This document shows, in pieces, positions 1-64,000 of a DNA stretch of 64,000 bases. This DNA comes from Cyanophora paradoxa CCMP329 (Eukaryota; Plantae; Glaucophyta). Under the pieces are notes generated by a model. That model was not told the DNA's origin. It saw only the letters and a list, made by a program, of their open reading frames with translations, and ran no database searches. The stretch covers positions 84,460 through 148,459 of the forward strand of contig QPMI01000199.1 in NCBI GenBank assembly GCA_004431415.1, read 5' to 3'. Positions within the stretch are counted from its first letter, which is position 1. Each line of letters opens with the position of its first letter. Both the position numbers and the translations under genes were made by a program.

Positions 1-345
1 TCTGAATCAGTAGTCGTCCTGCTGGCGCATCCCACAATATATTCCCGACCATGATCATCTTTTTGTTTGAGAATTGCGCTGAAGCCATCGATGCAGGCGT
101 CGGTCTGTACAATGAAGGGTCGACCGAAGTCCGGATATTGCAGCACTGGTGCAGAGGTCAATCTTTTCTTTAGCTTTTCGAAAGCTTCTTGCTGCGCCTC
201 TTTCCACATCCACGGTATCCGTGCCCGTAATAAGGACGTGAGAGGGCTGCTAGAACAGAAAATCCTTCAATAAATTTCCTGTAATAAGACGCGAAACCCA
301 GAAATCCTCGCAGCTGACGGACTGTCTTAGGCTGCGGCCAGTCAT
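1..345 (-). CDS. pol: pol continuation (RT connection/RNase H), frameshifted
   Basis: WPQPKTVRQLRGFLGFASYYRKFI, then AFEKLKEKLTSAPVLQYPDFGRPFIVQTDAC in another frame. Confidence 0.85.
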
Positions 346-2187
346 GAAGAATCTGGACTTTCTTGGGTCCACACGTACCCCTGATGCATCGACCACATGG
401 CCCAGTAGTTCGACTTCCGCCTTCGCGAACTTGCATTTTGTGGGCTTCAGACGTACGTTCGCCTCATCCAGTCGAGATAGCACCCTGTCTAGGTCTCTAG
501 CATGCGTTTCAATCGACCGGCTGTAAACGACCAGGTCATCGAGGTAACACAGCGCGTGCGTCCATGCCAAGCCGGAAAGGATAATATTCATGGCGTTTTG
601 GAAGCTCCGCGGCGCTCCCGAGAGGCCGAACGGTAATTGCGTGAATTCAAACTGTCCTTCACTCGTCCTGAAGGCTGTTTTCTCTTTGCTCTCCTCAGAT
701 AAGGGCAACTGCCAATACCCTGAGACCATATCGAGCGTAGAGAATATTACTGCGCCTTGTAGATTATTGAATATATCGTCGATGCGAGGAAGCGGGTAAG
801 CATCCTGTTTTGTGATCGTATTCAACTGACGGTAATCTACGCAGAACCGCCAAGTACCATCCTTCTTTTTCGCCAGTACTACTGGAAATGCCCACGGTGA
901 TTTTGAAGGTACGATCACTCCAGCGTCTAACTGTTCCTGAATAATTTTTCGAATTTCGGCCCTCCGAATAGGGTCCATTTGTCGCAGGGGAACACGAATT
1001 GGCCTGTGATCACCAGTGTCGATTACGTGCGCAAATTCTGCAGGCATCGTTTTGCCTGGCTCTACCTTATAGCTTAAGGTAAACATATGTCGTTTTGTAT
1101 AAAGCACGTCGTACACTGCGTCGCGTATGCGACGGGGTAGCTCGTCGAAGCCGACGTCTAGTCTGGTTTTTAGCTCTTGCCAATCCTTGTCAGCTGCTTT
1201 AGCCTGACACTCTTTGCACTGTGCTTGCCCACACCAACAGGTGGTTGGCTCAAGCTGGCCGCGTGCTGCCTCGGCTACTGCTGCGACTGCTGTGCGTATC
1301 GCTGGTTCCTTACTGTTCACTGCGCCGTTTTCAAAAATGGTGCTAATATTTAATTGCGATGCTTCCGTCCAGTAGCCGACCGCCGTGCCTTTGCACAGGA
1401 CGACGCCCTTGACACCGGGGTTCAGCACTCTCACTGTACATGTGCCGCCGTCCCACTTAGTCACAGTGTCTGCAGGCATGAGGTCGTGCTGCACTGCAAA
1501 TGCTCCGGACCGTTCCATCAAACCACAGGTCCCGTCCTTCGGCTGAGTGAGGGCGTCTCGCAGCACCAGTTGAATATTTTTCTCAGATGCCGGAGGGATA
1601 CGCACGTCCTCGGGCAGAGTCATCGCTGGCGCCTTCTCGTCATTCATCATTTTCACTTGTTCGTCCATTTTATCCTTATGGATAAGCAGCCCGTCCGCTA
1701 GGTCTATTAACCAGCGATTTGCTTTGACGAAGTCTGCGCCTAGAATGACGTTTGTTGGCAGCCGCTTCCACACGAAGAAAGGCTGCCGAGCATGCACCAT
1801 GCTCCCTAGGGTGATATCAAGATAGATCAGCCCTACGCACTTAACCGGAGAGCCGTCCGCTGTTGCAAACGAGCATGTGAACGAGCGGTCGATATGCTGC
1901 TCCAAGCCAAAGTGTTTAATCACCGCCTCTGCGACGATTGAATAAGCTGCACCGCTATCTATTAATGCATCGATAGCGCTGTTGCTATTGACTTTGATTT
2001 TTACATAGGCGTGGACGCCTCTCCGTCGCGTCGAGGTGGGTGCGAGCACCTCGGCCTCCGTTAATAATTCCGCAACTAGTGCGTCTACCTCATTCTGATC
2101 TGTGGGATTGTGTACAGATCTGCAAAATTGATGCTCATCTCCGCCGTGCTTGCTGCGGGCGCTGGAGCTGAGGTTTCCTTTACACAC
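250..2187 (-). CDS. pol: Gypsy pol: aspartic protease plus reverse transcriptase
   Basis: ALIDSGA protease; SPWAFPVVLAKKKDGTWRFCVDYRQLN, DAYPLPRIDD and YLDD RT motifs. Confidence 0.95.
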   Translation of the reverse strand: MCKGNLSSSARSKHGGDEHQFCRSVHNPTDQNEVDALVAELLTEAEVLAPTSTRRRGVHAYVKIKVNSNSAIDALIDSGAAYSIVAEAVIKHFGLEQHIDRSFTCSFATADGSPVKCVGLIYLDITLGSMVHARQPFFVWKRLPTNVILGADFVKANRWLIDLADGLLIHKDKMDEQVKMMNDEKAPAMTLPEDVRIPPASEKNIQLVLRDALTQPKDGTCGLMERSGAFAVQHDLMPADTVTKWDGGTCTVRVLNPGVKGVVLCKGTAVGYWTEASQLNISTIFENGAVNSKEPAIRTAVAAVAEAARGQLEPTTCWCGQAQCKECQAKAADKDWQELKTRLDVGFDELPRRIRDAVYDVLYTKRHMFTLSYKVEPGKTMPAEFAHVIDTGDHRPIRVPLRQMDPIRRAEIRKIIQEQLDAGVIVPSKSPWAFPVVLAKKKDGTWRFCVDYRQLNTITKQDAYPLPRIDDIFNNLQGAVIFSTLDMVSGYWQLPLSEESKEKTAFRTSEGQFEFTQLPFGLSGAPRSFQNAMNIILSGLAWTHALCYLDDLVVYSRSIETHARDLDRVLSRLDEANVRLKPTKCKFAKAEVELLGHVVDASGVRVDPRKSRFFMTGRSLRQSVSCEDFWVSRLITGNLLKDFLF

Positions 2188-2950
2188 AGCCGCTTGCCAG
2201 CGCGCTGTAAGTCTCGCTCAACCAACTTGCGATTAGTTGGGATAAAGAGCTTTCTTTCGACTCGTTTAGGTGCGACCGGACTAAGTCCGCCTTCGCTTGC
2301 GGCCTTTTGTTGGTCCGCTCCACGAGGGGTTGGCTCACCATGATCAGGTACCGTCGCCGAGTCAGGAGACTGTGCAGCGCCGAGGCTGCTCGTCCCTCTT
2401 TCATCCCCATATCAGAAGTACGTCCAGACCGCACGGCTAACTCAATACTCCCCACCTGAGCGTCCCCAGGCGAGGCGAGCCGAGCATGTGACGATCCAGC
2501 CGTCCTCTCTTGAGAGCTTTGCCCCTGGGCGCCCTTCGAGCGATGCTCTTTGAGGTACGCCGCCTTGGCCTTCGACCTTGCTGGTCTGGGCCGGGGTCGA
2601 GCTCCCGCATCCTGCACTGGCGCTGAGCCGGGGCCAGTCTTGCGCAGGCATAGGTGCCTTCGGTCACGCCGACGCTGTCCTGGGGCCCCAGGATGCCTTC
2701 GGTCATGCCGACGCTGCCCGCATCCTCCAAGTCGAGCGCGCGTTCTTCAGCTTGCAACGGGTATTCATCGTCCGTTTCGTATTTACGTTTATTTTGCTGC
2801 TCCGTTTCACACTTGGAAGGCGTCGAGCGCGCGTTCTCGACTGTGAGCACTGCATACGGGTTCCTGTCCACGAAATCACGCGTATTTACAGGTGACTGTA
2901 CAACCGAGCGACTCGGCTGAGCTCGCTCGCCACTGACTTTACTTGCAGGT

Positions 2951-4413
2951 TTACGCCGAGGGCCTCCCGCCCTGGCTACGAAAGTTCAACTCTTGCAGCT
3001 GCTGCTGGAGAGCCGCGATCGCTGCGGTCTGCCTCTCCTTCTGCTGCTCTTCATCCTGCTTCTTCTTAAAGAAGCACTTGTCCGCAGTGTGATTGAACCG
3101 TCCACAGAAGTCACACTGGACGTTCGAGGCTGCGCCTTGCGACTGGAAGGGGCGGCCCTGATAGCCTCCCTTTCCCTTGAACGGTTTCTTGCCCCGCCTT
3201 GCGAGAAATTCTCGTCCTGGCGCTGACGCTTGAACCCAGAGCCGAAGCTCTGCTGCTGCTGGGGCGGCTGCTGGCGCGGACCACGCGCAGCGGCAGTTCC
3301 CTCTTCCATCTTGCGGGTACGGCATTCAGCTATAATGTGCCCGCTCTTCCCACAATAATTGCAGATGATCCGGCCGTCAGCATCAAAGCCGGCGTTCGGT
3401 GGCGTTTGCGCTCCGGCCTCTGCTGCCGCTGATCGGACCGCGGGCGCTGATACCCCTGGCCTTGCTGCGGGTACCCCTGCTGCTGCCGCTGGTATCCTGC
3501 GGCACGGGCTCACTGTACCCTCCCGCAGTTTCAGGGCGCTGGCCAACGTGATCGCGGACTTCCACGATGTTGGCTCGCAGCGTCGCCAGCTCTCGAGTGA
3601 GTCCCACGTCGCGCTCGCGCAAGGCCTCGCTAATGACCTCCTTTAGAGCGGCGGGCGATGCGGCTGGAGGTGGCGGCGGGGCCATCCCCATGGGCTCTTG
3701 GACAGCGGCCACCTTTGCCGCCGCGGCCTGGATAGCGTAGGCGGCGTCGTCAGTGACGTACTCGACGAATAGCTTTCCCAGGTAGTCACGTTGCTATTTG
3801 CCGCCGTGAGCTTCCTGTAGGCTTTGTGCGCCAGCTTATGTAGTCGCTTATTTTCGCTCAAGGCCATTGCCATCGCGTTAATTAATGTCGAGTCGGTCCA
3901 GACGTTTTCCATATTCAGTAGGCGCCGATAGGAAACGCAGTCCTTTACGTACATGCCGGCCTCCAGCGAACCTGGTCGATCGATCTCGCAGAGAGACGAG
4001 GCGGCCTCTTGTATGTGCTGCCTTAGTACAGCCTCCGGGTTCTGAGCCTCCGTGTACTTGTTTATAATATATGTGCGCAAAGCCTCGTAGTCATTTCGAT
4101 CGAGTGCGGCCTCCCGCTCGATGCAGCGCACTAGACTCGTGGCCGTGAGCTGATTCGACCGCCGTAGGCACTTCATAAGTGCGTTCGCGCGCGCCTTCGA
4201 AACCTCCGCGGGCGTGTCGCCCTCGATACTAGCGCTAAAGAGATCATACTCTTCAAGGAAGCGAAGTATCTTATTGCCTCGCAGTTCAGGCAGTGGAAGA
4301 TCCTTTCTATCCGAGTCCACCTTAAACTGCTTGATAGCCTTAGCTACGGCTTCCGTCGCCGCTACTGCTGCGTTGGCAGCCTGCACAGCCATTGCTTCTT
4401 CGTTTGATTGCAA
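2951..4413 (-). CDS. gag: gag, split over several frames, two CCHC zinc knuckles
   Basis: CNYCGKSGHIIAEC and CDFCGRFNHTADKC in ORFs 2986-3546 and 2951-3325; ORF 3643-4413 upstream. Confidence 0.8.
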
Positions 4414-4678
4414 AATTATGCTACGAAGCAGCAGGCAGGGAGGGTTTTATTAAAGGGGAGGAAAAGGAGAATCGAAGTCACTGCGCGCGTTCCAAAAAGG
4501 AATACGTAAGGAACTGTTCACAGAGTTCGATAAATAAAGCCCGGGCGCACTGCTTCCGAGGCCGAAAACGACGATCAGAGGCACTGAGGACCGATACCGA
4601 AAAGTTGATCGTCAGTAAACGCACTGTCAACAGGCGGCGAGGCGTATACGCACTTCCGAATCCGCGCTTGTCGACCGT

Positions 4679-5382
4679 TTACTCACGCTTGACGCCGGAG
4701 GCGGAGCCGGACGGCGAGGACGGCGAGTAGCCGGCGTCTACGATCCAGTGACCGTCGGCACAGCGCACAAGGAAACCTTTATCAGGGTGCGGGGTGCACG
4801 TGCCGGTCGAACCAGCTTCGCTGGGGGTGTCCGAACCGAAGAGCGTGCGCTCGAGCGGCACCACGGCCTTGACGAAGCCGGCGCCTCCCTTGAGCGGCGT
4901 GCCCACAGCTCCGGCACCAATCGCGGTCGTCGGCGCAGCGAACACCTGCGGCTGCAGCAGATGCTGGCCGAACGACGGAACGAGGTAGGCGAGCGTCGGG
5001 TCCTGGTAGAGGATCTAATGTGACGAATCAGTGAGCGTCGGTTGCGTTGACGACACGGCTTTTAGGCGCGCACAATCTGCTGCAACGTGGGCGGCGAGCT
5101 CACCGGCAGCGGCGCTCCCGAAGCCACAGTCTGGCCGGGACCGAAACCGCCGTACGTCGGGGCGACGTGAGCAGGGGCGGGCGCCGGGGCGGCCTTCGTC
5201 GGAAGCTCCGTGACAGACGAGTAGAACTGGGAGGTCTTCGTGGACTTGCGAGTGGACTCCTCTTGCTTGGGGCGGTACTCCTTGGAAACCGGGGACCGCT
5301 CAAAGGTAGTCACCGTCTTCGTCTCCTCAATGTGCTCGTGGAGACGCGACGCCGGGAGCGCGGCGGCCTGACCGGCAAGAAT
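4679..5382 (-). CDS. Putative spliced accessory ORF between PBS and gag
   Basis: ORFs 5062-5313 and 4679-4945 join in frame across a 59-nt GTGCGC...CATTAG intron (5073-5015). Confidence 0.45.
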
Positions 5383-5784
5383 CTGTCCGGTGGGTCGGGT
5401 GTTTCAGTGACGAGCCTTGATAAAATTACGAATCCGTTAACGTGGCTGTTGTCGTAGGAGCGTGGGTTCGACGGCCGTTAACGCAGCCGTTAGAGCAGCG
5501 CCTCCGTGAAAAGGTGACTAGAACCTCTTCGGATCAAGGCTCCTGAACTATCCCGGGAATCCCACAATTAAGAACAAAAGACCAACCTCAGGCTTCCCAA
5601 GAGCGGCGAACTGCCCGTCCCAGTTATGGCCGTGCTTCCCAACCAAGCCAGGGAAGTCGGACGCAAAGGGCGGAGTCTTGTTATTGACAGCAGATCCCTT
5701 GGAGTCTGACATTTTGGGTCTAGAACGCGGGTTTTGATCAGTGCAAAGCTTTACATGAATCAGGGGAAGGGGTCGTAAGAATCA

Positions 5785-5797
5785 GGTTCAGGCACCA
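5785..5797 (-). promoter_or_regulatory. Primer-binding site TGGTGCCTGAACC
   Basis: Starts with TGG, just inside the LTR; cognate tRNA not identified. Confidence 0.6.
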
Positions 5798-5812
5798 GAT
5801 GAACGTGAAGCG

Positions 5813-6384
5813 TGTCAGGTAGGAAGGCCGACGGCGCCTAGCTTCGCTGCGATGCTGCAGCGATTAGGCGAGCTTCAAGAATGCGCTTCCTGGCCGAATT
5901 ACCGAGTTTTAGAGACTCGGATCGCAATCCAGACGGGTACCGCCTCCTTTTACCCGGCGCCGCCATACTACCAACCTTCCGACCAATGGTTACCGGCCGT
6001 CGGTCAACCGGCGACGCGGTTCCACTCACGTGTCCTGGTACTAGGCTGGTAGTCAGCTAGGTCTGAGTCCGCGGCTATATCACGTAGCATGCGCCAGACT
6101 GTAGCCGGCCCATGCCCGCTGTCAGTTGCTTAATTACTCGACCCGGAACCGACGCCAGGTCCGAGGGGCCCCGAGCCGGCTTGAACCACGAGCCGGCTCG
6201 AGCCCACTCGGCTCGTAATGATAAATACGTCTAGCCGTCTTGAGCTCGACCGCTTATAGATCCGTGCTCAAGCGCGCCCTACTGGCATGCCGCTGCAGCC
6301 GACCGACCAGACTCCGGTCCGACGCCGCACAGCTGCGACACTCAGGCCGTCCCGCCGGATGTCCGGGGACTACGGGGCCTGACA
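5813..6384 (-). repeat. 5' LTR
   Basis: Starts TGTCAGG (6384) and ends CCTGACA (5813); alternative CA end at 5800, 2 nt before the PBS; partner LTR outside the window. Confidence 0.65.
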
Positions 6385-6465
6385 TTTACACGAGTGCGGC
6401 TAGAATGACTAAATTATAATATTCAGTCGAAAAAGCAAACCGGGTACGGCCATACGGCCTTAACA

Positions 6466-6945
6466 AAGTTGACTCACTTTTCATAAACATTTTGAACTCT
6501 TAGTTTCCTTGAATTTCTTAAGATGACTCAACTTAGTCAACTTAGTCAACTTAGTCAACTTTGTTACCATTATCAATCAGGGTGGACTCACTTTTAGATC
6601 AACTTTGAAATTTCAAGCAAAATCAACTTGGATTTCAAAAGTGGATCTTCTAAGTGGACTCAAAATGTTCACTTTGTGATACATGTTAGCTCAAATGCTT
6701 ACTGTTTATGGTCAGGGTTGACTAAGTGGGGGGAGTTGACACATTTTTTGAAATCCTTTTTAGAAAACTTTAGGCCCCAAATATTTCCTGTGAAATTTGA
6801 GTCAACTCAACCCACTTAGTCAACCCTTGCATTGAATTCGTAACAAAATCCATATACTTTTACTACTTTTACGATTAATATGAGTCAACCTTGAGTCCAC
6901 TTTAATATAAATATTATATAATAGGGGGAATCTAGGGGAGATGCT
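6466..6945 (+). repeat. PLV-A left TIR (480 bp), with 9-bp ACTTAGTCA repeats and many GAGTCAAC/GAGTCCAC motifs
   Basis: Reverse complement of 57831-58310; two mismatches seen. Confidence 0.95.
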
Positions 6946-7514
6946 TACTAAATGCAGTGTTAGATTGATGGATTCATATATGTAATCACGTTAATCGAAG
7001 CTATATAATACAGTGGATTATTCGATATCATAAGTGGATCGAATTGATAAGTATATGGTTAAAAATCGCGATTTTTGAGTTATAATCGAATTTAATCGAA
7101 TTATTTTGAATTTCAAAACTCGCTTTAATCGTAATAGCGATGTATACACATCGAGATTCGTATATGTGATTGCAAGTTATTGTTATGTATGATCTATTTG
7201 ATAATATTTCACCATCAGTGCATCGATTTGATAACGTCCTGGTGATCTATATTAAAAACTCACGTTTAATGCATTTTAATCGAATTTAAAATTAAAATTC
7301 AAAATCGGTTTCATCGCGATTTCGAGTCAGGGTTATCGAAATGTCGATATTATGAAATGCTCGATTTTATGACGTTTTAAGCGCATCGATTTGAGCATGT
7401 GGTGCTGAGATATCGCAGCAAACGTGAATATTGATTTTCCAGACGGGTACAGCATTAATCTAGAAAAAACCGCGTTTTTTTTTTACTTTTCAAGTTTCAC
7501 CGCGAACGAAGTAA

Positions 7515-7581
7515 AGGTTCCCGAGCGGATTTGAACTGCGACTCAGATATCCAAGCGTCTTAACCGCTGAGCCAAAAACAG
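7515..7581 (-). ncRNA. tRNA-derived, Pol III-like small RNA or tRNA pseudogene
   Basis: A box TGGCTCAGCGG (7574-7564), B box GTTCAAATCC (7536-7527), shortened anticodon hairpin, tRNA-like 3' end GGGAACCT. Confidence 0.4.
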
Positions 7582-7807
7582 TTCTTAGTCAAGTCGATTC
7601 CTGGGCTAGTGTTTCACCAAGTCCACTATGGCAAGTGACTTTTGCATCTTCAAACTGTTATATCTCATCACCAGATCATCAAAACGCAACGTTCTGCATA
7701 GCGCTGTGAAGCGCTTGATATGCTCTACAAGACTATGTGTATATCATATGCATATATGTATATCTGTCATACATATATTTGGAAAAAACGAGTTTTCGCC
7801 TAGCAAA

Positions 7808-9194
7808 CTAGCTAGTTTTGGTTCTTTCTCTTAGTGTTCTTTGAGGTTTAGGGGCTGTATATGACTCCTTAGTAGTCTGAAAGTCATTATACCATCTCTG
7901 GCTATTCACTTCTGAAAGTTTCTGTGTGCCTGCTATAGTGAGCTTTTTGAGTTCCCTGTTAACTTTCCCAGCCTTCTCCTTCCTAGCCTCTATCAAAGGC
8001 TTATCTGGGACTTCATTAGAAGCTTCTATGCCCTCTCTTCTTATAGCAGCATCAACCCTGGCTTCCTCTTTAGCTTGCTCTAAAGCATCTACTGTAGGGG
8101 TTTCCAGATACTCAATTGCATTCACAGGCAACAGCTCATGGAAAGCAAACCTGTTATCTATGATCTCTCCAGTGGGACTCTTTAGCTTAAACTTAAAGCC
8201 TTCCCTACTATCAACAGTGTAAACCATCCTAGACCAATTGTTACCCTGTTTAGCAAATGGGTTCTTCTCTACTTTCACTCTAACAAACATGCCAGGCTGC
8301 ATGGTATCAAGATAAGCTATTGATTTCTTGAACCTTTCATCTTCTAATCCCACTATATACCTATAATGCTCCTCTGTAGTTTCAACTGGCTTCATCTTAG
8401 TAGCTGAGTGAACTGTATTATTGTAATTATACTCAATATCACCTAACACATCAAAGAATCTAGCTGTATTATTGGCTATGCAGTAGTTTGTGATCAGTCT
8501 CTTAATCTGCTTGTTAAAGGCTTCAATTCGACCTTGGCTTCTGTGGTCTGCAGTTCCACTCACTTGGTGTTCTATGTATTTACTAGATAAAAAACTCCTG
8601 GAATATTCGATTTTGGAATTCACTCCCAGCATCTGATTGAACCTTTACTATGGGTCTTGCTACTCTCATCTCAAGCTGTTTAAATGCAGCTAATGTAGTG
8701 AGAGCTGATTTATCTCTGATAGGTATAATATACCCAGTTCTCAGTGTTGATTCCATTGCAGTCATAAAAGTATCATAACCATTGTTTTGTTTCTTATAAG
8801 CTGGGAAAAAGAGCAAATCAATCACATAGGTATCAAGGGGTTGCCTTATTGGGACCATGGGATCTCTCTTTCTAGATATAGCAGGTGCATTGATCTGAAC
8901 AACCTCTTGCTTTTTATAGAACTCTTGCAACTGCTTGTAGGATTCATCTGGTAACTCAGCCCTCATAGCTTGAAGCCCTTTGTAACCAGTTCTCACATCA
9001 TAGAATCTCTTGGCAATCTTGCTGGTTTCTTTCACTGCAATAGCAACTGGGATCTCTACTGGGACAAGCTCTTTCATCTCAGACTTTTTGACAATTCGAG
9101 ATTCCCCCTTTTCCTCCTTTGGAACTGTGATAGGCAGTAGGTTACCTTGCAGTTGCTCAGTGGTTCTCCTAACTATTCTTCCAGTTGCTGGCAT
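7808..9194 (-). CDS. rve (retroviral-type) integrase; +1 frameshift in a T run near 8590
   Basis: YVIDLLF / VQSDAGSEF / QGRIEAFN give DD35E when ORFs 8583-9194 and 7808-8632 are joined; YNNTVHSATKMKP. Confidence 0.92.
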
Positions 9195-9197
9195 CTC

Positions 9198-12100
9198 TTA
9201 ATTAAATGGAACAGAATTAATACCATCTGGTAAGATGTATCTCTTTGCATCAAAGCAATTTAGGGCAACCCTTCTACTCACAGTATCTATTATTGTGTGA
9301 TCTGCCCTTCTTTTCTGCTTTGCAGTCACAGTCTTGCTGATACCTGCAAATAAACACTCCTTAAAATCATTGAATTGGAGTTCCTCAGTGGAAGTTCCAG
9401 ATAGCTTACTTCTCTCAATCTCAGCTGTTCTGAAACTGTAAACTTTGGCTCTCAGACCTACATACTCCAGGATTGCAGAACCTGGCATCTCATTTTTGTA
9501 TTTACCTGGGGTCATTCTGGAATCACCTCCAAGGTCTAATGCATAGGATATATTCTCTATATCTGTTGCAAGGGTCTTAGATTCGATATATAGACAAAAG
9601 GAATCAGTATCATGGAATAGTAACTTTGCTTTTGACCACTGGGACCTTACAGTATCATAGAAGAACTTGTAGTTATGCAGTTTGGCTGCATCCAAAACAT
9701 AAGCCCCAATTGCAACAGGCTTATCTAGCTTCACATGCTTTGTGTAAAACTCAAAGGCAACTGCTCTTTCACTTATGGGACTTGTTGATTTCACTAAAGG
9801 AGAGGCTGCATATTTCATAAATAGCTTCTCAGTGTTGGCAATCTTAACCACAGATCGACCTCTACATGATTCAATGCATTTCCCATAGATTGAATTATTC
9901 ATGAGCTTATAGAAATCAGCCTCGAATTTATTCACTGCTTTCCTTCTCATATCAGTGTTCAGCTCAATGTAGGGTTTCATTACAGGAGCCACAGTAAATG
10001 ATAGGACCCTGTGAACCTTCTTTAGTTTCACACCTTTAGCTAACATGTATTGCAGAAGAGGCTCAGAAATCACATAGTTGGTCACAGAACCAAAGGTTGC
10101 AGTTAGCTTAGGGGTCTTATCAAGCTCTTCTCCTGAGAGATCCAATAGGCTTTTTTGATATTGTGATAATTCTGCATATTCTACTATTTTCTTGTTAATA
10201 ATTAGGGGGAAATCACTGTGATCTAGAAACAGCCTAATTGGGTAATCCAGATCAACTTCTAGGAAACTGGATCTGTTATCTTGTGGGTTGAATTCGGTCT
10301 CCCATCTAAAATCACCAACTGGGATTGGCTGACTCAAGCAGTAGCCATACAAGTTGTTAGCATCAAACAGCATAATATGGGAGTTCTCACCATCAGCCTC
10401 AGCATACCTACAGGGCATTGTTGCAAAGCCACCCCTGATTCCCCTCTCAACAAATTCGTATTGCTCTACATCACTAATAAGCTCTATTTTTGCCTTGGTG
10501 GTCCTTAACATAGCATCCCAAGATAACCCAGGGGCAGATACATAATGAACTGGGTCAAGTCCATATACTGAGTGTGAAAGCCTTCTAAAAGCCTGGAATT
10601 TGTTCATTAACTCAGTCACATCAGCAGCCCCAAAGTCCATAAAGTTACTTGCATCAATGAACTTGTAAAGACCCCATTGCAATGAAAGGTATTGATCAAA
10701 GTTTTTCGAAAGGATTTCGATTCGCTTTTTATCACCCATGCCTGCTATTTTTCTGAAAATGAATGTCCCACAGTCATCCATTTGGTCAACAACAACTGCA
10801 ACTTTGGTTTGCTTTGAGATTCTCCTATGAAGATTGCAGTTTCTGCATGCAGGAGCAATATAATTACCTGTGTGATGATCATGATCCCTGCATTTAAAGT
10901 TCTCCTTGGTGAACCTCTCACTGCAAAGGTAACAGTGTTTGGTAGCCCTATATACAGCTTTCTGCTCATCTGTGAGTTCATTCATGGGAATATTGGTAAA
11001 CAGAAAATCGATTAGTTCTCTTGCTTTGGATTCCAAGCATTCAAACAGACCTCCCATTGGATCCTGCCCCTCAAATCGAAAATTTTGAACATCTGCCCCA
11101 GTGACTACTCTGAGGTTGACTGCTGAGACTTCCCTCTTGGATTTCGATGCATCTATGGGGATGCTTCTATGTTCAATCTTGCAGTATACCACAACAGGAA
11201 GCCACACAGTTTTCCTGAGGTTTTTCAGTCCAAACTCTATGGTGGTCTCAGGCTTAGGAGTGATTCCCTTTGAGAGTCTCCAATCAATGCATCTGTTTGA
11301 GTCCACATGAGCAGTGAGTTTAGCCTCAGACCTGAATCGAGATAAGCATGTGTCACAGTAGTGTAACTTCTGATCATTGTATGTTTCATGGTTAACTTTC
11401 AATAGCCTTGAAAGGGACATGATTGTAATATAGTGACCATTCCCTTCATCATCAAATATCAGCATGAGATTAACCTTATGCTTTCTGCCTGGGTTACTTG
11501 ATTGATGCAGGGGATAAATAACCTCTCCATCGATTCCAAATATATTAATGCTAATGCCTGCATTTTGAGCCTCGAATTTATCAATTATTTCAGCATCACA
11601 GGCAACAGGGAATGGGATATTGTCGAAATTGAGAGCCAGCGGATTATAAGCGATTGCTGAGTATTTCCATTTGCGATACTGTGAAAGCTCATTCCTCTTA
11701 TGGGAGTTTATCGCTTTTCTGTGAATATATGCCAAAATTGCATTTTCGAAGCAGGAATCATCAATATTTCGAATATTTACTGTGGCTCTCTTCCTAGCAA
11801 TCCACTCTGGGGTTTGTAGAAAGCATCCACCTGTTGGAGCATAACTCATAATAGCCACTCTGAGTATTTCTATTCTCTCTAAGCGATAGCTATCAACCAC
11901 ATTCATCTGCTCCTGACACATTTGGGCTGCTTTATTCAGCTCAGTTCGAATATTTCTCGATCTGGTTAGTACAAAATAATCGCTGTAAATATATTTCGAT
12001 ATCCAAACCTGTGAATTGCTCACTTTTACGAACTTGCAGATAAAAGACAAGCGAACCTTGATTGCCCTGAATTGATCTAAACCCTGCTTTAATCGATTAG

Positions 12101-12443
12101 GAAGGGATGTAGCAATTCTGTCCAGGAATTCAATCACATCTACAACAACTTCCCTTCTGGCTCTGTAAGTGAGCCAGCGATATAATTCATTCATGGCTGT
12201 TCCATCTTCTGCCTCAGGCTCTATTTGCCTTAGGCGATCCAGTTCATCCAAGGTTTCAATTTTATCATATAGGTTATTTGCTTTTCTGGTTAATCTGGCT
12301 AAAGTGGGTCTACCCTTTGCAATTAAATCTATTTCCCGGTCATATTCAGCCTCTGTTATTTCATGGGCTGCATAAAGTGTTCCCAGCAATCCCATGAGTT
12401 CCCATTTCTTCTCCCTTATGAGTTTGTTGGTAATTCGGGGCAT
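9198..12443 (-). CDS. Protein-primed family B DNA polymerase with an inserted endonuclease VII-like Zn domain
   Basis: DANNLYG, KLMNNSIYGK, HDTDS, GLRAKVY; CYLC...RDHDHHTG...ACRNCN. Confidence 0.95.
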   Translation of the reverse strand: MPRITNKLIREKKWELMGLLGTLYAAHEITEAEYDREIDLIAKGRPTLARLTRKANNLYDKIETLDELDRLRQIEPEAEDGTAMNELYRWLTYRARREVVVDVIEFLDRIATSLPNRLKQGLDQFRAIKVRLSFICKFVKVSNSQVWISKYIYSDYFVLTRSRNIRTELNKAAQMCQEQMNVVDSYRLERIEILRVAIMSYAPTGGCFLQTPEWIARKRATVNIRNIDDSCFENAILAYIHRKAINSHKRNELSQYRKWKYSAIAYNPLALNFDNIPFPVACDAEIIDKFEAQNAGISINIFGIDGEVIYPLHQSSNPGRKHKVNLMLIFDDEGNGHYITIMSLSRLLKVNHETYNDQKLHYCDTCLSRFRSEAKLTAHVDSNRCIDWRLSKGITPKPETTIEFGLKNLRKTVWLPVVVYCKIEHRSIPIDASKSKREVSAVNLRVVTGADVQNFRFEGQDPMGGLFECLESKARELIDFLFTNIPMNELTDEQKAVYRATKHCYLCSERFTKENFKCRDHDHHTGNYIAPACRNCNLHRRISKQTKVAVVVDQMDDCGTFIFRKIAGMGDKKRIEILSKNFDQYLSLQWGLYKFIDASNFMDFGAADVTELMNKFQAFRRLSHSVYGLDPVHYVSAPGLSWDAMLRTTKAKIELISDVEQYEFVERGIRGGFATMPCRYAEADGENSHIMLFDANNLYGYCLSQPIPVGDFRWETEFNPQDNRSSFLEVDLDYPIRLFLDHSDFPLIINKKIVEYAELSQYQKSLLDLSGEELDKTPKLTATFGSVTNYVISEPLLQYMLAKGVKLKKVHRVLSFTVAPVMKPYIELNTDMRRKAVNKFEADFYKLMNNSIYGKCIESCRGRSVVKIANTEKLFMKYAASPLVKSTSPISERAVAFEFYTKHVKLDKPVAIGAYVLDAAKLHNYKFFYDTVRSQWSKAKLLFHDTDSFCLYIESKTLATDIENISYALDLGGDSRMTPGKYKNEMPGSAILEYVGLRAKVYSFRTAEIERSKLSGTSTEELQFNDFKECLFAGISKTVTAKQKRRADHTIIDTVSRRVALNCFDAKRYILPDGINSVPFN

Positions 12444-12504
12444 TATTCCTAACTTGTTCCTATTCTAAGGGGATATTTTATTTTAGGATGTTCTAAACGC
12501 ATTT

Positions 12505-12855
12505 TTAAAAAGTTTTAATGGATCCATTGGCTTCCTCTGAATGGAATCGCAAAAACCTGTTTATTCTAAATCTTGATTTCGGTTTTTGTAAATTTACTAT
12601 CCAAGGTTCAAACAGATACATGTAATATGCTTCTCTGTTCATTAGGTCTTCATGCCCACCCTTCTTACTTGAATATAAGACTGAGAACTTGACATCAGCA
12701 GCCTTACATAGGTCTGCTGTTGATGGCATTTGACCTGATTTGTGTTGTTTCCATCGGATTTGTACTTTTTGTGAGGTTCTCCCAATGTAAACTTTATTCA
12801 ATTCTTCACTCTCAATCATATAGATTGATCCAGAATCATGATCTGTTCCAGCCAT
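12505..12855 (-). CDS. GIY-YIG endonuclease
   Basis: SIYMI...VYIGRT...RWKQH...NRE. Confidence 0.85.
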   Translation of the reverse strand: MAGTDHDSGSIYMIESEELNKVYIGRTSQKVQIRWKQHKSGQMPSTADLCKAADVKFSVLYSSKKGGHEDLMNREAYYMYLFEPWIVNLQKPKSRFRINRFLRFHSEEANGSIKTF

Positions 12856-12981
12856 TTCTTACTTCTAACATATAAATATATTTTTCTATCTCTTAAATCA
12901 TTTTATGGAAATGGCTTAAAGCGAATTTGAAAAAAGGATATAGAGGAAAAATTTTTTCTTTTCTACTAGTAGAAAGGATCG

Positions 12982-13467
12982 ATGAATACCCAAGATATCA
13001 TAGAAACTCTGAAATCTTTGACCTCAATACCTGTTGAGGATGCCACAAGTATGTTTACTGATGCAACCAGAGATCTTTTAGATCGCTCATTGAATGAAGA
13101 CAAAATTTATGTGATTTCGTATACTGAAAAGCATGTCAAAATGTTTCATAACTTGAATTTGGTAAATGGATATTCTCCTGAGAGAAAGCAGCTTTGCTTT
13201 ATTCTCTTCAAAGACAGTGGTTACTTAGTTCCTCAATCGATTTCACAGAGTATACTGAAATCATTCTTACATGATGTCATCATATCTTTTGAGAGGGAAG
13301 AGGATAAAACATGTGTTATTTGTTTGGAAACTGATGAACCCCCAGGGACATGGAGTTGTTTCAAGTGTAATAGTCAAGTATGTGGTGACTGCACAGCAAA
13401 GCTGCCACCAAAAGATCAATTCAAATGTCCAGTATGTAGAAGTGATCTTAGTGTTAGGTTGACTTAG
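12982..13467 (+). CDS. RING-finger protein (possible E3 ligase)
   Basis: C-terminal CVIC...CFKC...VCGDC...CPVCR. Confidence 0.75.
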   Translation: MNTQDIIETLKSLTSIPVEDATSMFTDATRDLLDRSLNEDKIYVISYTEKHVKMFHNLNLVNGYSPERKQLCFILFKDSGYLVPQSISQSILKSFLHDVIISFEREEDKTCVICLETDEPPGTWSCFKCNSQVCGDCTAKLPPKDQFKCPVCRSDLSVRLT

Positions 13468-13640
13468 TGGGTGGAGTTGAGGCACTTTTTATTTCTTTTT
13501 AGGGCAGAGTCCTCTTTAAGAATCTGTGAAAAAATGAGTCAACTCCCCCCACTTAGTCAACCTAATCGATAAATAAACCAGAAATAAAAGACTGTTTGTG
13601 TCTTTTATGATAAATTTGAGTCAACTATGAGTCCACTTTT
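13458..13640. promoter_or_regulatory. Internal degenerate copy of the TIR core (candidate replication origin)
   Basis: GAGTCAACTCCCCCCACTTAGTCAAC and related motifs match TIR 6717-6825 in reverse orientation. Confidence 0.6.
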
Positions 13641-13648
13641 GAATAAAC

Positions 13649-16242
13649 CTAAACTTCAACATCAGAATCATAATCTGATGCATCAGGATCAGCAGCAGGT
13701 AGGTCTTGTTTCATTCTTGGATTGGCTTCTTCCTCAATAGTCTCATCATCTACAAGCTTCATCTTTCTGAATTCCTCAAATACTTGTGGGAATAGGAAAT
13801 GATAGTATTGTTTGCCATTTGTAGTTTTCACTTGAATATATGTAACACTTCTCATTTCAGTATAATATCTGCGACTATTATAATCGTTTTTATATTTGTT
13901 GCTGGTAATGAACTCCTGGAACCACTTCCAGGTTTCCACAAGGCTACCAGACTTGCATTTATTCTCGGAAATTAAGCCTCGATCCACAAGCCACTTAGTG
14001 AACATAAGGATGATTGGAGCGCACACCTGTTGGGCTAAATAGTATTTATTTGTAAGGGGTCTATCAGCAATCCAGTTCACATCCTCACAGTCAACTTTGG
14101 TTCTCAAATAGTGGGCAATGTTTCGAATATTGCAGTGATCATTTAGCCATTTAACAAGTGGAAGGAAGTATGACCTATCCTTTGCGAATTTCTTACTAAC
14201 TTCAACAACCACAAATCGCCTATCTCCAGCTTCAATTTTCACTGGAATATTGTTATTGCTGGTGAATATAATCCTGGCAAAGTTGCTTTTTGTGTATGAA
14301 TCTATCCCTTTGTGTTCAATAACAATCTTATCAGAAGTAATGAGATCTTTAAGCATATCATTGTTTTCGAATGTGTCCTTGCCTGAGGCTTCATTGACAA
14401 CAATCAAGATCTTATCCTCTCTATTGTGGGCAAATCGACCAAACAGATCCTCTTTTGGCTTTCCAGTTGCATAACTCAGGGCATCTCCAAGTGTCTTCTT
14501 TTGGAAAGTATCGACCAACACATTCTTACCAGTTCCTTGTTCACCAATGAAGATTAAGGATACTCCATTGAGTTCCCCAGGCTTTTGCAGCATGTGGGCA
14601 AACCATTTCAACAGATATTCATAGGTATTTTGATCCTCACCAGACATTAAGAACAGGTGATCTAGGAAAGGCTTTATCATGTCAGCAGTAACATCTTCTG
14701 GAGCATTTTCGAATTGCTGGTGGTCAACCTTCATTCCTGGATAGAGATTAAATACAGACTTGCATTTGGCACTGAGAGTAGCAGGAGGTGGGAGGAAATC
14801 CATGTAAGTTGATCTTGTGGCTGTTGGATCCACAATCCATTTCCTAAATGATTGCTCCCATTTCTCTTTCTCATTATCTGTCCCCTCATTCACAATCACC
14901 TTATGCATCAAGTGGGGGAAATGCTTTGTAGAGAGCTTCCCAATATCTTTTGGCATCCAGCAAAGTAGTTGTTCATCCCAGAGCATCACACAACCAACAT
15001 TTTCAACATGATGCATTCGAGCATTGAAATACCTCTTATGCACATTGTAATGTTCAGCCAAAGGAGGGATACTTGCAGTCTTGTAATCGATTTCATCTGT
15101 GTCCTCTGGTAGGAATGCATACTTTTGGGGAAGAGTTCCTTGAAAAGCTCATTGTTATCTTTGCTCAACCAATAAACCAAGGATTTGAAGGTCAACACTT
15201 TGCCAGGCTCAGCCTTCTTCTTGCTTCTGCGAAGCTGTGTAAACTTCTCCTGGCATTCATCATAATCATACTTGTCACTCTGTTCTGAGAATTGGTGGAA
15301 GAGTTCAGCTTGCATTTTAGGGGTGAATTTGTTGTCTTCCCCAACATTGATGATGACCAGTCCAACATCAATCCAAGTCTTATACTCATTAGCTCTCTCA
15401 CCATTCAGACCCATTATAACACTTTGTAGCAGTTCGAAAGTAACAGGATTTTCGGGTTCAGTGTCTTTTTCAGCTTCTACCTTCTCAGTCTTCACTTTAT
15501 CACTTTTTGGCTCCTTTTTAACTGGTTTTGGCTCAGGGCTATAATTTGCGAATGCAGAAACATTCGATTCATCCACAAGTTTAGTAGTAGCTGAGAAGTA
15601 AGATACAAAGAAGTCCTCATTTCGCATTAACACTTTGTCACAGTCAACGAATTTCTTAAAGCAAACGTTTTTATCAACATCTTTTTTCGATTTATTTTGA
15701 GCATCCAGAGTCTCACCTTTGCAGCAATTGAGGCAGATAAGGTTCTGTGTGGAGCTGTAAACTCCACTGTCATAATCCTCATTTTTCACCAATCCCATAG
15801 CTTTGAAAAGCTTGGGGATATCTTCATGTTTGCATGCAAGCGATTTAATGATAAAGTGGGCTGAGATCTTGAACTTGGTGACATCCTCCTTGATCAAATA
15901 AACCCTTCTATGGCGAACTGCAACAGCAATATCGTTAATCGAAGTGGTCCCAGATCGCTTCCATAGCTTATCTCTCATCTCTCTTACAACAGTTTCCGCC
16001 TCAGCATAGTTTTCAGCAATGTTCTCCTTCAAATCAGCGAATTTATCCAGGTCCAGGTAAACTCTGGTGACTTGTTCAGGCTGAATGCATTCAGCCCAGG
16101 TCTTAACCTTGCTATTATCAATGGCTTCAAGGGCATCTTCGGCAGAATCAAATACATGGGTGACCTTGTTGCGATCACCAATGAGAGTACTAAGGAATGT
16201 AGCATTTTCAACAGGTGTGGCGAATTTCTCGATTTTGTTCAT
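13649..16242 (-). CDS. AEP primase - PriCT-2 - SF3 (D5-like) helicase; frameshift in an A run near 15122
   Basis: YLDLD, SAH, DSGVYS; EYKTWIDVG...FSEQSDKYD; GEQGTGKN, VVNEA, FTSN, DRRF. Confidence 0.9.
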
Positions 16243-16460
16243 ATTCGATTTTGGGGGACTTCTACCTTTAACGAAGAAAATAATTTCGGAAGGAGGAATT
16301 GTCTTTTATATATATCCTATTATTTGCCAAGTCCTTAAGTAGTTTTGGGTCGGGATACTGTCTCGATAAATAGATACAGTTTTAAAAAAGAGGGAAGAAA
16401 GCTGTCATTTTTTTGCCTCCGATCAAATCGATTTCTACAAAATTTGTTTCGATCGAGAAT

Positions 16461-16787
16461 TTATTCTTCGATATATTTCCGAGGTCTTCCAACCGGTTTA
16501 TGCTCTTTGGGTGTCTTGGGTTGTTCATCGTTCTTCTTGTGGTAATATTCCAGCGCTTTTGCCTTTTTCTGTTCGCGATATTCTTCATTTTCCCTGTATT
16601 TCCTCTGGTGTCTGAGGGCAATCTTTTTCAGTTCTTCTGGTGTGTGAACTGTAGCGGCTCCTTGGGATAATCGTTCCTCCTTCTTTTTATGATAGGCTTC
16701 GCGTTTTCTTTGGGCATCTTGCTCCCTTTTCAGTCTCAGCTTCTCTGCTTTTTCATCATCTGTGAGTATCTTGCGGATATTCGGCAT
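16461..16787 (-). CDS. Basic protein with AT-hook-like GRPRK motif
   Basis: Homologous to 39628-40041 (EKAExLRLKRE, TPExLxKIA, GRPRK). Confidence 0.75.
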   Translation of the reverse strand: MPNIRKILTDDEKAEKLRLKREQDAQRKREAYHKKKEERLSQGAATVHTPEELKKIALRHQRKYRENEEYREQKKAKALEYYHKKNDEQPKTPKEHKPVGRPRKYIEE

Positions 16788-16939
16788 TTCTCTTTAATAG
16801 TAGATACGAAAATAATTTTTCCTCAATACAACCTATCTACTTTTTCCTTAAGTCATTTTTTGTTGCGAACACCAGTTCCTGTCTGTAAACTTTTATAGCT
16901 GCCTCAGTAGCATACTGAGACCGCTTTTTCTCAATTATC

Positions 16940-17185
16940 TTATAGACCTGGGGGTCCATTGCTACTTTCAGTTGGCAAATAATATTTAATCGGTCTTCCT
17001 CTGGGTCTCTGCTCCTCTTTTTGGGCTTTTCTGCGATAATAGGATGCCAGGGCTTGCTGCTTTTTATACTCTCTATATTCTGGGTCCTCTCTATATCGTT
17101 TCTGCATTGCTAGTATGTGTCTAATGGAACCCTCAGTAACAGGTTCATCACTGGTAAACTCGATTAAACTAATAGTATCCTCCAT
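16940..17185 (-). CDS. Small basic protein, paralogue of 16461-16787
   Basis: Shared QKRYRE.PEYRE.KK..AL..Y motif; PRGRP. Confidence 0.6.
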   Translation of the reverse strand: MEDTISLIEFTSDEPVTEGSIRHILAMQKRYREDPEYREYKKQQALASYYRRKAQKEEQRPRGRPIKYYLPTESSNGPPGL

Positions 17186-17441
17186 TTATATTCCCAGAGA
17201 AAACGTTTTCTGCTGGCAGAGAACTTCTCCTTGGATACTCCTGTTGCTCATATGTATACTCTGTGGGGTCTGCTGGCATTGACTCCACAGAAACTGTAGA
17301 CCTCCTTCTCTCTCTTGCTTCTGAGGCATTATCCTCATTATCTGACATCTCAAACTCCACTGTTGTCTCACAACATCCACTGTGGCAATTGCTCACCACA
17401 TGCAGACTGAACATCTCGAAGAACTTTCGTATTATGTCCAT
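17169..17441 (-). CDS. Small protein with HVVSNCHSxCC motif
   Basis: N-terminus conserved with 39122-39511. Confidence 0.75.
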   Translation of the reverse strand: MDIIRKFFEMFSLHVVSNCHSGCCETTVEFEMSDNEDNASEARERRRSTVSVESMPADPTEYTYEQQEYPRRSSLPAENVFSGNINGGYY

Positions 17442-17463
17442 ATCTCTAATAAAACAGAGATAA

Positions 17464-18198
17464 TTAAAGCCAAACTCGTCTTTTATATACTGCTGGGGCA
17501 ACTCCCTTTTCTACCTCAGCTTTGGTGGCACCAGGTTCAATGGTTCCCTTTTGGGTCTTTGTTTTCATTTCATCTACTGCCTGCTCATCGATTTGGTTCT
17601 CTTTCTTAGCAATAAACTGTTTATCTGGGACACCAGTAATGCCCATTTTATAAACTTCCTTTCGAAGCATCTCCTTGAACTTGGCTCTGTCTTTCTTCTC
17701 AGTAACATACTGCTCCAAGGCACTTGATTTGGCTTCCAGATCTTTGAGTTTAGCAGTCATCTCATCCCATTGAGCCTTGGGAATTCGATGAACATTCTGA
17801 GTGGGAGCAGTCTTGTATGTGACTTCACCAGCCATAGACTGAATTACCTTGTCTGATTCCTTACTAAGACCTTCACCTTTGCGAGCCAGTGAAAGATCTT
17901 GCAAGCCTAGACCTTTATCATCAGCAGCCCCAATAATTCGCCTGGCACCCTCAGCAACAGCTTTCATTTTTGAGGCTTCTGGTGAAATGTTGAGTTGGTC
18001 ACTGGTTGAAGCCTGTGGGGCTTTGTCATCGACTGATTCCTCATAGGCAGCATTAAGAGGGTCCTCTTCTTGCTGTGAGGGCTTCACCTCATTCATACCA
18101 TTGAACTTCAGTGGTTCAGTGTTAATGGATCCATTGTTTCCACCACCTGAATAGCCAACAGCCCCAGCTGGAATCCCTATCTTTCGTTTGGGAGGCAT
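17464..18198 (-). CDS. Hypothetical Lys-rich coiled-coil protein
   Basis: Positional and sequence homologue of 38234-38917. Confidence 0.7.
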   Translation of the reverse strand: MPPKRKIGIPAGAVGYSGGGNNGSINTEPLKFNGMNEVKPSQQEEDPLNAAYEESVDDKAPQASTSDQLNISPEASKMKAVAEGARRIIGAADDKGLGLQDLSLARKGEGLSKESDKVIQSMAGEVTYKTAPTQNVHRIPKAQWDEMTAKLKDLEAKSSALEQYVTEKKDRAKFKEMLRKEVYKMGITGVPDKQFIAKKENQIDEQAVDEMKTKTQKGTIEPGATKAEVEKGVAPAVYKRRVWL

Positions 18199-18226
18199 TG
18201 TATCTTTATTAGAATGAGAGATAATT

Positions 18227-19009
18227 TTATAAACCGCGTTTATATCTCATCAATTTATTGCTATGGATTTGGCTTTTCACTTCTTTAGGGGCTTCCTCTT
18301 TCTCTGGTGGTTTCAGTTCATCTTCTTTCTTTTTTGGCTTTCTGTGGAAGCGAGGAAATGGGAAATCTTTCACAAGCTCAGCTTTATCTACATAGTATTT
18401 AACTGAGTAGTTTGCAGAGGACCAAATGATATACTGATAGGAGTGAACATACTCTTCAAACATCTTGTAGAAATCCTCTTTATTTCGCATTATATTGTAT
18501 TCTTCCTCTATGGCTTCAAGTTCTTTGCGATTTGCAGCACTGAGAAACATAGCATAGTCCGAATTAACTCGAATAGTCGAAGAAACTTTTCTTAGCTTTT
18601 GTGTGATGCAGATAATGGATATTTTCGAATGGCGACCTCTGGAATACAGAGATCCGATTATTTTATCCCTTGTGAGATCGACTATCTCATTATCGATTAA
18701 ATCATCTAAAACCACACACAATTGGTTAACAGGTTCACCCTTTTCTATTTTCTCTTGCCTCTCATCTAGCAATTTAGCAATGTAAGGGGCATCCCATTTT
18801 CCCAGTTGCAGTGTTGCAACCTTATCCCAAAAATGATTGAAGCTGGTTCCACTCACAACTAATACAACATCAATCTTTTTGGCATCATGTAATTGCTTTA
18901 ACCAATACTTTACAGCTTCTGATTTACCAGTTGCTGATTTTCCTATTGCCAATACACGAAATGGTGGTTCTATCATTTCACCAGCCACAAATTCATCCAA
19001 ATCAGTCAT
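18227..19009 (-). CDS. A32/FtsK-HerA-type genome packaging ATPase
   Basis: GKSATGKS, VVLDD, SRGRH, ITQ, IRVN. Confidence 0.92.
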   Translation of the reverse strand: MTDLDEFVAGEMIEPPFRVLAIGKSATGKSEAVKYWLKQLHDAKKIDVVLVVSGTSFNHFWDKVATLQLGKWDAPYIAKLLDERQEKIEKGEPVNQLCVVLDDLIDNEIVDLTRDKIIGSLYSRGRHSKISIICITQKLRKVSSTIRVNSDYAMFLSAANRKELEAIEEEYNIMRNKEDFYKMFEEYVHSYQYIIWSSANYSVKYYVDKAELVKDFPFPRFHRKPKKKEDELKPPEKEEAPKEVKSQIHSNKLMRYKRGL

Positions 19010-19074
19010 TGTTGTATATCTTTCTTAATAAAGACATATAAAAATAATGCAGGGAGACTGAATATCGTCACAAT

Positions 19075-20442
19075 CTACAAATTTATACGACGAAGCCCAT
19101 CTTTGTCCAAAATTATGAAACTATGCATGAGAGCGCGAACATTAACATCGATTACCTTATCTGAAGGCATGTAGAGGGTGAGGAAGGAAGAAGAGGAATT
19201 TGTTAAATCAACATACCCAGACTGGGCAATATTTCGAATTGCCTTTTCTCCATCAAGGCAGAATGGGAGTCCTGAAAGGACATAGCGATCAGCAACCTTA
19301 TCCATGTTAGAGCATTTGAAGGCATCAGCAATTAGCTCAGCACCTTTGAGTAGGGAAATTGGCTCAGTGGCAAAAAGTCGCTGACCATTTATTTCAGTTG
19401 TGAATGTGATGTCTTTGGAGTTGGCATAGGTCTTAAGAACACTGTGGGAGCCATTGGATTTGTCAACAGTTTCATGATCACGAACTGAAACAAGCAGAGC
19501 ATATACAAGACCTGAGATTTGAGAGAGGTTAATTCGATTGGGTTGGGCATTGCCCTTGGCAGGGAAAGCACTAGCATCTACAAATCCAATATCAAGGGAG
19601 GGAATAGCCATGCCAGTAGTCTTTACTTTTTCAATTACAGTAGCGAAAAGCTCATCAGAAACATTAATAGCATGCATGTAAAGGCGAGGAGAAGTAATAG
19701 AAATAACAGGGGTTGTTGCACCAAGACTGAAAGTTGTGATATTTTGACCAACATGGGCAAGGGTTCCATCTGTAAAGTTTCCAAGACCATCATCAGCAGT
19801 TGCATCAACAGTTCCAACAGCAGTTGTGAGTTCACGACCACCATAGGAAGTTTCAACATAGCCTTTGCCAGCATCCTTAAACCAAACAGTAACAACCATT
19901 TCACCAGATAAAGCACCAAGGGGAAGATAGTGATTTAGCCAAGGCACTGGGATTTCAACGAAAAATGAGCCACCGAGTCGGTTGGTTCCATGAGCAGGGA
20001 TACCATGAACCATGCCCATTGATCGCTTCTTTTTAGCTAGTTGATCCTCCGAATAATAGACCAGGGGGAAATGAGCAAGGAAATCAGAGGGGATATGGTA
20101 GGTGTAAGATCCATAGGTAATTTCAAGTCGCTGAACTAAAGCACCAACTGGGCGAGTGTATCCATTGCGAACAAGGTCCGTATCACCAGCAAAAGTGATG
20201 GCTGGAAGGTCGAAAGCAAGTTCGAGTTTTCCACAGAAATTGTAGCGAGGTAGCTTGAAGGAAATGCGATTTCCAACATTATTCTCAAAAGTATTGCTGG
20301 GATTCACAACTACTAGAACTGGCTTAGACTTGGATTCGAGACCAAGCATAAGGGAGTTATCCAGGAAAAAGGCTTTCGCCTCCTCTGGGGTTGTAAGGGC
20401 TTCTTTCAGCGAAAGTCTTTGAAGAGTGGAAGTGATATCCAT
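19075..20442 (-). CDS. Major capsid protein (probable double jelly roll)
   Basis: ~455 aa, beta-rich, GNRISFKLPRY, next to the ATPase; orthologue at 35993-37306. Confidence 0.8.
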   Translation of the reverse strand: MDITSTLQRLSLKEALTTPEEAKAFFLDNSLMLGLESKSKPVLVVVNPSNTFENNVGNRISFKLPRYNFCGKLELAFDLPAITFAGDTDLVRNGYTRPVGALVQRLEITYGSYTYHIPSDFLAHFPLVYYSEDQLAKKKRSMGMVHGIPAHGTNRLGGSFFVEIPVPWLNHYLPLGALSGEMVVTVWFKDAGKGYVETSYGGRELTTAVGTVDATADDGLGNFTDGTLAHVGQNITTFSLGATTPVISITSPRLYMHAINVSDELFATVIEKVKTTGMAIPSLDIGFVDASAFPAKGNAQPNRINLSQISGLVYALLVSVRDHETVDKSNGSHSVLKTYANSKDITFTTEINGQRLFATEPISLLKGAELIADAFKCSNMDKVADRYVLSGLPFCLDGEKAIRNIAQSGYVDLTNSSSSFLTLYMPSDKVIDVNVRALMHSFIILDKDGLRRINL

Positions 20443-20495
20443 TATATTCTCTTTTATTATACTGCAACATAAAAAATCTACCAATGATCCTTAAT

Positions 20496-21506
20496 TTATG
20501 CGAAGCTTGTAATAACTGGATAGGAAGGGTGAAGCTGTGACATTCGCATCTTAAAGTATTCATAAACTGGGTCCCCAGCTGGCTCATCACCATAGCGAAT
20601 TTCAAAGGTAAGATGAACAGGTTGACCCTCAAAATCAATTGGTTCATTAATAGCATTTACAATATCAACCGAGAAAGTGGATAATCCAACCTTCTTATTA
20701 TAGTATTTGTAAAGTGGATGAGCCTCTGTCGAATTGTAAACTACATGCTCACCATAATCTTTATCAGGGACCACTATTTTATGGAAGTAACCAGTCAGAA
20801 GACCATCCCCACATTGCACCAGATCACCCAGCTCCTTTACTCTCACAAACAAAACACTGTCCCTGGTCTTCTCAGGCTCAAATGAAGATATAATACCGTT
20901 TACTCGAGTTCCAGTAAAGATACCATCAGTGAGAGCATCATACACTTGTGATTGGATTGAGGAATTGCCATATCTTCCAGGATCAAGACCAAGCAGTCTC
21001 CCTGAACTCAATAGCTTTTGAATTGTTTGCAGGTTTGGATTTACAGCAAGTGAGAAAGCCAGGTAAAAAGGTTTTTCGGAATGGAATACTATTCGTTTCA
21101 GTGACTCATCCCATTTGCAGCGAAGAGATGGTTTAGGATTTTTTAAATCGAACTTTTCATTAATAACATTCACCAGTTGTTGGTGGCTTTGAATGGGGGC
21201 TTTGCGACTTATAATGATTTGTTTCCACTGTTCAAAGTCCTCAGCTGGGCGAACTGTGGGGATACCATCAATTCCAGCTCCCGCATATTGTTCAGAATAG
21301 TAAATACTAAATGAATTGTCAATTGTTACATCTCCAACTTTGGTTTCACCACTCACCATAGGGATGCTGTTATAAAATTCGGCTGATACCAGTCTCACAG
21401 CCCTCACATTCTCATAAGAACTTGGGAGTCTAGCCACAAAGCTTGATGTGGGACCATCACCAGAGATTGTATTAAATGAGCTAACCTCGATGTAATCCAC
21501 AGGCAT
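20496..21506 (-). CDS. Minor capsid (penton-like) protein 1
   Basis: LPSSYENVRAVRLVSAEFYNS ... IDFEG..VHLTFEI. Confidence 0.72.
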   Translation of the reverse strand: MPVDYIEVSSFNTISGDGPTSSFVARLPSSYENVRAVRLVSAEFYNSIPMVSGETKVGDVTIDNSFSIYYSEQYAGAGIDGIPTVRPAEDFEQWKQIIISRKAPIQSHQQLVNVINEKFDLKNPKPSLRCKWDESLKRIVFHSEKPFYLAFSLAVNPNLQTIQKLLSSGRLLGLDPGRYGNSSIQSQVYDALTDGIFTGTRVNGIISSFEPEKTRDSVLFVRVKELGDLVQCGDGLLTGYFHKIVVPDKDYGEHVVYNSTEAHPLYKYYNKKVGLSTFSVDIVNAINEPIDFEGQPVHLTFEIRYGDEPAGDPVYEYFKMRMSQLHPSYPVITSFA

Positions 21507-21535
21507 TCTTCTTTTATCTATATTTATATATTAAA

Positions 21536-22468
21536 ATGAATCGACTTGTTAATATTGATAGCAGGGATAGAAGCCAAGGGGAATCTGAAAACTCTTACAG
21601 GGTCACCCTCACAACTCCAGTAGAGAGACCAAGAGAATGCAGAGTTCTCTATGCAGAGATTCCAAACAGTATCTATAACAGTGTGGGAACTGATCATATA
21701 ACAGTTGATTTTAACTACCAAGATGGTTCATACAATGAAATCATCACACAGAAAGTGTATCCCCTTCCCAGTGGCTACATTAACCAGGGTCATTTTGGGG
21801 TCACACATCCCTATAATTATGGGCTGAACTATTCAAGCTTCAAAACCATTGCAGATAAAACTGTGTTTTTTGAGTTCAAGATATTCTACAATCCAACTAC
21901 CTATAAAGTGGAGTTTTACAGTAACCATGAGTTCCGTTTTATTGCAAGCAACAAGCGAATAGGGAAGCTTTTGGGTGTAAGTTCTACTGAATACACCAAT
22001 GGTTATTATAGCACTCCTCCTGCTGGTGGATCTCCATATCGACCTGAGAACCTTTTAAAGTATGATGGCAAACCTATTACACCTGATCACCCAGCTTGGG
22101 GAATCACCTTCTCAGGACCCAGACTCTCCTCAAAGCCCTTGCAGTATTATTTCACCAGTAATAAGATGTCTGATATGAATGCTGAGCAGTATCTGTACAT
22201 GCATATTAAAGAGCTTGCCCCCTTTGCAAGTAGACACAATATAATTCCGAAATCGCAACCACACAACCAAGGGGCTATCCTACGATTGCAATTGAGTAAA
22301 GATATAGGTGGCTATGTTTACCATAGTGGTGAGCATGCAGAATTTATTCAAATCAATGACAGAAACCTGGTGATAAGGGAACTCACAGTTGAGTTTAAAG
22401 ATTACTTTGGTGAACTGATTGATATGAATGGAATCGATAATTCGTTTCAGTTGGAGTTTATCGAATAA
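21536..22468 (+). CDS. Minor capsid (penton-like) protein 2
   Basis: NIDSRDR, AEIPNS, IDMNGIDNSFQLEF. Confidence 0.75.
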   Translation: MNRLVNIDSRDRSQGESENSYRVTLTTPVERPRECRVLYAEIPNSIYNSVGTDHITVDFNYQDGSYNEIITQKVYPLPSGYINQGHFGVTHPYNYGLNYSSFKTIADKTVFFEFKIFYNPTTYKVEFYSNHEFRFIASNKRIGKLLGVSSTEYTNGYYSTPPAGGSPYRPENLLKYDGKPITPDHPAWGITFSGPRLSSKPLQYYFTSNKMSDMNAEQYLYMHIKELAPFASRHNIIPKSQPHNQGAILRLQLSKDIGGYVYHSGEHAEFIQINDRNLVIRELTVEFKDYFGELIDMNGIDNSFQLEFIE

Positions 22469-24014
22469 AGGCACCTGTGAAATCAACTCTCATTGTGGGA
22501 GCATTCACATACACAAGGGGATAAATGCGAATATATTTGATTCTGAGAGAATAACCTATGTAAAAAGCATCCTTGATGCTGAGAGGAAATCCACTCAATA
22601 GAGCCACATCACCAGAGTTGTGAGCATTGTTAATGTTCTCACAGACATATATTTTGTTTTGCCCATCTGATCGAATAAAAGACCAGTTGATCCCATCAGT
22701 GGATGTTGCCACATTGAAAGTCTTAATAAAAGCATTGGTGTCCCCTGATCCATAGGCAATCACAGAAGAGAGTTCAAAAGTATATGGGAAAGCAACTTGA
22801 AGGTATTCAGTGGGGTTTTCCCATATCTGTTCAGGAGCATAGGCTCCAGCTTCCCAGCCAAATGCTGAAGGTCTTGCCATGAAAGGCTCTTTACCTGTCA
22901 CAGAGGATGAGGCAGTAAAGGCATCATCTGCAAGCTGATACCAATTGGCATCCAAAGGAGGTGATGTAGTGAGAGTGGATGAGATGTAAGCCTTTGTAGG
23001 GTTCTTTAGTTCATAGTTTGCTACTAGTAGGCTGCAAAGCTTATTGATCATATCATTGTTTGCTGCTATGTATGTTTCAGTGAATGCTAGCATATCTGGG
23101 ATCTTAGATGTGTCATCCAGAGAGCTTACAATGTGATTTGGAAGAGGGACTGATAGCCTATAGTATCTCCCATAATCTTGATCATAGTTGTAGGGTAACA
23201 ACTCCTCCATCTTATCAAGGGCAGAAAGCTCACTTGCAGCCATGAGCATGTTAATCAATGGGCTTCCATCTGTTGAGGCAATCCATGAGAGAATACCCCA
23301 GCTGTTTACAGTCTCATAAGCATAACCCACATAATCAGACTCTAAATGTGGGTCCACCTCACCACAAGAGATACTTATTACTATGATATCATCATCATCA
23401 CTGTAAATCTTCTTTGCATGGCTGTAACCACACACACTGGGATTATTGTTTCCCGAAATGGCACCATCAATGAGACAGACAAATACTCCCCGATTGAAAT
23501 CAACAATGCTTACAGGAGAGAAATATGTAGGAGCAGCAGAAGTAGCCCTAGCAGCAATCTTACAAGGCATAAAGTTGTAGTTGTTGTCATTTGTGATAAA
23601 TATTGGTTTCATATTCTGAGTATCAAAGGATGTAATCACAATGTCCTTTAGGGAATCCTGTATTAGTGATTCACCAGTAACTGAATTGATTGCAGTCTCC
23701 AAGGGTCCGACATCATACTTTGTGTTAAATAGGGCATTTTCGATTATATTTCGAGGATTTGCGAAAATCAAGGGCAGTTGAGTTAGGTAAATATTGTGTA
23801 AATCGTTTGCTGTGAGTTTAGGTTCACCTGGTTTATCAGGATGCCTGATGTTTAACCCAATAGCAATGATCCCACCAGTGGAAGTTCCACTCACAACATC
23901 CACAAGATCGATTATTCTCCTGCCAGTTCGATTTTCGATTTCTTTTAGCAGCCTGGTTATGATAATGCCCCTTGCACCCCCGCCAGAAAGACTTAAAACG
24001 ACCTTGAGAGGCAT
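22458..24014 (-). CDS. Patatin-like phospholipase fused to an F5/8-type C (discoidin) domain
   Basis: SGGGARG, GTSTG, ATSAAPTYF, IDG; C-terminal YLQVAF...STDGINW...YIRIYP. Confidence 0.92.
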   Translation of the reverse strand: MPLKVVLSLSGGGARGIIITRLLKEIENRTGRRIIDLVDVVSGTSTGGIIAIGLNIRHPDKPGEPKLTANDLHNIYLTQLPLIFANPRNIIENALFNTKYDVGPLETAINSVTGESLIQDSLKDIVITSFDTQNMKPIFITNDNNYNFMPCKIAARATSAAPTYFSPVSIVDFNRGVFVCLIDGAISGNNNPSVCGYSHAKKIYSDDDDIIVISISCGEVDPHLESDYVGYAYETVNSWGILSWIASTDGSPLINMLMAASELSALDKMEELLPYNYDQDYGRYYRLSVPLPNHIVSSLDDTSKIPDMLAFTETYIAANNDMINKLCSLLVANYELKNPTKAYISSTLTTSPPLDANWYQLADDAFTASSSVTGKEPFMARPSAFGWEAGAYAPEQIWENPTEYLQVAFPYTFELSSVIAYGSGDTNAFIKTFNVATSTDGINWSFIRSDGQNKIYVCENINNAHNSGDVALLSGFPLSIKDAFYIGYSLRIKYIRIYPLVYVNAPTMRVDFTGAFIR

Positions 24015-24057
24015 CTTTTACTTATCAGGAATTTTATAAATCCATATAGTAAAAGCC

Positions 24058-24310
24058 ATGAGCTTCAATTACCCACCCAATCTAGAAACAATTCAAGATG
24101 ATAATGCAAGCAGCACCAAGCATGTGAACTTTGATAATATTAAAGTAAAGGGTTCAGTTTCGATTGAACACAGTTCCGATAATTCATCCAAGACTCAATC
24201 AAGGGAGCATGCTTTATCTGTGAATCAAACTGATCCAAATAAAGAGGATGTCAGTGTTGCTTTTAGTTTGGGTAATGTGAAAGCAAACCAAGTGGCAGAG
24301 ATCAAAGCCA
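24058..24310 (+). pseudogene. 5' fragment of the PLV-A giant fibre gene, interrupted by PLV-B
   Basis: Rejoins in frame with 49064 onward after removing the insert and one TSD (…QVAEIKA|TRRRPRKL…FDSGRLIFNVQDE). Confidence 0.9.
24305..24310 (+). repeat. Left target-site duplication AAGCCA
   Basis: Identical to 49058-49063. Confidence 0.95.
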
Positions 24311-24826
24311 GCTCGCATGCAGGTGAACCCCACTAATTCCCGCCGACCTATTTCAGTGAGCAAATATAAAACATCCTTTATTCTCAGTCACAAATTAATA
24401 AAATCGCTGTAATTCGCACTGAGCCACACTGTCTTTTATAAACCTCTCATGCATCCTTACTGAAACCAATCACGAAAACCTAAATTTCATCTTCTCTCCG
24501 ATCTCTTACCATTCTCAGTAAGCCCTAAACCCGTCCTCCGATCTCTCAGTAAGGCACAGTAAGACCCCATTATTACGAAATGTTCCCGATCGTTGCCGGA
24601 CTGTTTTCAGTAATCCAAAAAGAAAACACAGGTGAACCCCACCGAGAGAGTACGATGATAAGTACGAGATCGATTGAGTTCGCAAGTTTGTGCTGCCGAA
24701 AATGCCCACCTGCACAAACTTGCGCACCCCATCGACAAAGTACGATGATCGACGAAGTACGACGATAGACCACGATTAATTGCAACTGGAACCACTCGCG
24801 CCCCGCCCACTATGCAAGATACATGC
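24311..24826 (+). repeat. PLV-B left TIR (516 bp)
   Basis: Reverse complement of 48542-49057; no mismatch noticed. Confidence 0.96.
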
Positions 24827-24869
24827 CTTTCTTATGCATGATCTATGTAAAAACAATTATTCCAATGCC

Positions 24870-25133
24870 TCATTCCTCTGCAACTGTATTATACTCGATT
24901 GCTCTTTTCACAGTTCCCCTTTGGAATGCCTGTAATACAATCGCTTCTTTTGTGGTTGGTATCTGAACTCCACCTGAGATGCAAGATTGAATCTCTTTCT
25001 GAACAATCTCATCAATTGCAATTCTTGCTCTGTTGTGGGCAGCATTATCAATCCAGTCTTGAACAGATAAAGCGCAATATTCCATTCCCAATTTTTCAGT
25101 ATCTGAGAGAATGACTTGGTAGATATTCGACAT
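24870..25133 (-). CDS. Small phage-like protein (possible fibre chaperone)
   Basis: DWIDNAAHNRARIAIDEIV resembles small proteins found beside C1q fibre genes in marine phages (from recall). Confidence 0.55.
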   Translation of the reverse strand: MSNIYQVILSDTEKLGMEYCALSVQDWIDNAAHNRARIAIDEIVQKEIQSCISGGVQIPTTKEAIVLQAFQRGTVKRAIEYNTVAEE

Positions 25134-25155
25134 TCCTTAATCTACTGCAAGAAAA

Positions 25156-26175
25156 TTAAATGATGCTAATCAATTCACCCGAAAAACCTGTTATACTTGA
25201 ATATGAACCAGAAGAGCTTGTGACAAGTGTAACATATTCATTTTGAGCAAGATTTAGAATGCAAGAGAAACACAATGCTTTATTGGTGTGTGTGCTGCTG
25301 TGGATTTGGGAAATGCTTAAACCCCCAGGATCTGCATCATTCACTTTTATAAATAATTCGATAGTAGCTGATGTGGTCGAAAAAGAGAACACTGAAAATC
25401 GATAATGTCCTGCAACAGGTGCTGTAAATCTTCCTGTTGATGTGCTAAATGCATTGGTATTGTTTACCCGAACTGTTGCCCAGTTTATCAGAGCAGCAGC
25501 AGAAGTAGCAGTGTGAGCATATCCAAGTTGAACTGAAAATCGTGGGTGTGATGTTTTGAGATAGCATCCTTCATTTACTGTCAAACTATTGGCTTCAAGA
25601 GTAGCAACAGTGTTACTATTGCGTTTTAACAAAAAATTGACATCGGCTCCTGTATCAATTTCAGGAGAGACAACCTTAGTAGATGCTGTGATTATTGATT
25701 GTGTGTAGTTAGGAATACTTATACCAGCATTTGCTGTAACCAAACCTGTAAATGTGCTTGTTCCTGTAATGTTTACTTGATTTGCTGTAAGCGTTCCATC
25801 AATCATTGCCCCATCTCCAATATAAGCGCCTCCACTTTTTACTACAAGAGCCGAGTTATTGATGGTGTTGTCAAAAGTAACAATCTTTGGTGTGGTGAAC
25901 CCTCCCACATCATCATAAATTGCTGAATCTGATACAATCTGACCTGATTGAACTTGGTTCTTGTTTGAAACTTTTAAACCTGTGGTTCTCACCCTCCCTC
26001 CATTTCGATCGCATCGAATTTCTTTACATCTTATCACAGAATTTTGAGAGAATGAATCGGCTCCTGTTGTTTCTGTGCAAATAAACCCGGGGGTTGCATC
26101 TGTAACAGCATGGTTAAGTTGATGTATTTTTGGGGCGGCATAACAGAAAACAGGGACAGCTATTTGAGTGGTCAT
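25156..26175 (-). CDS. Fibre-like protein with C-terminal C1q domain
   Basis: HPRFSV...FSTSTGRFTAPVAGHYRF; conserved N-terminal KEIRCDRNGG module. Confidence 0.8.
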   Translation of the reverse strand: MTTQIAVPVFCYAAPKIHQLNHAVTDATPGFICTETTGADSFSQNSVIRCKEIRCDRNGGRVRTTGLKVSNKNQVQSGQIVSDSAIYDDVGGFTTPKIVTFDNTINNSALVVKSGGAYIGDGAMIDGTLTANQVNITGTSTFTGLVTANAGISIPNYTQSIITASTKVVSPEIDTGADVNFLLKRNSNTVATLEANSLTVNEGCYLKTSHPRFSVQLGYAHTATSAAALINWATVRVNNTNAFSTSTGRFTAPVAGHYRFSVFSFSTTSATIELFIKVNDADPGGLSISQIHSSTHTNKALCFSCILNLAQNEYVTLVTSSSGSYSSITGFSGELISII

Positions 26176-26178
26176 ACT

Positions 26179-27267
26179 TTACATTATGTGGATAATATTA
26201 TGATGAATGGACAAGGATACATCCAAAAAGTATCTGATATTGTAGTTTACACCAGCATCTCCTGAATTGACCAGCCTGATCGAATCATTAGCTACAAGGT
26301 TCACAATAATATCAAAACCAACAGTTGCATTTCCTGTTGCATTTTGAGAGTTAGAATTAATTCCGAATGTTGTCCCATTTTTAAGCAAAGAGGTCAAATA
26401 AGTATTGCTTTTAGCACTATTGTAACCAGACGCATGGAAAAATACGAGGTAGTTTCCAGAAACAGGTGCAGTAAAACTCCCTGTTGCAGGATCGAAATTA
26501 TTTCCATGGTTGACTATGACTCCTGTTGATGAGAACAAAGTTGTTCCACTTGCAGCGAAGTTTGTATCTTTTGAAGTATTGGGTTCCTGTTTTGTTGCAA
26601 AGAAACGAGGATGACTACTTAATTTTAGATACTTGTCTGTCGGAAGTGTAAGGAGCTGAACAGTTGTATTATCTGTTTGAGTTGTCTTTCCAAGAGAAAA
26701 CACTGTATTTCCATTTCGTTTGTAGTTCACATTTGCATCTGTCCCATTATCTGTCTCAGGTGTGTTTATTCTTGTATTAGCTGTGATAGTTTGATACTGA
26801 AAGTTGCCTGAGAGACCACCATTAAAGTTCATCAATCCTGTGAATACACTTGTCCCACTCACATTTAATTGGTTTGCTGTAACAGTTCCTGCTACATTGG
26901 CTCCATCTCCAATGTAGGAACCTCCACTTCTGACTACAAGAGCGGAACTAGTGCTTGTGTTACCAAAAGTAACTATCTGTGCTGTGGTAAATCCACCTAC
27001 ATTATCGTATATTGCTGAATCGGGGACTACTTGACCCGCTTGAACCTGATTTTTATTCGAGATAATAATACCTGTGGTTCTTATCTTGCCCCCATTTCGA
27101 TCACATCGAATTTCTTTGACTCTGAGTATGTTGTTCTCTGTGAAAGAGGTATTGCTTGTGGTTTCAGTGCAAATAAAACCGGGTGTTGAATCAAAGACTT
27201 CATGAGAGGTGCTATGTAGTGATTTCGCGGCGAGTTCATAGTTTGGGATCTCTAAAAGAGAGGTCAT
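26179..27267 (-). CDS. Fibre-like protein with C-terminal C1q domain (paralogue)
   Basis: FDPATGSFTAPVSGNYLVFF; same N-terminal module. Confidence 0.8.
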   Translation of the reverse strand: MTSLLEIPNYELAAKSLHSTSHEVFDSTPGFICTETTSNTSFTENNILRVKEIRCDRNGGKIRTTGIIISNKNQVQAGQVVPDSAIYDNVGGFTTAQIVTFGNTSTSSALVVRSGGSYIGDGANVAGTVTANQLNVSGTSVFTGLMNFNGGLSGNFQYQTITANTRINTPETDNGTDANVNYKRNGNTVFSLGKTTQTDNTTVQLLTLPTDKYLKLSSHPRFFATKQEPNTSKDTNFAASGTTLFSSTGVIVNHGNNFDPATGSFTAPVSGNYLVFFHASGYNSAKSNTYLTSLLKNGTTFGINSNSQNATGNATVGFDIIVNLVANDSIRLVNSGDAGVNYNIRYFLDVSLSIHHNIIHIM

Positions 27268-27286
27268 CTTTATAATTACGAAATAG

Positions 27287-28849
27287 TTAAATTGCGACAG
27301 CAATGTAATGGATTGTTACAGTTTTGGCTGTATTGTCCATTGCATATGGATCAGTGAAAAGTTCACATGTGAAATAGTCACTGTAAACATTCAACAGGTT
27401 CACAGTAAATATGACTGGTGTTGTAGCGTTTGCTTGTCCTTCATGCCTTACTGTTGCTGTTACAACAGGAGGAGAAGTGAATGCACTGCTAAAATAGATG
27501 GTTAGATTGAACACATATAAATTATTGTAATTCAATACAGGAGTGGTGTAAGTATATTTTCCTGCTTTTATTTTCCCATTAAAATATGCATTAAGTTGAC
27601 TGGTAAGATCTGCTTCTGTAATACATCTACTTATAGTCGAGCTATCTGTGGGGTTCATAGCATAAAAATTTCTTGCATAAGCATTTCCACGAACAAGTAA
27701 AGTTTGATCAAAGTAATTCTGTGAATTGTGGAAAAACCATGTTTCATCAAACATAGGTCCTGCTGGTTCTACTATCTGACCCGATCCTACATACATTGTG
27801 TTGTTGGCTCTAATTGTGGTTGCTGTGAAGGGATCAAGAGTTGGTCTATTGGTCAAATCATTGTAGTTGCCCGAGAAAATCGCTGGTTTGTTATAAATAT
27901 CTGTATTCCAATCATGAGTGTGTGCAAAATCTGTAATCTCTGCCTTTGTGTGATTGTGAGCAAAATCTGTAATCTCTGCCTTAGTGTGGGTATGACCAAC
28001 ATATGCAACATTTCCAAGATCGGTAATCTGTGACTTTGTATGAGTGTGTGCAAAATCTGTAATCTCAGATTTAAAATGGGTATGAGCAAAATTTGTAATA
28101 TCCGCTCTGGTGTGGGTGTGTGCAAAATCGGTTATCTGTGATTTGGTGTGAGTGTGTGCAAAATCTGTGATTTCTGCCTTTGTGTGGGTATGCGCTCTAT
28201 TATTCAGATCGAGAAAACTACCCGAAAATGCAACAGGGTGTAGATTTGCTGCGGTGGGTTTATTAATGAGATCGTTGTAGTCTCCTGTAAATGAAACAGT
28301 TTTCAGTTCCCCCCTTCCTACATAATCCGAAGGGAGATCAATTTTAATGGGCATTATAGCTGGATCATCTGGGATCACATACTCTCCACCTGTGTGAACC
28401 ACAGGGTATCTTCGAATATACATATTGGATGCACCCATAAGAGGTGCCACAATGGGCACATCGGAGTTAACGAGATTGCAAGTGATGGAAAAAATCGTTT
28501 TGGGGGCAAACAGATTGCAATCAAAGGTCACAGTGGCGGGATCGATAGAAGGATCGACATTTGAACAGATCTGAAACATCCACCCACCCACACAGTTGCA
28601 ATTTAGATTTCGAAAGGCTGTCCCTGCCATTGCATCCACATAGCCAATCCCATTTGCTATGTCATAGATGTGACCAAACTCGTAACCAAAAATGTCATTC
28701 CACAGATTGGAAGCCATAGCTCCCGTCACATACCCTTTCAAATTTACAAGTAGGTCATTGGATTCACTGGGTATATTGCTATGGGTTATGTAAAATTGAT
28801 TATTCAACACAGCATTCCTAATTGTCGTCTCTACTATGGGCTCCGTCAT
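27287..28849 (-). CDS. Fibre protein with phage tail (HTH..ITD) repeats
   Basis: About 8 AHTHTKxxITDF repeats, GDYNDLINKP, C-terminal FSSAFTSPPVV domain. Confidence 0.8.
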   Translation of the reverse strand: MTEPIVETTIRNAVLNNQFYITHSNIPSESNDLLVNLKGYVTGAMASNLWNDIFGYEFGHIYDIANGIGYVDAMAGTAFRNLNCNCVGGWMFQICSNVDPSIDPATVTFDCNLFAPKTIFSITCNLVNSDVPIVAPLMGASNMYIRRYPVVHTGGEYVIPDDPAIMPIKIDLPSDYVGRGELKTVSFTGDYNDLINKPTAANLHPVAFSGSFLDLNNRAHTHTKAEITDFAHTHTKSQITDFAHTHTRADITNFAHTHFKSEITDFAHTHTKSQITDLGNVAYVGHTHTKAEITDFAHNHTKAEITDFAHTHDWNTDIYNKPAIFSGNYNDLTNRPTLDPFTATTIRANNTMYVGSGQIVEPAGPMFDETWFFHNSQNYFDQTLLVRGNAYARNFYAMNPTDSSTISRCITEADLTSQLNAYFNGKIKAGKYTYTTPVLNYNNLYVFNLTIYFSSAFTSPPVVTATVRHEGQANATTPVIFTVNLLNVYSDYFTCELFTDPYAMDNTAKTVTIHYIAVAI

Positions 28850-28887
28850 TATATATCTATTATTGCATACTACAAAAATTAAGGTTG

Positions 28888-31800
28888 TTACATTACATTT
28901 GGAATATGTTCATATATTCTCCCTTCTCGCTGTGCCATTTCCGCCATAAAGTCTCTGTCATTATTCATCGTTTGCTCTGCCAATTCTTGTGCTCGTGATT
29001 TTTTGGGTGCTGCCCTACTTGCTGGTGGTCGGTCAGTCCTTACAACACTAAGAGCGTTTCCATCTGCCGATCTCACCTCTAACCCCACATCTCCTTCGGC
29101 TGTTTGGGTCACATTCAGTTCAGGCGTTGAGTATTTATTTCCTGCACCTGCAATGGTTCTATCTAAGCAAGCACAACAAAGAGCTCGAAATTTGTATGCA
29201 AGCACAAGCCCAAGAGCACCGAGAATCGGCAAGAGAATCATAAGCACTAACGTTCCTGGATTAGTTCCCGGTGCCCCGACTGGATTTGTAGGATTCGTGG
29301 GATTATTAGGTGGTGTGTTTGGATCTGGATTAGTTGTAGGGGGATCTTGTGAATCGGGATCTGGGTTAGGCTGGTTCGGATTTGGATCATTTGGTGGCGG
29401 CTCTGTCGACCCTGCTAATGATGTTGGCGCTGTGTATGCATTCGCAAACACGATGGGAGCCGTCGCTGGATTTCCTGTGGAGGATCCTGAGATTGCACCA
29501 TAGGTATCTGCGAGATACTTGTATAATTCCTGTGTCACAGGTGGATTGCTCACAGATCGACACACCCAAATATTGCATGTGGTATCATAGACTGTGTCCC
29601 TAATAAAGGGAGGTAGAGCCGTCCCACTGAATGACTCAAAGAATCCATTTCGCGATAGCAATCGATGCCCTGCATCACAATTTCCACCCTCAAAGTACTT
29701 CGAAGCCGAAATCGCACCTTGCACATAAATATTGCATGTCGAGTGCAATCCAATGTTATTAAGGTTAGGAGTGTATCTGTCATCGAGCCGGACAGTGCAA
29801 ACCCATGGGGAAGCGGTTTTTATATATTTCTTATCGCCTGCTGTGATCACATCAGTGTTTGGGTGGCTTTCGATTTGGGTAGCAATAGACTCATATTTGT
29901 AAGAGTAATAAACTAAGAGACCATCTGTGGAGGATGTAAAATAAAAGAAGTCTCTCATGAAGTCTGTGGATCCAAAGAAGTCAGCATTGGTCGATGTTAG
30001 GGTGACTTTGGGATAGCTCATGCTGACAGTCTCAGAAGGATATGGAATATAAGAGGTGTAATAGCGATTTAACAGATAATAGTAAAATCCATCTGAGACA
30101 TTCGAATGAGTGGGCAAGGTGACTGTTAAGGTCTTACTGCGATCCTCAAACGTTTTATGTATGACAATGTTGCAAGTATTAATGTATCGAGAATCGAAAA
30201 AGTAATTATTTGTAACTCGATTATCGATCAGAGTAGCATTGGTTCCATTAAATACGAAGTTCTGCCCATTGATCCTCGTAGTATGAATGTCGGTAACATC
30301 GAGAGGATACCTTATTTTTAATCGGTCTTCGGGGTCAAATCGCGGAATAGTTCCTGTTGCCTTCCAACTCACAGTGAAGGGAGGAGAAAGGGAAACTGCT
30401 GGGATAACAGAGAGATTAAATTTCGCAAAATTAAACCCAATAGGATACCCTGATAAAGCATATGTCACTGTTGCATTTCCCACGAGCGTAAAGCCGGTGG
30501 TTGTTATGTTAGTCGCAACAAACGGGGAGTAGCCAGCTGGTGCATTTTGAAGAGAGGTAGATGAGCCATCATTGACCACATACAGATTCGGGTCTGTAAT
30601 TTCAATGGTAGGAGGAGAGACAAATGGAGACTCAAATGTGAAATTAAAACTCGCTGGAACCCCTGCAAGATATCTATATGAGACCGATCCTATTTCGGAT
30701 GCCTGGAATACTTTGCTTCCACTCCGCACTACATTACTTGTGTCTTTCACATTGTGGTATGATATGCTGGGAGTCGGGGAGAGCACCAACGAAATAGCAT
30801 CTGGTAAATCAGACTTTGTTATATACAGCTCTTTAAGATACTCCTTTCTAAAAGGCGCGGTCAGATCTCCAATAGTAGCCGATGAACCCGCGACTACAAT
30901 ATTACAGGTGTTTGCACTCAAAGAATAAACTGTGTTCCACCTTAAAGAGTTCGCGCCAAGATCGAAATTCTGTGAGAAGGGCACGATATTGCTACCTTGT
31001 AAATCTCGGTAAACCTTTACTCTGGGTTCGCTATCGAATTCAGGGGTGATATAATTGATGGTAAGAGTGAAACTTATAGTAGCTTCGGAAGTCAATAAGT
31101 TGTTTCGGATGATAAGTAAATTGTATGTCTCGTTAATGACAAACGAAACCTGAAACCCTGTGGAGGTGACATTGTGAATAAATGCTTTATTCGATTCATT
31201 ATTGTTAGTGATAGGATTATAATAAGTAGTGTGATCCACCAATGAAACAGTGGGTATAGTCGTCTCGAAACCTGTGACACCCAACTGATCCCAAGTGAAT
31301 GTATATGTAGGTTTGCCTACATAAGCGACAAAGACCCCATTCGCGATCTGCTGAGGGTATCCCTCGACAGTGTAGGTCTCAGTTCGCGAAACTGATCGGG
31401 AAAGGTTACTATTAAAGTCAGTGTAGCTGATTAGTGCATTATCACTGGTGAGAATCTGATTGGGTCGGAGTGAGTGATTAAATGGAAGGATTAAATTGGA
31501 GGCAAACATGGAAACTCCATGCAACTCTGACCATCTCAGATTCGATAAACCAACTCGGTATGTGTTGTCAGTCGCGGGGTAAATGTTCCTTTTCGATAGA
31601 ATATGGGCTAAGGTAATTGCAAGCGCTCCATCTGCTGCAAACAGAGCATTAATTTCGGATTGCAAAGCCGCGATTTCAGTAGTGTGGGTCGTGAGGGTTC
31701 CATCCTGGCTTGAATCTTTTGTGTTCTTGTTCCTCTCAAACTCCAAAAACGCCTTTACGATGTCCTTGCCTAAAAGATCGTTTATATTGTCTCTGGTAAT

Positions 31801-32613
31801 GTAAACATGGTCTGTTCTCAGTGCCTGTTTCTCTGTGGTAAAAGCCGGAATTTCCTCTGCAAATGATATAGTCGTTTTATCAAGTGCTAAGGATCTCACA
31901 TTCGGAGCATTGGCGCCAATTATATCCACAACGTTCCCGTTTTCGACAATTTCTAAGGTCGGTTTCGCGGGGTCTAATGTGAAAACGCTCTCTGTTATCT
32001 GGGGAACCGATTCGCTCTTCTGAATCACAAAGGATTCGATGTGTAGGTTACAGGTTGCGACATTGGTGGCGAAGAAAGACTCTGAATTAAATGAGTTTAC
32101 GTTTAGGGTATCCGTAGTGATGTTACTTGCTGTAATATTGCTCGTCGTTAGATTACCTGCTGAGAGATCATGGACGACCTCTACCTTTGTTTTCCGTGTG
32201 GATACTCCCGCTATAAGTGTGCTATTATCCACGATTCTCATAGCTGCATTTTGGAAACCGCTCTCATCTTGAATGAAGAAGTTTAAGCGACCTCTATCGA
32301 ATGCTTTTGGGATGTTCCTACGATTATATCGCACCGTTTTCGGTAGCTGGCGGGTTGCCTGAATGCTGGCGACTCTGTTTCGTTCGTTATCATCAAGTAA
32401 AAAGTCGATTCCAAGTTTATGATCCCCCTTCTCGACGTTCATTAGCTGCAAAGCTGCGGGTCTGCTCGGTGTCCCACTGACTGGATCTTCGCGGTCTGCA
32501 TTGTAGTTTATTCTCAGAGACCCGCGAATTTCAGTGTTTACCTGATCAGTGTCCTCTATCTGAGTGGTCGAATTAATAACTCGTGCATCTGGTCGCGGAT
32601 TCAGGAACGACAT
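28888..32613 (-). CDS. Large fibre/spike protein with C-terminal transmembrane helix
   Basis: N-terminus homologous to PLV-A 24058/49064 (RVASIQATR...FDRGRLNFFIQDE); Pro/Asn linker then LVLMILLPILGALGLVLAY. Confidence 0.78.
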   Translation of the reverse strand: MSFLNPRPDARVINSTTQIEDTDQVNTEIRGSLRINYNADREDPVSGTPSRPAALQLMNVEKGDHKLGIDFLLDDNERNRVASIQATRQLPKTVRYNRRNIPKAFDRGRLNFFIQDESGFQNAAMRIVDNSTLIAGVSTRKTKVEVVHDLSAGNLTTSNITASNITTDTLNVNSFNSESFFATNVATCNLHIESFVIQKSESVPQITESVFTLDPAKPTLEIVENGNVVDIIGANAPNVRSLALDKTTISFAEEIPAFTTEKQALRTDHVYITRDNINDLLGKDIVKAFLEFERNKNTKDSSQDGTLTTHTTEIAALQSEINALFAADGALAITLAHILSKRNIYPATDNTYRVGLSNLRWSELHGVSMFASNLILPFNHSLRPNQILTSDNALISYTDFNSNLSRSVSRTETYTVEGYPQQIANGVFVAYVGKPTYTFTWDQLGVTGFETTIPTVSLVDHTTYYNPITNNNESNKAFIHNVTSTGFQVSFVINETYNLLIIRNNLLTSEATISFTLTINYITPEFDSEPRVKVYRDLQGSNIVPFSQNFDLGANSLRWNTVYSLSANTCNIVVAGSSATIGDLTAPFRKEYLKELYITKSDLPDAISLVLSPTPSISYHNVKDTSNVVRSGSKVFQASEIGSVSYRYLAGVPASFNFTFESPFVSPPTIEITDPNLYVVNDGSSTSLQNAPAGYSPFVATNITTTGFTLVGNATVTYALSGYPIGFNFAKFNLSVIPAVSLSPPFTVSWKATGTIPRFDPEDRLKIRYPLDVTDIHTTRINGQNFVFNGTNATLIDNRVTNNYFFDSRYINTCNIVIHKTFEDRSKTLTVTLPTHSNVSDGFYYYLLNRYYTSYIPYPSETVSMSYPKVTLTSTNADFFGSTDFMRDFFYFTSSTDGLLVYYSYKYESIATQIESHPNTDVITAGDKKYIKTASPWVCTVRLDDRYTPNLNNIGLHSTCNIYVQGAISASKYFEGGNCDAGHRLLSRNGFFESFSGTALPPFIRDTVYDTTCNIWVCRSVSNPPVTQELYKYLADTYGAISGSSTGNPATAPIVFANAYTAPTSLAGSTEPPPNDPNPNQPNPDPDSQDPPTTNPDPNTPPNNPTNPTNPVGAPGTNPGTLVLMILLPILGALGLVLAYKFRALCCACLDRTIAGAGNKYSTPELNVTQTAEGDVGLEVRSADGNALSVVRTDRPPASRAAPKKSRAQELAEQTMNNDRDFMAEMAQREGRIYEHIPNVM

Positions 32614-32656
32614 CCTCTTTATAAACAAAGAAGATATATAAGAAGTATATAAGATA

Positions 32657-34150
32657 ATGAAGACCTGCCTCGCTTTGAGTGGAGGGGGGTCGCGTGGAAT
32701 AATCGAGGCTGCTATACTGGCACAGATTGAAGCCCAAACCGGTAAACGAATCCAACAGCTATTCGACTGCTTTGCGGGAACATCCACAGGTGGATTAATC
32801 GCGCTCCTATTGAATATCAAGGGAACCGATGGCGCCCCTAAATATACTGCCACTGATATTCTTGCGCTCTACAAAGCGAAACTACCGCTGATTTTTGCGA
32901 ATCCACGAGTGCTTACATCGATTGTGCAACGCCCCAAGTATGAAGCAACGAATTTAGAAGCTGTGGCTCTGGAACTCTGCGGCTCAGCGACCATGGCGGA
33001 TCTCTACAAACCCACCATAGTAACTGCGTTCGACACGGTTCAAATGTCCCCCGTTTTTATTTCAAGCAACGATGAAGATATTAATGGGATGCTTGTGCGC
33101 GATGCTGCAAGGGCTACCTCGGCTGCTCCGACCTATTTCGAGCCGAAACAAGTCACAGTCGCCGGAAGAACATATTGTTTAATCGATGGTTGCATGAGCG
33201 GAAATAATTCGCCCGGGGTTTGTGGCTACACATTCGCCCGCACTTTATTCGGAAACTCTTGCGAGGAGGAGCTTATCGTGGTCTCGATTACGGCGGGTCA
33301 CGTCCAAGACTCTGATAAGGCGACATCTGGATATTCGTATGACACTATGAAAAATTGGGGGATCGTGCAATGGATGCTAAGCGCCACAGGATCGCCAATT
33401 CTCAGCATGTTCTTAGAGTCGAGCGATCTAAACGCCCACGTAAAGCTACTGGAACTTTTACCCAGAAACGATGATCAGAATTACGATCGCTACTATAAGC
33501 TGAGCGTTCCTTTACCGAAAGATAAAATGACCCTCGATACTATCACAACGACGCACCTGCAATATTTGGAAACGGAAGCGCTCGCGTTTGTTTCCGCACA
33601 GCAAACGTATTTTAATGCGATGTATTCAGTGCTGACGATGAATATCTCAGAGGGCGATGTTCCCATAATTAATCTGTCCGGGTGCACAGATGTAAGCGCA
33701 CCCCCGGAGTCTAACTGGGTGCCGCTCGATAATAGCGCCTTTATTGCGGAATTTGGCACAGCTTCTGATGCCCGCTGGTCAAATGCTACGGGATGGGTGG
33801 GATTTACAAACCCGCCGCAAGGTAGTAGGTCGGGAGGCAATTATTTACGCATTGATTTTCCGCGTCTGTTTATGCTTTCCTCTATAAAAATGAAGCCGGC
33901 TGCGAATGGAAACTACATTAAAACGTTTGAGATCGATTACCAATTAACTCCGGGAGTGTCGGCACTTGTCACATACACAGAAGCCGGCGCGACGAGAGTG
34001 TTTACAAATGCAAATCAAATAGCCGGAAGTGCTGATCCCGACGAACATTTCTTAGCAAACCCGAGATCTGTGAGAACCCTCGTAATCTGGGTGCTCTCGA
34101 CGAACGTAGCTTCGGCATGCCGAATAGATTTCGAGGGCTACTACGTGTGA
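32657..34150 (+). CDS. Patatin-like phospholipase plus discoidin domain
   Basis: SGGGSRG, GTSTG, ATSAAPTYF, IDG; orthologue of 22458-24014. Confidence 0.92.
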   Translation: MKTCLALSGGGSRGIIEAAILAQIEAQTGKRIQQLFDCFAGTSTGGLIALLLNIKGTDGAPKYTATDILALYKAKLPLIFANPRVLTSIVQRPKYEATNLEAVALELCGSATMADLYKPTIVTAFDTVQMSPVFISSNDEDINGMLVRDAARATSAAPTYFEPKQVTVAGRTYCLIDGCMSGNNSPGVCGYTFARTLFGNSCEEELIVVSITAGHVQDSDKATSGYSYDTMKNWGIVQWMLSATGSPILSMFLESSDLNAHVKLLELLPRNDDQNYDRYYKLSVPLPKDKMTLDTITTTHLQYLETEALAFVSAQQTYFNAMYSVLTMNISEGDVPIINLSGCTDVSAPPESNWVPLDNSAFIAEFGTASDARWSNATGWVGFTNPPQGSRSGGNYLRIDFPRLFMLSSIKMKPAANGNYIKTFEIDYQLTPGVSALVTYTEAGATRVFTNANQIAGSADPDEHFLANPRSVRTLVIWVLSTNVASACRIDFEGYYV

Positions 34151-34157
34151 ACAGCGC

Positions 34158-35003
34158 TTAGTCGGTAATCACTTCCAGCTGGAACGAGAATGAGAGACCG
34201 TTTATATCCGCAACAGAGCCCCGCCATTTTCGAAGCGAAATTGTGAGACGATCTAAATCGAGTTGCGATGTGACATTTACGAAAGGGATGCTTGCGCTCG
34301 GTTCGTGGTAAAAGGAATATCTACCAAAGTCCGAGTTCATCTGAATTCGCAATAGATAGGAGTCGTCGACATTGTTCAGTCTACCTGTAACCGCTGCGAA
34401 TTTGGTAAAAGGGCGGAGCTCTTCGATATCAAGGTAAATATATGGAATTGCATTAAAGTCGACCATTTTCGGGCATATAATCGCGTAGCGACTGGGGTAA
34501 TCTCTGAGTGGAACCGGCACTGGTTCTGGTGTGCTGGTGTAAACCACTCCGGGTTCTATGCCGAGACAATCACAGAACTCCTGGTCTGAGGACTCTAATG
34601 TAAACGGGCTATTCGGAGAAGAGAACACGAACCGGTTGGTAGACAGAGCGAGAGAATAGGAAACGGGGAAGAGACCGAGAGGATTAAAAGAACCGCCTGA
34701 AAAACCGAGTAAAGCATCACTGTTTAAAGCTCTCTCTTTCGGATATCGTTCGTTATCAGCATCGACGTAATAATAATCGTTTACGCTGGGAATCGGTGCT
34801 ATCATTTTGGATGCGGGGATTACTGTGGGCTCTTCGTTCAAAAGCGTTATAGTTATTGTCTGATCGGGCGGAACAACATAAGAGCTATTGGGAATCTCAG
34901 CTGATAGCACACGAAATCGCCTTACATTATTAAGGCGCGTTTTCAAGTGCAGCACGCCGTTTTCAAGGTCTCTACTGTCGCAATTTATTGTTATTCTTTT
35001 CAT
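34158..35003 (-). CDS. Minor capsid protein 2 orthologue
   Basis: NCDSRD, SAEIPNS, DINGLSFSFQLEV. Confidence 0.75.
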   Translation of the reverse strand: MKRITINCDSRDLENGVLHLKTRLNNVRRFRVLSAEIPNSSYVVPPDQTITITLLNEEPTVIPASKMIAPIPSVNDYYYVDADNERYPKERALNSDALLGFSGGSFNPLGLFPVSYSLALSTNRFVFSSPNSPFTLESSDQEFCDCLGIEPGVVYTSTPEPVPVPLRDYPSRYAIICPKMVDFNAIPYIYLDIEELRPFTKFAAVTGRLNNVDDSYLLRIQMNSDFGRYSFYHEPSASIPFVNVTSQLDLDRLTISLRKWRGSVADINGLSFSFQLEVITD

Positions 35004-35019
35004 AATCTATTATAGTAAG

Positions 35020-35945
35020 ATGAAAGAATACCTGAGCTTTTCGAGCGATGATCGCGATGAGGAGTTTACTCAGCCAAACCAGTATGTAGTGACATTACCC
35101 CGTCGCTATGACAACGTAAAATCGGTGCGCCTGGTGCAGGCAACGGTTCCCAATGTTCTTTCGACCGTGACAAACGATATAGACGCCACTGGTGCAACCA
35201 TCGAGCGCATGGAACTCTATTTCTCGGTCACAGCTTCGGATTCCGGATTCGTGACCATCACAATCCCAAAGGATTTTACACCAAAGACGACCTTGCCGCA
35301 AAAGTCACAGAAAGACTCGAAGCAGCTCGCCTTTCAGATTTCGGTGGAAAATATATTAAATGCCGCTATAATACTACTTCAAAGATCTATGAGTTTTTCA
35401 GTGATAGTAACTTTTGGTTCAAGTTCTCCAAAGCTTCCCCTGAAACACTCAGAAAATCCAGTAATCGCAAAGCAATCGCTAAGAAACTCGCAATATTCGG
35501 TTTCAAAGATATTCAACTATATGTTTACGAGACATTTACCCCTCTTGCAAGCGATACATTCCTTGTGTTTAATCCTGGGACGGGAACTGTGACACTCAAT
35601 CGACGCATTCGCGGCTATACTCGTGGAGATGAGACCCCGGCGGCGATGATCTGGCTATATATTGACGAATTTGCGCCGTTTATTCGCTCAGTCAACAAGC
35701 ACGTCGATGGTTATTTCATGCGCATTCCAATCCCACAGGAACTCGAACATGGTGATATCTACCACTTCGACACGTCCACTACGGTGCCTCTCATTCGTGA
35801 ATTCCGCGAATTAAAATCGTTCGACCGCTTGACGATTAAACTCATCGACCATGATGGCGCTCTCTTAGATTTCGGGGTTTGGGCGCATTATTTCACTTTT
35901 GAAATCGAAACCTACGACGCACCGCCCGAAATGAATTTCTACTAA
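35020..35945 (+). CDS. Minor capsid protein 1 orthologue; frameshift near 35268
   Basis: SSDDRD...LPRRYDNVKSVRLVQATVPN; continues IPKGFYTKDDL in the other frame; LDFG..YFTFEI. Confidence 0.7.
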
Positions 35946-35992
35946 GCCCTTTAAATTATTTTCTGATCCCAAAGATAAGAGAAGAAACGCTC

Positions 35993-37306
35993 ATGGAGAC
36001 TAACAGCCAATTCCAGCGCCCAACGCTGAAATCTATGCTCACCACCGATGACTACAAGGATTATTTCCTAAACAAGTCGCTGGTCATTGGAACGTCCTCT
36101 GGCACTAAGCCACTTCGAGTTCTGGTCGCCCCCGATACCGAACCAACCAATGCCCTCGGTAACCGAGTAGTTTTCAAGATCCCCCGCTACCATTTCCTGA
36201 ATGGTCTCGCGCTGCAACTCGACCTTAACCCGATCACCCTCACTGATCTCACGAATGGTGTCGCTGGAACTACTGGCTACCTTCGCGTTATTGGATCGTT
36301 AATTAAGCGCATTGAAATCTCTCACGCTTCATTCCGCTATGTTGTCCCGGAAGATTTCGTCACCCAGTATTTTCTACTGATGACTGAACAGGGCGAACTC
36401 GATAAGAAACTTCGCTATGTGGGTGGTCTTGTCGGAACCGCTGGTAACACTGTCGGTGGAACCTACGAAATCGATTTACCCTCTCCTTTCGAGAAGGCGA
36501 TGTTCCCACTTTGCGCTCTGAACTCTGAGATCACAGTAGAAATCGAATTCAAGGCGCAAGGGGATGGTATCATTGAGGATGTAAACAATGTTGCTAATAT
36601 TGCGGTAACCAACAATGGCGCTTCCCTTCAAGTGCTGAAACCCCGCGTTATTTGCAAGGTCGTAAATGCCGATGAGGCGGTTGTATCTGAGACCATTGCC
36701 CGTGTTAAATCGACTGGCATCGCGATCCCCTACAACGAAATCGGTTTCCTACACACAGATTTCCAGCCGACCGCCTCCGGTTCGCGAGTCAATCTCTCGC
36801 AACTCACAGGTGCGGGTCTCATCCACACTCTCGTATTCTCTGTGCGCCAAAACGCGAAGACGAAGGTGAACAATGGAACTCTCTCGGTTCTGGCTCCTCG
36901 TGCGCTCAGAACCAACGCCGTAAGCTTCTATGTGGAACTCAACAATAACCGCCTTTACTCGAATACTTCGCTTCCTCTCATGATTGCCGCGACCGAACTT
37001 CAAGATAAATATAATTCGGCGATCTTTACCGAGAGCACAAGCTACCCCGCTCTCACTGGCATTTACTTCGGTGCTGGAAACGGAAAGGCGTCGCTTCTCA
37101 ACCAAGAGAACACGGGCTACATCGATGCCACAGGCACATCGGCGTTCGATCTGGTCTTCGAATTCAACGGTGTCACAACGGCAGCCGAAGGTTCATCAGA
37201 ATGGTATGCGGGTGCCGCTTATCAGAAGATGCAAATTCAGTGCATTGCCCTTGCTCATAACATAATGATAATTGGTGCCGACGGAATCAGGCGTGTAAGT
37301 AGCTAA
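35993..37306 (+). CDS. Major capsid protein (probable double jelly roll)
   Basis: GNRVVFKIPRY; colinear homologue of 19075-20442. Confidence 0.8.
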   Translation: METNSQFQRPTLKSMLTTDDYKDYFLNKSLVIGTSSGTKPLRVLVAPDTEPTNALGNRVVFKIPRYHFLNGLALQLDLNPITLTDLTNGVAGTTGYLRVIGSLIKRIEISHASFRYVVPEDFVTQYFLLMTEQGELDKKLRYVGGLVGTAGNTVGGTYEIDLPSPFEKAMFPLCALNSEITVEIEFKAQGDGIIEDVNNVANIAVTNNGASLQVLKPRVICKVVNADEAVVSETIARVKSTGIAIPYNEIGFLHTDFQPTASGSRVNLSQLTGAGLIHTLVFSVRQNAKTKVNNGTLSVLAPRALRTNAVSFYVELNNNRLYSNTSLPLMIAATELQDKYNSAIFTESTSYPALTGIYFGAGNGKASLLNQENTGYIDATGTSAFDLVFEFNGVTTAAEGSSEWYAGAAYQKMQIQCIALAHNIMIIGADGIRRVSS

Positions 37307-37364
37307 GGAATTCGTGCGATTACCACATTCAGTCTTATTTTTCTATTGTTTTTATAGTGAAAGA

Positions 37365-38231
37365 ATGCAAAAAGGGACGACGCCCATAGATCTTGAAGAA
37401 TGGAACCCGAAACAGAGGGTGAAACTTCCCGCACGATTTCTCCTATTGGCGAAAACCAATTGTGGTAAATCGGTATTCTTAAAGTGGCTGATCAAAGAAC
37501 TCGAAGACCAGATCTCATACGTTCTGGTCTTTTGTCCAACGAGTTTCAACGGTTTCTGGGGACAAATTACAGACGAAGTGCATGACACCTGGAAACCGGA
37601 ATATGTAGAGTCGATCATAGAAGCCCGCAAAAAAGCCATCATTGCGGGTAAGAAACCAAAGAATATTCTCATTGTGCTCGACGATTGTTTGGAGTCCGGA
37701 ACGATCGATCTTTCGCGCGATCATTTGCTAAATAAATTGATGGCGCAAGGTCGTCATACTTTTTGCAGCGTGGCTTTAATATCGCAGAAACTAACAAAGC
37801 TTTCAACGATCATTCGCAGCAATGCGGAGTATATCATATTCCTAAGCTGGTCAAACATGCGAGAGTTTGAAGCATATCACGAAGAGTTCGGGAACATGGA
37901 TAAAGAGAGTTTTAAGCGCATGTTCCAAGAATTCTGTCATAGCTACCAAGCGATCATTCACGATAATACGGGGTATTCTGTGCGATGGTGGGTCGAAAAA
38001 GCCGATATGATCGATGACCATCCGTTTACTAAATTCCACAAGCGGGCGGCTTTTGAAGAAAAGAAGCGCAAACAGCAAGAGGAGCAAGCATCAAAACCGC
38101 CGCCTGTCAAAGATTCGACAACTGTATGCAAAACTTTATCCAAATTTGAGCGTGAGCTTGAAGGTATCCCCAAACTTTCGCAAATTTCGCCCAAGAAAAA
38201 GAAAATGTTAATCAAGTGTAAGAAAAGATAA
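37365..38231 (+). CDS. A32-type packaging ATPase
   Basis: AKTNCGKS, IVLDD, QGRH, ISQ, IRSN. Confidence 0.92.
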   Translation: MQKGTTPIDLEEWNPKQRVKLPARFLLLAKTNCGKSVFLKWLIKELEDQISYVLVFCPTSFNGFWGQITDEVHDTWKPEYVESIIEARKKAIIAGKKPKNILIVLDDCLESGTIDLSRDHLLNKLMAQGRHTFCSVALISQKLTKLSTIIRSNAEYIIFLSWSNMREFEAYHEEFGNMDKESFKRMFQEFCHSYQAIIHDNTGYSVRWWVEKADMIDDHPFTKFHKRAAFEEKKRKQQEEQASKPPPVKDSTTVCKTLSKFERELEGIPKLSQISPKKKKMLIKCKKR

Positions 38232-38233
38232 TC

Positions 38234-38917
38234 ATGGTCTACCGAAAGAAGCCTCAAACCATTCAAACGGTCGCTTCTGGTAATCCTAATCGCGGACTTG
38301 AAGAGTCTGGATTAACGTCGGGCGGCGGTCTCGAAATGCCCGAATATCTTATAGACACTTCGCCAGAAGAGGTCGCCAAGCAAGAGGCGATTATTGCGAG
38401 TGCCACCGCGGACAAGGGAAACCAAGATAGCGGTAAACGCCAAATGGACGATTTAGCTACTGTAAAACCACAGATTGGAGGCGGCTCCATCGATGAAGCA
38501 ACCGACAAAGTACTAAAAGCGCAAGTTGTCGCAAGCCAGCACAAAACGCAAGACGTCCCAAAAGCCGCCGAAACTGAGCTTAAAAAGCGCGGATCCTATC
38601 AAAAACACACGGTTCCTGTCGACGTTGTCATGAGCTTTGAAGAGAAAGTGCGAGACCTTGAAATGAAAGTGTCAAACTACGAGAAATGGATGCAAGATTA
38701 TAACGAACGCAAGAAATTAAAGGGGCTCGTGAAGAAAGAGATCTCCAAACTCGGATTAAAGCAAAAGGTCGACGTAGAGGAGATTAAAAAGGAGGAAAAG
38801 ACAGATGCGCAAGCCGTAACGCGTCAGCAATCGGTCGCCCCGCAATATGCACATATAGTGCCGACTGCACCAGCGAATTTCGCGGCAATGCTCGGTGGTA
38901 AACGCCATATCCGCTAA
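38234..38917 (+). CDS. Hypothetical Lys-rich coiled-coil protein
   Basis: Homologue of 17464-18198. Confidence 0.7.
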   Translation: MVYRKKPQTIQTVASGNPNRGLEESGLTSGGGLEMPEYLIDTSPEEVAKQEAIIASATADKGNQDSGKRQMDDLATVKPQIGGGSIDEATDKVLKAQVVASQHKTQDVPKAAETELKKRGSYQKHTVPVDVVMSFEEKVRDLEMKVSNYEKWMQDYNERKKLKGLVKKEISKLGLKQKVDVEEIKKEEKTDAQAVTRQQSVAPQYAHIVPTAPANFAAMLGGKRHIR

Positions 38918-39121
38918 TGGCTGTGAATATCCGCAAGGCAAAGCTGAACCCGCCCGTATTTAGAGCGTGTCTTAATGTGAATGCCCTTGCAAAACGGGCA
39001 CGTCGGCTCCATAAACAGCATTATAAGGTCGACCAACTCATAAGGAAACACACGAGCAAGCAATAGCCTCATTCCCTTTTATTTTCTCACATATTTAATA
39101 CGTTGTCCAATTGTAGGATTG

Positions 39122-39511
39122 ATGAATTTCATCACACAATGCATTGAGATGTTTCAGCTTCATGTCGTGTCTAATTGTCACAGTCCCTGCTGCGATACAA
39201 CCGTGGAGGTTGACATATCTGATGGCGAAGAGAATGGAGATAGGCGCCTTTCTGTTATTTCGACCACTCACACGAACACCCCCACAAGATCACGAAGAGG
39301 GTCACCTGCGCCACCTCACACTAACACCCCTCCAAAATCACGAAGAGGGTCGCCTGCCCCGGTAGCTGCCCAAATAGAGGATGTGCATATAGAGTTTATA
39401 AGGAGGCGCTTATATCCTCACATAGTAAATGGTCATTTTCGCGCTGACTCGCCATTGCCAACATTGGAGCGAATGGCATCAGAAAGCGATGAAGAATGGA
39501 AAGGATATTAA
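39122..39511 (+). CDS. Small protein with HVVSNCHSxCC motif and duplicated HTNTP.xSRRGSPAP
   Basis: Homologue of 17169-17441. Confidence 0.75.
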   Translation: MNFITQCIEMFQLHVVSNCHSPCCDTTVEVDISDGEENGDRRLSVISTTHTNTPTRSRRGSPAPPHTNTPPKSRRGSPAPVAAQIEDVHIEFIRRRLYPHIVNGHFRADSPLPTLERMASESDEEWKGY

Positions 39512-39627
39512 TTTTTGTGGTGCTGTTATCGCTCCGAGCGCAAAAATTGAAGGTTTCGGTAAAAGGTATATAAGGGCAAGGGAAATAATACAGAGTGACA
39601 AAAAACTATTTTCTCCGGTTATAGTAA

Positions 39628-40041
39628 ATGGCGAAACCCAAGATTTCAAACCAAGAGGCAATGGCGGCACAGCAGGAAAAGCGCAGACCCGGGCGACCGA
39701 AAAAGGTGATTTCAGAAGAGGAGAAGGCGGAGAGATTAAGATTAAAACGCGAGAAAGATGCCGAGCGGCAGCGAAACAAGCATCAGAGACAGAAACAGGA
39801 GCGATTAGCCGCCGGAGAGGCTACGATATTCACCCCGGAGCAGCTACAAAAGATTGCAATTCGTAAACAGCAGCGATACCAAGACGATGAAGAGTATCGG
39901 GAGAAAATCCGAGAGAAGGCACGTGAATACCAACGCAGAAAGAGAGCGGAACGCAAGCTGAACCCACCCGCTAAACCTCAGCCGCAAAAGCCAGCTGGAA
40001 GACCCCGAAAGCATGTGGTCGAGAACGCGAAAAATTCGTAG
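39628..40041 (+). CDS. Basic protein with two AT-hook-like motifs
   Basis: RRPGRPKK, GRPRK; homologue of 16461-16787. Confidence 0.78.
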   Translation: MAKPKISNQEAMAAQQEKRRPGRPKKVISEEEKAERLRLKREKDAERQRNKHQRQKQERLAAGEATIFTPEQLQKIAIRKQQRYQDDEEYREKIREKAREYQRRKRAERKLNPPAKPQPQKPAGRPRKHVVENAKNS

Positions 40042-40210
40042 CGAAAAGTACCGTACGATGCAAAAAATGATTAATTTTTTTACCTCCCTTTTTATTCCCC
40101 GTATCGTTCAAAAAAGCACTTAAAGAATTGGCGACAAGGGTATGAAAAGGAGAATTTGGTAGATTGCGCCGAAATTATTTTCTCCGGTTATTTTAAAAGA
40201 ACTAATAGAG

Positions 40211-43200
40211 ATGCCGCGCGCAACCAACAGAATCGCTAACAATGTTCGGGATGAAATTATCGGATACATTATGCAGGGATTGAGTCAGGATTTGCTAACC
40301 GAAGAACAGGCGCATTGGGCGATGCACAACACAATGAATCGGAAGCCCAAGCTCCAAACGCTGATCGACATTCGGGACACTCTGAAAGGCATCATTAATC
40401 CCCGCGTTTTCCGCAGGGCAGAGCGGAAAGAGAAGCGCGCCGCTCGCACCCAAGTTAATATAGAAAAGCAAAAGCAAAAAGAACAAGAGGCGAAGCGTTT
40501 ACAGCGCTTCGATCGCAAACAAGAACAGAAACGGGCGAAAGAAGCGAAGCTCCAAGCGAAGCAATTCAAAGGACAGCTAAAAGCGGTAGAGGATGCGATT
40601 AAACGCACTATTCTCGATCCAATCGCCCAATATGATCCGGAAACTCTCGCAACAATTACGTTCAAGATGTGGGCACCTGGATCCGGTGCTCGGTCGTCGG
40701 AGGTAATTGTTATTCCCGGAATTCCCGGAACATATATAAAAGACAAAACCTTTGTCACCTACCAGAATATAAGAGAGACAGTTTCGGTGAGGGTGTTGCG
40801 AAACTTTGCTCTGGCAAAGATCGATAGAGTGTATGGAATTCTCACCGCTCAAAATCGTTATTATTCGGAAGAGAGAGATTCAATCTTCGATTTACTCGAA
40901 AACTACGATGAATTGAAGATTGGTCTGGGAACTTTCGGACAAGCATACGAGATGTTCTTCTTTAAGACACCACCAACCGAGGAACAGAAAAAACTACGCA
41001 AAGGTTTCGATGATTTTGGCGGCAGTGTCGATGATGCCTTTATAACTGTTCATGAGGTCGTGATCTATGGGGACGAAGGTGTCGAAGATGACGGAGCCGG
41101 TGCTATACCTGGAAATCGCTATGCGTTTCTGGATGAGGAGCTAATGGACAGTATGCGATGCACCGCGATTATGAGCAAATTCACAGACTACACATTAAAT
41201 CCAAACGCGTCTGAGTTCGAAGATGTTATTGAGCTTCCCAAATCATCGACATCTAACGCTTGCGGCTACGATATGATCATCTCCACATGGGGAGCGTCCA
41301 TTAAGAAGTGTCAGGAGGCGCCAAAACCGCGATATACTGACTTAACTATGTCGTACGACGGTCTCTATAAATTCTTTCACGGTCGTGAACGCACACCTGA
41401 CGACTCTCTGGCTCTCACCCTCCGCCATATCGAGAAATTCTGTAAGAGAATTCAGACAGGCTTCCGCGTCTTTGATGTCGACGGAAAGTTAATATACAAA
41501 TTCGCGGCAGAATCAATTAACAAAAATATCAATCCCCGTAATATTCACTTTATGATTCACAACAAGCACATCTATATATTCAACGATAACATCAAGTCGC
41601 TCGAAATGCGCATGGCAAAGATGGAGGTCGAAGAGCTCGATAATCATGTTCCTAAGTCGAACTCTTCGTTAGCACTCTATAAAATTCCGACGTGTCTTAC
41701 TCACGATATCTTCGCGCACACATCCAAGGATCTGTTAAAGATCACGCAATTAAAACTATCGCCTGACGAGCGCAGTTTCATCCGCATTCTTTATACTGGG
41801 CGCGAAGGTCTGGAAGGTCTTCTATTTACGTTCCTGAAAATGCGATATGAGCCCGCAGTGAAGCTAACACCATCGAAACAGATCGACAGCATCACATTCA
41901 AAGCTAATGGCTCGATGTTCTCTATCAAAGATCCACGCACAACCGACCACTTTATTGAGCAAGATTTCGAAACAGAGGAGTATTATAATAAGGTCTGTGA
42001 AATCGGGAAGGGATTCCGGGAGTCGCTACTGAATACCACGAATATCTCACATTACAGCCCGAACATGCGCGAAATTCTCACGCACTACAAGCGATCCGCA
42101 CTAAGCGGCTTTTTCTATAAGCCGAACCCGAAAGCTACCTACACAGCTGTCGATATGGCGAAGTGCTACCCTTCGATACTGAAAGGCATGCAATATCTTC
42201 CGAAATACAATGTATTCGATGACTTCGTTCCCTTTAAAGCGGGAAGCGATATTCTCGAATACGCGATCTACTACGTGCGTGTCGTTGCGTTTGAGAGAGA
42301 GCAAGCGACTTTCGCCGATGATGAGGATGTAGATTATGATGCCGCCATGTCTCGCAAGATCGACGGAATCGAAATAATTCTGGATCGCGCATTTTCCGTG
42401 AGTGGTCGATGCTACAATTTCATCACAGGCTACACTCTCTCCATGCATTGGGCGGACGTAAAGGACAAGATAGAGATTATTGCGGTCGCGGAGCCTTCGC
42501 ATTTGGTGCCCAATACGTCGATCTCCGAGATGAAGAAAGTACTTTCAAGTGACATTCAAACCACGGACAAGAAGCACATTTTAGTGAAAGAGATCGGAAT
42601 GCTCGGCAAATTCCAAGACTCGCAAACATCCACGAAAATGTTCTACAACCGTGCCGAGGCTGAGAGGTTCGCCCAAGAATGCGGAGGAACAGTAGAGGTG
42701 TTTACTTTCAATCCTAAGAATTCGAAACGTGTCAAAACTCTTAGCGAATTCGAAGGTCACATCTATTTCGTTAAGATCAGCTCCCACCGCGAGCTCGTTA
42801 ACGGATTCCTTCCTATCCACTTTCATATTTACGATCGCAACCGTGCCAATATGTTTGCGCAATACAAGCGCCTGACAGCGCGCGGGCACAAGGTTGCCGG
42901 GATCAGAACGGATTGCCTATATATCGAAGGTTCATGGACAAGTAAGAAAGAGTTCGACCGAAATGCGTTTGAGAACATGGGCAAATTCAGCTATATTCCC
43001 GGGAAAAGATGCCCTGAGAATGCACTCCGCCCACCACGGGGTGTAACTCTCGAATTTCAGGATCCCGAGACACTCATTAACCGGTTCTCGCTGAGGGACG
43101 AATTTAATCCGGAGTGCTTTAATTGGGTTGCGAAGCTCCATAATCGTATGCGTGTCCTTGCTGACATGCCCGGAAGTGGAAAGTCGACACTCGGTATTAA

Positions 43201-44521
43201 CTGTTTCGCATCTCAAAAGTCGAATTGCTTAGTTATTTGCCCCTATAACAAACAGTGCGCGGAGCTGAGGGACTCTCTCAAAGTCCGCGGAATCGAGAAT
43301 ATTACCGTTCGTACTTTATATAATGTTCTCGGGATCCGTGTCTCAAATGATCAGACCTACGAAGAGGCTATGAGCGAAAAAGACCAGAGGGCGTTCGTCT
43401 CCGAGTTCAGCCACATTATGTTCGACGAGATATTCGCGTATTCCGTAAAAGATCTCGCTAAGATTAAGTCGTTTATTGATCGCTATCCGGATATCAAATA
43501 TTTGGCTAATGGCGATACCTATCAGAACGAACCAATTAATGACGAGCTCTCGGTTTCTGATCGCAAGGGCTACTATAAGCGCGCTGTGCAGAGCATGTTC
43601 CCTAATGTCCTGAGTCTACGCATTAACAAGCGGCACAAGAAGGAGACAGACCGTGAATTAATTCGGGCGATTAAAGAGGATCTCTTCGAAAACGGACTGG
43701 AAGCCGCACAGATCATTTCAAAATACGGTTTGCCGACAATTAATGATCTAAACGCTATTCCCGACGGCTACTTCGGCATCGCTTACAGAAACGAAATGAC
43801 CTTAGCCTATAACAAACTGATGCACGATAGACGGAAAGTAAATATTGCAACCGTAGAGGTCAATGGCATCAAATTCTACAAAGGTTTGGAAGTCGTTTGT
43901 CGCAGGTATCTACGCATTTCGCGGTCTGAGGGTGAGTCTATTAACGCATACACAAATTACACCTATCGGATCACCAAAATCACCAAGCAAATGGTCACAT
44001 TAACTGACGTCTTCGATGGCGTCACGTTCGAGGTTCCGTGCGCGATGTTAGAACATTTTTCTCTCCCTTATGCAGGAACAGGTCATTCAACGCAAGGTCT
44101 CACACTTGATTCGGGCATTGTCATTTGTGAGGCTACGTTCCGCTATACCACTCGCGAATGGTTCTATACCGCGCTCACTCGTAACCGCGATCTGTCTACG
44201 GTGCTGATTTATACACCTATTCACAAGTTCCAAGGAAAGAGCGACTACATCGAATATCTGAAAACGAAGATCCGCGGTTATAAATGCCAGGATCAGCGTG
44301 CCGGTCGCGATTTCAACGAGGCGGATTATATTACGCCGGAGTGGATATTAGAGCGCAAGAAGCAACAGAAGGGCGCCTGTGCGCTCTGTTCCCTTCCGAT
44401 TCCGATTGAGCCGCAAGATCCGAATTACAGGCTCGTCGTGGATCGCATCAATAATAAGCGCCCACACCTTAAAGACAATTGTCAACTCGCGCATCACGGG
44501 TGCAATTGCAGCAAAAAATAA
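40211..44521 (+). CDS. Divergent PolB-like polymerase - SF1 (RecD/Pif1-like) helicase - HNH fusion
   Basis: DMAKCYPS, KHIL..EIGMLGK, IRTDC; PGSGKS, FDE, GDTYQ, HSTQGLTLD, YTALTR; CALC...DRINN..H..DNC. Confidence 0.85.
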   Translation: MPRATNRIANNVRDEIIGYIMQGLSQDLLTEEQAHWAMHNTMNRKPKLQTLIDIRDTLKGIINPRVFRRAERKEKRAARTQVNIEKQKQKEQEAKRLQRFDRKQEQKRAKEAKLQAKQFKGQLKAVEDAIKRTILDPIAQYDPETLATITFKMWAPGSGARSSEVIVIPGIPGTYIKDKTFVTYQNIRETVSVRVLRNFALAKIDRVYGILTAQNRYYSEERDSIFDLLENYDELKIGLGTFGQAYEMFFFKTPPTEEQKKLRKGFDDFGGSVDDAFITVHEVVIYGDEGVEDDGAGAIPGNRYAFLDEELMDSMRCTAIMSKFTDYTLNPNASEFEDVIELPKSSTSNACGYDMIISTWGASIKKCQEAPKPRYTDLTMSYDGLYKFFHGRERTPDDSLALTLRHIEKFCKRIQTGFRVFDVDGKLIYKFAAESINKNINPRNIHFMIHNKHIYIFNDNIKSLEMRMAKMEVEELDNHVPKSNSSLALYKIPTCLTHDIFAHTSKDLLKITQLKLSPDERSFIRILYTGREGLEGLLFTFLKMRYEPAVKLTPSKQIDSITFKANGSMFSIKDPRTTDHFIEQDFETEEYYNKVCEIGKGFRESLLNTTNISHYSPNMREILTHYKRSALSGFFYKPNPKATYTAVDMAKCYPSILKGMQYLPKYNVFDDFVPFKAGSDILEYAIYYVRVVAFEREQATFADDEDVDYDAAMSRKIDGIEIILDRAFSVSGRCYNFITGYTLSMHWADVKDKIEIIAVAEPSHLVPNTSISEMKKVLSSDIQTTDKKHILVKEIGMLGKFQDSQTSTKMFYNRAEAERFAQECGGTVEVFTFNPKNSKRVKTLSEFEGHIYFVKISSHRELVNGFLPIHFHIYDRNRANMFAQYKRLTARGHKVAGIRTDCLYIEGSWTSKKEFDRNAFENMGKFSYIPGKRCPENALRPPRGVTLEFQDPETLINRFSLRDEFNPECFNWVAKLHNRMRVLADMPGSGKSTLGINCFASQKSNCLVICPYNKQCAELRDSLKVRGIENITVRTLYNVLGIRVSNDQTYEEAMSEKDQRAFVSEFSHIMFDEIFAYSVKDLAKIKSFIDRYPDIKYLANGDTYQNEPINDELSVSDRKGYYKRAVQSMFPNVLSLRINKRHKKETDRELIRAIKEDLFENGLEAAQIISKYGLPTINDLNAIPDGYFGIAYRNEMTLAYNKLMHDRRKVNIATVEVNGIKFYKGLEVVCRRYLRISRSEGESINAYTNYTYRITKITKQMVTLTDVFDGVTFEVPCAMLEHFSLPYAGTGHSTQGLTLDSGIVICEATFRYTTREWFYTALTRNRDLSTVLIYTPIHKFQGKSDYIEYLKTKIRGYKCQDQRAGRDFNEADYITPEWILERKKQQKGACALCSLPIPIEPQDPNYRLVVDRINNKRPHLKDNCQLAHHGCNCSKK

Positions 44522-44540
44522 ACAGGTTTAATTAGAAGAA

Positions 44541-45922
44541 ATGTCACGGATCGTTAGAAGGGTAGCGGGAGAGGAGACAGAGACCACCATACTACCTATC
44601 GCGGTTCCTGAAACTGAGCTAATCCCCAAAAAATCACAAAACGCCAAGCAAAATCAAATTTATTAGGAGATGTTCCTTTTAGCATTGCTAACCCGTCCTC
44701 TAAGATCGTGCGACGCATGTATGACCCGAAGACAGGTTTTAAGAACCCATCGGCATTGTACGAAGAGCTGAGAAAAGAGGACAAGAGCCTCACATTGAAA
44801 GAAGTGCAAGATGTCGCAGCGAAACAAGAATTTATGCAGATCAACAAGAAGCCCCCCGCACCGACCCAAACCGCTTTTATTCCCATCACAGCCCCGCCGT
44901 GGTGCTACCAAGCAGATCTCATCTTTTATCTCTCATATGGCAATTATAATTCCGGCTACATTGCAGTCCTTACTCTCATTGAGATGACGAGCCGAAAATC
45001 GTATGCCAAGAAATTAAAGAATAAAGAGGGCGCGAGTGTTGCTACCGCTTTTGCGGAGATGCTTACAGAGCTCCCCGCTCCAATGAAGCGTTTAGAGACA
45101 GATAACGGCTCAGAATTCATCGCAAAGGAGTTTCAGGAGATCGTTAAAAATAACGGAATAGAACACCGCTTTAAACAGGTCGGAGATCACACTTCGCTGG
45201 GAATTATGAATCGCTTTCATTTGACCCTAAAAACGATGATAAACAATTACTGTGTCGCCTATAATACAGTGCGGTTTATGGATAAATTGGACGACTTCGT
45301 TTTCAATTACAATAACACCATTCACAGAACCATAGGAATGAAACCGGGGGATGTAAAGCTCTCAGATATGGAGCAGATCCGAGCGGCTATTATTTCGAGA
45401 AAGAACACAATCGTAAAGGATATATTCAGCGACTTTAAGCCGGGTCTCCACGTCCGCCTATTATTGCCGAGATCGAAGTTCGATAAAGGCGCGACCCAAA
45501 GGTATAGCAGAGAGGTCTACAAAATAGTGGGAAGGAGGGGAAACGCAATAGAGGTGCAAGATGCAGCCGGATACCTCATGCCGAAGCTATTTAAGCCGCA
45601 CGAATTGCAGATTATTACAGAGGTCGAGGCAGTGGTCGAGCCCGCAGAAAATGCAATTAAAGCAGCCGAGATAGAGGCAGCCTCTATTCGGCAGGTTCAA
45701 AAAGAAGGCATAGATGTCGCCGCAAGTGTTCCGAAAGGCGATCTATTGGAAGATCGCGCGGAGAAGACTAAGAGGGCGCTTAGAGAGCTCGCGAAATTAA
45801 CGATTGCCGGCACTGAGAAGCTCTCAGAGGTAAACAGTCAGCGGTGGTATAAATCATTCAAGAATCAGAGCGCAAGCTATACAGCCCCTACTACGCGCAT
45901 TCTTCGGTCATCTCGTTCATAA
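44541..45922 (+). CDS. rve integrase (DD35N); frameshift near 44625
   Basis: YQADL, ETDNGSEF, LGIMNRFH, YNNTIHRTIGMKP; the N-terminus MSRIVRR at 44541 matches the PLV-A integrase. Confidence 0.9.
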
Positions 45923-45961
45923 CAAACCCCGAAATTATTTTCTCCGGTAAATATAAAAGAG

Positions 45962-46276
45962 ATGGAGGGTGAAAAGCATTATGTTGATATTCCCTATGAT
46001 AAAAAGAACGTTGCGAAATCCCTCGGTGGAAAGTGGGATCCCGAGAATTCTTGCTGGTATGTGACACAGAAAGATCACCCCCTATGCTCTCAGTTCAAGA
46101 CTTTAAGCTATGAGCAAGTGTATCAAAGAAACGTGAAGGTTTATCTCGATATTCCTTATGAATTTAAGGATCAAGCGAAGGCTGAGAAAGCCCGCTGGGA
46201 TCCCGTTATGAAATCCTGGTATGTCATGGGTCTCGATCACCCGCTAATGGGCAAGTTTCCGATCAAGGAGCATTAA
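45962..46276 (+). CDS. Tandem DUF5710-like protein
   Basis: Two copies of Y.DIPY..K..AK....WDP....WYV. Confidence 0.8.
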   Translation: MEGEKHYVDIPYDKKNVAKSLGGKWDPENSCWYVTQKDHPLCSQFKTLSYEQVYQRNVKVYLDIPYEFKDQAKAEKARWDPVMKSWYVMGLDHPLMGKFPIKEH

Positions 46277-46301
46277 ATATATCTGTCGTTTTTTTCATTT
46301 T

Positions 46302-46694
46302 TTATGAAATTGGGAACCTTTGCTCGACCTGTAAGTCCCACTTTCGCACTTTCAGCCTTTCCTGTATGAGATCGTTAATGTCCTGTGCTATACCCATTGT
46401 CTTCGCTTCGGCATTTGAGCCGCATGTAAAGATATCGATCGCTAATAGCCCCTGGTCGCTATAAGAGTGAGCTGTGGCATGCGACTCATCTAATAGAAAG
46501 CCAATCGCGAAACCGGGAGGGGAATTAGAGCCATCGAAAATGCATGTGTGCTGGTGCACGATGCGCATATTGCGATCTGTGATATATTGCGATAGGTTCG
46601 CTGTGATCCACTCGGCGCATGCCTCCGGGGACTCAGTAAACGGCTCGGTTATATAGTCGAGCATAACGTGGTAGCCGCGGTATCGGGAATCCAT
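46302..46694 (-). CDS. S-adenosylmethionine decarboxylase (SpeD/SpeH-like proenzyme)
   Basis: GYHVMLD, PPG, LLDESHATAHSY, AIDIFTCG. Confidence 0.9.
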   Translation of the reverse strand: MDSRYRGYHVMLDYITEPFTESPEACAEWITANLSQYITDRNMRIVHQHTCIFDGSNSPPGFAIGFLLDESHATAHSYSDQGLLAIDIFTCGSNAEAKTMGIAQDINDLIQERLKVRKWDLQVEQRFPIS

Positions 46695-47240
46695 TATTAT
46701 TTAAGTCGATATTTTTGTGAGCTATGTGGTTTCGTAGCCGCCAAATCGCGCCCTTTGCGAATTAGACCGCGCCACTTCGTAATAGTGTAGAACTACTCTA
46801 TACGCGCACGGATGCAAAGTATGACTAGTGGAGCCTTCCGGGAACGCGCGCCGGCGCTCAGAATGTAGCGCATACCTCGGTTTTCGGGCACTTGTGCAGA
46901 AATCGAGGTCGCTCTTCGCTCCACGGTGGGCTAAGCTAGTCAAAGCATAACCATCATGCCCGGAAGCAAGTTACGAGCACGTAGCAATTGAGAGCGCGCC
47001 GAGATCGGCTTTCTGTCCAAAGTTATGCGGGGAAAACGGAAGGGGGGGTCTCCGCGAAGTCGCGATCGCCGGTGTTATCAAGTCGGGACTCGGGACTCGG
47101 GACTCGGGACTTGAAAATTGCAACCGGCAACAGTGGCAAGTCGGTCACTGAGTCAGTCACAGGTCAGTTATATACATATATATATATATATATATGCCAC
47201 GTCATCAATTGCTGAGCACACTACCCGGCTATCGGGTATA

Positions 47241-47480
47241 CTATCCGGCGGTACTATCGCCCCGAGGGCATACTATCCGGCGATACTATCGCCCCGAGGT
47301 CATTCTATCCGGCGGTACTATCGCCCCGAGGGCATACTATCCGGCGATACTATCGCCCCGAGGTCATACTATCCGGCGATACTATCGCCCCGAGGTCATA
47401 CTATCCGGCGATACTATCGCCCCGAGGTCATACTATCCGACGATACTATCGCCCCGGGTAATTCTATCCGGCGATCCTAT
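47241..47480 (+). repeat. 32-bp tandem repeat, ~7.5 copies, palindromic core GCGATACTATCGC
   Basis: CTATCCGGCGATACTATCGCCCCGAGGTCATA at 32-bp periodicity. Confidence 0.95.
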
Positions 47481-47699
47481 TCTGATTGGTCGACAAATTT
47501 GTGTGGGGCGCCGGCATTCCATCCATATATGTTTCCGGAGTCGCCGTGATGTGATGACCCCCAGTGTGTCGGTGACGTCGGTGTATATATGTATATGTCG
47601 TCATATGCGAAAAAAAAACAACTAAAAAATTCAAAGTTGCGCAGGATCACACACACGGAGGTTCGGACATATATACGAAATATATACATGACTAAATCG

Positions 47700-48491
47700 T
47701 TATTTTTCAACAAGTTCATAGTTAGTCATTATGATATGGTTCCTTTTTCGTTTTGTTATACCATACACTTTGCCATACGTATGGCGAATATAGGGTTTAA
47801 ATAGGAGTTTCATTAAAAGAGCATCATTTACAACCATCATAATTTTGCATTTCGCTGTCTTAAATAGGTCTTCCAAATCCAAAAAGAAGGTTTCTAAATC
47901 GAATTCTACATTTTCGTAAAAGTCATTATTGCTGTTCACGTATGGAGGATCGAGAAATATAAAAGCCGCTTCGTCATCTCTATATTTCGCTAAGATATCG
48001 CGAAAATCTCCATGAGATAGGTTGGCTTCTTTTATAAAATCATCGTATGGTATCTTCTTTTTAAGAGTTGTATATGGACTTACCTTCACATTTCGTTTTT
48101 TAAAATCACGGAGCGTTTTAACATTTAGAATACTGTTTTTAAGAAGATAGAAATGATGTGCTAAGTAATCATGTTGTAGAAACTTCTTATAGACTTCTTT
48201 ATGCTCTTCTATATTGCTTACTGCTTCGAACTGTTTTAGACTCTCTAAGAGTTTAACTTTGTTGTTTGGGTCTTTCATTGTATTCAAAAAAAGGGTATGG
48301 GTTTCGTCGTTATCATTCATATAATAATCAAACCGGTCTTTATGCTTTTCCCAAAGATAGAAACTACAAGCACCTGAACCACAAAACGGTTCTATAACTT
48401 TATTAATTCCTTCTAAATCGATATATGGATAGATCGTTTCCATTTCATTATACTTGTTGCCGGTATATTTATGGTAAAAGTGAGTCTTCAT
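47700..48491 (-). CDS. Dam-like (D12 class) N6-adenine DNA methyltransferase
   Basis: YTGNK, EPFCGSGA, ND, FLDPPY. Confidence 0.9.
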   Translation of the reverse strand: MKTHFYHKYTGNKYNEMETIYPYIDLEGINKVIEPFCGSGACSFYLWEKHKDRFDYYMNDNDETHTLFLNTMKDPNNKVKLLESLKQFEAVSNIEEHKEVYKKFLQHDYLAHHFYLLKNSILNVKTLRDFKKRNVKVSPYTTLKKKIPYDDFIKEANLSHGDFRDILAKYRDDEAAFIFLDPPYVNSNNDFYENVEFDLETFFLDLEDLFKTAKCKIMMVVNDALLMKLLFKPYIRHTYGKVYGITKRKRNHIIMTNYELVEK

Positions 48492-48541
48492 TTATTATAG
48501 GAAGAGAAAAACAATTTATATATGTATCTCGCATGTTGTTT

Positions 48542-49057
48542 GCATGTATCTTGCATAGTGGGCGGGGCGCGAGTGGTTCCAGTTGCAATTAATCGTGGTC
48601 TATCGTCGTACTTCGTCGATCATCGTACTTTGTCGATGGGGTGCGCAAGTTTGTGCAGGTGGGCATTTTCGGCAGCACAAACTTGCGAACTCAATCGATC
48701 TCGTACTTATCATCGTACTCTCTCGGTGGGGTTCACCTGTGTTTTCTTTTTGGATTACTGAAAACAGTCCGGCAACGATCGGGAACATTTCGTAATAATG
48801 GGGTCTTACTGTGCCTTACTGAGAGATCGGAGGACGGGTTTAGGGCTTACTGAGAATGGTAAGAGATCGGAGAGAAGATGAAATTTAGGTTTTCGTGATT
48901 GGTTTCAGTAAGGATGCATGAGAGGTTTATAAAAGACAGTGTGGCTCAGTGCGAATTACAGCGATTTTATTAATTTGTGACTGAGAATAAAGGATGTTTT
49001 ATATTTGCTCACTGAAATAGGTCGGCGGGAATTAGTGGGGTTCACCTGCATGCGAGC
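48542..49057 (-). repeat. PLV-B right TIR
   Basis: Inverted copy of 24311-24826. Confidence 0.96.
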
Positions 49058-49063
49058 AAGCCA
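49058..49063 (+). repeat. Right target-site duplication AAGCCA
   Basis: Identical to 24305-24310. Confidence 0.95.
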
Positions 49064-52000
49064 CCAGAAGGAGACCTAGGAAACTCAAAACCAGTGGCAC
49101 TCATCCAGATATACCTTCTAGGTTTGATAGTGGTCGATTGATTTTCAATGTTCAAGATGAGCAGGGCAAACAGAACACAGCTTTGCGAATTTACAATGAG
49201 GGCAGCACTGCAAAAGCAGAGGTCCCCCAAGTATTGCAAGTGGGTCCCATTGCCAATACAAATCAGGTCTCCTACACAAATGATGTCTACCCCAAGGATA
49301 TTACATATGACTTTGCGAGGAATGAGCCTTTTGGGTTCTTTACTCCAAAAGATGTCCATCAAAAAAAGCCATCAATTACAATCAACAGTAGCCCCAGTCA
49401 ACCAGTAGCAATCCATTTACATCCTGATCTTGTTGAAATGGATAGGCACCTTTTGCCTTTGTATAGCAATGTGAAAGACCTTGGAATTCGAACCAGGCAA
49501 TGGCGAAATATCCATGGCAGCAATGTGTATGCAAATGGTGAGAAGCTTGTAAGTGAGAAGACCATAAGAGAGATCTTTGAGTATTATGGACCTGTCCCAG
49601 TTCCCTTCCCTCTTCCATGGGATCCACCGGATTTAACACCGAAAAAGCAGCCTGGAAGAGAATACACAGCAACTGAAGATGTAGCCTTTGGGCAGCATAT
49701 TGTTAGTTGGGAGCAAGTTCGCAATAAACCTATAATTGAACCAAGAAAGCAAATAGATGAGCAGTATTTACCTCCTGAAGTCGACATATTAGAGCTTGAT
49801 GAATATCAATTCGTTCCAGATAAGGAGGAGTATTTACCAGATGGTTTTGACCCACAAGAATATGAATATGATCAGTTTGACCCCAATGAGGAGGAGATAC
49901 TACCAGATGGCTTAGATCCACAAGAGTTTGAGTATGAGCAGAACTATGAACCTGATGAGGAGTATTTGCCAGATGGTCATGATCCACCAGCTGTTGACTA
50001 TGAGCAACCTTATGAACCCCATGAGGAACTATTACCAGATGGATTTCGACCTGAGATCTGGGAGTTCTTTCCTGATTATGAACAAATTAATAATAAACCT
50101 GCAAAGTATCCCCCAGAGGATCACAATCATGATTGGGATGAGATCTTAGGCAAACCTCAAAAGTATCCACCAGAGGACCACAGGCATGATTGGGGAGAAA
50201 TTGATGGAATACCAGAAGAATTTCCACCAATCAAACATGAACACACTTGGGATGAGATTAATGACCAACCAGAATTCGCAAAGGTAGAGCCTCTTGATAA
50301 CTTGGGGGTTTCTCTTTATCAGACTTGTAATGTCCCAGAAAGAATCTTTTTGAATGAACACTATGTACATGTGAATGGGACACTTGCAAATTCAGCTATG
50401 AGAGGACCACTTCATATTAGGACACTACCAGGCTCTTATAATCCACCACCTGAACCAGGAGCGACCATACCAAATATCTTTGTGTCAAGCTACATGGAGG
50501 CTGACATTCCCACAGATACATTCAGAGTCCCAACAGACCCAGCAACCTACCAAAACTTTAACTCTGCTATACAGGTTCATGTTGCAGATGTAAGCAGTTT
50601 AGATGGCTCAAGACCAATGATAGTTTTCAGTCGAGATAAATATTCCTACATTCCCATAGTGGGAACTGCAAATGATAACTATGGGAGGGCAGAGCTTGCA
50701 TGGATCAAAACGAATTATGGTGGGGTTCTTGAAGCCAATCAAAGAATGGCTGCAAAAAACATACACAATGAGAGCATTTCGAGAGTAGTCACAGAGGATT
50801 ACCTTACTGCAGTAATCCTTGTTAATTTTGTAACCCTTGCTATGCTTGATCAATTTATTACAGAAGCTGAACTTGCAGCAGAACTATCCAATTATCTCCC
50901 TCTTGTGGGTGGGACAATCACAGGAAACCTCACAGTTAATAGTAATATTTACAGCAGCAATATAGAGACCAGCAACCTAAAAGTAAATGGAATCCTCACA
51001 ATTGGCTCTTGCAATTTCAATACCATGAATCAGGTTTACGAAGAATGGTATGATGTCCCACCAAGCTTTGATCCAGCATCAAATATCTCGAACTGCATTT
51101 TTGCTTGGAAGGCATCAGGAGTACCAGGTCAATCAGCAATGTATACAACTATAGTAAGCAGAGTCCCGAATTCAGTTGTTCCAGACTTGTTTATCTCCGG
51201 AGCCAGTTCCTATTACACCAATCCCGAAATCAACAACCAAGTTAGTGTTTCAAGCCCAACAGGCACTTTTTATGCATATACCTCTGCTACAAGAACTATT
51301 GATTTCTCAAATGGGCTTACATTTTTCTTTGTGGGAAAATATCATCCAACTGCCTCTTCTATGCAAGTTCACTTGAGACTTTACAGAAGCGCCTTTCCAT
51401 CACGATATTGTTATTATGGGGCAACATCTTCTACTGCTATTGGAATGAACCAGTTCACTATTAATGGAGCATCCCAAACCCGCCCAGTTATAACAGTTCC
51501 TTCTTTAATAAATACATGGTATTACACTGACCAAACAATTACTTCCAGCAGCTACACAGTCGGGTTAAATGGAGTAGATATTGAAACACTTGTAGGAACA
51601 AATTATCTACCAGATAATACTGTCAATCATTTCGGATTTGGTAATATTGTGAATGGTGGTATTTCCGAGTTGATTGTTTTCAATAGGGCTTTGACAACTT
51701 CTGAAAAGAATGCTGTGAGGTATTACATTCAACAAAAATAAGGATTCACTCATACCCAGACTCTGAATATTTACAGAGGATTAAAAATAACCTCACCTGA
51801 TACTGTAATAGATTACCTTACAGTTACAAGCAATGCAAATTTACCACATCATCCAACCTCTAATGTGGTTCAAGGTTGGATTCAAAATCACACTCACACA
51901 AAAGCCCAGATTACAGATTTTGACCACACCCATGCCTGGTCGAATATTGTAGATAAACCTTTGACCTTCCCTCCCAGTTCTCACAATCACTTATGGGAGC

Positions 52001-54843
52001 ATATCACAGACAAGCCATTGACATTCCCTCCCAGTTCTCACAATCACTTATGGGAGCATATCACAGACAAGCCATTGACATTCCCTCCCAGTTCTCACAA
52101 TCACTTATGGGAGCATATCACAGACAAGCCATTGACCTTTCCACCTGTTGCTCACACTCATGATTATTCCCAGATCACCAACAGTAACCACACTCATACT
52201 AAATCAGAGATCACAGATTTTGATCACACACATTTATGGGAGCATATCACAGATAGACCACTAACATTCCCTCCTGATTCCCATACTCATGATTATTCCC
52301 AGATCACCAACAGTAACCACAGACACCCTTGGAGTGAAATCGACCAGCAGCCCAGGTTTTCATCAGCAGGCAATATTTTGACAGACTTTACAAATGGTGT
52401 GAGTCTCTACCAGAGTAATACCATACCTGAAAGGCTACAACTAAATGATTATTATGTCAATCGAAAAGGCATTGATGGAGGGACCACAATGGAAGGTGAA
52501 TTATACATCAAACAACCAACAAGAATCCAAATGATTTCAGCAGGTGGTGTTGGGGTGATTGATACCAAACCAGGCATCTTCTTAACAAGTTATTATAATG
52601 AGGACATCCCATTGACATCAGGATTACCACCTCTCCCATCTGATCCAGCAGCATATGATGACAAGGATGCCATTATGCAAGTAAATGTAACAGATGTCAG
52701 TGCAACTGATGGCTCCAGACCTAAAATAATATTCAGTCGATCCAAATTCAATTATGTCCCACTTGCGGGACAACCATCAGATAACTATGGGAAATGCGAA
52801 ATGTCCTGGATTAAAACATTAGCAGGAGGAGCCTTAGAAGTCAATCAGAGGATGGCAGCAAAAAACTTACACAATGAGACCCTCTCTGGTGTTGTTACAG
52901 ATGATTATTTAGAAAACAAAGATTATGTAACAAATACAGAATTACAATTAGCTCTTACAGATGTTGTAACAGATACCGAATTAACAGCAGCTCTTGGGAA
53001 TTATTTACCTCTTACAGGTGGAACTGTAACAGGAACTGTGAATGCTACCACTTTACAAATTGGTGGAACCACAATACCAAAAGGTTACGATTTCGACCAA
53101 TTAGATGTGGTTTCGACAGATAGAAGCGCAAATAATTGGAACTTAGGATGGACACCAAGAACCGGACAAACAGGATGTTATACAACACCACAAAATGATG
53201 AAGATTGTAGCGCTTGTTGGATGAGGTGGAATGTCCCCACAGGAATGAAAACGTTTTATATTCAAACCATGTGTTGGTCTAATTGTAGATATTTTGACAT
53301 CTATGGTCAAACAGCTAATGGTAATCAACATTTCCTTCGGCGTTTAAATGTTTATCAAGGTATTCAAGCATCAGTACATGATGGAACACAATCCAGTATA
53401 CTTTTCATCTCTATTAACTGTGAGTTTTACACAAAAATATATGTTCAAGGTCGAAAAGGTAGAATCCATCTTACAGGTGTTTTTGGGTGGAGTAGACAGA
53501 GGGCAACAGATAATGAGGTTGGGATGATCTCTTGGGATAATATATTTAGTAAACCATCATTTTACTCAACCGCAGACCTTCCACAAACCGCAACATGGGC
53601 AACAAATGCATGGTTAAAATCAGTAGATGCAGTCGAGCGAATTTGGTTTGGAAATGGTCAAACTACATATATTCGAGGCTATGAAAATGGCGATGGTGTA
53701 TCTGTCGAATTTAGAAACTCAGCGAATGCAGCAATCTTAAAATCATATGGTAATGGTAACTTTTGGGTGAATAACACTATTACAGCACCCACTATTAATG
53801 CTACTACCAAACTCCAAATAAACGGTAATGATGTCCCAAAGTTTCACACAGCAGATAAAACAGTAGGAGGTATTGCATTTAATAGATGTTCTGAGGGTTG
53901 GACATGGGCATGGAGTACAGCATGGGATCCATATTATAATTATGGTTCATATGTCCATAATAATCAATCTGATGACGAAACTTCTACCGCTTGGATTGAC
54001 TTCGATATACCCGATGGATACCACACAGGAACAGCATTTTTAACCTATTTACCTTGGACTAACTCACGACTTTTTGAAATTTGGGGAGTTAATAGACAAG
54101 GGAATGAAGTTTTTATTACATCAGTGAATAGTTATCAACCATACGCCACATCGCCTGATGGTAACCACAGTGGTTTAAATAATGTTCCAATACATCTTGG
54201 AAATAGATTCCTCACTATTCGGATTAGACCAAAGATTGGAAGAGTTCATATTATGGGTATTAGTTACATGAAAATTTGGGTAGGAAATAGTTATGGTGGT
54301 CACACCGGCTATATTCATTGGAATAACGTTTATAGTAAACCAAATATCTTAACAGGAACTGTGGGGACTTGGTTTAGTTCAAGTGATGGATACCATCGTA
54401 TCCATTTCGGTAACCAAACTTCTACATATTTGAAAGGAGGGGGAGATATTCCCCTTGTATTCCGAAATGAACAAGATACTGATATTTGTTACATGTATCA
54501 TGGAGGATGGATGTGGATTGGAGGTTATTTAACACAAGGAAGTGACATAAGATACAAAACCGATATTAAAAAGATATCCGGCGCTCTTTCAGCAATAGAG
54601 AAATTAGAGGGAGTGAGTTTTAAACGAATTGGAAGTGAAAAAGATGGAGTTAAATTAGGTTTAATTGCACAAGATGTTCAAAAGGTAATACCAGAGGTAG
54701 TTAATGTTAAAAAAGACGATGGCTACCTATCTCTTGAATACACAGGTTTAATTCCAGTTCTCATTGAAGCTGTGAAGGAGTTGTCCCAAAAATGCAAAGA
54801 TCTACAGGATCAAATAGACCAAATTAAAAATGTCAAAGTATAA
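49064..54843 (+). pseudogene. 3' part of the PLV-A giant fibre gene (phage tail repeats, LamG-like domain, C-terminal peptidase S74 chaperone), one in-frame TAA at 51739-51741
   Basis: ORFs 49138-51741 and 51865-54843 share one frame with a single stop; HNHLWEHITDKP repeats; SDIRYKTDI...GLIAQDV..VIPEVV...LIEAVKEL. Confidence 0.85.
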
Positions 54844-54846
54844 TAA

Positions 54847-55152
54847 ATGGCGACCTATCCACTTGGTGGAACCACCTATTCAACTGAGCCTGTTGCGCTT
54901 TCTTTTGACACAATCACCCTTATAAACGCATTACAAACAGTTGAAAAAACGATTCAGCAAACCAATAAGCTCTCACCAGTTGTAAATGAATACAAAACGC
55001 TTTTGGTTAATGTCCTTGCAAAATCTGCATATGGTGACCCTGTAGCTAAATACACTGAATGTGATAACAACATCAAAGCAATGACATCTAACCTTCAAAC
55101 ACTTTCAGTTGCCTACCAATCCCTTGGATCGAATTTAATCACTTTGGCTTGA
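54847..55152 (+). CDS. Hypothetical protein
   Basis: ATG ORF packed directly after the fibre gene. Confidence 0.6.
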   Translation: MATYPLGGTTYSTEPVALSFDTITLINALQTVEKTIQQTNKLSPVVNEYKTLLVNVLAKSAYGDPVAKYTECDNNIKAMTSNLQTLSVAYQSLGSNLITLA

Positions 55153-55191
55153 TTGCAGTTTATTTTTCTTTTCTTCTTAGTAAAAGAAGCA

Positions 55192-56037
55192 ATGGGTGAA
55201 TATAATCGAGTTCAACTTCCAATATATTCCCTTGGATCCCCTGCTATGCATTTTCGCCAGCATGAAGTAAATGATGAGGTTCGTGGTTTAGAATCCACAG
55301 AGAGACCCAACTCCAATGGTAACTCCTTTGATAAAAATTCGATTATTCGAGTTAAAGAGCTGAGAGCTGATAAGAATTCAGGTGTGGTTAAAACAACTCG
55401 ACTTCTTGTCACAAATGCAAACTTCTTCCAACCAACTAATGGAGGTCCTGATGCTTACAGTGTTGATCTGAAAGCCCTTGATTTCGATAAGAATTCTGCT
55501 GCTGTTACTGTGAGATCAGGAGGAGCTTTTATTGGTGGAGGTTGCAGAGTTTCAGGTCAGCTTTCATCCTCAATTTCGTATAATGATGTCCCAGATACTC
55601 TTGAACAGAATGTTGAAGACCCCCAACGAATTCGATTATATATACCAGTTGCACAACAGCCACTTATTCAATTTTACCAAGGTTATACTGTCACACTTGA
55701 AAACTCTGAATTGATTGAAGGAACCAAAAGAGTAATGAGAGGGCTGGTCATTCCTTCTGCAATGCTTTCTTTATGTAGAGCCAACAATAACCAGCCAGGT
55801 CACAGATACAATTTCAATGTTCAAGGATATGATCATTTTGGCACAGGGTTCTGTGTTTATAATAACAATTTCACCTATGATCTGTTTGTTACAGATATTG
55901 GAAAATATACAATTACAGTTATGGGTATCAGAACAGATATAGCTGCTGTCTCAGCTCTAAGAGGTGTTACTCCTGATACTCTTTCTCAAACAGGGTTTTA
56001 CCAAGAGCCAGATGTAATTGATGACCCAACCCCATAA
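55192..56037 (+). CDS. Fibre-like protein with shared N-terminal module
   Basis: RVKELRADKNSG...VRSGGAFIG matches 25156 and 26179. Confidence 0.72.
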   Translation: MGEYNRVQLPIYSLGSPAMHFRQHEVNDEVRGLESTERPNSNGNSFDKNSIIRVKELRADKNSGVVKTTRLLVTNANFFQPTNGGPDAYSVDLKALDFDKNSAAVTVRSGGAFIGGGCRVSGQLSSSISYNDVPDTLEQNVEDPQRIRLYIPVAQQPLIQFYQGYTVTLENSELIEGTKRVMRGLVIPSAMLSLCRANNNQPGHRYNFNVQGYDHFGTGFCVYNNNFTYDLFVTDIGKYTITVMGIRTDIAAVSALRGVTPDTLSQTGFYQEPDVIDDPTP

Positions 56038-56060
56038 AAGATATATCCCTTTAATGTAAA

Positions 56061-56894
56061 ATGGCTGAGCAACCCCCACTTGAACGAATTATCACCCCAC
56101 AACTATCATTAGCTGCACCTGCAAACCATGTTTTACAGCATGCTACCTTTGATGATGTGGAAGGTCTCCAATCCACAGAGGTCCAACCTACAATGAACAC
56201 CTTTGGTTCCACCCACAAGCTGAGATTACAGGAACTCAGATGTGATAAAAATAATGGAATAGTTAAGACAACTAAGCTACTTGTCACAAATGCAAACTTT
56301 TCTGCTCATTATGGAGACCCAGATAGCTATGGAGATCCTCTGTCTACTTATTCTTTTGAATCTAGGTCGGGAGCTATTAACTGCAAATCGGGGGGAGCTT
56401 ATATTGGTGATGGTCTTAGGGTTGGTGGGGCTGTTGGAGCGCCTCTATTTGTGAATGATCAACCCAATCCCATTGATCCCAACACAAGAATTCGAACCTA
56501 TGTCCCCAGCATGAATGCCCCCTATATAATCAAGATATTCCCCATTGTTGTGAATGAACAAACAGCAGTAGTAGACTCTCTTGTTGAGATTGGTGACCAC
56601 TACAAGGTTGTTGTTGATATCCCACCAGATGTTTATGCTGTATGCCAAGTTGAAGGTGGAACTCCCAACTTTGCAGTAGTGATCACCCCATATGATAATT
56701 TCGGAATTGCTTATCATGGAGTCAATTTCGGTTTGGAAGACTATCAGTTCTTAGTGAGAGCCACCAAGTTTGGTATCTACAAATGTGTGATGTTTGCAGA
56801 GAGAACCGATTTTATTGCAAAGCAGAATACCTATGCTGAATACTATGGGACAAATCGATATTTCCCCATTTTCGGGCAGGATACTGCTCCATAA
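56061..56894 (+). CDS. Fibre-like protein paralogue
   Basis: RLQELRCDKNNG...KSGGAYIGDG. Confidence 0.72.
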   Translation: MAEQPPLERIITPQLSLAAPANHVLQHATFDDVEGLQSTEVQPTMNTFGSTHKLRLQELRCDKNNGIVKTTKLLVTNANFSAHYGDPDSYGDPLSTYSFESRSGAINCKSGGAYIGDGLRVGGAVGAPLFVNDQPNPIDPNTRIRTYVPSMNAPYIIKIFPIVVNEQTAVVDSLVEIGDHYKVVVDIPPDVYAVCQVEGGTPNFAVVITPYDNFGIAYHGVNFGLEDYQFLVRATKFGIYKCVMFAERTDFIAKQNTYAEYYGTNRYFPIFGQDTAP

Positions 56895-56916
56895 GAATAT
56901 TGGTTATATATAGAAT

Positions 56917-57189
56917 ATGGATAGTAAAACAAAAAAGTTTATTGATGCTGCTATGACAGTCCATGGTAAAGACAAATTCGATTACAGTGAGACACATTAC
57001 ATTAAAGCTCAAGAGAAAGTATCTGTTAGATGTTTGCAGTGTAACAAAGTGATCCTTACCTATCCCTTTAATCATGTGAAGGGATCAGGGTGTAGGGACT
57101 GTAATAAAAGAAAAAGTCAAGCACATAGGAAAAGGGCTACTTCATCAATAAGAGTAGAGTATAGGGATATTTGCATTAGGTTCGATTAG
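56917..57189 (+). CDS. Zn-ribbon protein (DUF723/homing-endonuclease-associated repeat)
   Basis: FIDAA..VHG..FDYS...Y......C..C....P.NH..G.GC..C. Confidence 0.65.
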   Translation: MDSKTKKFIDAAMTVHGKDKFDYSETHYIKAQEKVSVRCLQCNKVILTYPFNHVKGSGCRDCNKRKSQAHRKRATSSIRVEYRDICIRFD

Positions 57190-57218
57190 GTTTAATTAAT
57201 TTTTCTAAGGTATTCTTA

Positions 57219-57617
57219 ATGGAGACTCAATACAGAGGCTTTCATGTTATGCTTGATTACAAGGCTAAATCAGCTATTGCAACAGGACATGAGCATGTGA
57301 GCTTCCTAGGTAATTGGATTATGGGAACCCTTGAACAAGCAGTATTAAGACAAGGCATTAGGATTGTTCATAAACACTGTGAGATATTTGATGGCAAAGT
57401 ATCACCTCCTGGTTTTGCATTGGTTCTGCTATTAGATGAAAGCCACTGTACAGCTCATTGTTATTCCAATGAAGGCATGTTAGCAATTGATATATTCAGT
57501 TGTGGTAAAGAAGCTCAGCATAAAACACAAGCAGTAGCAGATGAGATCGATAAAACAATGAATTTCCTCACATTTGAGAAGACTGAGAGACATAAACATG
57601 ATAGATTCCCGTTTTGA
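57219..57617 (+). CDS. S-adenosylmethionine decarboxylase (SpeD/SpeH-like proenzyme)
   Basis: GFHVMLD, PPG, LLDESHCTAHCY, AIDIFSCG. Confidence 0.9.
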   Translation: METQYRGFHVMLDYKAKSAIATGHEHVSFLGNWIMGTLEQAVLRQGIRIVHKHCEIFDGKVSPPGFALVLLLDESHCTAHCYSNEGMLAIDIFSCGKEAQHKTQAVADEIDKTMNFLTFEKTERHKHDRFPF

Positions 57618-57830
57618 TGAGTTTCTATAATGATGTTTTAAAGGATTCCTTTGTTTTCTAACAATAACATTGAGCAGCTACTGTTACAAGAGGATATAAT
57701 ATATCCTTTTCCTACAGTAGCTTACTACAATAGAAATTCTACTGTATGATGTAGCCAAAATATGACTACACCTTAGACTTGCATATGTTAAATTTCGAAT
57801 ACTATTCGATTTCCTTTACAATAAACCCTC

Positions 57831-58310
57831 AGCATCTCCCCTAGATTCCCCCTATTATATAATATTTATATTACAGTGGACTCAAGGTTGACTCATATTA
57901 ATCGTAAAAGTAGTAAAAGTATATGGATTTTGTTACGAATTCAATGCAAGGGTTGACTAAGTGGGTTGAGTTGACTCAAATTTCACAGGAAATATTTGGG
58001 GCCTAAAGTTTTCTAAAAAGGATTTCAAAAAATGTGTCAACTCCCCCCATTTAGTCAACCCTGACCATAAACAGTAAGCATTTGAGCTAACATGTATCAC
58101 AAAGTGAACATTTTGAGTCCACTTAGAAGATCCACTTTTGAAATCCAAGTTGATTTTGCTTGAAATTTCAAAGTTGATCTAAAAGTGAGTCCACCCTGAT
58201 TGATAATGGTAACAAAGTTGACTAAGTTGACTAAGTTGACTAAGTTGAGTCATCTTAAGAAATTCAAGGAAACTAAGAGTTCAAAATGTTTATGAAAAGT
58301 GAGTCAACTT
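57831..58310 (-). repeat. PLV-A right TIR
   Basis: Inverted copy of 6466-6945. Confidence 0.95.
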
Positions 58311-58343
58311 AGACCACTTATGGTAACAAAGTTAAATATTTAA

Positions 58344-61300
58344 TCAGGCGAAGCCTCTTTCAGGCGAAGCCTCTTTCAGGCGAAGCCTCTTTCTCAAAAC
58401 CAAAAACGAACGGGTCCAAATTCCTTTTTTAACCTTTTTTTCCACTCGAGATCCCCCCTGCTAAATAATTTCCGCGTCGCACTCCCTCGAGGCAGAATTA
58501 TTAATTCTGCCTCGACACGGACGCGATTGCTGCTAATAACACTGCTACCCCAACCCCCACAGACCTCTCTAAATCCATTTTTAGCGTCCTGGCTCCCCTA
58601 AGACGACCGCTCGCCCGTGGGCGTCGCGCGAAAATCGAATTTCCCTCTGGATCAATTCCGGTACTTAACCTCCGACAAATGCAGTCCGGGTCAGAAGGTG
58701 GGACCCGGTCGCGCCCGGTCCGGACATCTTTCCGCGCGCCCACGCCGCGGCGCACGCGCGGAAGAATAGCATAAGCATTTGAGATGTAGAAGAAGCTTTC
58801 CGCACGCTTTACAGATACGCCGGGCCGCGGGGACCCACCCGACCCCGAAAATTCGATCCTTCACGGACCTGCACAGCTTTCCGCGCGCCCTCGCATCCTC
58901 ACGCGAGAGCGCATCGCTACCATATTCATTTGGGATTTTATCAAAGCCTTCCACAAGCTTGGAAGACGCGAAAGAGCACGAGAACCCAGCCGGCGGCAAA
59001 ACTTTGATCCTGGACAGGCCTGGACAGCTTTCCGCGCGCCCACGCCGCTGCGCATGCACGGAACAATAGTATAAGCATTTGAGATGTCCGCAAAGCCTTC
59101 CGCATGCATTGCGTATGCGCCGGGCCGCGAGGACCCAGCCGACCCCGAAAATTCGATCCTTGACGGACCTGAACATCTTTCCGCGCGCCCTCGCATCCTC
59201 ACGCATGCGCATCGCTACAATATTCATCTAAGATCTTTTAAAAGCCTTTCGCAAGCTCTGCAGACGCGACAGGGCGCGGCAATCCAGCCGACGCAAAAAT
59301 TCGATCCTGGCCACGCCTGCACATCTTTCCGCGCGCCCTCCCCTCCGCAGCCCCGCACATCGATGCTATATGCATTCGAGATTCTGTTTAAGCGATTCGC
59401 AAGCTCTGTGCATGCGCCTGGCCGCGAGCCTTGGAGAACCTCGCCCCTCCCGGGCCTCCTTCCCAACAATATTATATAATTAATCTCCTCTCAGTATGCT
59501 CCACCCTTTATTTCCTCAGCACATTAATATTCCTCTAGCCGGCCAGGGCTAGCTGGACTGGCCGTCAGCTAGCCAGCTTCCAGCCAGAAAGCTGTTCGCT
59601 GGCCAGTCGCTGAGTGCCCTATAGGCCTACTGTGACAGCCGCGAGGGCGTCCGCGAGGCTTCGCCGTACTTAGTGCTCCGCAGGAGCACGGATCTTGTTT
59701 TTCCACTCGAGATCCCCCCTACTAAATAATTCCCGCGTCGCACTCCCTCGAGGACGAATTATTAATTCTGCCTCGACACGGACGCGATTGCTGCTGGTAA
59801 CACAGCTCCCCGAACCCCCACAGACCTCTCTAGATCCATTTTTAGCGTCGTGGCTCCCCTAAGACGACCGCTCGCCCGTGGGCGTCGCGCGAAAATCGAA
59901 TTTCCCTCTGGATCAATTCCGGTACTTAACCTCCGACAAATGCAGTCCGAGTCAGAAGGTGGGACCCGGTCCCGCCCGGTCCCGCGACGAAATCGCGCCA
60001 GGGACGCCCCAGAACGATACAGAATGCCGCGCGAGGGCGAGCGCATCGCCGCAAGCTCGATTTCGGGCGCCCTCGACACTCCCGTGCGAAGAGTCGGCCG
60101 AAAATTTGATCCAGCCGGTCCGGCCCGGTCCCGCGACGCGCGCGATCGATGCGTACTGGCGCGCATAGACATAGCAGGGCCTGCACACCCCCGAAATCCG
60201 CTTTTCGGAGCCGGAATAGCGCAGGAAGGTACCCGACGGCAAAAATTCGATCCTAGACAGGCCCGGAGATCTTTCCGCGCGCCCACGCCGCGGCGCATGC
60301 GCGCATCAATCGCATATGCATTTGAGATGTAGAAGAAGACTTCCGCACGCTTTACGGATGTGCCGGGCCGCGAGGACCCAGCCGACCCCGAAAATTCGAT
60401 CCTGGACGGACCTGCACATCTTTCCGCGCGCCCTCGCATCCTCACGCAAGGACATCGCTACAGTATTCATTCGAGATCTTTTCAAAGCTTTTCGCGAGCT
60501 CGGAGGACGCGAAAAAGCACGAGAACCCAGCCGACGGCAAAAATTCGATCCTGCACAGACCCGGGCATCTTTCCGCGCGCCCACGCCGCGGCGGATGCGC
60601 GGAACAATAGCATAAGCATCTAAGATGTAGATCAAGCGTTCCGCACGCTTTACAGATGTGCCGGGCCGCGAGAACCCAGCCGACCCCGAAGATTCGATCC
60701 TGGACGGTCCTGCACAGCTTTCCGCGCGCCCTCGCGTCCTCATGCATGGGCATCGCTATAATATTCATTTGAGAGCTTTTCAAAGCGTAATGCAAGAACC
60801 AAGGGCGCGACAGGGCGCGAGAATTCAGCCGACCCCGAAAATTCGTTCCTGCATGGACCTGCACGTCTTTCCGCGCGCCCTCGAGCTCGCCTCCGCAGCC
60901 CTGCACATCGGTGCTATATGCGTTCCAGATTCCGTTTAAGCGATTCGCAAGCTCTGTGCGTGCGCCTGGCCGCGAGAACCTTGCCCCTCCCGGGCCTCCT
61001 TCCCAACAATATTATATTATTAATCTCCTCTCAATCTAGCTGCTCCACCCGGCCAAAAAATGCTTTATTTCCTCGGTACATTAATATTCCTCTAGCCGGC
61101 CAGCGCTATAGCTAGCTGGACTGGCCGTAAGCCAGCCAGCTTCCAGCCAGATAGCTCTTCGCGATCGGCCAGGCCGCTGACCACTGTGGCCAGTGCCCTA
61201 TAGGCCTACTGTGCCAGCCGCGAGGGCGTCCGCGAGGCTTCGCCGTACTTAGTGCTCCGCAGGAGCACGGATCTTGTCAGGCGAAGCCTCTTTCTCAAAA

Positions 61301-64000
61301 CCAAAAACCGCCGATGAGAATTCTTTTTTTAACCTTTCAGGCGAAGCCTCTTTCTCAAAACCAAAAACGAACGGGTCCAAATTCCTTTTTTAACCTTTTT
61401 TTCCACTCGAGATCCCCCCTGCTAAATAATTTCCGCGTCGCACTCCCTCGAGGCAGAATTATTAATTCTGCCTCGACACGGACGCGATTGCTGCTAATAA
61501 CACTGCTACCCCAACCCCCACAGACCTCTCTAAATCCATTTTTAGCGTCCTGGCTCCCCTAAGACGACCGCTCGCCCGTGGGCGTCGCGCGAAAATCGAA
61601 TTTCCGTCTGGATCAATTCCGGTACTTAACCTCCGACAAATGCAGTCCAGGTCAGAAGGTGGGACCCGGTCCCGCCCGGTCCCGCGACGAAAACGCGCCA
61701 GGGACGCCCCAGAACGATACAGAATGACGCACGAGCGCAAGCGCATTGCCGCAAGCTCGATTTCGGGCGCCGTCGACGCCCCAGTGCGAAGAGTCAGCCG
61801 AAAATTTGATCCAGCCTGTCCCGGCCGGTCCCGCGACGCGCGCAATCCATGCGTACTGGCGCGCATAGACATAGCAGGGCCTGCGCACCCCCGAAATCCG
61901 CTTTTCGGAGCCGCAACAGCGCAGGAAGGTACCGGACATCAAAAATTCGATCCTGCACAGGCCCGGACATCTTTCCGCGCGCCCACGCCGCGGCGCACGC
62001 GCGGAAGAATAGCATAAGCATTTGAGATGTAGAAGAAGCCTTCCGCACGCTTTACAGATGCGCGGGGCCGCGGGGACCCAGCCCATCCCGAAAATTCGAT
62101 CCTCTACAGACCTGCACATCTTTCCGCGCGCCCTCGCATCCTCGCGCATGCGCATCGCTACAATATTCATTTGAGATTTTATCAAAGCCTTCGACAAGCT
62201 TCGAACACGCCGAAGACCACGAGAACCCAGCCGACGGCAAAAATTCGATCCTGCACGGACCCGGACATCTTTCTGCGCGCCCACGCCGCGGCACATGCGC
62301 GGGACAATAGCATATGCATGTGAGATGTAGACAAAGCCTTCCGCATGCTTTACAGATGCGCCGGGCCGCGAGAACCCAGCCAACCCCGAAAGTTCGATCT
62401 TGCACGGACCTGCACAGCTTTCCGCACGCCCTCGCATGCTCACTCATGGGCATCGCTACAGTATTCATTTGAGCTCTTTGTAAAGCTTTGCGCGAGCTCT
62501 GCGGACGCGACAGGGCGCGGCAATCCAGCCGACGCAAAAATTCGATCCTGGCCACGCCTGCACATCTTTCCGCGCGCCCTCGCCTCCGCAGACCTGCACA
62601 TCGATGCTATATGCGTTCGAGATTCTTTTTAAGCGATTCGCAAGCTCTGTGCATGCGCCTGGCCGCGAGAACCTCGCCCCTCCCGGGCCTCCTTCCCAAC
62701 AATATTATATAATTAATCTCCTCTCAATCTAGATCGATCTGCTCCACCCTTTAATTATTTCCTCGCTCAGTACATCATGGCATTAATATTCCTCTAGCCG
62801 ACCAGCGCTAGCTGGACTGGCCGTCAGCCAGCCAGCTTCTAGCCAGAAAGCTGTTCGCGATCGGCCAGGCCGCTGGCCATACTGGCCAGTGCCCAGGTGT
62901 GCCCTATAGGCCTACTGTGACAGCCGCGAGGGCGTCCGCGAGGCTTCGCCGTACTTAGTGCTCCGCAGGAGCACGGATCTTGTTTTTCCACTCGAGATCC
63001 CCCCTACTAAATAATTCCCGCGTCGCACTCCCTCGAGGACGAATTATTAATTCTGCCTCGACACGGACGCGATTGCTGCTGGTAACACAGCTCCCCGAAC
63101 CCCCACAGACCTCTCTAGATCCATTTTTAGCGTCGTGGCTCCCCTAAGACGACCGCTCGCCCGTGGGCGTCGCGCGAAAATCGAATTTCCCTCTGGATCA
63201 ATTCCGGTACTTAACCTCCGACAAATGCAGTCCGAGTCAGAAGGTGGGACCCGGTCCCGCCCGGTCCCGCGACGAAATCGCGCCAGGGACGCCCCAGAAC
63301 GATACAGAATGCCGCGCGAGGGCGAGCGCATCGCCGCAAGCTCGATTTCGGGCGCCCTCGACACTCCAGTGCGAAGAGTCGGCCGAAAATTTGATCCAGC
63401 CGGTCCGGCCCGGTCCCGCGACGCGCGCGATCGATGCGTACTGGCGCGCATAGACATAGCAGGGCCTGCACACCCCCGAAATCCGCTTTTCGGAGCCGGA
63501 ATAGCGCAGGAAGGTACCCGACGGCAAAAAATTCGATCCTAGACAGGCCCGGAGATCTTTCCGCGCGCCCACGCCGCGGCGCATGCGCGCATCAATCGCA
63601 TATGCATTTGAGATGTAGAAGAAGACTTCCGCACGCTTTACGGATGTGCCGGGCCGCGAGGACCCAGCCGACCCCGAAAATTCGATCCTGGACGGACCTG
63701 CACATCTTTCCGCGCGCCCTCGCATCCTCACGCAAGGACATCGCTACAGTATTCATTCGAGATCTTTTCAAAGCTTTTCGCGAGCTCGGAGGACGCGAAA
63801 AAGCACGAGAACCCAGCCGACGGCAAAAATTCGATCCTGCACAGACCCGGCATCTTTCCGCGCGCCCACGCCGCGGCGGATGCGCGGAACAATAGCATAA
63901 GCATCTAAGATGTAGATCAAGCGTTCCGCACGCTTTACAGATGTGCCGGGCCGCGAGAACCCAGCCGACCCCGAAGATTCGATCCTGGACGGTCCTGCAC
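58344..64000 (+). repeat. Tandem array of Helentron-like non-autonomous units (1.3-1.7 kb) with ~150-bp subrepeats
   Basis: Conserved CCACTCGAGATCCCCC at ~58442, 59703, 61403, 62988; 5' GGCGAAGCCTC, 3' GAGGCTTCGCC plus GTGCTCCGCAGGAGCAC hairpin plus CTTGT. Confidence 0.7.

Follow-up and report, generated by a model that had tools for sequence, protein, structure and literature searches.

Polinton-like viruses (PLVs) are operationally defined by a double jelly-roll (DJR) major capsid protein (MCP), an A32 ATPase and a minor capsid protein (mCP) on 15-45 kb of DNA (Bellas & Sommaruga 2026). The Tlr1 element combines an rve integrase with a vOTU-palm-SF1 helicase replicase that has no exonuclease, lacks the first Asp of motif C and ends in a C-terminal homing nuclease (Krupovic et al. 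2024, PMC11161782). In Halocafeteria seosinensis, 5 PLVs and 9 virophages are embedded in other viral elements; replication modules are swapped there as well, and one element carries both a protein-primed polymerase B (pPolB) and a D5 primase-helicase (Haro et al. 2026, 10.64898/2026.07.28.741278).

Capsid genes of the glaucophyte Cyanophora paradoxa have been catalogued before. Table S2 of Bellas 2023 (PMC10120064) holds gene_37737 and gene_3321, nearly identical to the inner MCP described below, gene_64235 and gene_47449 (= P0001), close to the outer MCP, and a third, more divergent MCP type; HHpred matches of the Cyanophora MCPs are to DJR capsids of iridoviruses and phycodnaviruses. Tables S2/S4 assign 366 matches (272 + 94) in a 99.9-Mb assembly to MCP clusters MMPC 21 and 29, which are labelled "new" and bear no group name; the available portions of the main text do not mention Cyanophora and describe no nesting of its viruses. 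Table S6 of Bulzu 2025 (PMC12220804) counts A32 in 139, rve in 85, lipase in 89, AdoMet_dc in 66, pPolB in 49, SF1 helicase in 34, S74 in 37 and Dam in 10 of 156 glaucophyte elements, with protease and MCP-VIR at 0. The text of that paper reports patatin-discoidin fusions and a PTR-PTR-H-lectin fibre in C. paradoxa; in its available parts the glaucophyte set is tabulated only, with no analysis of synteny, twin pentons or nesting. At the level of cataloguing, these entries largely refute the "possibly undescribed" family of the first-pass annotation. Our literature search turned up neither a name for the lineage nor a class to which it is assigned. Classification of PLV lineages is under way, and the glaucophyte lineage has, in the parts of these sources available, been counted but never placed; a cultured alga with hundreds of copies would make placement and induction tests practical.

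In the window, the whole 64,000-nt stretch of C. paradoxa DNA analysed here, a 24.7-kb inner PLV (24311-49057) sits within a related outer PLV of about 27.1 kb (6466 to about 58344). Very probably these are two related endogenous PLVs; the rve integrase of the inner one likely placed it in a fibre-cluster gene of the outer, leaving a 6-bp target site duplication (TSD). The locus is a clean example of an already known kind, nesting having been reported in another protist; it differs from the H. seosinensis nests (10.64898/2026.07.28.741278) in its host, in the synteny of the two nested relatives and in a documented empty site. It unites steps thought to drive PLV mosaicism: one element nested in another with a clean TSD, a capsid module combined with either of two replicase types, a second replicase beside an internal copy of the terminal inverted repeat (TIR), and end genes that are optional. 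All of these have been reported from other protists before.

The insertion site and the ends of the elements

The boundaries of the nest are as follows (TIRs are unstranded).
1-6465 (-): LTR retrotransposon, Ty3/Gypsy-like, abutting the outer left TIR (RVT_1 E=3.9e-33); 5' LTR about 5623-6465, gag-like ORFs 2951-4392, protease-RT ORF 250-1800
6466-6945: outer left TIR, shortened; 132-nt hairpin 6705-6836, z=-6.1
24058-24310 (+): 5' part of the split outer fibre-cluster gene; 3' part 49058-51741
24305-24310 (+): left TSD copy, AAGCCA; right copy 49058-49063; empty site in public contigs
24311-24826: inner left TIR, 516 bp, ends 5'-GCTCG; hairpin 24660-24745, z=-4.9
48542-49057: inner right TIR
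57831-58344: outer right TIR, adjoining a tandem repeat and possibly clipped

The two inner TIRs, 516 bp each, show 0 mismatches, and the hexamer AAGCCA flanks the inner element on both sides as a 6-bp TSD. Frame arithmetic puts the two halves of the split outer gene in one phase, so that without the interruption it would encode 976 aa; both halves match the inner gene at 28888-32613. In a public-contig comparison covering the window outside 25500-39000, empty-site loose ends lie at 24308 in contig sets X1, X2 and X4, and a 246-nt X18 contig bridges the empty site with 70 nt from the left, 176 nt from the right and a single copy of the hexamer. Other copies of the outer element commonly have this site empty. 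Nesting of one PLV in the other, as the first-pass annotation had it, is thus well supported by the TIRs, the TSD, the in-phase split gene and the empty site.

Both families are present in very high copy, as thousands of short contigs, none of the four insertion junctions is bridged among the public contigs listed, and indels of the window that are absent from public contigs fit long-read errors. An assembly chimera of the two repeat families would account for these points. It is nevertheless highly improbable: a misjoin is not expected to produce a TSD, whereas here both flanks carry the exact 6-bp duplicate, the TIRs have 0/516 mismatches, and an independent contig has the empty site with one hexamer copy.

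We retain true insertion of the inner element. Its completeness as a TIR-bounded element, claimed for both viruses, holds; that of the outer one does not, its left TIR being shortened, an LTR abutting it and no TSD being visible at its ends. The outer TIR arms (6466-6945 and 57831-58310) match over 480 bp with 2 mismatches. The right TIR continues to about 58344, with a loose end behind that position in 2 X2 contigs, while the corresponding left part is missing and the LTR starts at 6465, exactly where a public contig stops in X1-X4. X2 contigs reach 9 nt further left of the outer left TIR, matching the right end. The LTR ends are TGTTAAGGCCGT / CACGGCCATAAC, followed by TGG, and the retrotransposon, which we take to be Ty3/Gypsy from its PR-RT order, likely inserted into the outer left TIR. 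Integration of the outer element by its own integrase is putative, since no TSD of it is visible; a 10-bp repeat at its ends was rejected as a TSD since it lies within TIR-derived sequence. The copy has frameshifts in the outer integrase (about 8589), the outer primase-helicase (about 15122) and an inner mCP (35020-35945); at the two outer indels the window departs from public contigs. With its fibre gene split and an LTR element inserted in its left TIR, the outer copy has probably been disabled.

Shared gene order and differing replicases

Genes of the outer element:
7808-9194 (-): rve integrase (rve E=0.0033 on the N-half), frameshifted near 8589, with a 1-nt difference in public contigs
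9198-12443 (-): pPolB, 1081 aa (DNA_pol_B_2 1.2e-12, Endonuclease_7 9e-4)
12505-13467: GIY-YIG nuclease (-) and RING-finger gene (+), by Pfam
13450-13650 (+): internal, diverged direct copy of the left-TIR hairpin region, which folds (z=-6.9)
13649-16242 (-): primase (PriCT-2)-SF3 helicase (PriCT_2 1e-9, DUF5906 9e-21; PHROG primase 1.7e-24), frameshifted near 15122
16461-18198 (-): AT-hook pair, CC-motif and coiled-coil proteins (AT_hook weak in Pfam), homologous to inner 38234-40041
18227-19009 (-): A32-like packaging ATPase (Pox_A32 5.6e-11)
19075-20442 (-): MCP, 455 aa, 33% to the inner MCP and 59% to P0001 (Cyanophora paradoxa)
20496-22468 (divergent): candidate minor-capsid (penton) pair, DUF5901 weak
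22458-24014 (-): patatin-discoidin fusion (Patatin 1e-20, F5_F8 1.9e-6)
49058-57617 (+): remaining genes, i.e. split fibre gene, S74-chaperone fibre (Peptidase_S74 2e-15; tail-fibre PHROGs), paralogue pair 55192-56894, small nuclease-like gene and AdoMetDC
57219-57617 (+): AdoMetDC within this group (AdoMet_dc 3e-11)

Genes of the inner element:
24870-32613 (-): fibre cluster of an 87-aa gene, two C1q proteins, a PTR/H-lectin fibre and a 1241-aa protein (Pfam C1q, PTR, H_lectin)
32657-35945 (both strands): patatin(-discoidin) and divergent candidate mCP pair, the mCP at 35020-35945 frameshifted
35993-37306 (+): MCP, 437 aa, predicted double jelly roll
37365-40041 (+): ATPase (Pox_A32 1.7e-10), coiled-coil, CC-motif and AT-hook genes, by BLASTP to the outer ones
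40211-44521 (+): Tlr1-like replicase, 1436 aa, with likely vOTU, PolB palm, SF1 helicase and C-terminal EndoVII/HNH
44717-45922 (+): rve integrase, intact (rve 6e-14)
45962-48491 (unstranded): accessory end with DUF5710, AdoMetDC (46302-46694), a 32-bp tandem array and a Dam-type methylase

Both elements have the order integrase, replicase, AT-hook, CC-motif, coiled coil, ATPase, MCP, divergent mCP pair, patatin and fibre cluster, the inner one in opposite orientation. Reciprocal BLASTP upholds this synteny, which had been proposed from the first reading, at 20-54% protein identity (integrase 32/38%, AT-hook 50%, CC-motif 54%, coiled coil 27%, ATPase 36%, MCP 30-33%, mCPs 20-32%, patatin 37%, AdoMetDC 45%), and at the DNA level similarity is limited to three short matches in the fibre repeat. 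AdoMetDC is indeed present in both, but at the fibre end of the outer element and the integrase end of the inner one. The discoidin part of the patatin/discoidin gene, likewise ascribed to both, is Pfam-significant in the outer only, the inner protein aligning over its full length by BLASTP. Nor are the proposed family markers exclusive: twin mCPs occur in Trimcap B, AdoMetDC in cryptophyte PLVs and patatin-discoidin in rhizarian PLVs (the latter two from Bulzu 2025, PMC12220804). The capsid-ATPase-lipase block is the core, and replicases and TIR-proximal genes turn over.

The TIRs and replicases differ between the two elements, as was first noted. The outer virus pairs pPolB, which has likely vOTU Cys/His residues and an EndoVII-like insert (motif positions; Pfam), with a primase-helicase. 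The replicase of the inner virus is a Tlr1-like helicase-polymerase, which hhalign does not match significantly to the outer pPolB (probability 1.3%). PHROG profiles recognise a Dda-like helicase (7e-13) and EndoVII (2.6e-9) in the inner protein, and an alignment with four homologues shows conserved C349/H453, D648, K788, TD 900-901, GKS about 990 and DE, H453 being H in 4/5 rows and P0011 being without the region. The protein thus combines vOTU Cys/His residues and PolB palm motifs A-C, motif C lacking its first Asp, both by motif only, with an SF1 helicase and a C-terminal homing nuclease. The rve and replicase architecture is that of the Tlr1 element (PMC11161782), which resides in a ciliate, unlike the glaucophyte pair.

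Several genes appear optional. A joint skipping 12906-13457 removes the RING gene in 4/4 public runs, and joints skipping about 47701-48528 and 46716-48531 in public contigs remove the inner Dam-type methylase. Some members of the outer family likely lack the outer primase-helicase, its summed depth in X1 being about 4,000 against 10,000-25,000 for the core, although depth is not copy number. The internal TIR-hairpin copy of the outer element may drive replicase swaps. The window gave no tRNA or Rfam matches.

Capsid proteins and class membership

The AF2 model of the inner MCP, from an alignment of 7 sequences (pTM 0.75, pLDDT 68), predicts a double jelly roll: its top Foldseek matches are DJR capsids (SGIV 7.5e-20, TM 0.65; PBCV-1 2.6e-18), and the Sputnik MCP ranks 47th in the PDB (TM 0.55). 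Few PLV capsids are present in PDB/BFVD. Of the two MCP folds first proposed, the inner is thus supported by Foldseek and Atlas, and that of the outer is suggested by its 33% identity to the inner MCP, its single-sequence AF2 model (pLDDT 34) having no usable fold. None of the 7 members of the MCP family belongs to a Pfam family, an MCP profile gave two chance matches only against PDB sequences, and just 6 relatives were found among 1.84 billion protein representatives. Locus scans with short exact patterns, for the MCP in IMG/VR and JGI contigs and separately for the ATPase and for the patatin, returned no relatives, a weak form of absence. Judged by eye, the inner MCP differs from gene_37737 at 4 positions in about the first 190 residues; such near-identical MCPs and the named homologue P0001 make C. 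paradoxa or a close relative the likely host. The 272:94 split of MMPC 21 and 29 was rejected as an outer:inner ratio despite a similar depth ratio; clustering at 25% could merge both MCPs, and the third MCP type of Table S2 would also have to be accommodated.

The divergent pair are candidate pentons, two per element. A profile of the 4 mCP candidates has PBCV-1 P1 as its best PDB match (E=0.014, modest), and Atlas gives matches at 0.97 with clusters of Sputnik V18/19 and DUF5901, with recognition below threshold; these modest scores support the twin mCPs of the first reading as candidates. An adenain-type maturation protease, noted as invisible at that stage, did not emerge either: no protease family was found by Pfam among 45 proteins, nor a His-Asp/Glu-Gln-Cys motif in any frame of at least 100 aa. 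The accompanying statement that PLVs lack the protease is too general, as Gosseviruses have one.

MCP fold, A32 ATPase and rve domains bear out PLV identity and rve integration. The pair shows a DJR MCP (inner model), Pox_A32 in both elements, lengths of 24.7 and about 27.1 kb, TIRs, rve and a replicase. Maverick-Polintons likewise have pPolB + rve, a trait of Polintoviricetes (here in the outer element only), TIRs and a short TSD; they differ from the pair in the protease, which neither Pfam nor the motif scan found here, in their canonical pPolB, replaced in the inner element by the Tlr1-like fusion, and in their termini, which are 5'-AG in Polintons and 5'-GC here. The virophage (Virophaviricetes) combination of MCP and protease is absent, with Sputnik 47th and no protease found. 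Table S4 of Bellas 2023 (PMC10120064) places the C. paradoxa MCPs outside its Mavpol and GKS1 columns.

Instead of ordinary PLVs, the elements could be dwarf viruses related to NCLDVs, of a Mriyavirus-, Zora- or Zephyr-like kind, which we consider possible though rather unlikely. The best folds for the inner MCP are from NCLDVs, above Sputnik (TM 0.65-0.66 vs 0.55), the top match of the penton profile is PBCV-1 P1, and Zephyr viruses carry PolB-SF1 fusions and lipases. In Bulzu Table S6 (PMC12220804), the glaucophyte row alone of 19 host rows has mCP1-NCLDV matches (15), and MCP-POL detects 2/156 glaucophyte elements. PLV MCP models in general, however, resemble NCLDV capsids (Bellas 2023, PMC10120064), for which reason the fold matches were rejected as a class assignment. 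VLTF2/3 and HUH endonuclease families are absent by Pfam among the 45 proteins, although Zephyr viruses often lack both too. In a tentative extension that we hold to be equally doubtful, the unnamed deep capsid lineage would be a glaucophyte-resident integrating branch of NCLDV-related small viruses, with two different pentons, one shared promoter signal (reflecting one helper giant virus or a host factor) and replicase modules exchanged at internal TIR-hairpin copies and by nesting.

Putative life style and a shared upstream motif

Taking the elements as PLVs, and judging from their genes alone, each virus would build an icosahedral capsid (MCP, two pentons, A32 ATPase, fibres and an entry lipase) without a maturation protease, replicate by protein priming with pPolB or the Tlr1-like replicase, and integrate by rve. 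The viruses may plausibly depend on a giant-virus helper. The nesting is probably a by-product of high virus load, because AT-rich resident viruses are frequent, tolerated targets.

A satellite or hyperparasite relationship, in which the inner family would target preferred sites in the outer and use a transcription signal common to both, and perhaps one helper, seems distinctly unlikely. The nest is a single event, the inner virus brings a complete set of capsid and replication genes of its own, other outer copies commonly have the site empty, and elsewhere nests form with no targeting known (Haro et al. 2026, 10.64898/2026.07.28.741278). In line with such targeting, both viruses share the motif AAATTATTTTCT, whose 6 matches (1.05 expected) all lie sense-upstream of genes; its core WTTTTCK, a motif chosen post hoc, precedes 14/38 genes, against 1.8 in shuffles and 2 antisense.

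A virus inserted in a virus, with target-site duplication and empty site

The inner element (24311–49057; 24,747 bp) is bounded by terminal inverted repeats (TIRs) of 516 bp (24311–24826 and 48542–49057) with no mismatches, while the outer TIRs (6466–6945 and 57831–58310) are 480 bp long with 2 mismatches. The GC content is 57–58% in the flanks, 39% in the outer and 44% in the inner element. The hexamer AAGCCA immediately flanks the inner element on both sides. An ORF starting at 24058 is interrupted by it; both pieces share phase, yield 976 aa when joined, and each matches the inner element's first fibre-cluster gene.

Contigs from public sequencing runs were compared with the window over 5600–25500 (X1–X4) and 39000–58420 (X1–X3 and X18). 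Contigs from X1, X2 and X4 continue at 24308 with the sequence that lies beyond the inner element's right end, and a 246-nt X18 contig spans 49058–49233 preceded by 70 nt of left-flank sequence, which implies a single hexamer copy at that site. These contigs therefore show the empty site in other outer-family copies and a target-site duplication (TSD) of exactly 6 bp. None of the contig pieces listed from these five runs bridges the insertion junctions themselves. Misassembly is disfavoured by the TSD, which a misjoin would not be expected to make. TIRs, TSD and empty site thus bear out the first-pass annotation in placing one TIR-bounded element inside another, and the insertion of one Polinton-like virus (PLV) into another, from a catalogued yet unnamed glaucophyte lineage, is genuine. 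It looks recent because the inner TIRs are identical, and looks younger than the outer insertion. The inner ends (24311, 49057) read 5'-GC...GC-3', versus TG...CA in retroelements; Polinton termini, unlike these, are AG...CT.

Shared gene order and predicted capsid proteins

Reciprocal BLASTP recovered the same gene order in both elements, in opposite orientation and at 20–54% identity, and DNA similarity is confined to three short matches in a fibre repeat. A32 ATPase, rve integrase, patatin and AdoMetDC occur in both, AdoMetDC at opposite ends of the elements; no maturation protease was found in either. The replication proteins differ. The outer element encodes pPolB and a separate primase-SF3 helicase; the inner one encodes a 1436-aa protein that combines conserved Cys/His residues and PolB-like motifs, in which the first Asp of motif C is missing, with an SF1 helicase and an EndoVII-like tail, as in the Tlr1-like architecture of Krupovic 2024 (PMC11161782). 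Common order, shared AdoMetDC, differing replicases and lack of a visible adenain-type protease had all been proposed from the sequence and hold here.

The MCP had no Pfam match. Its profile retrieved 6 proteins among 1.84 billion representatives: P0001 from Cyanophora paradoxa (59% identity to the outer MCP), P0002 (61% to the inner) and four at 23–28%. The lineage reaches beyond this host, as shown by distant MCP relatives (P0003, P0004, P0008; 23–24%) on ENA/Logan contigs of up to 15.5 kb. A double jelly roll is predicted for the inner MCP, as had been anticipated: the model from 7 sequences (pTM 0.75) matches the capsids of iridovirus and PBCV-1 (E 7.5e-20, TM ~0.65). The best match of a four-sequence profile of minor capsid protein (mCP) candidates was the PBCV-1 P1 chain, the penton (E=0.014), and Atlas points the candidates to Sputnik V18/19 and DUF5901 clusters. 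By these matches the candidates are likely pentons.

With ≤1 mismatch allowed, the motif AAATTATTTTCT is found 6 times, at 16275, 16807, 35953, 39603, 40172 and 45932; 1.05 occurrences are expected, and none of 100 shuffles gave as many as 6. Each copy is in sense orientation and no more than ~60 nt from a start: primase-helicase and AT-hook in the outer element; MCP, AT-hook, replicase and DUF5710 in the inner. Of 38 genes, 14 have its core WTTTTCK upstream, compared with 1.8 in shuffles and 2 in antisense; the statistics are optimistic since the motif was chosen post hoc. Both viruses carry AAATTATTTTCT although they have almost no other DNA similarity, which suggests a common transcription machinery, of host or helper.

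Paralogue pairs at 25156–27267 (inner) and 55192–56894 (outer) share an N-terminal domain (32–36% identity); their C-termini, C1q in the inner pair and without assigned domain in the outer, may be swappable tip domains. The S74 fibre frame (51742–54843, plus strand) is open for 249 codons ahead of its first ATG, right behind the stop of its upstream paralogue, possibly through an indel or read-through; contig joints occur between the two genes.

Relation to catalogued lineages

The family had been thought possibly undescribed. No published name was found, and to that extent the proposal stands; its MCPs and gene set are already catalogued. In Bellas 2023 (PMC10120064), the inner MCP has near-identical counterparts and the outer one close ones; C. 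paradoxa MCPs are assigned there to two clusters, 21 and 29, each labelled "new" and given no name, and PLV MCPs in general are likened to NCLDV capsids. In Bulzu 2025 (PMC12220804), which names patatin-discoidin and PTR-H-lectin, 156 glaucophyte elements have the same gene set (Table S6), and three cryptophyte rows likewise carry AdoMetDC. According to Bellas & Sommaruga 2026, Trimcap B has twin mCPs and Zephyr viruses have PolB-SF1 fusions; a term search of the accessible text gave no mention of Cyanophora. Oxyrrhis 2025 (PMC12721341) and Starrett 2021 were also compared. Full-text literature searches, mostly covering papers outside subscription, gave no name or class for the lineage; bioRxiv supplements (HMM sets, genome lists) may place it. 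Haro 2026 (10.64898/2026.07.28.741278) reports 14 nested viral elements, and a 2026 mosaicism preprint, one of whose elements bears the C. paradoxa assembly prefix, treats tandem integration and replicase swaps. The pair is a further example of known PLV nesting.

Optional genes and the ends of the outer element

Public contigs skip the RING gene (12906–13457) in 4 of 4 runs and the Dam methylase (~47701–48528) in 3 of 4, and the fibre genes have many joints. Between AdoMetDC and Dam methylase of the inner virus lies a 32-bp GC-rich tandem array (47202–47489) that is missing from some copies. The outer core has a summed X1 contig depth, which is not a copy number, of 10,000–25,000. The primase-helicase reaches ~4,000, the RING gene 560 and the inner replication region 3,500–6,400; the thinnest contigs among those listed had 31–39. 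From this depth both families are multi-copy and the primase-helicase is likely present in only a subset of copies. The outer TIR hairpin recurs in direct orientation between RING and primase-helicase (13450–13650), diverged in sequence but with its pairing conserved. This copy may be what remains of a left end, or a site of recombination through which the integrase-pPolB block is exchanged; the mosaicism preprint describes replication modules bracketed by repeats.

The 366 MCP matches in 99.9 Mb point to hundreds of resident copies. Virions bearing fibres and lipase would enter the cell, their DNA would be copied by protein priming and integrated by rve, and because so many copies are resident some insertions would fall into other viruses, at little cost to the host.

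The outer element had also been called complete. This applies to the inner one only: the left TIR of the outer element is truncated, and no TSD is visible at its ends in the window. Its right TIR extends beyond 58310 to ~58344; the counterpart is absent on the left and present in X2 contigs (9 loose letters before 6466). Contigs end precisely at 6465 in 4 of 4 runs (X1–X4), where an 843-bp minus-strand LTR begins (short inverted ends, then TGG), followed by gag-like and protease-RT ORFs:

1–6465, minus strand: Ty3/Gypsy-like LTR retrotransposon, its 5' LTR starting exactly at the truncation point of the outer left TIR

The simplest reading is that this element inserted close to the outer TIR tip, and a three-layer nest of LTR element, outer virus and inner virus is likely. 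Of 20 Ngaro insertions reported by Hackl 2021, 4 lie within virophage TIRs. The LTR-to-gag spacing is ~1.2 kb, and a contig joint inside the LTR omits 5741–6415.

The outer integrase and primase-helicase are frameshifted, and public contigs differ by 1 base at those points; the frameshifts may be assembly errors, which Bellas 2023 notes for regions of this kind. The outer right end adjoins a tandem repeat via a tripled 16-bp unit, where two X2 contigs continue differently from the window. Rfam and tRNA searches of this GC-rich array (58344–64000) gave no match; it consists of 1.3–1.7-kb units with 149-bp sub-repeats and one 29-bp palindrome per unit.

Follow-up and report, generated by a model that had tools for sequence, protein, structure and literature searches.

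The window analysed here, a stretch of 64,000 nucleotides from a contig of Cyanophora paradoxa, contains two integrated polinton-like viruses (PLVs), one nested inside the other. The outer element, PLV-A, extends from 6466 to 58310 and measures 27.1 kb without the inner element PLV-B; it is CpG-poor, with a GC content of 39% compared with 57-58% in the flanks. Its left TIR (6466-6945, forward strand) and the matched part of its right TIR (57831-58310, reverse strand) pair at 478 of 480 positions, and its right end probably reaches approximately 58343. PLV-A is placed in a satellite array, and an LTR of gypsy type appears to interrupt its left TIR at 6465/6466, with RVT_1 found in the adjacent ORF. 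The TSD of PLV-A is not visible, as its true left end would lie beyond this LTR. A search with the gypsy RT gave one plant match (42%). PLV-A encodes a major capsid protein (MCP; 19075-20442, reverse strand), assigned by eye to the double jelly-roll (DJR) type, an A32 packaging ATPase (PF04665, E 6e-11), a PolB (PF03175, E 1e-12) and a split rve integrase gene, features which together with its TIR pair identify it as an integrated PLV. Apparent single-base frameshifts occur in the integrase and primase-helicase genes of PLV-A, both at homopolymers, and in a putative penton gene of PLV-B. At the primase-helicase frameshift the matching contig was one base longer in all four sequencing runs compared, as would be expected of a private mutation or, equally, of an error in the long reads; caution regarding such frameshift artefacts has been advised (Bellas et al. 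2023, PMC10120064). The frameshifts are not taken as proof that PLV-A was defective beforehand.

PLV-B occupies positions 24311-49057 (24,747 bp, 44% GC) in the opposite orientation to PLV-A. Its left (24311-24826, forward strand) and right (48542-49057, reverse strand) TIRs are complementary at 516 of 516 positions. On the forward strand it encodes a patatin (32657-34150), an MCP (35993-37306), an A32 packaging ATPase (37365-38231; PF04665, E 2e-10), a replication gene (40211-44521) and an rve integrase in an uninterrupted ORF (44717-45922; PF00665, E 6e-14). The replication gene possesses SF1 helicase and endonuclease VII parts only, with no Pfam match for PolB in PLV-B; presumably, PolB-like motifs are also present within it. 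Foldseek analysis of a low-confidence model of the MCP (pLDDT 40) gave DJR capsids as the named top matches (best E 3e-8 among viral structures and 3e-7 in the PDB). The integrase, TIRs, A32 ATPase and DJR capsid, along with the 6-bp TSD described below, are those of an integrated PLV. Two putative pentons, picked by position and size, lie beside each MCP and gave no Pfam or PHROG match. No family of the maturation cysteine protease, which together with a protein-primed PolB marks Polintons/Mavericks or virophages in the strict sense, was found among the 43 ORFs scanned, and no Rfam family was found in the window.

In the available text of two studies (Bellas et al. 2023, PMC10120064; Bulzu et al. 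2025, PMC12220804), 366 MCP loci are reported in 99.9 Mb of C. paradoxa sequence, with PLVs estimated to form 7.32% of the genome, and the published C. paradoxa MCPs were confirmed by HHpred. Among 156 glaucophyte elements, these studies record the A32 ATPase in 139, lipase in 89, rve in 85, AdoMetDC in 66, S74 in 37 and the protease in none; they also mention genes for patatin-discoidin and for PTR + H-lectin. By eye, the PLV-B MCP is near-identical to published C. paradoxa MCPs, with approximately eight differences from a listed one in the first ~240 residues, while that of PLV-A is close to another. The nested pair, gene maps of both families and the CpG contrast detailed below are not described for C. 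paradoxa PLVs in the text available from these reports. Elsewhere, the PLV-B MCP had one homologue among 7,992 candidates (P0001, 60%), and scans of IMG/VR and JGI metagenomes, using each MCP or their alignment as query, gave no relatives. None of nine window proteins had an exact match in the protein collection.

PLV-B lies within a fibre-like gene of PLV-A. The TSD reported in the initial annotation was found as exact copies of AAGCCA at 24305-24310 and 49058-49063; a 5-bp TSD with AG ends was dropped, as the TIRs do not extend. The 5' part of the interrupted gene (24058-24310, forward strand) is 253 nt in length, or 84 codons plus one base, and the 3' part (49064-51741, forward strand; 2,678 nt) ends at a stop at 51741. 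As had been claimed, excision of the insert restores one frame, the halves being in phase (1+2 bases), and in the right half only the in-phase frame is open (one stop, against 42 and 86 in the others). The resident gene is truncated, in line with the disabling that was also proposed: its frame now ends eight codons into the PLV-B TIR, giving a product of 92 aa. The 3' part encodes the rest of an N-terminal domain shared with PLV-B, acidic repeats, tail-fibre repeats and a LamG-like C-terminal domain (atlas 0.97; Pfam E 0.027), with PHROG tail-fibre matches at E 6.5e-7. Past the single stop, an in-frame continuation (51742-54843, forward strand; 1,033 codons, of which codon 250 is the first ATG) encodes further tail-fibre repeats and a C-terminal S74 chaperone. 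In its length, its modular make-up and its combination of phage tail-fibre repeats, a LamG-like domain and S74 downstream, this ORF resembles the Ltf of Gezel-14T, a protein found in virions (bioRxiv 10.1101/2022.07.28.501842), and the S74-ended PLV fibres in the available text of PMC12220804.

The initial annotation had proposed a search for uninterrupted copies of PLV-A, and copies in which the broken gene is intact were found in three of four sequencing runs (X1, X2, X4 and X19). Among the 24 of 1,014 matches listed, contigs lacking PLV-B and running past the insertion site (loose ends at 24308) numbered four in X1, four in X4 and two in X19, with no match from X2. Both families recur across all 30 bins and in all four runs, as short, divergent contigs that number in the thousands; contig depth was not adopted as a measure of copy number. 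No contig spanning the PLV-A/PLV-B junction was among the same 24 matches, and this junction therefore rests on the assembly and the exact TSD. This, together with the multicopy nature of both families and the apparent frameshifts, two of them at homopolymers, would agree with a chimera in which the long-read assembler joined a copy of PLV-B into one of PLV-A. An exact 6-bp duplication, two complete and identical TIR ends, halves in phase and joints at which PLV-A and PLV-B share no sequence would all be unexpected of such an artefact, which we regard as highly improbable.

PLV-B was also said to carry its own orthologue of the gene that it interrupts. This holds in part: a positional counterpart is present (28888-32613, reverse strand; 1,241 aa) with a homologous N-terminus, but the homology is limited to the first ~150 residues. 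With an X at the break, residues 27-151 of the PLV-A protein align with residues 26-159 of the PLV-B protein (32% identity, E 3e-14), an alignment spanning only 14% of the former and 11% of the latter. Each half of the PLV-A sequence, taken alone, scored above all 2,000 shuffles (73 and 93, against maxima of 51 and 61). Orthology over the whole length was rejected, 86-89% of each protein being unrelated. Beyond the shared domain the PLV-B protein has a Pro-rich stalk and a predicted transmembrane helix (residues 1121-1139), and it ends in this helix rather than in S74, unlike the PLV fibres mentioned above. It gave no PHROG match and only a weak H-lectin match (E 0.04), and its fibre label accordingly rests on position. 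Its first 400 residues had one homologue among 7,378 candidates (P0002), matching outside the shared domain. The shared domain belongs to no named family. The capsid-anchor role proposed for it in the initial annotation, docking on the capsid vertex, is putative: a single-sequence fold of the domain had a pLDDT of 33.5, and its atlas matches were unnamed (best 0.92).

These comparisons bear on the proposal that PLV-B seeks out the fibre gene of PLV-A and disables its attachment protein, while its own protein docks on PLV-A capsids (interference, or complementation by pseudotyping). The cut does fall within the sole domain common to both proteins, the two genes are positional orthologues, each head-to-head with a patatin gene across an identical gap of 43 nt (in PLV-A, a patatin-discoidin gene at 22458-24014 on the reverse strand; PF01734 and PF00754), and the A-like composition of the distal fibre block of PLV-B may indicate that fibre DNA moves between the families. 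However, the 32% identity of the shared domain is about level with that of the capsid (30%) and of one putative penton (26%). That PLV-B supplies a working replacement is not borne out, since only ~150 residues match, the putative binding parts are unrelated and the transmembrane helix is predicted in PLV-B only. Moreover, intact PLV-A copies persist, so the knockout of a single copy gains little. The target DNA is not conserved either: PLV-B's own DNA differs at the homologous codons and sister PLV-A copies differ by two synonymous letters at the insertion site, which thus has no conserved DNA motif. Targeting of this kind is very unlikely. Were it shown across the genome, it would mean that endogenous viruses of a cultured alga interfere directly with one another, and it would provide a means by which host-recognition proteins are exchanged. 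The literature search returned no description of this nest, nor of PLV targeting of fibre genes.

The locus is probably the result of an untargeted insertion of PLV-B that truncated a fibre-like gene belonging to a distantly related PLV, in a repeat-crowded region of a PLV-rich genome. PLV-B would have arrived after PLV-A by means of its own rve integrase, at a site that was seemingly not selected by sequence, and the nest would thereby order the two families in time. The elements have a common gene order, a syntenic module at 26-37% identity, and they appear to descend from one structural module of ATPase, capsid, two putative pentons, patatin and fibre block; this common origin would account for the presence in PLV-B of a counterpart to the broken gene. 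Among relatives, an inserter carrying the gene broken by its insertion needs no special mechanism. Genes with a PLV-B homologue form 49% of PLV-A (61% including the in-frame continuation), and insertion anywhere in about half of PLV-A would look the same, a homologue being nearly automatic. The broken copy is likely to incur little cost, given that other PLV-A copies keep the gene and that methylation and silencing of repeats are reported in this host.

Under a model that assumes uniform insertion, and PLV-A's share of fibre DNA in every PLV, 366 loci give 13.4 nests, with 1.45 hits expected in a gene of this size (probability of at least one, 0.76), while 156 elements give 3.0 nests and 0.33 hits (probability 0.28). 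The interrupted ORF forms 10.8% of PLV-A. Against chance, the cut lies inside the shared domain of ~125 codons, only 1.4% of PLV-A, a target chosen post hoc. Judged on one PLV-B insertion site, chance nesting best fits the PLV load and the extent of homology among the three options of the initial annotation.

Nesting of PLVs has precedent, and this pair is most likely a clean example of a known phenomenon. According to the available text of a preprint (bioRxiv 10.64898/2026.07.28.741278), five PLVs and nine virophages lie inside other viral elements in Halocafeteria seosinensis; those nests involve another host and other PLV groups, and that text neither names the genes hit nor gives an enrichment test. 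No sequence-specific integration was seen for the EMALEs of Cafeteria (PMC8547959). Mobile elements are likewise nested in endogenous viruses in the case of these EMALEs, which contain Ngaro elements (PMC8547959), and of cryptophyte PLVs, which contain retrotransposons (PMC12220804, available text); integrase or fibre genes can be broken in this way, and the rescue of such genes in trans is discussed there as unlikely. In those cases the inserter is a retrotransposon, with a counted preference in that of Ngaro; the element inserted into PLV-A is instead a related virus.

Such precedents raise a second alternative, namely that the PLV-B integrase prefers resident PLV DNA generally, as AT-rich islands or chromatin offering a harmless landing ground. 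The low GC content of PLV-A within its flanks, the frequent nesting in Halocafeteria and the location of 91% of type 1 Ngaro elements inside EMALEs (PMC8547959) are in keeping with this, and fibre-like genes, at 30% of PLV-A, would be its largest target. Yet chance alone predicts 3-13 nests, and each run has a contig of 49-188 kb that matches the stretch in part and might derive from an element inserted into unique host sequence. A general preference is thus possible but rather unlikely, and untargeted insertion remains the favoured reading.

The distal fibre block of PLV-B (24870-28849, reverse strand), which consists of an 87-aa ORF, two C1q genes and a PTR gene with a weak H-lectin match, has a CpG o/e of 0.46 and is CpG-poor like PLV-A, in contrast to the CpG-rich core of PLV-B (1.29). 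This compositional contrast suggests fibre-block swapping between resident PLV families. A broader version, which we consider improbable, is that the PLV-B family prefers to integrate into resident PLVs, often into the fibre block, with nests serving as a platform for swapping attachment modules between co-resident families; the CpG-poor distal genes on a CpG-rich core would then record such a swap in the past. The CpG mosaic of PLV-B provides a cheap handle for testing whether the several hundred PLVs resident in this genome exchange fibre modules.

Two elements bounded by terminal inverted repeats (TIRs) were identified in the window, one nested in the other in opposite orientation. The outer element is the resident polinton-like virus (PLV) PLV-A, with matched TIRs at 6466-6945 and 57831-58310 (478 of 480 positions). 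The inner element, PLV-B, occupies 24311-49057 (24,747 bp); its TIRs are complementary at 516 of 516 positions and AAGCCA flanks it on either side as a target-site duplication. The initial annotation held that PLV-B splits a fibre-like gene of PLV-A starting at 24058, with a single frame returning on excision, and this was borne out: 253 nt of the gene lie left of PLV-B and 2,678 nt right of it, which puts the two halves in phase; the interrupted frame terminates eight codons inside the PLV-B TIR. PLV-B has inserted into this gene and truncated it. The annotation proposed to seek uninterrupted copies of PLV-A, and uninterrupted copies of this gene are present in independent data. Among 24 of 1,014 loose-end rows, contigs of three sequencing runs (at least four of X1, at least four of X4 and at least two of X19) depart from the window at 24308 and resume with the letters following 49063, with two synonymous differences: these show the empty site, the PLV-A gene without PLV-B. 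Run X2 is absent among the rows listed, as is any contig bridging the PLV-A/PLV-B junction. Misassembly, by which the two elements would have been joined artificially, is very improbable. The nested pair is real and is a new instance of a known phenomenon: nesting of PLVs within PLVs has been described in Halocafeteria (bioRxiv 10.64898/2026.07.28.741278), and retrotransposon insertions in PLV fibre genes in cryptophytes (PMC12220804). A literature search found neither this pair nor fibre-gene targeting described, though supplements might list the pair.

The elements share an A32 ATPase, an rve-family integrase, a patatin and an S-adenosylmethionine (AdoMet) decarboxylase. PLV-A encodes a protein-primed PolB and a primase-helicase, and PLV-B a D12 adenine methylase and a 1,436-aa protein in which a helicase is fused to endonuclease VII. 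A scan of 43 ORFs gave no protease. The named top matches of a low-confidence model of the PLV-B capsid (pLDDT 40) are double jelly-roll capsids. Compared by eye, one major capsid protein (MCP) in the published C. paradoxa list has about 8 differences from that of PLV-B over the first ~240 residues; a second is near that of PLV-A (PMC10120064). The same source counts 366 MCP loci in 99.9 Mb and estimates the PLV share at 7.32% of the genome (Bellas et al. 2023), 156 glaucophyte elements with this type of gene set have been tabulated (PMC12220804, Bulzu et al. 2025), and adintovirus-like sequences in C. paradoxa are noted in PMC8502044. The published capsids and gene set make this glaucophyte very likely the host. 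Both families cover 30 of 30 bins in four of four runs, each run contributing between 2,586 and 7,152 contigs that are short and divergent; both are thus multicopy. The AdoMet decarboxylases (46302-46694 and 57219-57617) are 46% identical; such a gene occurs in 66 of the 156 glaucophyte PLVs (PMC12220804). A 14-nt motif common to 16276, 40169 and 45929, immediately 5' of the PLV-A primase, PLV-B replication and PLV-B DUF5710 genes, is a candidate common early promoter, possibly used by one helper virus. The 9-mer/35-nt repeat motif of the PLV-A TIRs (6528-6827, 57949-58338) reappears internally on both strands (13455-13573), where the copy near 13,500 sits between the RING and helicase genes. 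Between the PLV-B AdoMet decarboxylase and methylase genes, a 32-bp tandem repeat (47238-47480; 7.6 copies) is a possible origin or binding array.

The further claim that PLV-B carries an orthologue of the broken gene (28888-32613, minus strand) stands on position, whereas the sequence match spans only 14% of the PLV-A protein and 11% of the PLV-B protein. Both elements have the order small-ORF cluster, ATPase, capsid, two putative pentons, patatin and fibre block, in opposite orientation and with 26-37% identity among structural genes; the two genes each lie head-to-head with patatin across a gap of exactly 43 nt. They are thus firmly established as positional orthologues. The proteins (X at the break in PLV-A) align over ~135 columns (32% identity, E 3e-14), and each PLV-A half tested separately exceeded 2,000 of 2,000 shuffles. 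The shared N-terminal domain of ~150 residues, in the annotation a capsid anchor and at most a candidate for one, has a predicted-structure pLDDT of 33.5 and atlas matches without names. Beyond it, the PLV-A protein contains acidic repeats, phage tail-fibre repeats and a LamG-like domain. Behind a single in-frame stop follow 1,033 codons ending with an S74 chaperone (51739-54843; no ATG in the first 249 codons), and part of this continuation is duplicated within it (35% across 423 columns). ORF and continuation are probably one S74 fibre of ~2,000 aa, the stop being private or a sequencing error; read-through at this stop is conceivable. A PHROG search of the PLV-B protein gave no match. Towards its C-terminus, a stalk rich in Pro and Asn is followed by a hydrophobic stretch at residues 1121-1139 (29197-29253), predicted to be a transmembrane helix (mean hydropathy 2.64, compared with 1.89 for the best in PLV-A), and by a Cys-Cys tail. 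Such an end is unusual for the fibre of a capsid virus, and the protein could be a membrane-anchored surface protein. PLV fibres are reported from virions of Gezel-14T (bioRxiv 10.1101/2022.07.28.501842), and in Tetraselmis PLVs a fibre gene is reported to belong to a structural arm that is conserved.

PLV-A genes are all CpG-poor (observed/expected 0.06-0.53) and the PLV-B core (32657-46694) is CpG-rich (1.17-1.42, in round figures about 1.2-1.5). The distal fibre block of PLV-B is A-like at 0.46 (P 2e-30 versus the core), and the ratio is graded along the 28888-32613 gene (mosaic span 24870-32613). Synonymous sites show this contrast as well: NCG codons account for 30 of 988 in PLV-A blocks, 22 of 359 in the distal block of PLV-B, 249 of 777 in its core and, for the 28888-32613 gene, 67 of 375. 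The simplest reading is that the distal fibre genes derive from a CpG-poor family, which suggests fibre-module exchange between PLV families. The PLV-A copy in the window was ruled out as donor, since these genes share 33-36% protein identity with it and are no nearer to it than core genes.

PLV-A would have been resident first in a repeat-rich region, where the PLV-B integrase would have inserted PLV-B without sequence choice, truncating the fibre-like gene. This course of events is likely. Insertion and truncation are demonstrated, whereas we infer which enzyme acted, that no preference was involved and, as far as it goes beyond the nesting, which element arrived first. The broken ORF makes up 10.8% of PLV-A and all fibre-like genes 30%, while genes with a PLV-B homologue make up 49-61%, so that for roughly one insertion in two PLV-B would carry a counterpart of the gene it broke. 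Uniform insertion, modelled to orders of magnitude, yields 13.4 nested PLVs and 1.45 insertions into a gene of that length under the published load (P of at least one, 0.76), and 3.0 and 0.33 for the 156 elements (P 0.28). Against chance, the cut falls within the shared domain, 1.4% of PLV-A (a target chosen post hoc), and Ngaro elements are documented to prefer viral DNA, 91% of type 1 lying in EMALEs (PMC8547959). A general preference of PLV-B for PLV DNA is unlikely. A conserved DNA target is not evident, because PLV-B codons at the homologous site are unlike the target and sister PLV-A copies vary there. Fibre-directed interference or pseudotyping, by which PLV-B would disable or complement its relative, is very improbable, and targeting combined with fibre swapping is quite improbable as a joint reading.

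Loss of the PLV-A gene is probably neutral, since repeats and viral genes of C. paradoxa are reported to be CpG-methylated and methylated genes mostly silent (PMC12344493), and intact PLV-A genes exist elsewhere. Apparent single-base frameshifts in the PLV-A integrase (8583-8632), the PLV-A primase-helicase (14986-15122) and a putative PLV-B penton (35020-35945) may be long-read errors; PLV-A may or may not already have been dead at insertion. The neighbourhood is crowded, with a gypsy LTR and a higher-order satellite beside PLV-A. The gypsy-type retrotransposon (250-6465, minus strand) has its LTR start at 6465, cutting the left PLV-A TIR ~33 bp from the inferred end. The satellite (58344-64000) consists of ~1.3-1.7-kb units with 149-bp subrepeats and a 60-bp repeat in every other unit; the right end of PLV-A adjoins the 60-bp repeat of the first unit.

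What the first reader, a model, noticed from the sequence alone, without database searches (positions are those of the whole stretch)
40211..44521. Single-chain PolB-SF1 helicase-HNH replicase occupies the slot of pPolB and shares its N-terminal module
Seen: degenerate PolB motifs (DMAKCYPS; K...IGMLGK; RTDC instead of DTDS), a full SF1 helicase motif set and a C-terminal HNH. The first ~55 aa (MPRATNRI...EIIG...LTEEQ...RKPKLQTL) resemble those of the PLV-A pPolB (MPRITNKL...ELMG...ITEAE...GRPTLARL), and both genes lie directly upstream of integrase. Inference: in-place replacement of the replicase behind a retained N-terminal domain (terminal-protein, packaging or localisation role), with TIRs replaced in parallel.
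Basis: partly seen in the sequence, partly recalled or inferred. Interest (0 to 1): 0.75.

Follow-up and report, generated by a model that had tools for sequence, protein, structure and literature searches.

The report
Viral replicase swapped behind shared cap
A virus integrated inside a related virus carries a one-piece polymerase-helicase of an already described family, and its first 60 residues match those of the neighbour's very different polymerase, so the enzyme body was likely exchanged behind a kept three-helix cap that may tether it to the rest of the virus.

Summary
The 1436-residue ORF is real and belongs to a known, large family: Tlr1-like pPolB-S1H fusions (Krupovic 2016, 2024; 1143 clusters). 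The scan met this family before on other DNA (e1-7145383). Its modelled middle folds like phi29 polymerase (Z 15.2), with an OTU protease, an exonuclease remnant, an SF1B helicase and an HNH-type end. It lies in a polinton-like virus nested in a collinear sibling and fills the slot where the sibling has primase, SF3 helicase, RING, GIY-YIG and pPolB. The N-terminal likeness is weak pairwise (E 0.68). An independent pPolB, P0152, fetched by its palm alone, confirms it (16 of 60 identical, 0 of 20,000 shuffles, E 9e-4). The cap is a predicted three-helix bundle, closer to these two pPolBs than to 126 relatives of its own body, so cap and body likely have different histories. Parallel TIR replacement is unsupported and cap function is untested. 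Replicase swaps are published; a backbone-tracking cap was not found in four searches.

The parts
40211..44521 (+). Inner replicase ORF, 1436 aa: three-helix cap, long helix, terminal-protein-position domain, vOTU, exonuclease remnant, pPolB palm, SF1B helicase, HNH-type domain
40211..40396 (+). Three-helix cap, residues 1-62, homologous to the N-termini of the outer pPolB and P0152
   Evidence: model helices 2-25, 31-42, 48-62, block pLDDT 84-97; homology
40400..40612 (+). Long basic helix, residues 64-134 (net charge +15), predicted spacer
40646..41068 (+). Alpha/beta domain, residues 146-286, in the position of the terminal protein; identity as terminal protein inferred from position only
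   Evidence: family profile built without the query matches residues 85-340 at E 2.2e-10; block pLDDT 50-77; fold search did not reach it
41168..41596 (+). vOTU cysteine protease domain, residues 320-462, C351 and H453
   Evidence: both invariant in 126 of 126; OTU structures Z up to 6.2 on this stretch
41696..42028 (+). Exonuclease-fold remnant, residues 496-606, no invariant carboxylate
   Evidence: alignment to phi29 polymerase starts at its residue 5; best acidic column 94 of 126 D or E
42029..43030 (+). pPolB polymerisation domain, residues 607-940; D648, Y653, K788, G796, K800, D901; Val at the motif B Asn (792), Arg at the first motif C Asp (899)
43103..44245 (+). SF1B (Pif1/RecD/Dda-like) helicase, residues 965-1345, all motifs present
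44246..44518 (+). HNH-type zinc-binding domain, residues 1346-1436; one family Cys is His here (1428)
   Evidence: family profile hits PacI at E 0.013; relative P0062 hits PF01844 at E 0.002; no Pfam hit for this piece alone
40169..40186 (+). 18-nt promoter-like motif 42 nt before the replicase start
   Evidence: 3 matches in the window, 0.02 expected
16272..16289 (-). Same motif 47 nt before the first gene of the outer replication slot (primase-like ORF)
45929..45946 (+). Third copy of the motif, before the DUF5710 ORF
44717..45922 (+). Inner rve integrase, directly downstream of the replicase
   Evidence: PF00665 E 6e-14; C-terminal tail shared with the outer integrase and not with three other loci
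24311..24826 (.). Inner left TIR, 516 nt, preceded by one copy of a 6-nt target-site duplication (24305-24310)
48542..49057 (.). Inner right TIR, 100% complementary, followed by the second copy of the duplication (49058-49063)
32657..40041 (+). Inner backbone collinear with outer 16461-24014: patatin, two probable minor capsid genes, probable major capsid gene (35993-37306; capsid labels inferred, not tested), A32 ATPase (37365-38231), three small genes
   Evidence: 29-51% identity
9198..12443 (-). Outer pPolB, 1081 aa, polinton type, with endonuclease VII insert and lost exonuclease motifs
   Evidence: PF03175 E 1.2e-12, PF02945 E 9e-4
12258..12443 (-). Outer three-helix cap, residues 1-62
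   Evidence: SHOCT 20.7 bits, below the cut-off of 27
12505..16242 (-). Rest of the outer replication slot: primase-like ORF with PriCT-2 (14986-16242), DUF5906 P-loop ORF read as SF3 helicase (13649-15061; reading of DUF5906 recalled), RING (12982-13467, +), GIY-YIG (12505-12855)
7808..9194 (-). Outer integrase, in two ORFs, directly downstream of pPolB
6466..6945 (.). Outer left TIR, 480 nt; no convincing target-site duplication
57831..58310 (.). Outer right TIR

Best explanation
The ORF is a Tlr1-like pPolB-S1H replicase, predicted to prime and copy the linear viral genome while unwinding it, and its 60-residue three-helix cap is homologous to the cap of the sibling virus's pPolB, likely because one lineage exchanged the enzyme body behind a cap that stayed with the capsid-integrase backbone. 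Shown: domain order, motif conservation, palm and OTU folds on the model, nested collinear genomes, cap homology. Inferred from the family model of Krupovic 2024: the domain at 146-286 primes at the genome ends; the vOTU (C351/H453) cuts the chain, leaving cap, spacer helix and priming domain on the 5' ends; the palm extends without proofreading; the SF1B helicase unwinds 5' to 3'. One chain thus does the work of the sibling's pPolB, SF3 helicase and nuclease genes. Inferred here: the cap has no catalytic residue and would act as a tether that presents the genome end or the enzyme to a backbone partner (packaging ATPase, integrase or capsid), which would explain why it follows the backbone. 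The exchange is old. Its direction is open, about 60:40 that the pPolB body is the newcomer.
For: Family: 1143 clusters at E<=0.001, 126 of 151 fetched proteins at least 1150 aa long, catalytic columns invariant. Fold: all 9 PDB matches at E<=0.001 are phi29 polymerase (best 5.5e-8); mavirus pPolB 5.9e-9; Z 15.2, rmsd 4.8, 363 aligned, next 8.2. Helicase profile hits RecD, Dda and Pif1 structures. Slot: orthologous genes on both sides; the same 18-nt motif opens the slot in both elements. Cap: P0152 was fetched with outer residues 600-1081 only, yet matches the inner cap at 16 of 60, 0 of 20,000 shuffles, whole-protein BLASTP E 8.7e-4. A profile of the two pPolB caps finds the inner protein first among non-seeds in 596 sequences (E 0.022, 10.1 bits against 3.0); hhalign gives 76.8% over 61 columns. 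The inner cap's best matches are P0152 (58) and outer (41), ahead of all 126 own relatives (40 or less). Likeness stops near residue 60. Cap identity (14-19 of 61-62) lies at the low end of backbone divergence (29-51%), and third-position GC matches each host element.
Against: Pairwise BLASTP inner against outer is E 0.68. The cap is a generic three-helix bundle whose best structural matches are designed mini-proteins. The link to the wider S1H cap family is weak: hmmsearch and hhalign with the 23-member profile do not separate either cap from reversed decoys, a profile from the nearest clade misses all three caps, and the cap tree is unresolved (1 of 22 branches starred). Only three sequences carry this cap subtype, and the gene neighbourhood of P0152 is unknown. 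The outer cap leads the best own relative by one point only (41 against 40). The motif B Asn is Val here (Asn in 113 of 126), so polymerase activity is less sure. Terminal-protein identity of 146-286 was not shown. Replicase-integrase adjacency is general (3 of 4 informative loci) and is no evidence for the swap. Most relatives work without a detectable cap (103 of 126).
Confidence: 0.55

Rival explanations
1. Plain common descent. The cap was on the ancestral pPolB from which pPolB-S1H fusions arose, both lines kept it here and there, and whole genes, not bodies, were exchanged in the slot.
For: A similar cap occurs in 23 of 126 S1H relatives on several branches and weakly in a second pPolB, P0153. 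The three-cap profile aligns to the S1H cap profile at 62.7% over 54 columns. Krupovic 2016 and 2024 derive the fusions from pPolB.
Against: The inner cap is closer to two pPolB caps than to any of 126 own relatives, while vOTU and palm of the same two proteins barely align (2.4% and 0.1%). The three caps share a near-neutral charge (+1 to +3) against +5 to +11 in 22 of the 23 S1H caps.
Confidence: 0.2
2. The swap is real but the cap is a passenger. The crossover fell about 60 codons into the gene, or the cap was grafted between co-resident viruses, and it does nothing backbone-specific (generic DNA-binding, stability or expression tag).
For: N-termini of these replicases are interchangeable: 23 of 126 three-helix, 7 of 126 with another short motif and no overlap; the label needs 9 changes on a 40-row tree. 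Nesting gives the chance to recombine.
Against: The cap is kept at 23-31% identity in three lineages with the same length and register, similar to backbone genes. No DNA likeness remains, so a recent graft is excluded.
Confidence: 0.2
3. The palm is catalytically dead and serves as a scaffold; the protein works as helicase and end-binding protein with a host or helper-virus polymerase (the 2016 reading of the family).
For: First motif C Asp is Arg, motif B Asn is Val and the motif B Tyr is absent. PMC5499653 argued for inactivation.
Against: D648 and D901 are invariant in 126 of 126 and K788 in 124. The Val is shared by 7 relatives that all lie in the nearest clade, so it is no private decay. 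PMC11161782 notes active PolBs that lack the same Asp and predicts activity. The inner element has no other polymerase.
Confidence: 0.2
4. The N-terminal likeness is chance or convergence of amphipathic helices.
For: E 0.68 pairwise; generic fold; reversed decoys equal the scores.
Against: Out-of-sample match to P0152 over the full 60 residues in the same register. The two replicases rank 1 and 2 of 52 window ORFs against an independent profile, at the same offset.
Confidence: 0.05

Closest known systems
Tlr1-like helicases / pPolB-S1H fusion replicases of polinton-like viruses, Tlr1 and transpovirons (PMC5499653; PMC11161782)
   Same: Size, order (variable N-terminal domain, terminal-protein-position domain, vOTU with Cys and His, palm lacking the first motif C Asp, SF1B helicase, HNH-type end); linear element with TIRs.
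   Different: The N-terminal domain, described there as highly variable and without known fold, is here a predicted three-helix bundle shared with a polinton-type pPolB of a sibling virus. An exonuclease-fold remnant of about 110 residues lies between vOTU and palm. Motif B Asn is Val.
Polinton pPolB (TP-vOTU-EXO-PALM) and mavirus pPolB (TP-vOTU-exo remnant-PALM with separate SF3 helicase), PMC11161782
   Same: Priming-domain position, vOTU and palm; the outer element is of this kind, with dead exonuclease motifs and a separate helicase gene.
   Different: The inner protein has the helicase and nuclease domains fused, and its body does not align by sequence with the outer pPolB.
Replication-module mosaicism in Polisuviricotina (bioRxiv 10.64898/2026.10.13.758929; 10.64898/2026.06.19.733378)
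   Same: Same morphogenetic module with different replicases, tandem integration, PolB-DDE linkage, switches between pPolB and polB-SF1 fusions.
   Different: Those texts report whole-gene swaps and polymerase/helicase domain swaps. A non-catalytic N-terminal cap that stays with the backbone was not in the parts read.
OmPLV Helicase SF1-pPolB fusion of Oxyrrhis marina (PMC12721341)
   Same: About 1,500 aa, SF1 helicase and pPolB in one chain.
   Different: Opposite order (helicase first), full exonuclease, no vOTU, tyrosine recombinase instead of rve integrase.
SHOCT domain (PF09851)
   Same: Short helical hairpin pattern in the outer cap, residues 20-36.
   Different: Below the curated cut-off; no hit in the inner cap or in P0152; N-terminal and three helices long.

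Membership tests
Tlr1-like / pPolB-S1H replicase | One ORF of about 1,000-1,400 aa with an SF1B helicase in the C-terminal part | tested here: met
   1436 aa; motifs I-VI conserved; profile hits RecD E 4e-13, Dda 7e-10, Pif1 2.5e-6
Tlr1-like / pPolB-S1H replicase | Palm of the protein-primed family B type upstream of the helicase | tested here: met
   phi29 polymerase E 5.5e-8, Z 15.2 against 8.2 for the best other PolB
Tlr1-like / pPolB-S1H replicase | TPR1 and TPR2 subdomains delineated | not tested
   Tools give only first and last aligned residue
Tlr1-like / pPolB-S1H replicase | Motifs A and B kept, first Asp of motif C lost | tested here: met
   D648, Y653, K788, G796, K800, T900, D901 kept; R899; motif B Asn is Val as in 7 of 126 relatives
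Tlr1-like / pPolB-S1H replicase | vOTU with catalytic Cys and His before the palm | tested here: met
   C351 and H453 in 126 of 126; OTU folds Z up to 6.2, rmsd 2.8, 99 aligned
Tlr1-like / pPolB-S1H replicase | No active proofreading exonuclease | tested here: met
   Fold remnant without invariant carboxylate
Tlr1-like / pPolB-S1H replicase | Alpha/beta terminal-protein-like domain before the vOTU | tested here: inconclusive
   Alpha/beta domain present and family-conserved, low confidence model, not reached by fold search
Tlr1-like / pPolB-S1H replicase | C-terminal HNH or GIY-YIG domain | tested here: met
   Zinc ligands, His and Asn conserved; PacI E 0.013
Tlr1-like / pPolB-S1H replicase | Polymerase, priming, protease and helicase activity | not testable with these tools
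   Needs purified protein
Canonical polinton pPolB | Exonuclease motifs, intact DTD motif, no fused helicase | tested here: not met
   no PF03175 hit for the inner protein
OmPLV SF1-pPolB fusion | Helicase N-terminal to a full exonuclease-polymerase | tested here: not met
   Order is palm then helicase
SHOCT (PF09851), for the cap | Pfam gathering score 27 bits | tested here: not met
   Outer 20.7 bits, inner none, P0152 none
Endogenous polinton-like virus (inner element) | TIRs, target-site duplication, A32 ATPase, integrase | tested here: met
Endogenous polinton-like virus (inner element) | Double jelly-roll major capsid protein and its clade | not tested
   No Pfam hit; label inferred from size and position; no fold made

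The most novel reading that the evidence does not exclude
The three-helix cap is a lineage-specific docking tag that stays on the genome ends after vOTU cleavage and couples whichever replicase body is fused behind it to the resident packaging or integration machine. It would be the adaptor that lets these viruses change replicase class without changing capsid, and this nested pair would be a natural experiment on it.
Probability: 0.15. Interest if true: 0.7.

Novelty: new member of a known kind. Interest (0 to 1): 0.38.

Why it matters
The enzyme type and replicase swapping are both in print, so the headline is ordinary. What is added is a concrete case at sub-gene resolution. Two sibling viruses in one host share gene order, the motif that opens the replication slot and a 60-residue N-terminal cap, yet carry replicase bodies from distant lineages. 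That gives a first structural guess and a family link for the unexplained N-terminal domain of pPolB-S1H proteins. It also gives a testable candidate for the adaptor proposed to couple PolB replicases to end-processing machinery. The intact, high-copy gene is a usable substrate for the open question whether Tlr1-like palms are active polymerases.

Tried and rejected
No whole genome is held, so other copies could not be read in context. The word-index search with the inner protein gave 1 hit among 5664 candidates; with the whole outer pPolB, none among 7997. Collection scans for elements with this backbone found nothing: inner replicase, probable major capsid and ATPase. The pPolB scan gave one unrelated locus without the cap. 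The direction of the swap therefore has no outgroup. A two-sequence profile of inner and outer caps found nothing significant in 151 proteins; the three-cap profile found no further member in 596 sequences. The 23-member S1H cap profile failed with hmmsearch and hhalign; the nearest-clade profile failed too; the cap tree is unresolved. Alignment A5 was misanchored and dropped. The fold search of residues 1-480 was filled by helices and did not test the middle domain. A complex prediction of cap with integrase gave no verdict. Read coverage of the outer element was not obtained. No RNA holder was listed; this says nothing on expression. No Rfam match in the window. Rejected: cap equals terminal protein; cap equals SHOCT; a recent DNA-level graft; TIR difference as a sign of parallel replacement; integrase adjacency as evidence of the swap. 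Searches for a prior description of the cap gave 0 papers or only papers on the known family.
Full report
Setting. The window holds two nested elements. The outer has 480-nt inverted repeats at 6466-6945 and 57831-58310; the inner has 516-nt repeats at 24311-24826 and 48542-49057. The inner is flanked by a 6-nt target-site duplication and sits in an outer ORF that starts at 24058. Both have an A32 ATPase, a patatin and an rve integrase (Pfam for the inner copies; orthology). Eight orthologous pairs are 29-51% identical, and the backbone pairs from patatin to the last small gene keep the same order. Capsid labels are inferred from size and position and were not tested. The host is not identified: no genome is held, the left flank looks like an LTR retrotransposon, and 20 of 24 listed runs, from 18 studies of one coded organism, hold at least half of the sampled words. 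In the three holder runs laid (two guessed DNA, one of unstated kind), all 30 bins of 33000-50000 are covered by many variant contigs. None of the 12 listed indel rows lies in the replicase ORF; 18 rows were not shown.

The slot. Between the last small backbone gene and the integrase the inner element has one ORF, 40211-44521. The outer has five: a PriCT-2 primase-like ORF, a DUF5906 P-loop ORF (read as SF3 helicase from recall), a RING gene, a GIY-YIG gene and pPolB. An 18-nt motif occurs three times in the window against 0.02 expected. It lies 42 nt before the inner replicase, 47 nt before the first gene of the outer slot, and before one more inner gene. The two integrases share a C-terminal tail that three other integrases lack or only partly have, so the integrase stayed with the backbone. 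Replicase directly or nearly upstream of integrase is general: it holds in 3 of 4 informative loci.

The enzyme. Residues 201-1400 found 1143 clusters at E<=0.001 and 321 at E<=1e-30; 126 of the 151 proteins fetched are at least 1150 aa. In these 126, C351, H453, D648, G796, D901, K991, E1073, Q1105, R1141, Q1295 and R1324 are invariant, and position 899 is Asp in only 2. A model of residues 304-960 from 56 sequences (pLDDT 86.9, pTM 0.85) matches phi29 polymerase best: all 9 PDB hits at E<=0.001, and Z 15.2, rmsd 4.8, 363 residues against 8.2 for the next polymerase. It also matches mavirus pPolB at 5.9e-9. Residues 320-461 match OTU proteases at Z up to 6.2. The phi29 alignment begins at phi29 residue 5 and protein residue 496. 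Taking the phi29 exonuclease as about residues 5-189 (recalled), at least 54 aligned residues fall in it, so 496-606 is an exonuclease-fold remnant; it has no invariant carboxylate. The helicase profile hits RecD, Dda and Pif1 structures. This is the Tlr1-like / pPolB-S1H family. PMC5499653 (parts 1-4 of 5 read) describes palm, SF1B helicase and HNH end, and reads the palm as inactive. PMC11161782 (parts 2-4 of 6 read) adds the terminal-protein position and the vOTU, predicts an active polymerase despite the lost Asp, and calls the N-terminal domains highly variable and unlike known structures. One departure here is Val for the motif B Asn (Asn in 113 of 126). The 7 relatives with Val all lie in the 10-row clade next to the inner protein in a 40-row tree (14 rows chosen plus the first 26 others).

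The cap: tests for. Anchored at Met1, inner and outer share 12 of 51 residues; 0 of 20,000 shuffles reach the score, and the pair ranks 3 of 1326. The closest relative of the outer pPolB, P0152, was fetched with residues 600-1081 only (49% identical) and is its sister in a palm tree (support 1.0). Its N-terminus matches the inner cap at 16 of 60, 0 of 20,000 shuffles, BLASTP E 8.7e-4 for whole proteins. A profile of the two pPolB caps ranks the inner protein first among non-seeds in 596 sequences, half of them reversed decoys (10.1 bits, next 3.0), and hhalign gives 76.8% over 61 columns. Among the first 110 residues of 246 fetched proteins and the outer pPolB, the inner cap's best matches are P0152 (58) and outer (41); its own relatives score 40 or less. 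Likeness ends near residue 60. A model of residues 1-480 from 57 sequences shows three helices (2-25, 31-42, 48-62; block pLDDT 84-97), a 70-residue helix, a low-confidence alpha/beta domain and the vOTU.

The cap: tests against. Unanchored BLASTP of inner against outer gives E 0.68. The bundle is generic; its best matches are designed proteins at Z 8-9, within the range that the tool calls common for helical bundles. A cap family built only from relatives holds 23 of 126 proteins. It does not detect the window caps by hmmsearch or hhalign (1-2%, equal to reversed decoys), although the homologous vOTU and palm score no better against the outer protein (2.4% and 0.1%). A fixed-register version ranks inner and outer 1 and 2 of 52 window ORFs at the same offset, with 0 and 3 of 607 natural decoys as high. 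Their scores (1.9 and -1.3) are far below most members (9-36 for 19 of 23), and 1 and 7 of 178 reversed decoys reach them. A profile from the nearest clade misses all three caps, and the cap tree is unresolved. So the three caps are homologous to each other with good support, and to the wider S1H caps with moderate support (62.7%).

History. The caps are 14-19 of 61-62 identical, at the low end of the backbone range. They have no DNA likeness and their third-position GC is like that of their own element (0.62 and 0.37). The bodies come from distant lineages: the outer palm is 33-39% identical to 119 other pPolBs and does not align with the inner palm. The simplest reading is an old exchange of the body behind a cap that stayed with the backbone. 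Direction needs an outgroup, which the scans did not give. A cap of this kind is seen in 23 of 126 S1H fusions, including 4 of the 10 nearest, but in at most 2 of 120 pPolBs (P0152 clearly, P0153 weakly; 82 of the 120 are at least 1000 aa and the sample is biased to other lineages). The TIRs share nothing longer than 19 nt at 79%, but the two elements share almost no DNA anywhere, so parallel replacement cannot be inferred.

Mechanism. Shown: domains, folds on models, conservation and layout. Inferred from the family model: priming by the 146-286 domain, vOTU cleavage, synthesis without proofreading, 5'-3' unwinding. The outer pPolB and P0152 have also lost the exonuclease motifs and the outer has a separate helicase gene, which fits the exonuclease-for-helicase trade proposed in PMC11161782. 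Inferred here: if cleavage falls between priming domain and vOTU, the cap stays on the genome ends at the tip of a long helix, where it could be bound by a backbone protein. No binding was shown. The HNH-type domain has Arg where HNH nucleases have the catalytic His (R1412, 111 of 126; His role recalled), so cutting is not established.

What is known. Replicase exchange on a shared morphogenetic module, tandem integration and a PolB-DDE link through the genome ends are described in bioRxiv 10.64898/2026.10.13.758929 (parts 1-4 of 5 read). Switches between pPolB and polB-SF1 are described in 10.64898/2026.06.19.733378 (passages read). PMC13215967 (passages) reports many such fusions in eukaryote genomes; PMC12220804 (passages) reports S1H replicases in cryptophyte elements; PMC12721341 (parts 1, 3, 4 of 7) describes a fusion of opposite order. 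Four searches found no description of a cap shared between pPolB and pPolB-S1H. No supplement was opened; the figures and supplements of PMC11161782 and of the two preprints may bear on this.

Verdict. Observation confirmed, interpretation partly supported. The enzyme is a new member of a known kind; the backbone-tracking cap is a real but small addition with untested function. Interest 0.38.

Noticed in passing
16272-16289 (-), 40169-40186 (+), 45929-45946 (+): An 18-nt motif shared by the two elements before the first replication gene, and before the DUF5710 ORF; likely an early-promoter element. 3 matches, 0.02 expected.
   Followed up: partly
9198-12443 (-): The outer pPolB and P0152 have lost all three exonuclease motifs that the 13 other pPolBs aligned mostly keep: an exonuclease loss inside the polinton-type lineage, paired with a separate helicase gene.
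   Followed up: partly
44717-45922 (+): In the inner integrase the position of the third carboxylate aligns with Asn where three other integrases have Glu, although the element has a clean target-site duplication and many copies.
   Followed up: no
24311-49057 within 6466-58310: A whole polinton-like virus is inserted in a gene of a sibling virus; a loose contig end in two of the runs laid carries the same flanking sequence.
   Followed up: partly
7808-9194, 13649-16242, 35020-35945: Outer integrase, outer primase/helicase and one inner probable minor capsid gene are each in two ORFs; decay, programmed frameshift or assembly error cannot be told apart here.
   Followed up: no
47700-48491 (-): D12-class adenine methyltransferase next to the right TIR; contigs in three runs join across it, so some copies lack it.
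   Followed up: no
46302-46694 (-) and 57219-57617 (+): Both elements carry an S-adenosylmethionine decarboxylase-like gene (PF02675 E 1.4e-11 for the inner copy; 48% identical).
   Followed up: no
47202-47489: Seven copies of a 32-nt unit in the inner element near the right end.
   Followed up: no
13455-13573: Copies of a motif from the outer TIR lie inside the outer replication slot, between the RING and helicase genes.
   Followed up: no
27287-28849 (-), 51865-54843 (+): Fibre-like genes with repeats; H-type lectin end in the inner, peptidase S74 chaperone end in the outer.
   Followed up: no
58353-64000: Right flank is a tandem array of about 1.55-1.7 kb units with 149-nt sub-repeats; no Rfam match.
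   Followed up: partly
L002:443-15843: A Maverick-like backbone (protease-like and integrase genes read by eye) carries a capped pPolB-S1H (P0002), so this replicase also rides another capsid lineage.
   Followed up: partly

Follow-up and report, generated by a model that had tools for sequence, protein, structure and literature searches.

The window, i.e., the entire stretch of 64,000 nucleotides that was analyzed, contains two related Polinton-like elements, of which the inner one (24311-49057) lies inside the outer one (6466-58310). Each of them carries a gene for a small pyruvoyl decarboxylase (Table 1). The initial annotation had described two small viruses that both keep such a gene; this description stands, except that the TIR positions place one element within the other rather than side by side. 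The inner element is flanked by a 6-bp target duplication, and no such duplication was seen at the TIR bounds of the outer element (6466/58310), the right end of which exceeds the left by ~20 element-like bases. A long fiber-like ORF of the outer element is split by the inner element; its parts begin at 24058 and extend to 51741. The left flank (170-4392) holds a reverse-transcriptase retroelement (RVT_1), and the right flank (58353-64000) is composed of a 149-bp satellite with higher-order repeats of 1.3-1.7 kb.

Table 1. Coordinates of the features discussed in the text (positions in the window; in the last row, positions in the contigs named)
Feature	Position	Strand	Remarks
Left TIR, outer element	6466..6945		480 nt
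Outer rve integrase	7808..9194	-	Split over two overlapping ORFs in the present copy
Outer protein-primed-type family B DNA polymerase	9198..12443	-	Pfam DNA_pol_B_2
Outer A32-type packaging ATPase	18227..19009	-	Pfam Pox_A32
Outer major capsid protein	19075..20442	-	Homology to the inner capsid protein
Left TIR, inner element	24311..24826		516 nt, with 100% complementarity to its right counterpart
Inner major capsid protein, likely double jelly-roll	35993..37306	+	30% identical to the outer one
Inner A32-type packaging ATPase	37365..38231	+	Pfam Pox_A32
Inner rve integrase	44717..45922	+	Pfam rve
DUF5710 gene	45962..46276	+	Convergent neighbor of the inner decarboxylase gene
Inner-element pyruvoyl decarboxylase	46302..46694	-	130 aa; AdoMetDC fold of class 1b; likely an arginine decarboxylase of SpeDA type
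Inner Dam-family adenine DNA methyltransferase	47700..48491	-	MethyltransfD12 above cutoff; TIGR00571 below cutoff
Right TIR, inner element	48542..49057
Outer-element pyruvoyl decarboxylase	57219..57617	+	132 aa
Right TIR, outer element	57831..58310
Giant-virus-type relatives of the decarboxylases	L119:9998-10381, L120:3656-4042, L121:1223-1609		Neighboring genes: Erv1, RNase III, D5 primase; L121 judged by eye

Both elements have the sequence make-up of a Polinton-like virus/Maverick, i.e., TIRs, a capsid protein, a packaging ATPase and an integrase; a patatin gene is found in each, and fiber-like genes are also present. The capsid assignment is based on two observations, the mutual homology of the inner and outer proteins and the ESM Atlas features of the inner one (0.97-0.98 to viral clusters, some of them Capsid_N), for which the recognition value was sub-threshold and serves as a lead only. 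A scan of viral contigs with the inner capsid protein yielded no relative. An inner gene at 35020-35945, which matches an outer gene at 20496-21506, is present as two ORFs in this copy. The segment 40211-44521 encodes a 1436-aa replication protein of the inner element, which shows a weak C-terminal match to superfamily 1 helicases below the cutoff and, by eye, motifs like those of family B polymerases; BLAST gave no match between this protein and the outer polymerase.

Pfam scans of 52 window ORFs, including all element ORFs of at least 200 aa, revealed no spermidine synthase, in agreement with the initial annotation, and no agmatinase or DHS. Because these ORFs include no partner gene for polyamine synthesis, the decarboxylase genes are referred to as “stand-alone”.

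Fold, processing residues and conservation

Both decarboxylase ORFs are open. Their products are 46% identical (133 columns, E 3e-41) and exceed the cutoff of 25 bits for the Pfam family AdoMet_dc (PF02675), with 45.1 bits for the inner and 44.2 bits for the outer protein. For the inner protein, a structure model with a mean pLDDT of 96 gave class 1b AdoMetDC of Aquifex and Thermotoga as the best Foldseek match (E 9e-8, TM 0.76). The Glu-Ser-His motif is intact in both proteins, and the equivalents of Ser63, His68 and Cys83 of the T. maritima enzyme, which are needed for self-processing (PMC10407285), are kept as S71/H76/C91 in the inner and S75/H80/C95 in the outer protein. The catalytic residues are invariant across the clade to which the window pair belongs. 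By analogy with assayed relatives, both proteins are predicted to cleave themselves at Glu-Ser. The earlier claim that the window holds two orthologues with an intact ESH motif is thus borne out.

At this level of identity, the decarboxylases are the best conserved full-length pair between the elements, ahead of the integrase (38%), the ATPase and patatin (37% each) and the capsid protein (30%). Gene space is tight in 25-kb elements, yet the decarboxylase is better conserved than capsid or ATPase. The third codon positions of the two genes agree at only 32%, and each copy matches its own element in GC3 and CpG, which argues for an old residence rather than a recent swap. Contigs from several DNA runs of one organism cover both genes, in many variant copies. 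Among the listed variants, 19 of 24 in the outer gene (pN/pS 0.07, binomial p 8e-10) and four of five in the inner gene (pN/pS about 0.07, p 0.009) are synonymous; the variants are shared between runs and hence do not represent independent events. None of the listed variants of either gene is a stop or an indel. In one RNA run, no contig covered the outer gene, a result without bearing on its expression. Both genes are intact and under purifying selection.

Relatives and probable substrate

Relatives of the window pair were found with wide alignments; a word-index search with the inner protein alone returned nothing, and a viral-contig scan with a two-sequence alignment returned no relative. 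A scan of GTDB gave 457 relatives, and 79 of the best 80 carry titles of Poseidoniales/marine Euryarchaeota-type archaea. At these best 80 of the 457 loci, a DHS/SpeY-like gene is present in 79 cases and an agmatinase-like gene in 18; at one locus (L068) the gene order is agmatinase, decarboxylase, SpeY-like. Five such archaeal genomes, all incomplete MAGs, have one PF02675 match each, and spermidine synthase was found in none of these five. Among the best 80 of 319 relatives from a metagenome scan, 72 have DHS-like and 42 agmatinase-like neighbors.

Assayed archaeal SpeDA genes are located in the same agmatinase-decarboxylase-SpeY cluster, and two marine group II/Poseidoniales proteins of the same study gave no complementation of an E. 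coli speD mutant and accepted arginine as their only substrate (PMC10407285). The assayed archaeal enzymes share a clade with enzymes from Gimesia, Solirubrobacter, Nannochloropsis and Tribonema (PMC10407285), and SpeY is described as using agmatine (PMC13625781). The tie between the window pair and the assayed proteins (DAC51064, AIF02979, XP_005856029 and KAG5182568) is one of taxon and gene order, not of aligned sequence.

Fused domains were surveyed in 40 long relatives, which include all those of at least 230 aa among the best 150 profile matches from 1.84 billion proteins. The partner is an agmatinase in one case, a DHS/SpeY-like domain in five (one below the cutoff), a PQ-loop domain in four, an NNMT-type domain in four and a SET domain in two (one below the cutoff), and none of the 40 is fused to a spermidine synthase. 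In four eukaryote-like proteins (P0099, P0113, P0133 and P0136) the decarboxylase is joined to an NNMT/PNMT-type N-methyltransferase, and two of them add a SpeY-like domain; a possible reading is an undescribed route to methylated agmatine or homospermidine. The PQ-loop/SemiSWEET-type membrane domain is found in P0086, P0090, P0121 and P0131; PQ-loop proteins include cationic amino-acid exporters. The SET fusions were also considered as pieces of diatom-type long-chain-polyamine synthases, an idea that was rejected as 20 long relatives gave no match to an aminopropyltransferase family.

Three trees were calculated. The first had 101 rows, with 21 of the 80 GTDB rows kept, three rows skipped and the careful search unfinished. 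The second, with 56 rows (without L027, long branches), contains a 40-row clade (95/72) that groups the window pair with proteins of speB/speY clusters; the window pair does not group with the SpeDC-like row. For the third tree, with 44 rows, 17 rows were dropped, including three long-branch validated AdoMetDCs and SpeDC-type rows, and five unassayed phage rows were added after the first AU result had been seen. Here, the window pair and the operonic proteins form a 32-row clade (97/94) apart from nine canonical-type rows. As judged from sequence, the window pair is thus placed in an apparently Poseidoniales-type SpeDA clade. In BLAST, the window proteins score 89-100 bits against six archaeal-type operonic proteins, compared with 24-38 bits against four validated phage AdoMetDCs. 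Identity to the operonic proteins is only 39-54%, so a further substrate switch is possible.

The proteins could alternatively be true AdoMetDCs, which would give decarboxylated SAM to a spermidine synthase of the host, the arrangement in cyanophages and certain phycodnaviruses. Their fold and processing residues fit this function, for which stand-alone viral class 1b enzymes have been validated (PMC9992855), and SpeDA is described as little diverged from true AdoMetDC (PMC10407285). Furthermore, AU tests in which the window clade was held with the canonical enzymes did not reject this arrangement (~140 columns), with p 0.0995 in the first test and p 0.052 in a repeat with a row set that had been changed after the first result. 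The low similarity to validated AdoMetDCs stands against a true AdoMetDC, as do the neighbors and fusions, which point to agmatine chemistry and, among the 40 long relatives, lack spermidine synthase.

The sequence marks around the active site bear on the same question. Both proteins score below the cutoff of 75.65 bits for the AdoMetDC equivalog TIGR03330 (48.6 and 44.4 bits), which is a weak test since a member of their own clade, L001, scores 75.8 bits, i.e., at the cutoff. The signature of the subfamily is Pro-Pro-Gly-Phe before the cleavage site, Tyr in place of Trp-Pro-Glu, and a C-terminal Arg-Phe. In the window pair, the canonical Trp-Pro-Glu after the catalytic His is replaced by Tyr-Ser-Asp/Asn, which speaks against AdoMetDC activity. 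Tyr occupies the Trp70 position in 79 of the best 80 of the 457 GTDB relatives and in all 47 of the first relatives, and the Glu72 position is variable; in the T. maritima enzyme, Trp70 and Glu72 presumably hold the adenine and the ribose. Two positions are candidates for the “gamma” proline of PMC10407285 (Fig. 8). That at Tm51, two residues before a conserved glycine, is present in the window pair, which would fit a true AdoMetDC; that at Tm71 is absent, as it is in the validated AdoMetDC phiYS40. Taken together, we consider a true AdoMetDC unlikely.

The inner protein sits on a long end branch (0.96-1.36), and substrate switches recur in this fold, an example being phiN3, a true AdoMetDC located within the ODC clade (PMC9992855). 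Both observations would be in line with a different substrate (ornithine, lysine or some unknown amino acid) or with a role that involves no catalysis. The SpeDC ornithine decarboxylases carry diagnostic Gln, Thr, Phe and Tyr residues around the active site (PMC10407285). The SpeDC-like row has Thr before the catalytic Ser, where the window pair has Glu, and the type differs throughout (24-38 bits in BLAST); in addition, the catalytic residues of the window clade do not vary. Such a substrate or role is therefore improbable. Arginine decarboxylase chemistry of both proteins is, in contrast to these alternatives, quite probable by analogy with the assayed enzymes. The name “AdoMet decarboxylase” in the initial annotation accordingly holds for the fold but probably not for the substrate, which is likely arginine in view of the TIGR03330 result and the Poseidoniales-type relatives; the accompanying remark that some homologues decarboxylate arginine (supported by the SpeDA-type clade, the agmatine-using neighbors and the fusion partners) is most likely the right answer. 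With a small protein of 130 aa and three substrates, the substrate question is cheap to assay.

Spread among viruses and functional role

The nearest relatives with genomic context are found in the giant-virus-type contigs L119 and L120 (50-52% identity to the outer protein), the former with an NCLDV capsid gene and the latter with a GH46 chitosanase. In the 44-row tree, the window pair and the giant-virus-type relatives form a 7-row clade (99/92), itself located among eukaryote-like proteins. The search of IMG/VR yielded 28 loci, and the same subfamily is present in six small contigs with a Polinton-like layout (L005, L007, L008, L009, L011 and L023), with A32 ATPase matches in L005, L007, L008 and L023. 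The copies in these six contigs form a separate branch, close to the giant-virus copies L003/L004, and a single clade of the window pair with three small Polinton-like contigs was rejected (AU p 1.5e-5). Because the window pair and the small IMG/VR contigs are on different branches, there are at least two lineages of the gene in such small viruses, both of them close to giant-virus copies. This pattern points to gene traffic between small Polinton-like viruses and giant viruses; the gene likely dates back to a common ancestor of the two families of elements, and exchange with giant viruses is likewise probable. None of the 28 IMG/VR loci has an agmatinase or DHS neighbor, i.e., the viruses keep the first step only. 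In the T4-like phage contigs L017, L018 and L020, a canonical-type and a SpeDC-like decarboxylase gene are found in tandem, and Microcystis phage MaAM05 likewise has two decarboxylase genes.

We consider it probable that the gene product is a virus-borne arginine decarboxylase that feeds polyamine synthesis of the host; if the chemistry is that of an arginine decarboxylase, the polyamine-supply role is very likely. The proenzyme would cleave itself at Glu-Ser to form the pyruvoyl cofactor, and the viral enzyme would then convert L-arginine to agmatine, where both the processing and the arginine specificity are taken from assayed relatives. A host agmatinase or deiminase could convert agmatine to putrescine, or a SpeY-like enzyme could yield homospermidine. 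Reactivation of the element would in this manner open or widen the arginine-agmatine route and bypass the regulated ornithine decarboxylase of the host. The larger polyamine pool may serve translation and packing of the viral DNA, as has been argued for pelagiphages and chloroviruses (PMC9992855). The polyamine boost that had been proposed is therefore retained as an outcome, with the AdoMetDC route replaced by that from arginine to agmatine.

The same chemistry could instead be used for interference, where arginine depletion or agmatine build-up would hamper a co-infecting giant virus or host signaling. This use would agree with an enzyme that stands alone without a downstream gene, and with the fact that giant-virus contigs hold the closest outside relatives with context, a pattern suggestive of shared hosts. 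However, the gene is also maintained by giant viruses and phages themselves (L119, L120, L002-L004 and L001), in line with a benefit to viral replication, the SpeDA enzymes of this clade that have been measured are slow (PMC10407285; kcat/Km 20-180 per M per s), and there is no sign in the window of a dependence of the elements on a giant virus. Interference is thus doubtful. A related scenario, to which we assign a low probability, is that SpeDA was acquired more than once by small double jelly-roll viruses, which would share it with giant viruses in the same hosts and use it in a three-way conflict, where an arginine drain or agmatine flood would shift polyamines from the co-infecting giant virus to themselves.

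The CpG content differs strongly between the elements. In the outer element (6466-24310 and 49058-58310) CpG o/e is 0.30-0.37, with an excess of TpG/CpA, and in its decarboxylase gene it is 0.14; the host flanks are at 1.1-1.3. The inner core (32657-46694) shows no depletion (1.2-1.4). The two related element families thus have opposite CpG histories in one host. The loss of CpG in the outer element may be a methylation scar, although avoidance by selection would give the same picture. The left arm of the inner element (25156-28849, with C1q and fiber genes) is outer-like in GC3 and CpG, which suggests that it was acquired through module exchange. The Dam methylase gene, with a GC3 of 0.32 compared with ~0.5 in the inner core, is likely a later arrival in the inner element, where GATC o/e is 1.64.

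These data bear on the proposal of the initial annotation that the enzyme drains SAM, such that lower SAM or higher decarboxylated SAM would blunt silencing by DNA and histone methylation. An inner core that is not depleted in CpG would agree with such an effect, as would the lack of an aminopropyltransferase among the scanned ORFs of either element, and SET or NNMT-type domains, which use SAM, are fused to some of the relatives. A SAM drain, however, requires AdoMetDC activity, which is itself unlikely given the SpeDA-type grouping. The inner element encodes, 1 kb from its decarboxylase gene, a Dam methylase that requires SAM. Moreover, the outer element has carried the gene for a long time and is still strongly depleted in CpG, with a TpG/CpA excess, and its lineage therefore does not look shielded from cytosine methylation. 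A fused methyltransferase would presumably be better served by SAM that is kept than by SAM that is destroyed. We regard the SAM drain as highly improbable, and the term “AdoMet decarboxylase” in such elements is an annotation trap, because the gene is probably unrelated to SAM or methylation.

Comparison with known systems

The best structural match to the window proteins, i.e., the T. maritima/Aquifex class 1b AdoMetDC (PDB 1tlu, 1vr7 and 2iii; TM 0.69-0.76), shares Glu-Ser-His and the equivalents of His68 and Cys83. It differs in sequence (~20% identity), and in the window proteins Ser55 is replaced by Ala and Trp70-Pro71-Glu72 by Tyr-Ser-Asp/Asn, and a three-residue insertion precedes the Pro-Pro-Gly-Phe loop.

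The SpeDA clade, as described in PMC10407285, resembles the window pair in its class 1b fold and processing residues. The nearest prokaryotic relatives of the window pair are from the same archaeal group and have the same speB-speDA-speY order, and eukaryote-like relatives exist as well. The window genes differ in that each stands alone in an integrated virus of 25-27 kb, at 39-54% identity, and is known from sequence; the available text of PMC10407285 names no viral member of the clade.

Known viral polyamine enzymes include the pyruvoyl ADC of pelagiphage HTVC201P, pyruvoyl ODCs of phages, class 1b AdoMetDCs of cyanophages and phycodnaviruses, and the PLP-type ADC pathway of chloroviruses (PMC9992855). 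They share with the window pair the trait of a lone viral decarboxylase that is thought to raise the polyamine supply of the host, but belong to another branch of the family, with the pelagiphage-type row far from the window pair. The carriers in the accessible text of that paper are phages and giant viruses, and no Polinton-like virus is named there. In a SPOT survey of 2,355 PLV populations, neither a decarboxylase nor polyamines appear in the main text, where the supplements could still list the Pfam domain, and full-text literature searches gave no report that links this enzyme, or polyamines, to Polinton-like viruses.

With Polinton-like viruses/Mavericks that use an rve integrase, the window elements share TIRs, capsid, A32 ATPase, integrase, patatin and fiber-like genes; the 6-bp target duplication is matched by the inner and the family B polymerase by the outer element. 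They differ from these viruses by the polyamine gene. Arginine decarboxylases derived from SpeD, like genes for polyamine metabolism in general, are already known from viruses, and it is the Polinton-like class of carrier that appears to be new in the literature searched, by which viral polyamine metabolism is extended from phages and giant viruses to integrated Polinton-like viruses of 25 kb.
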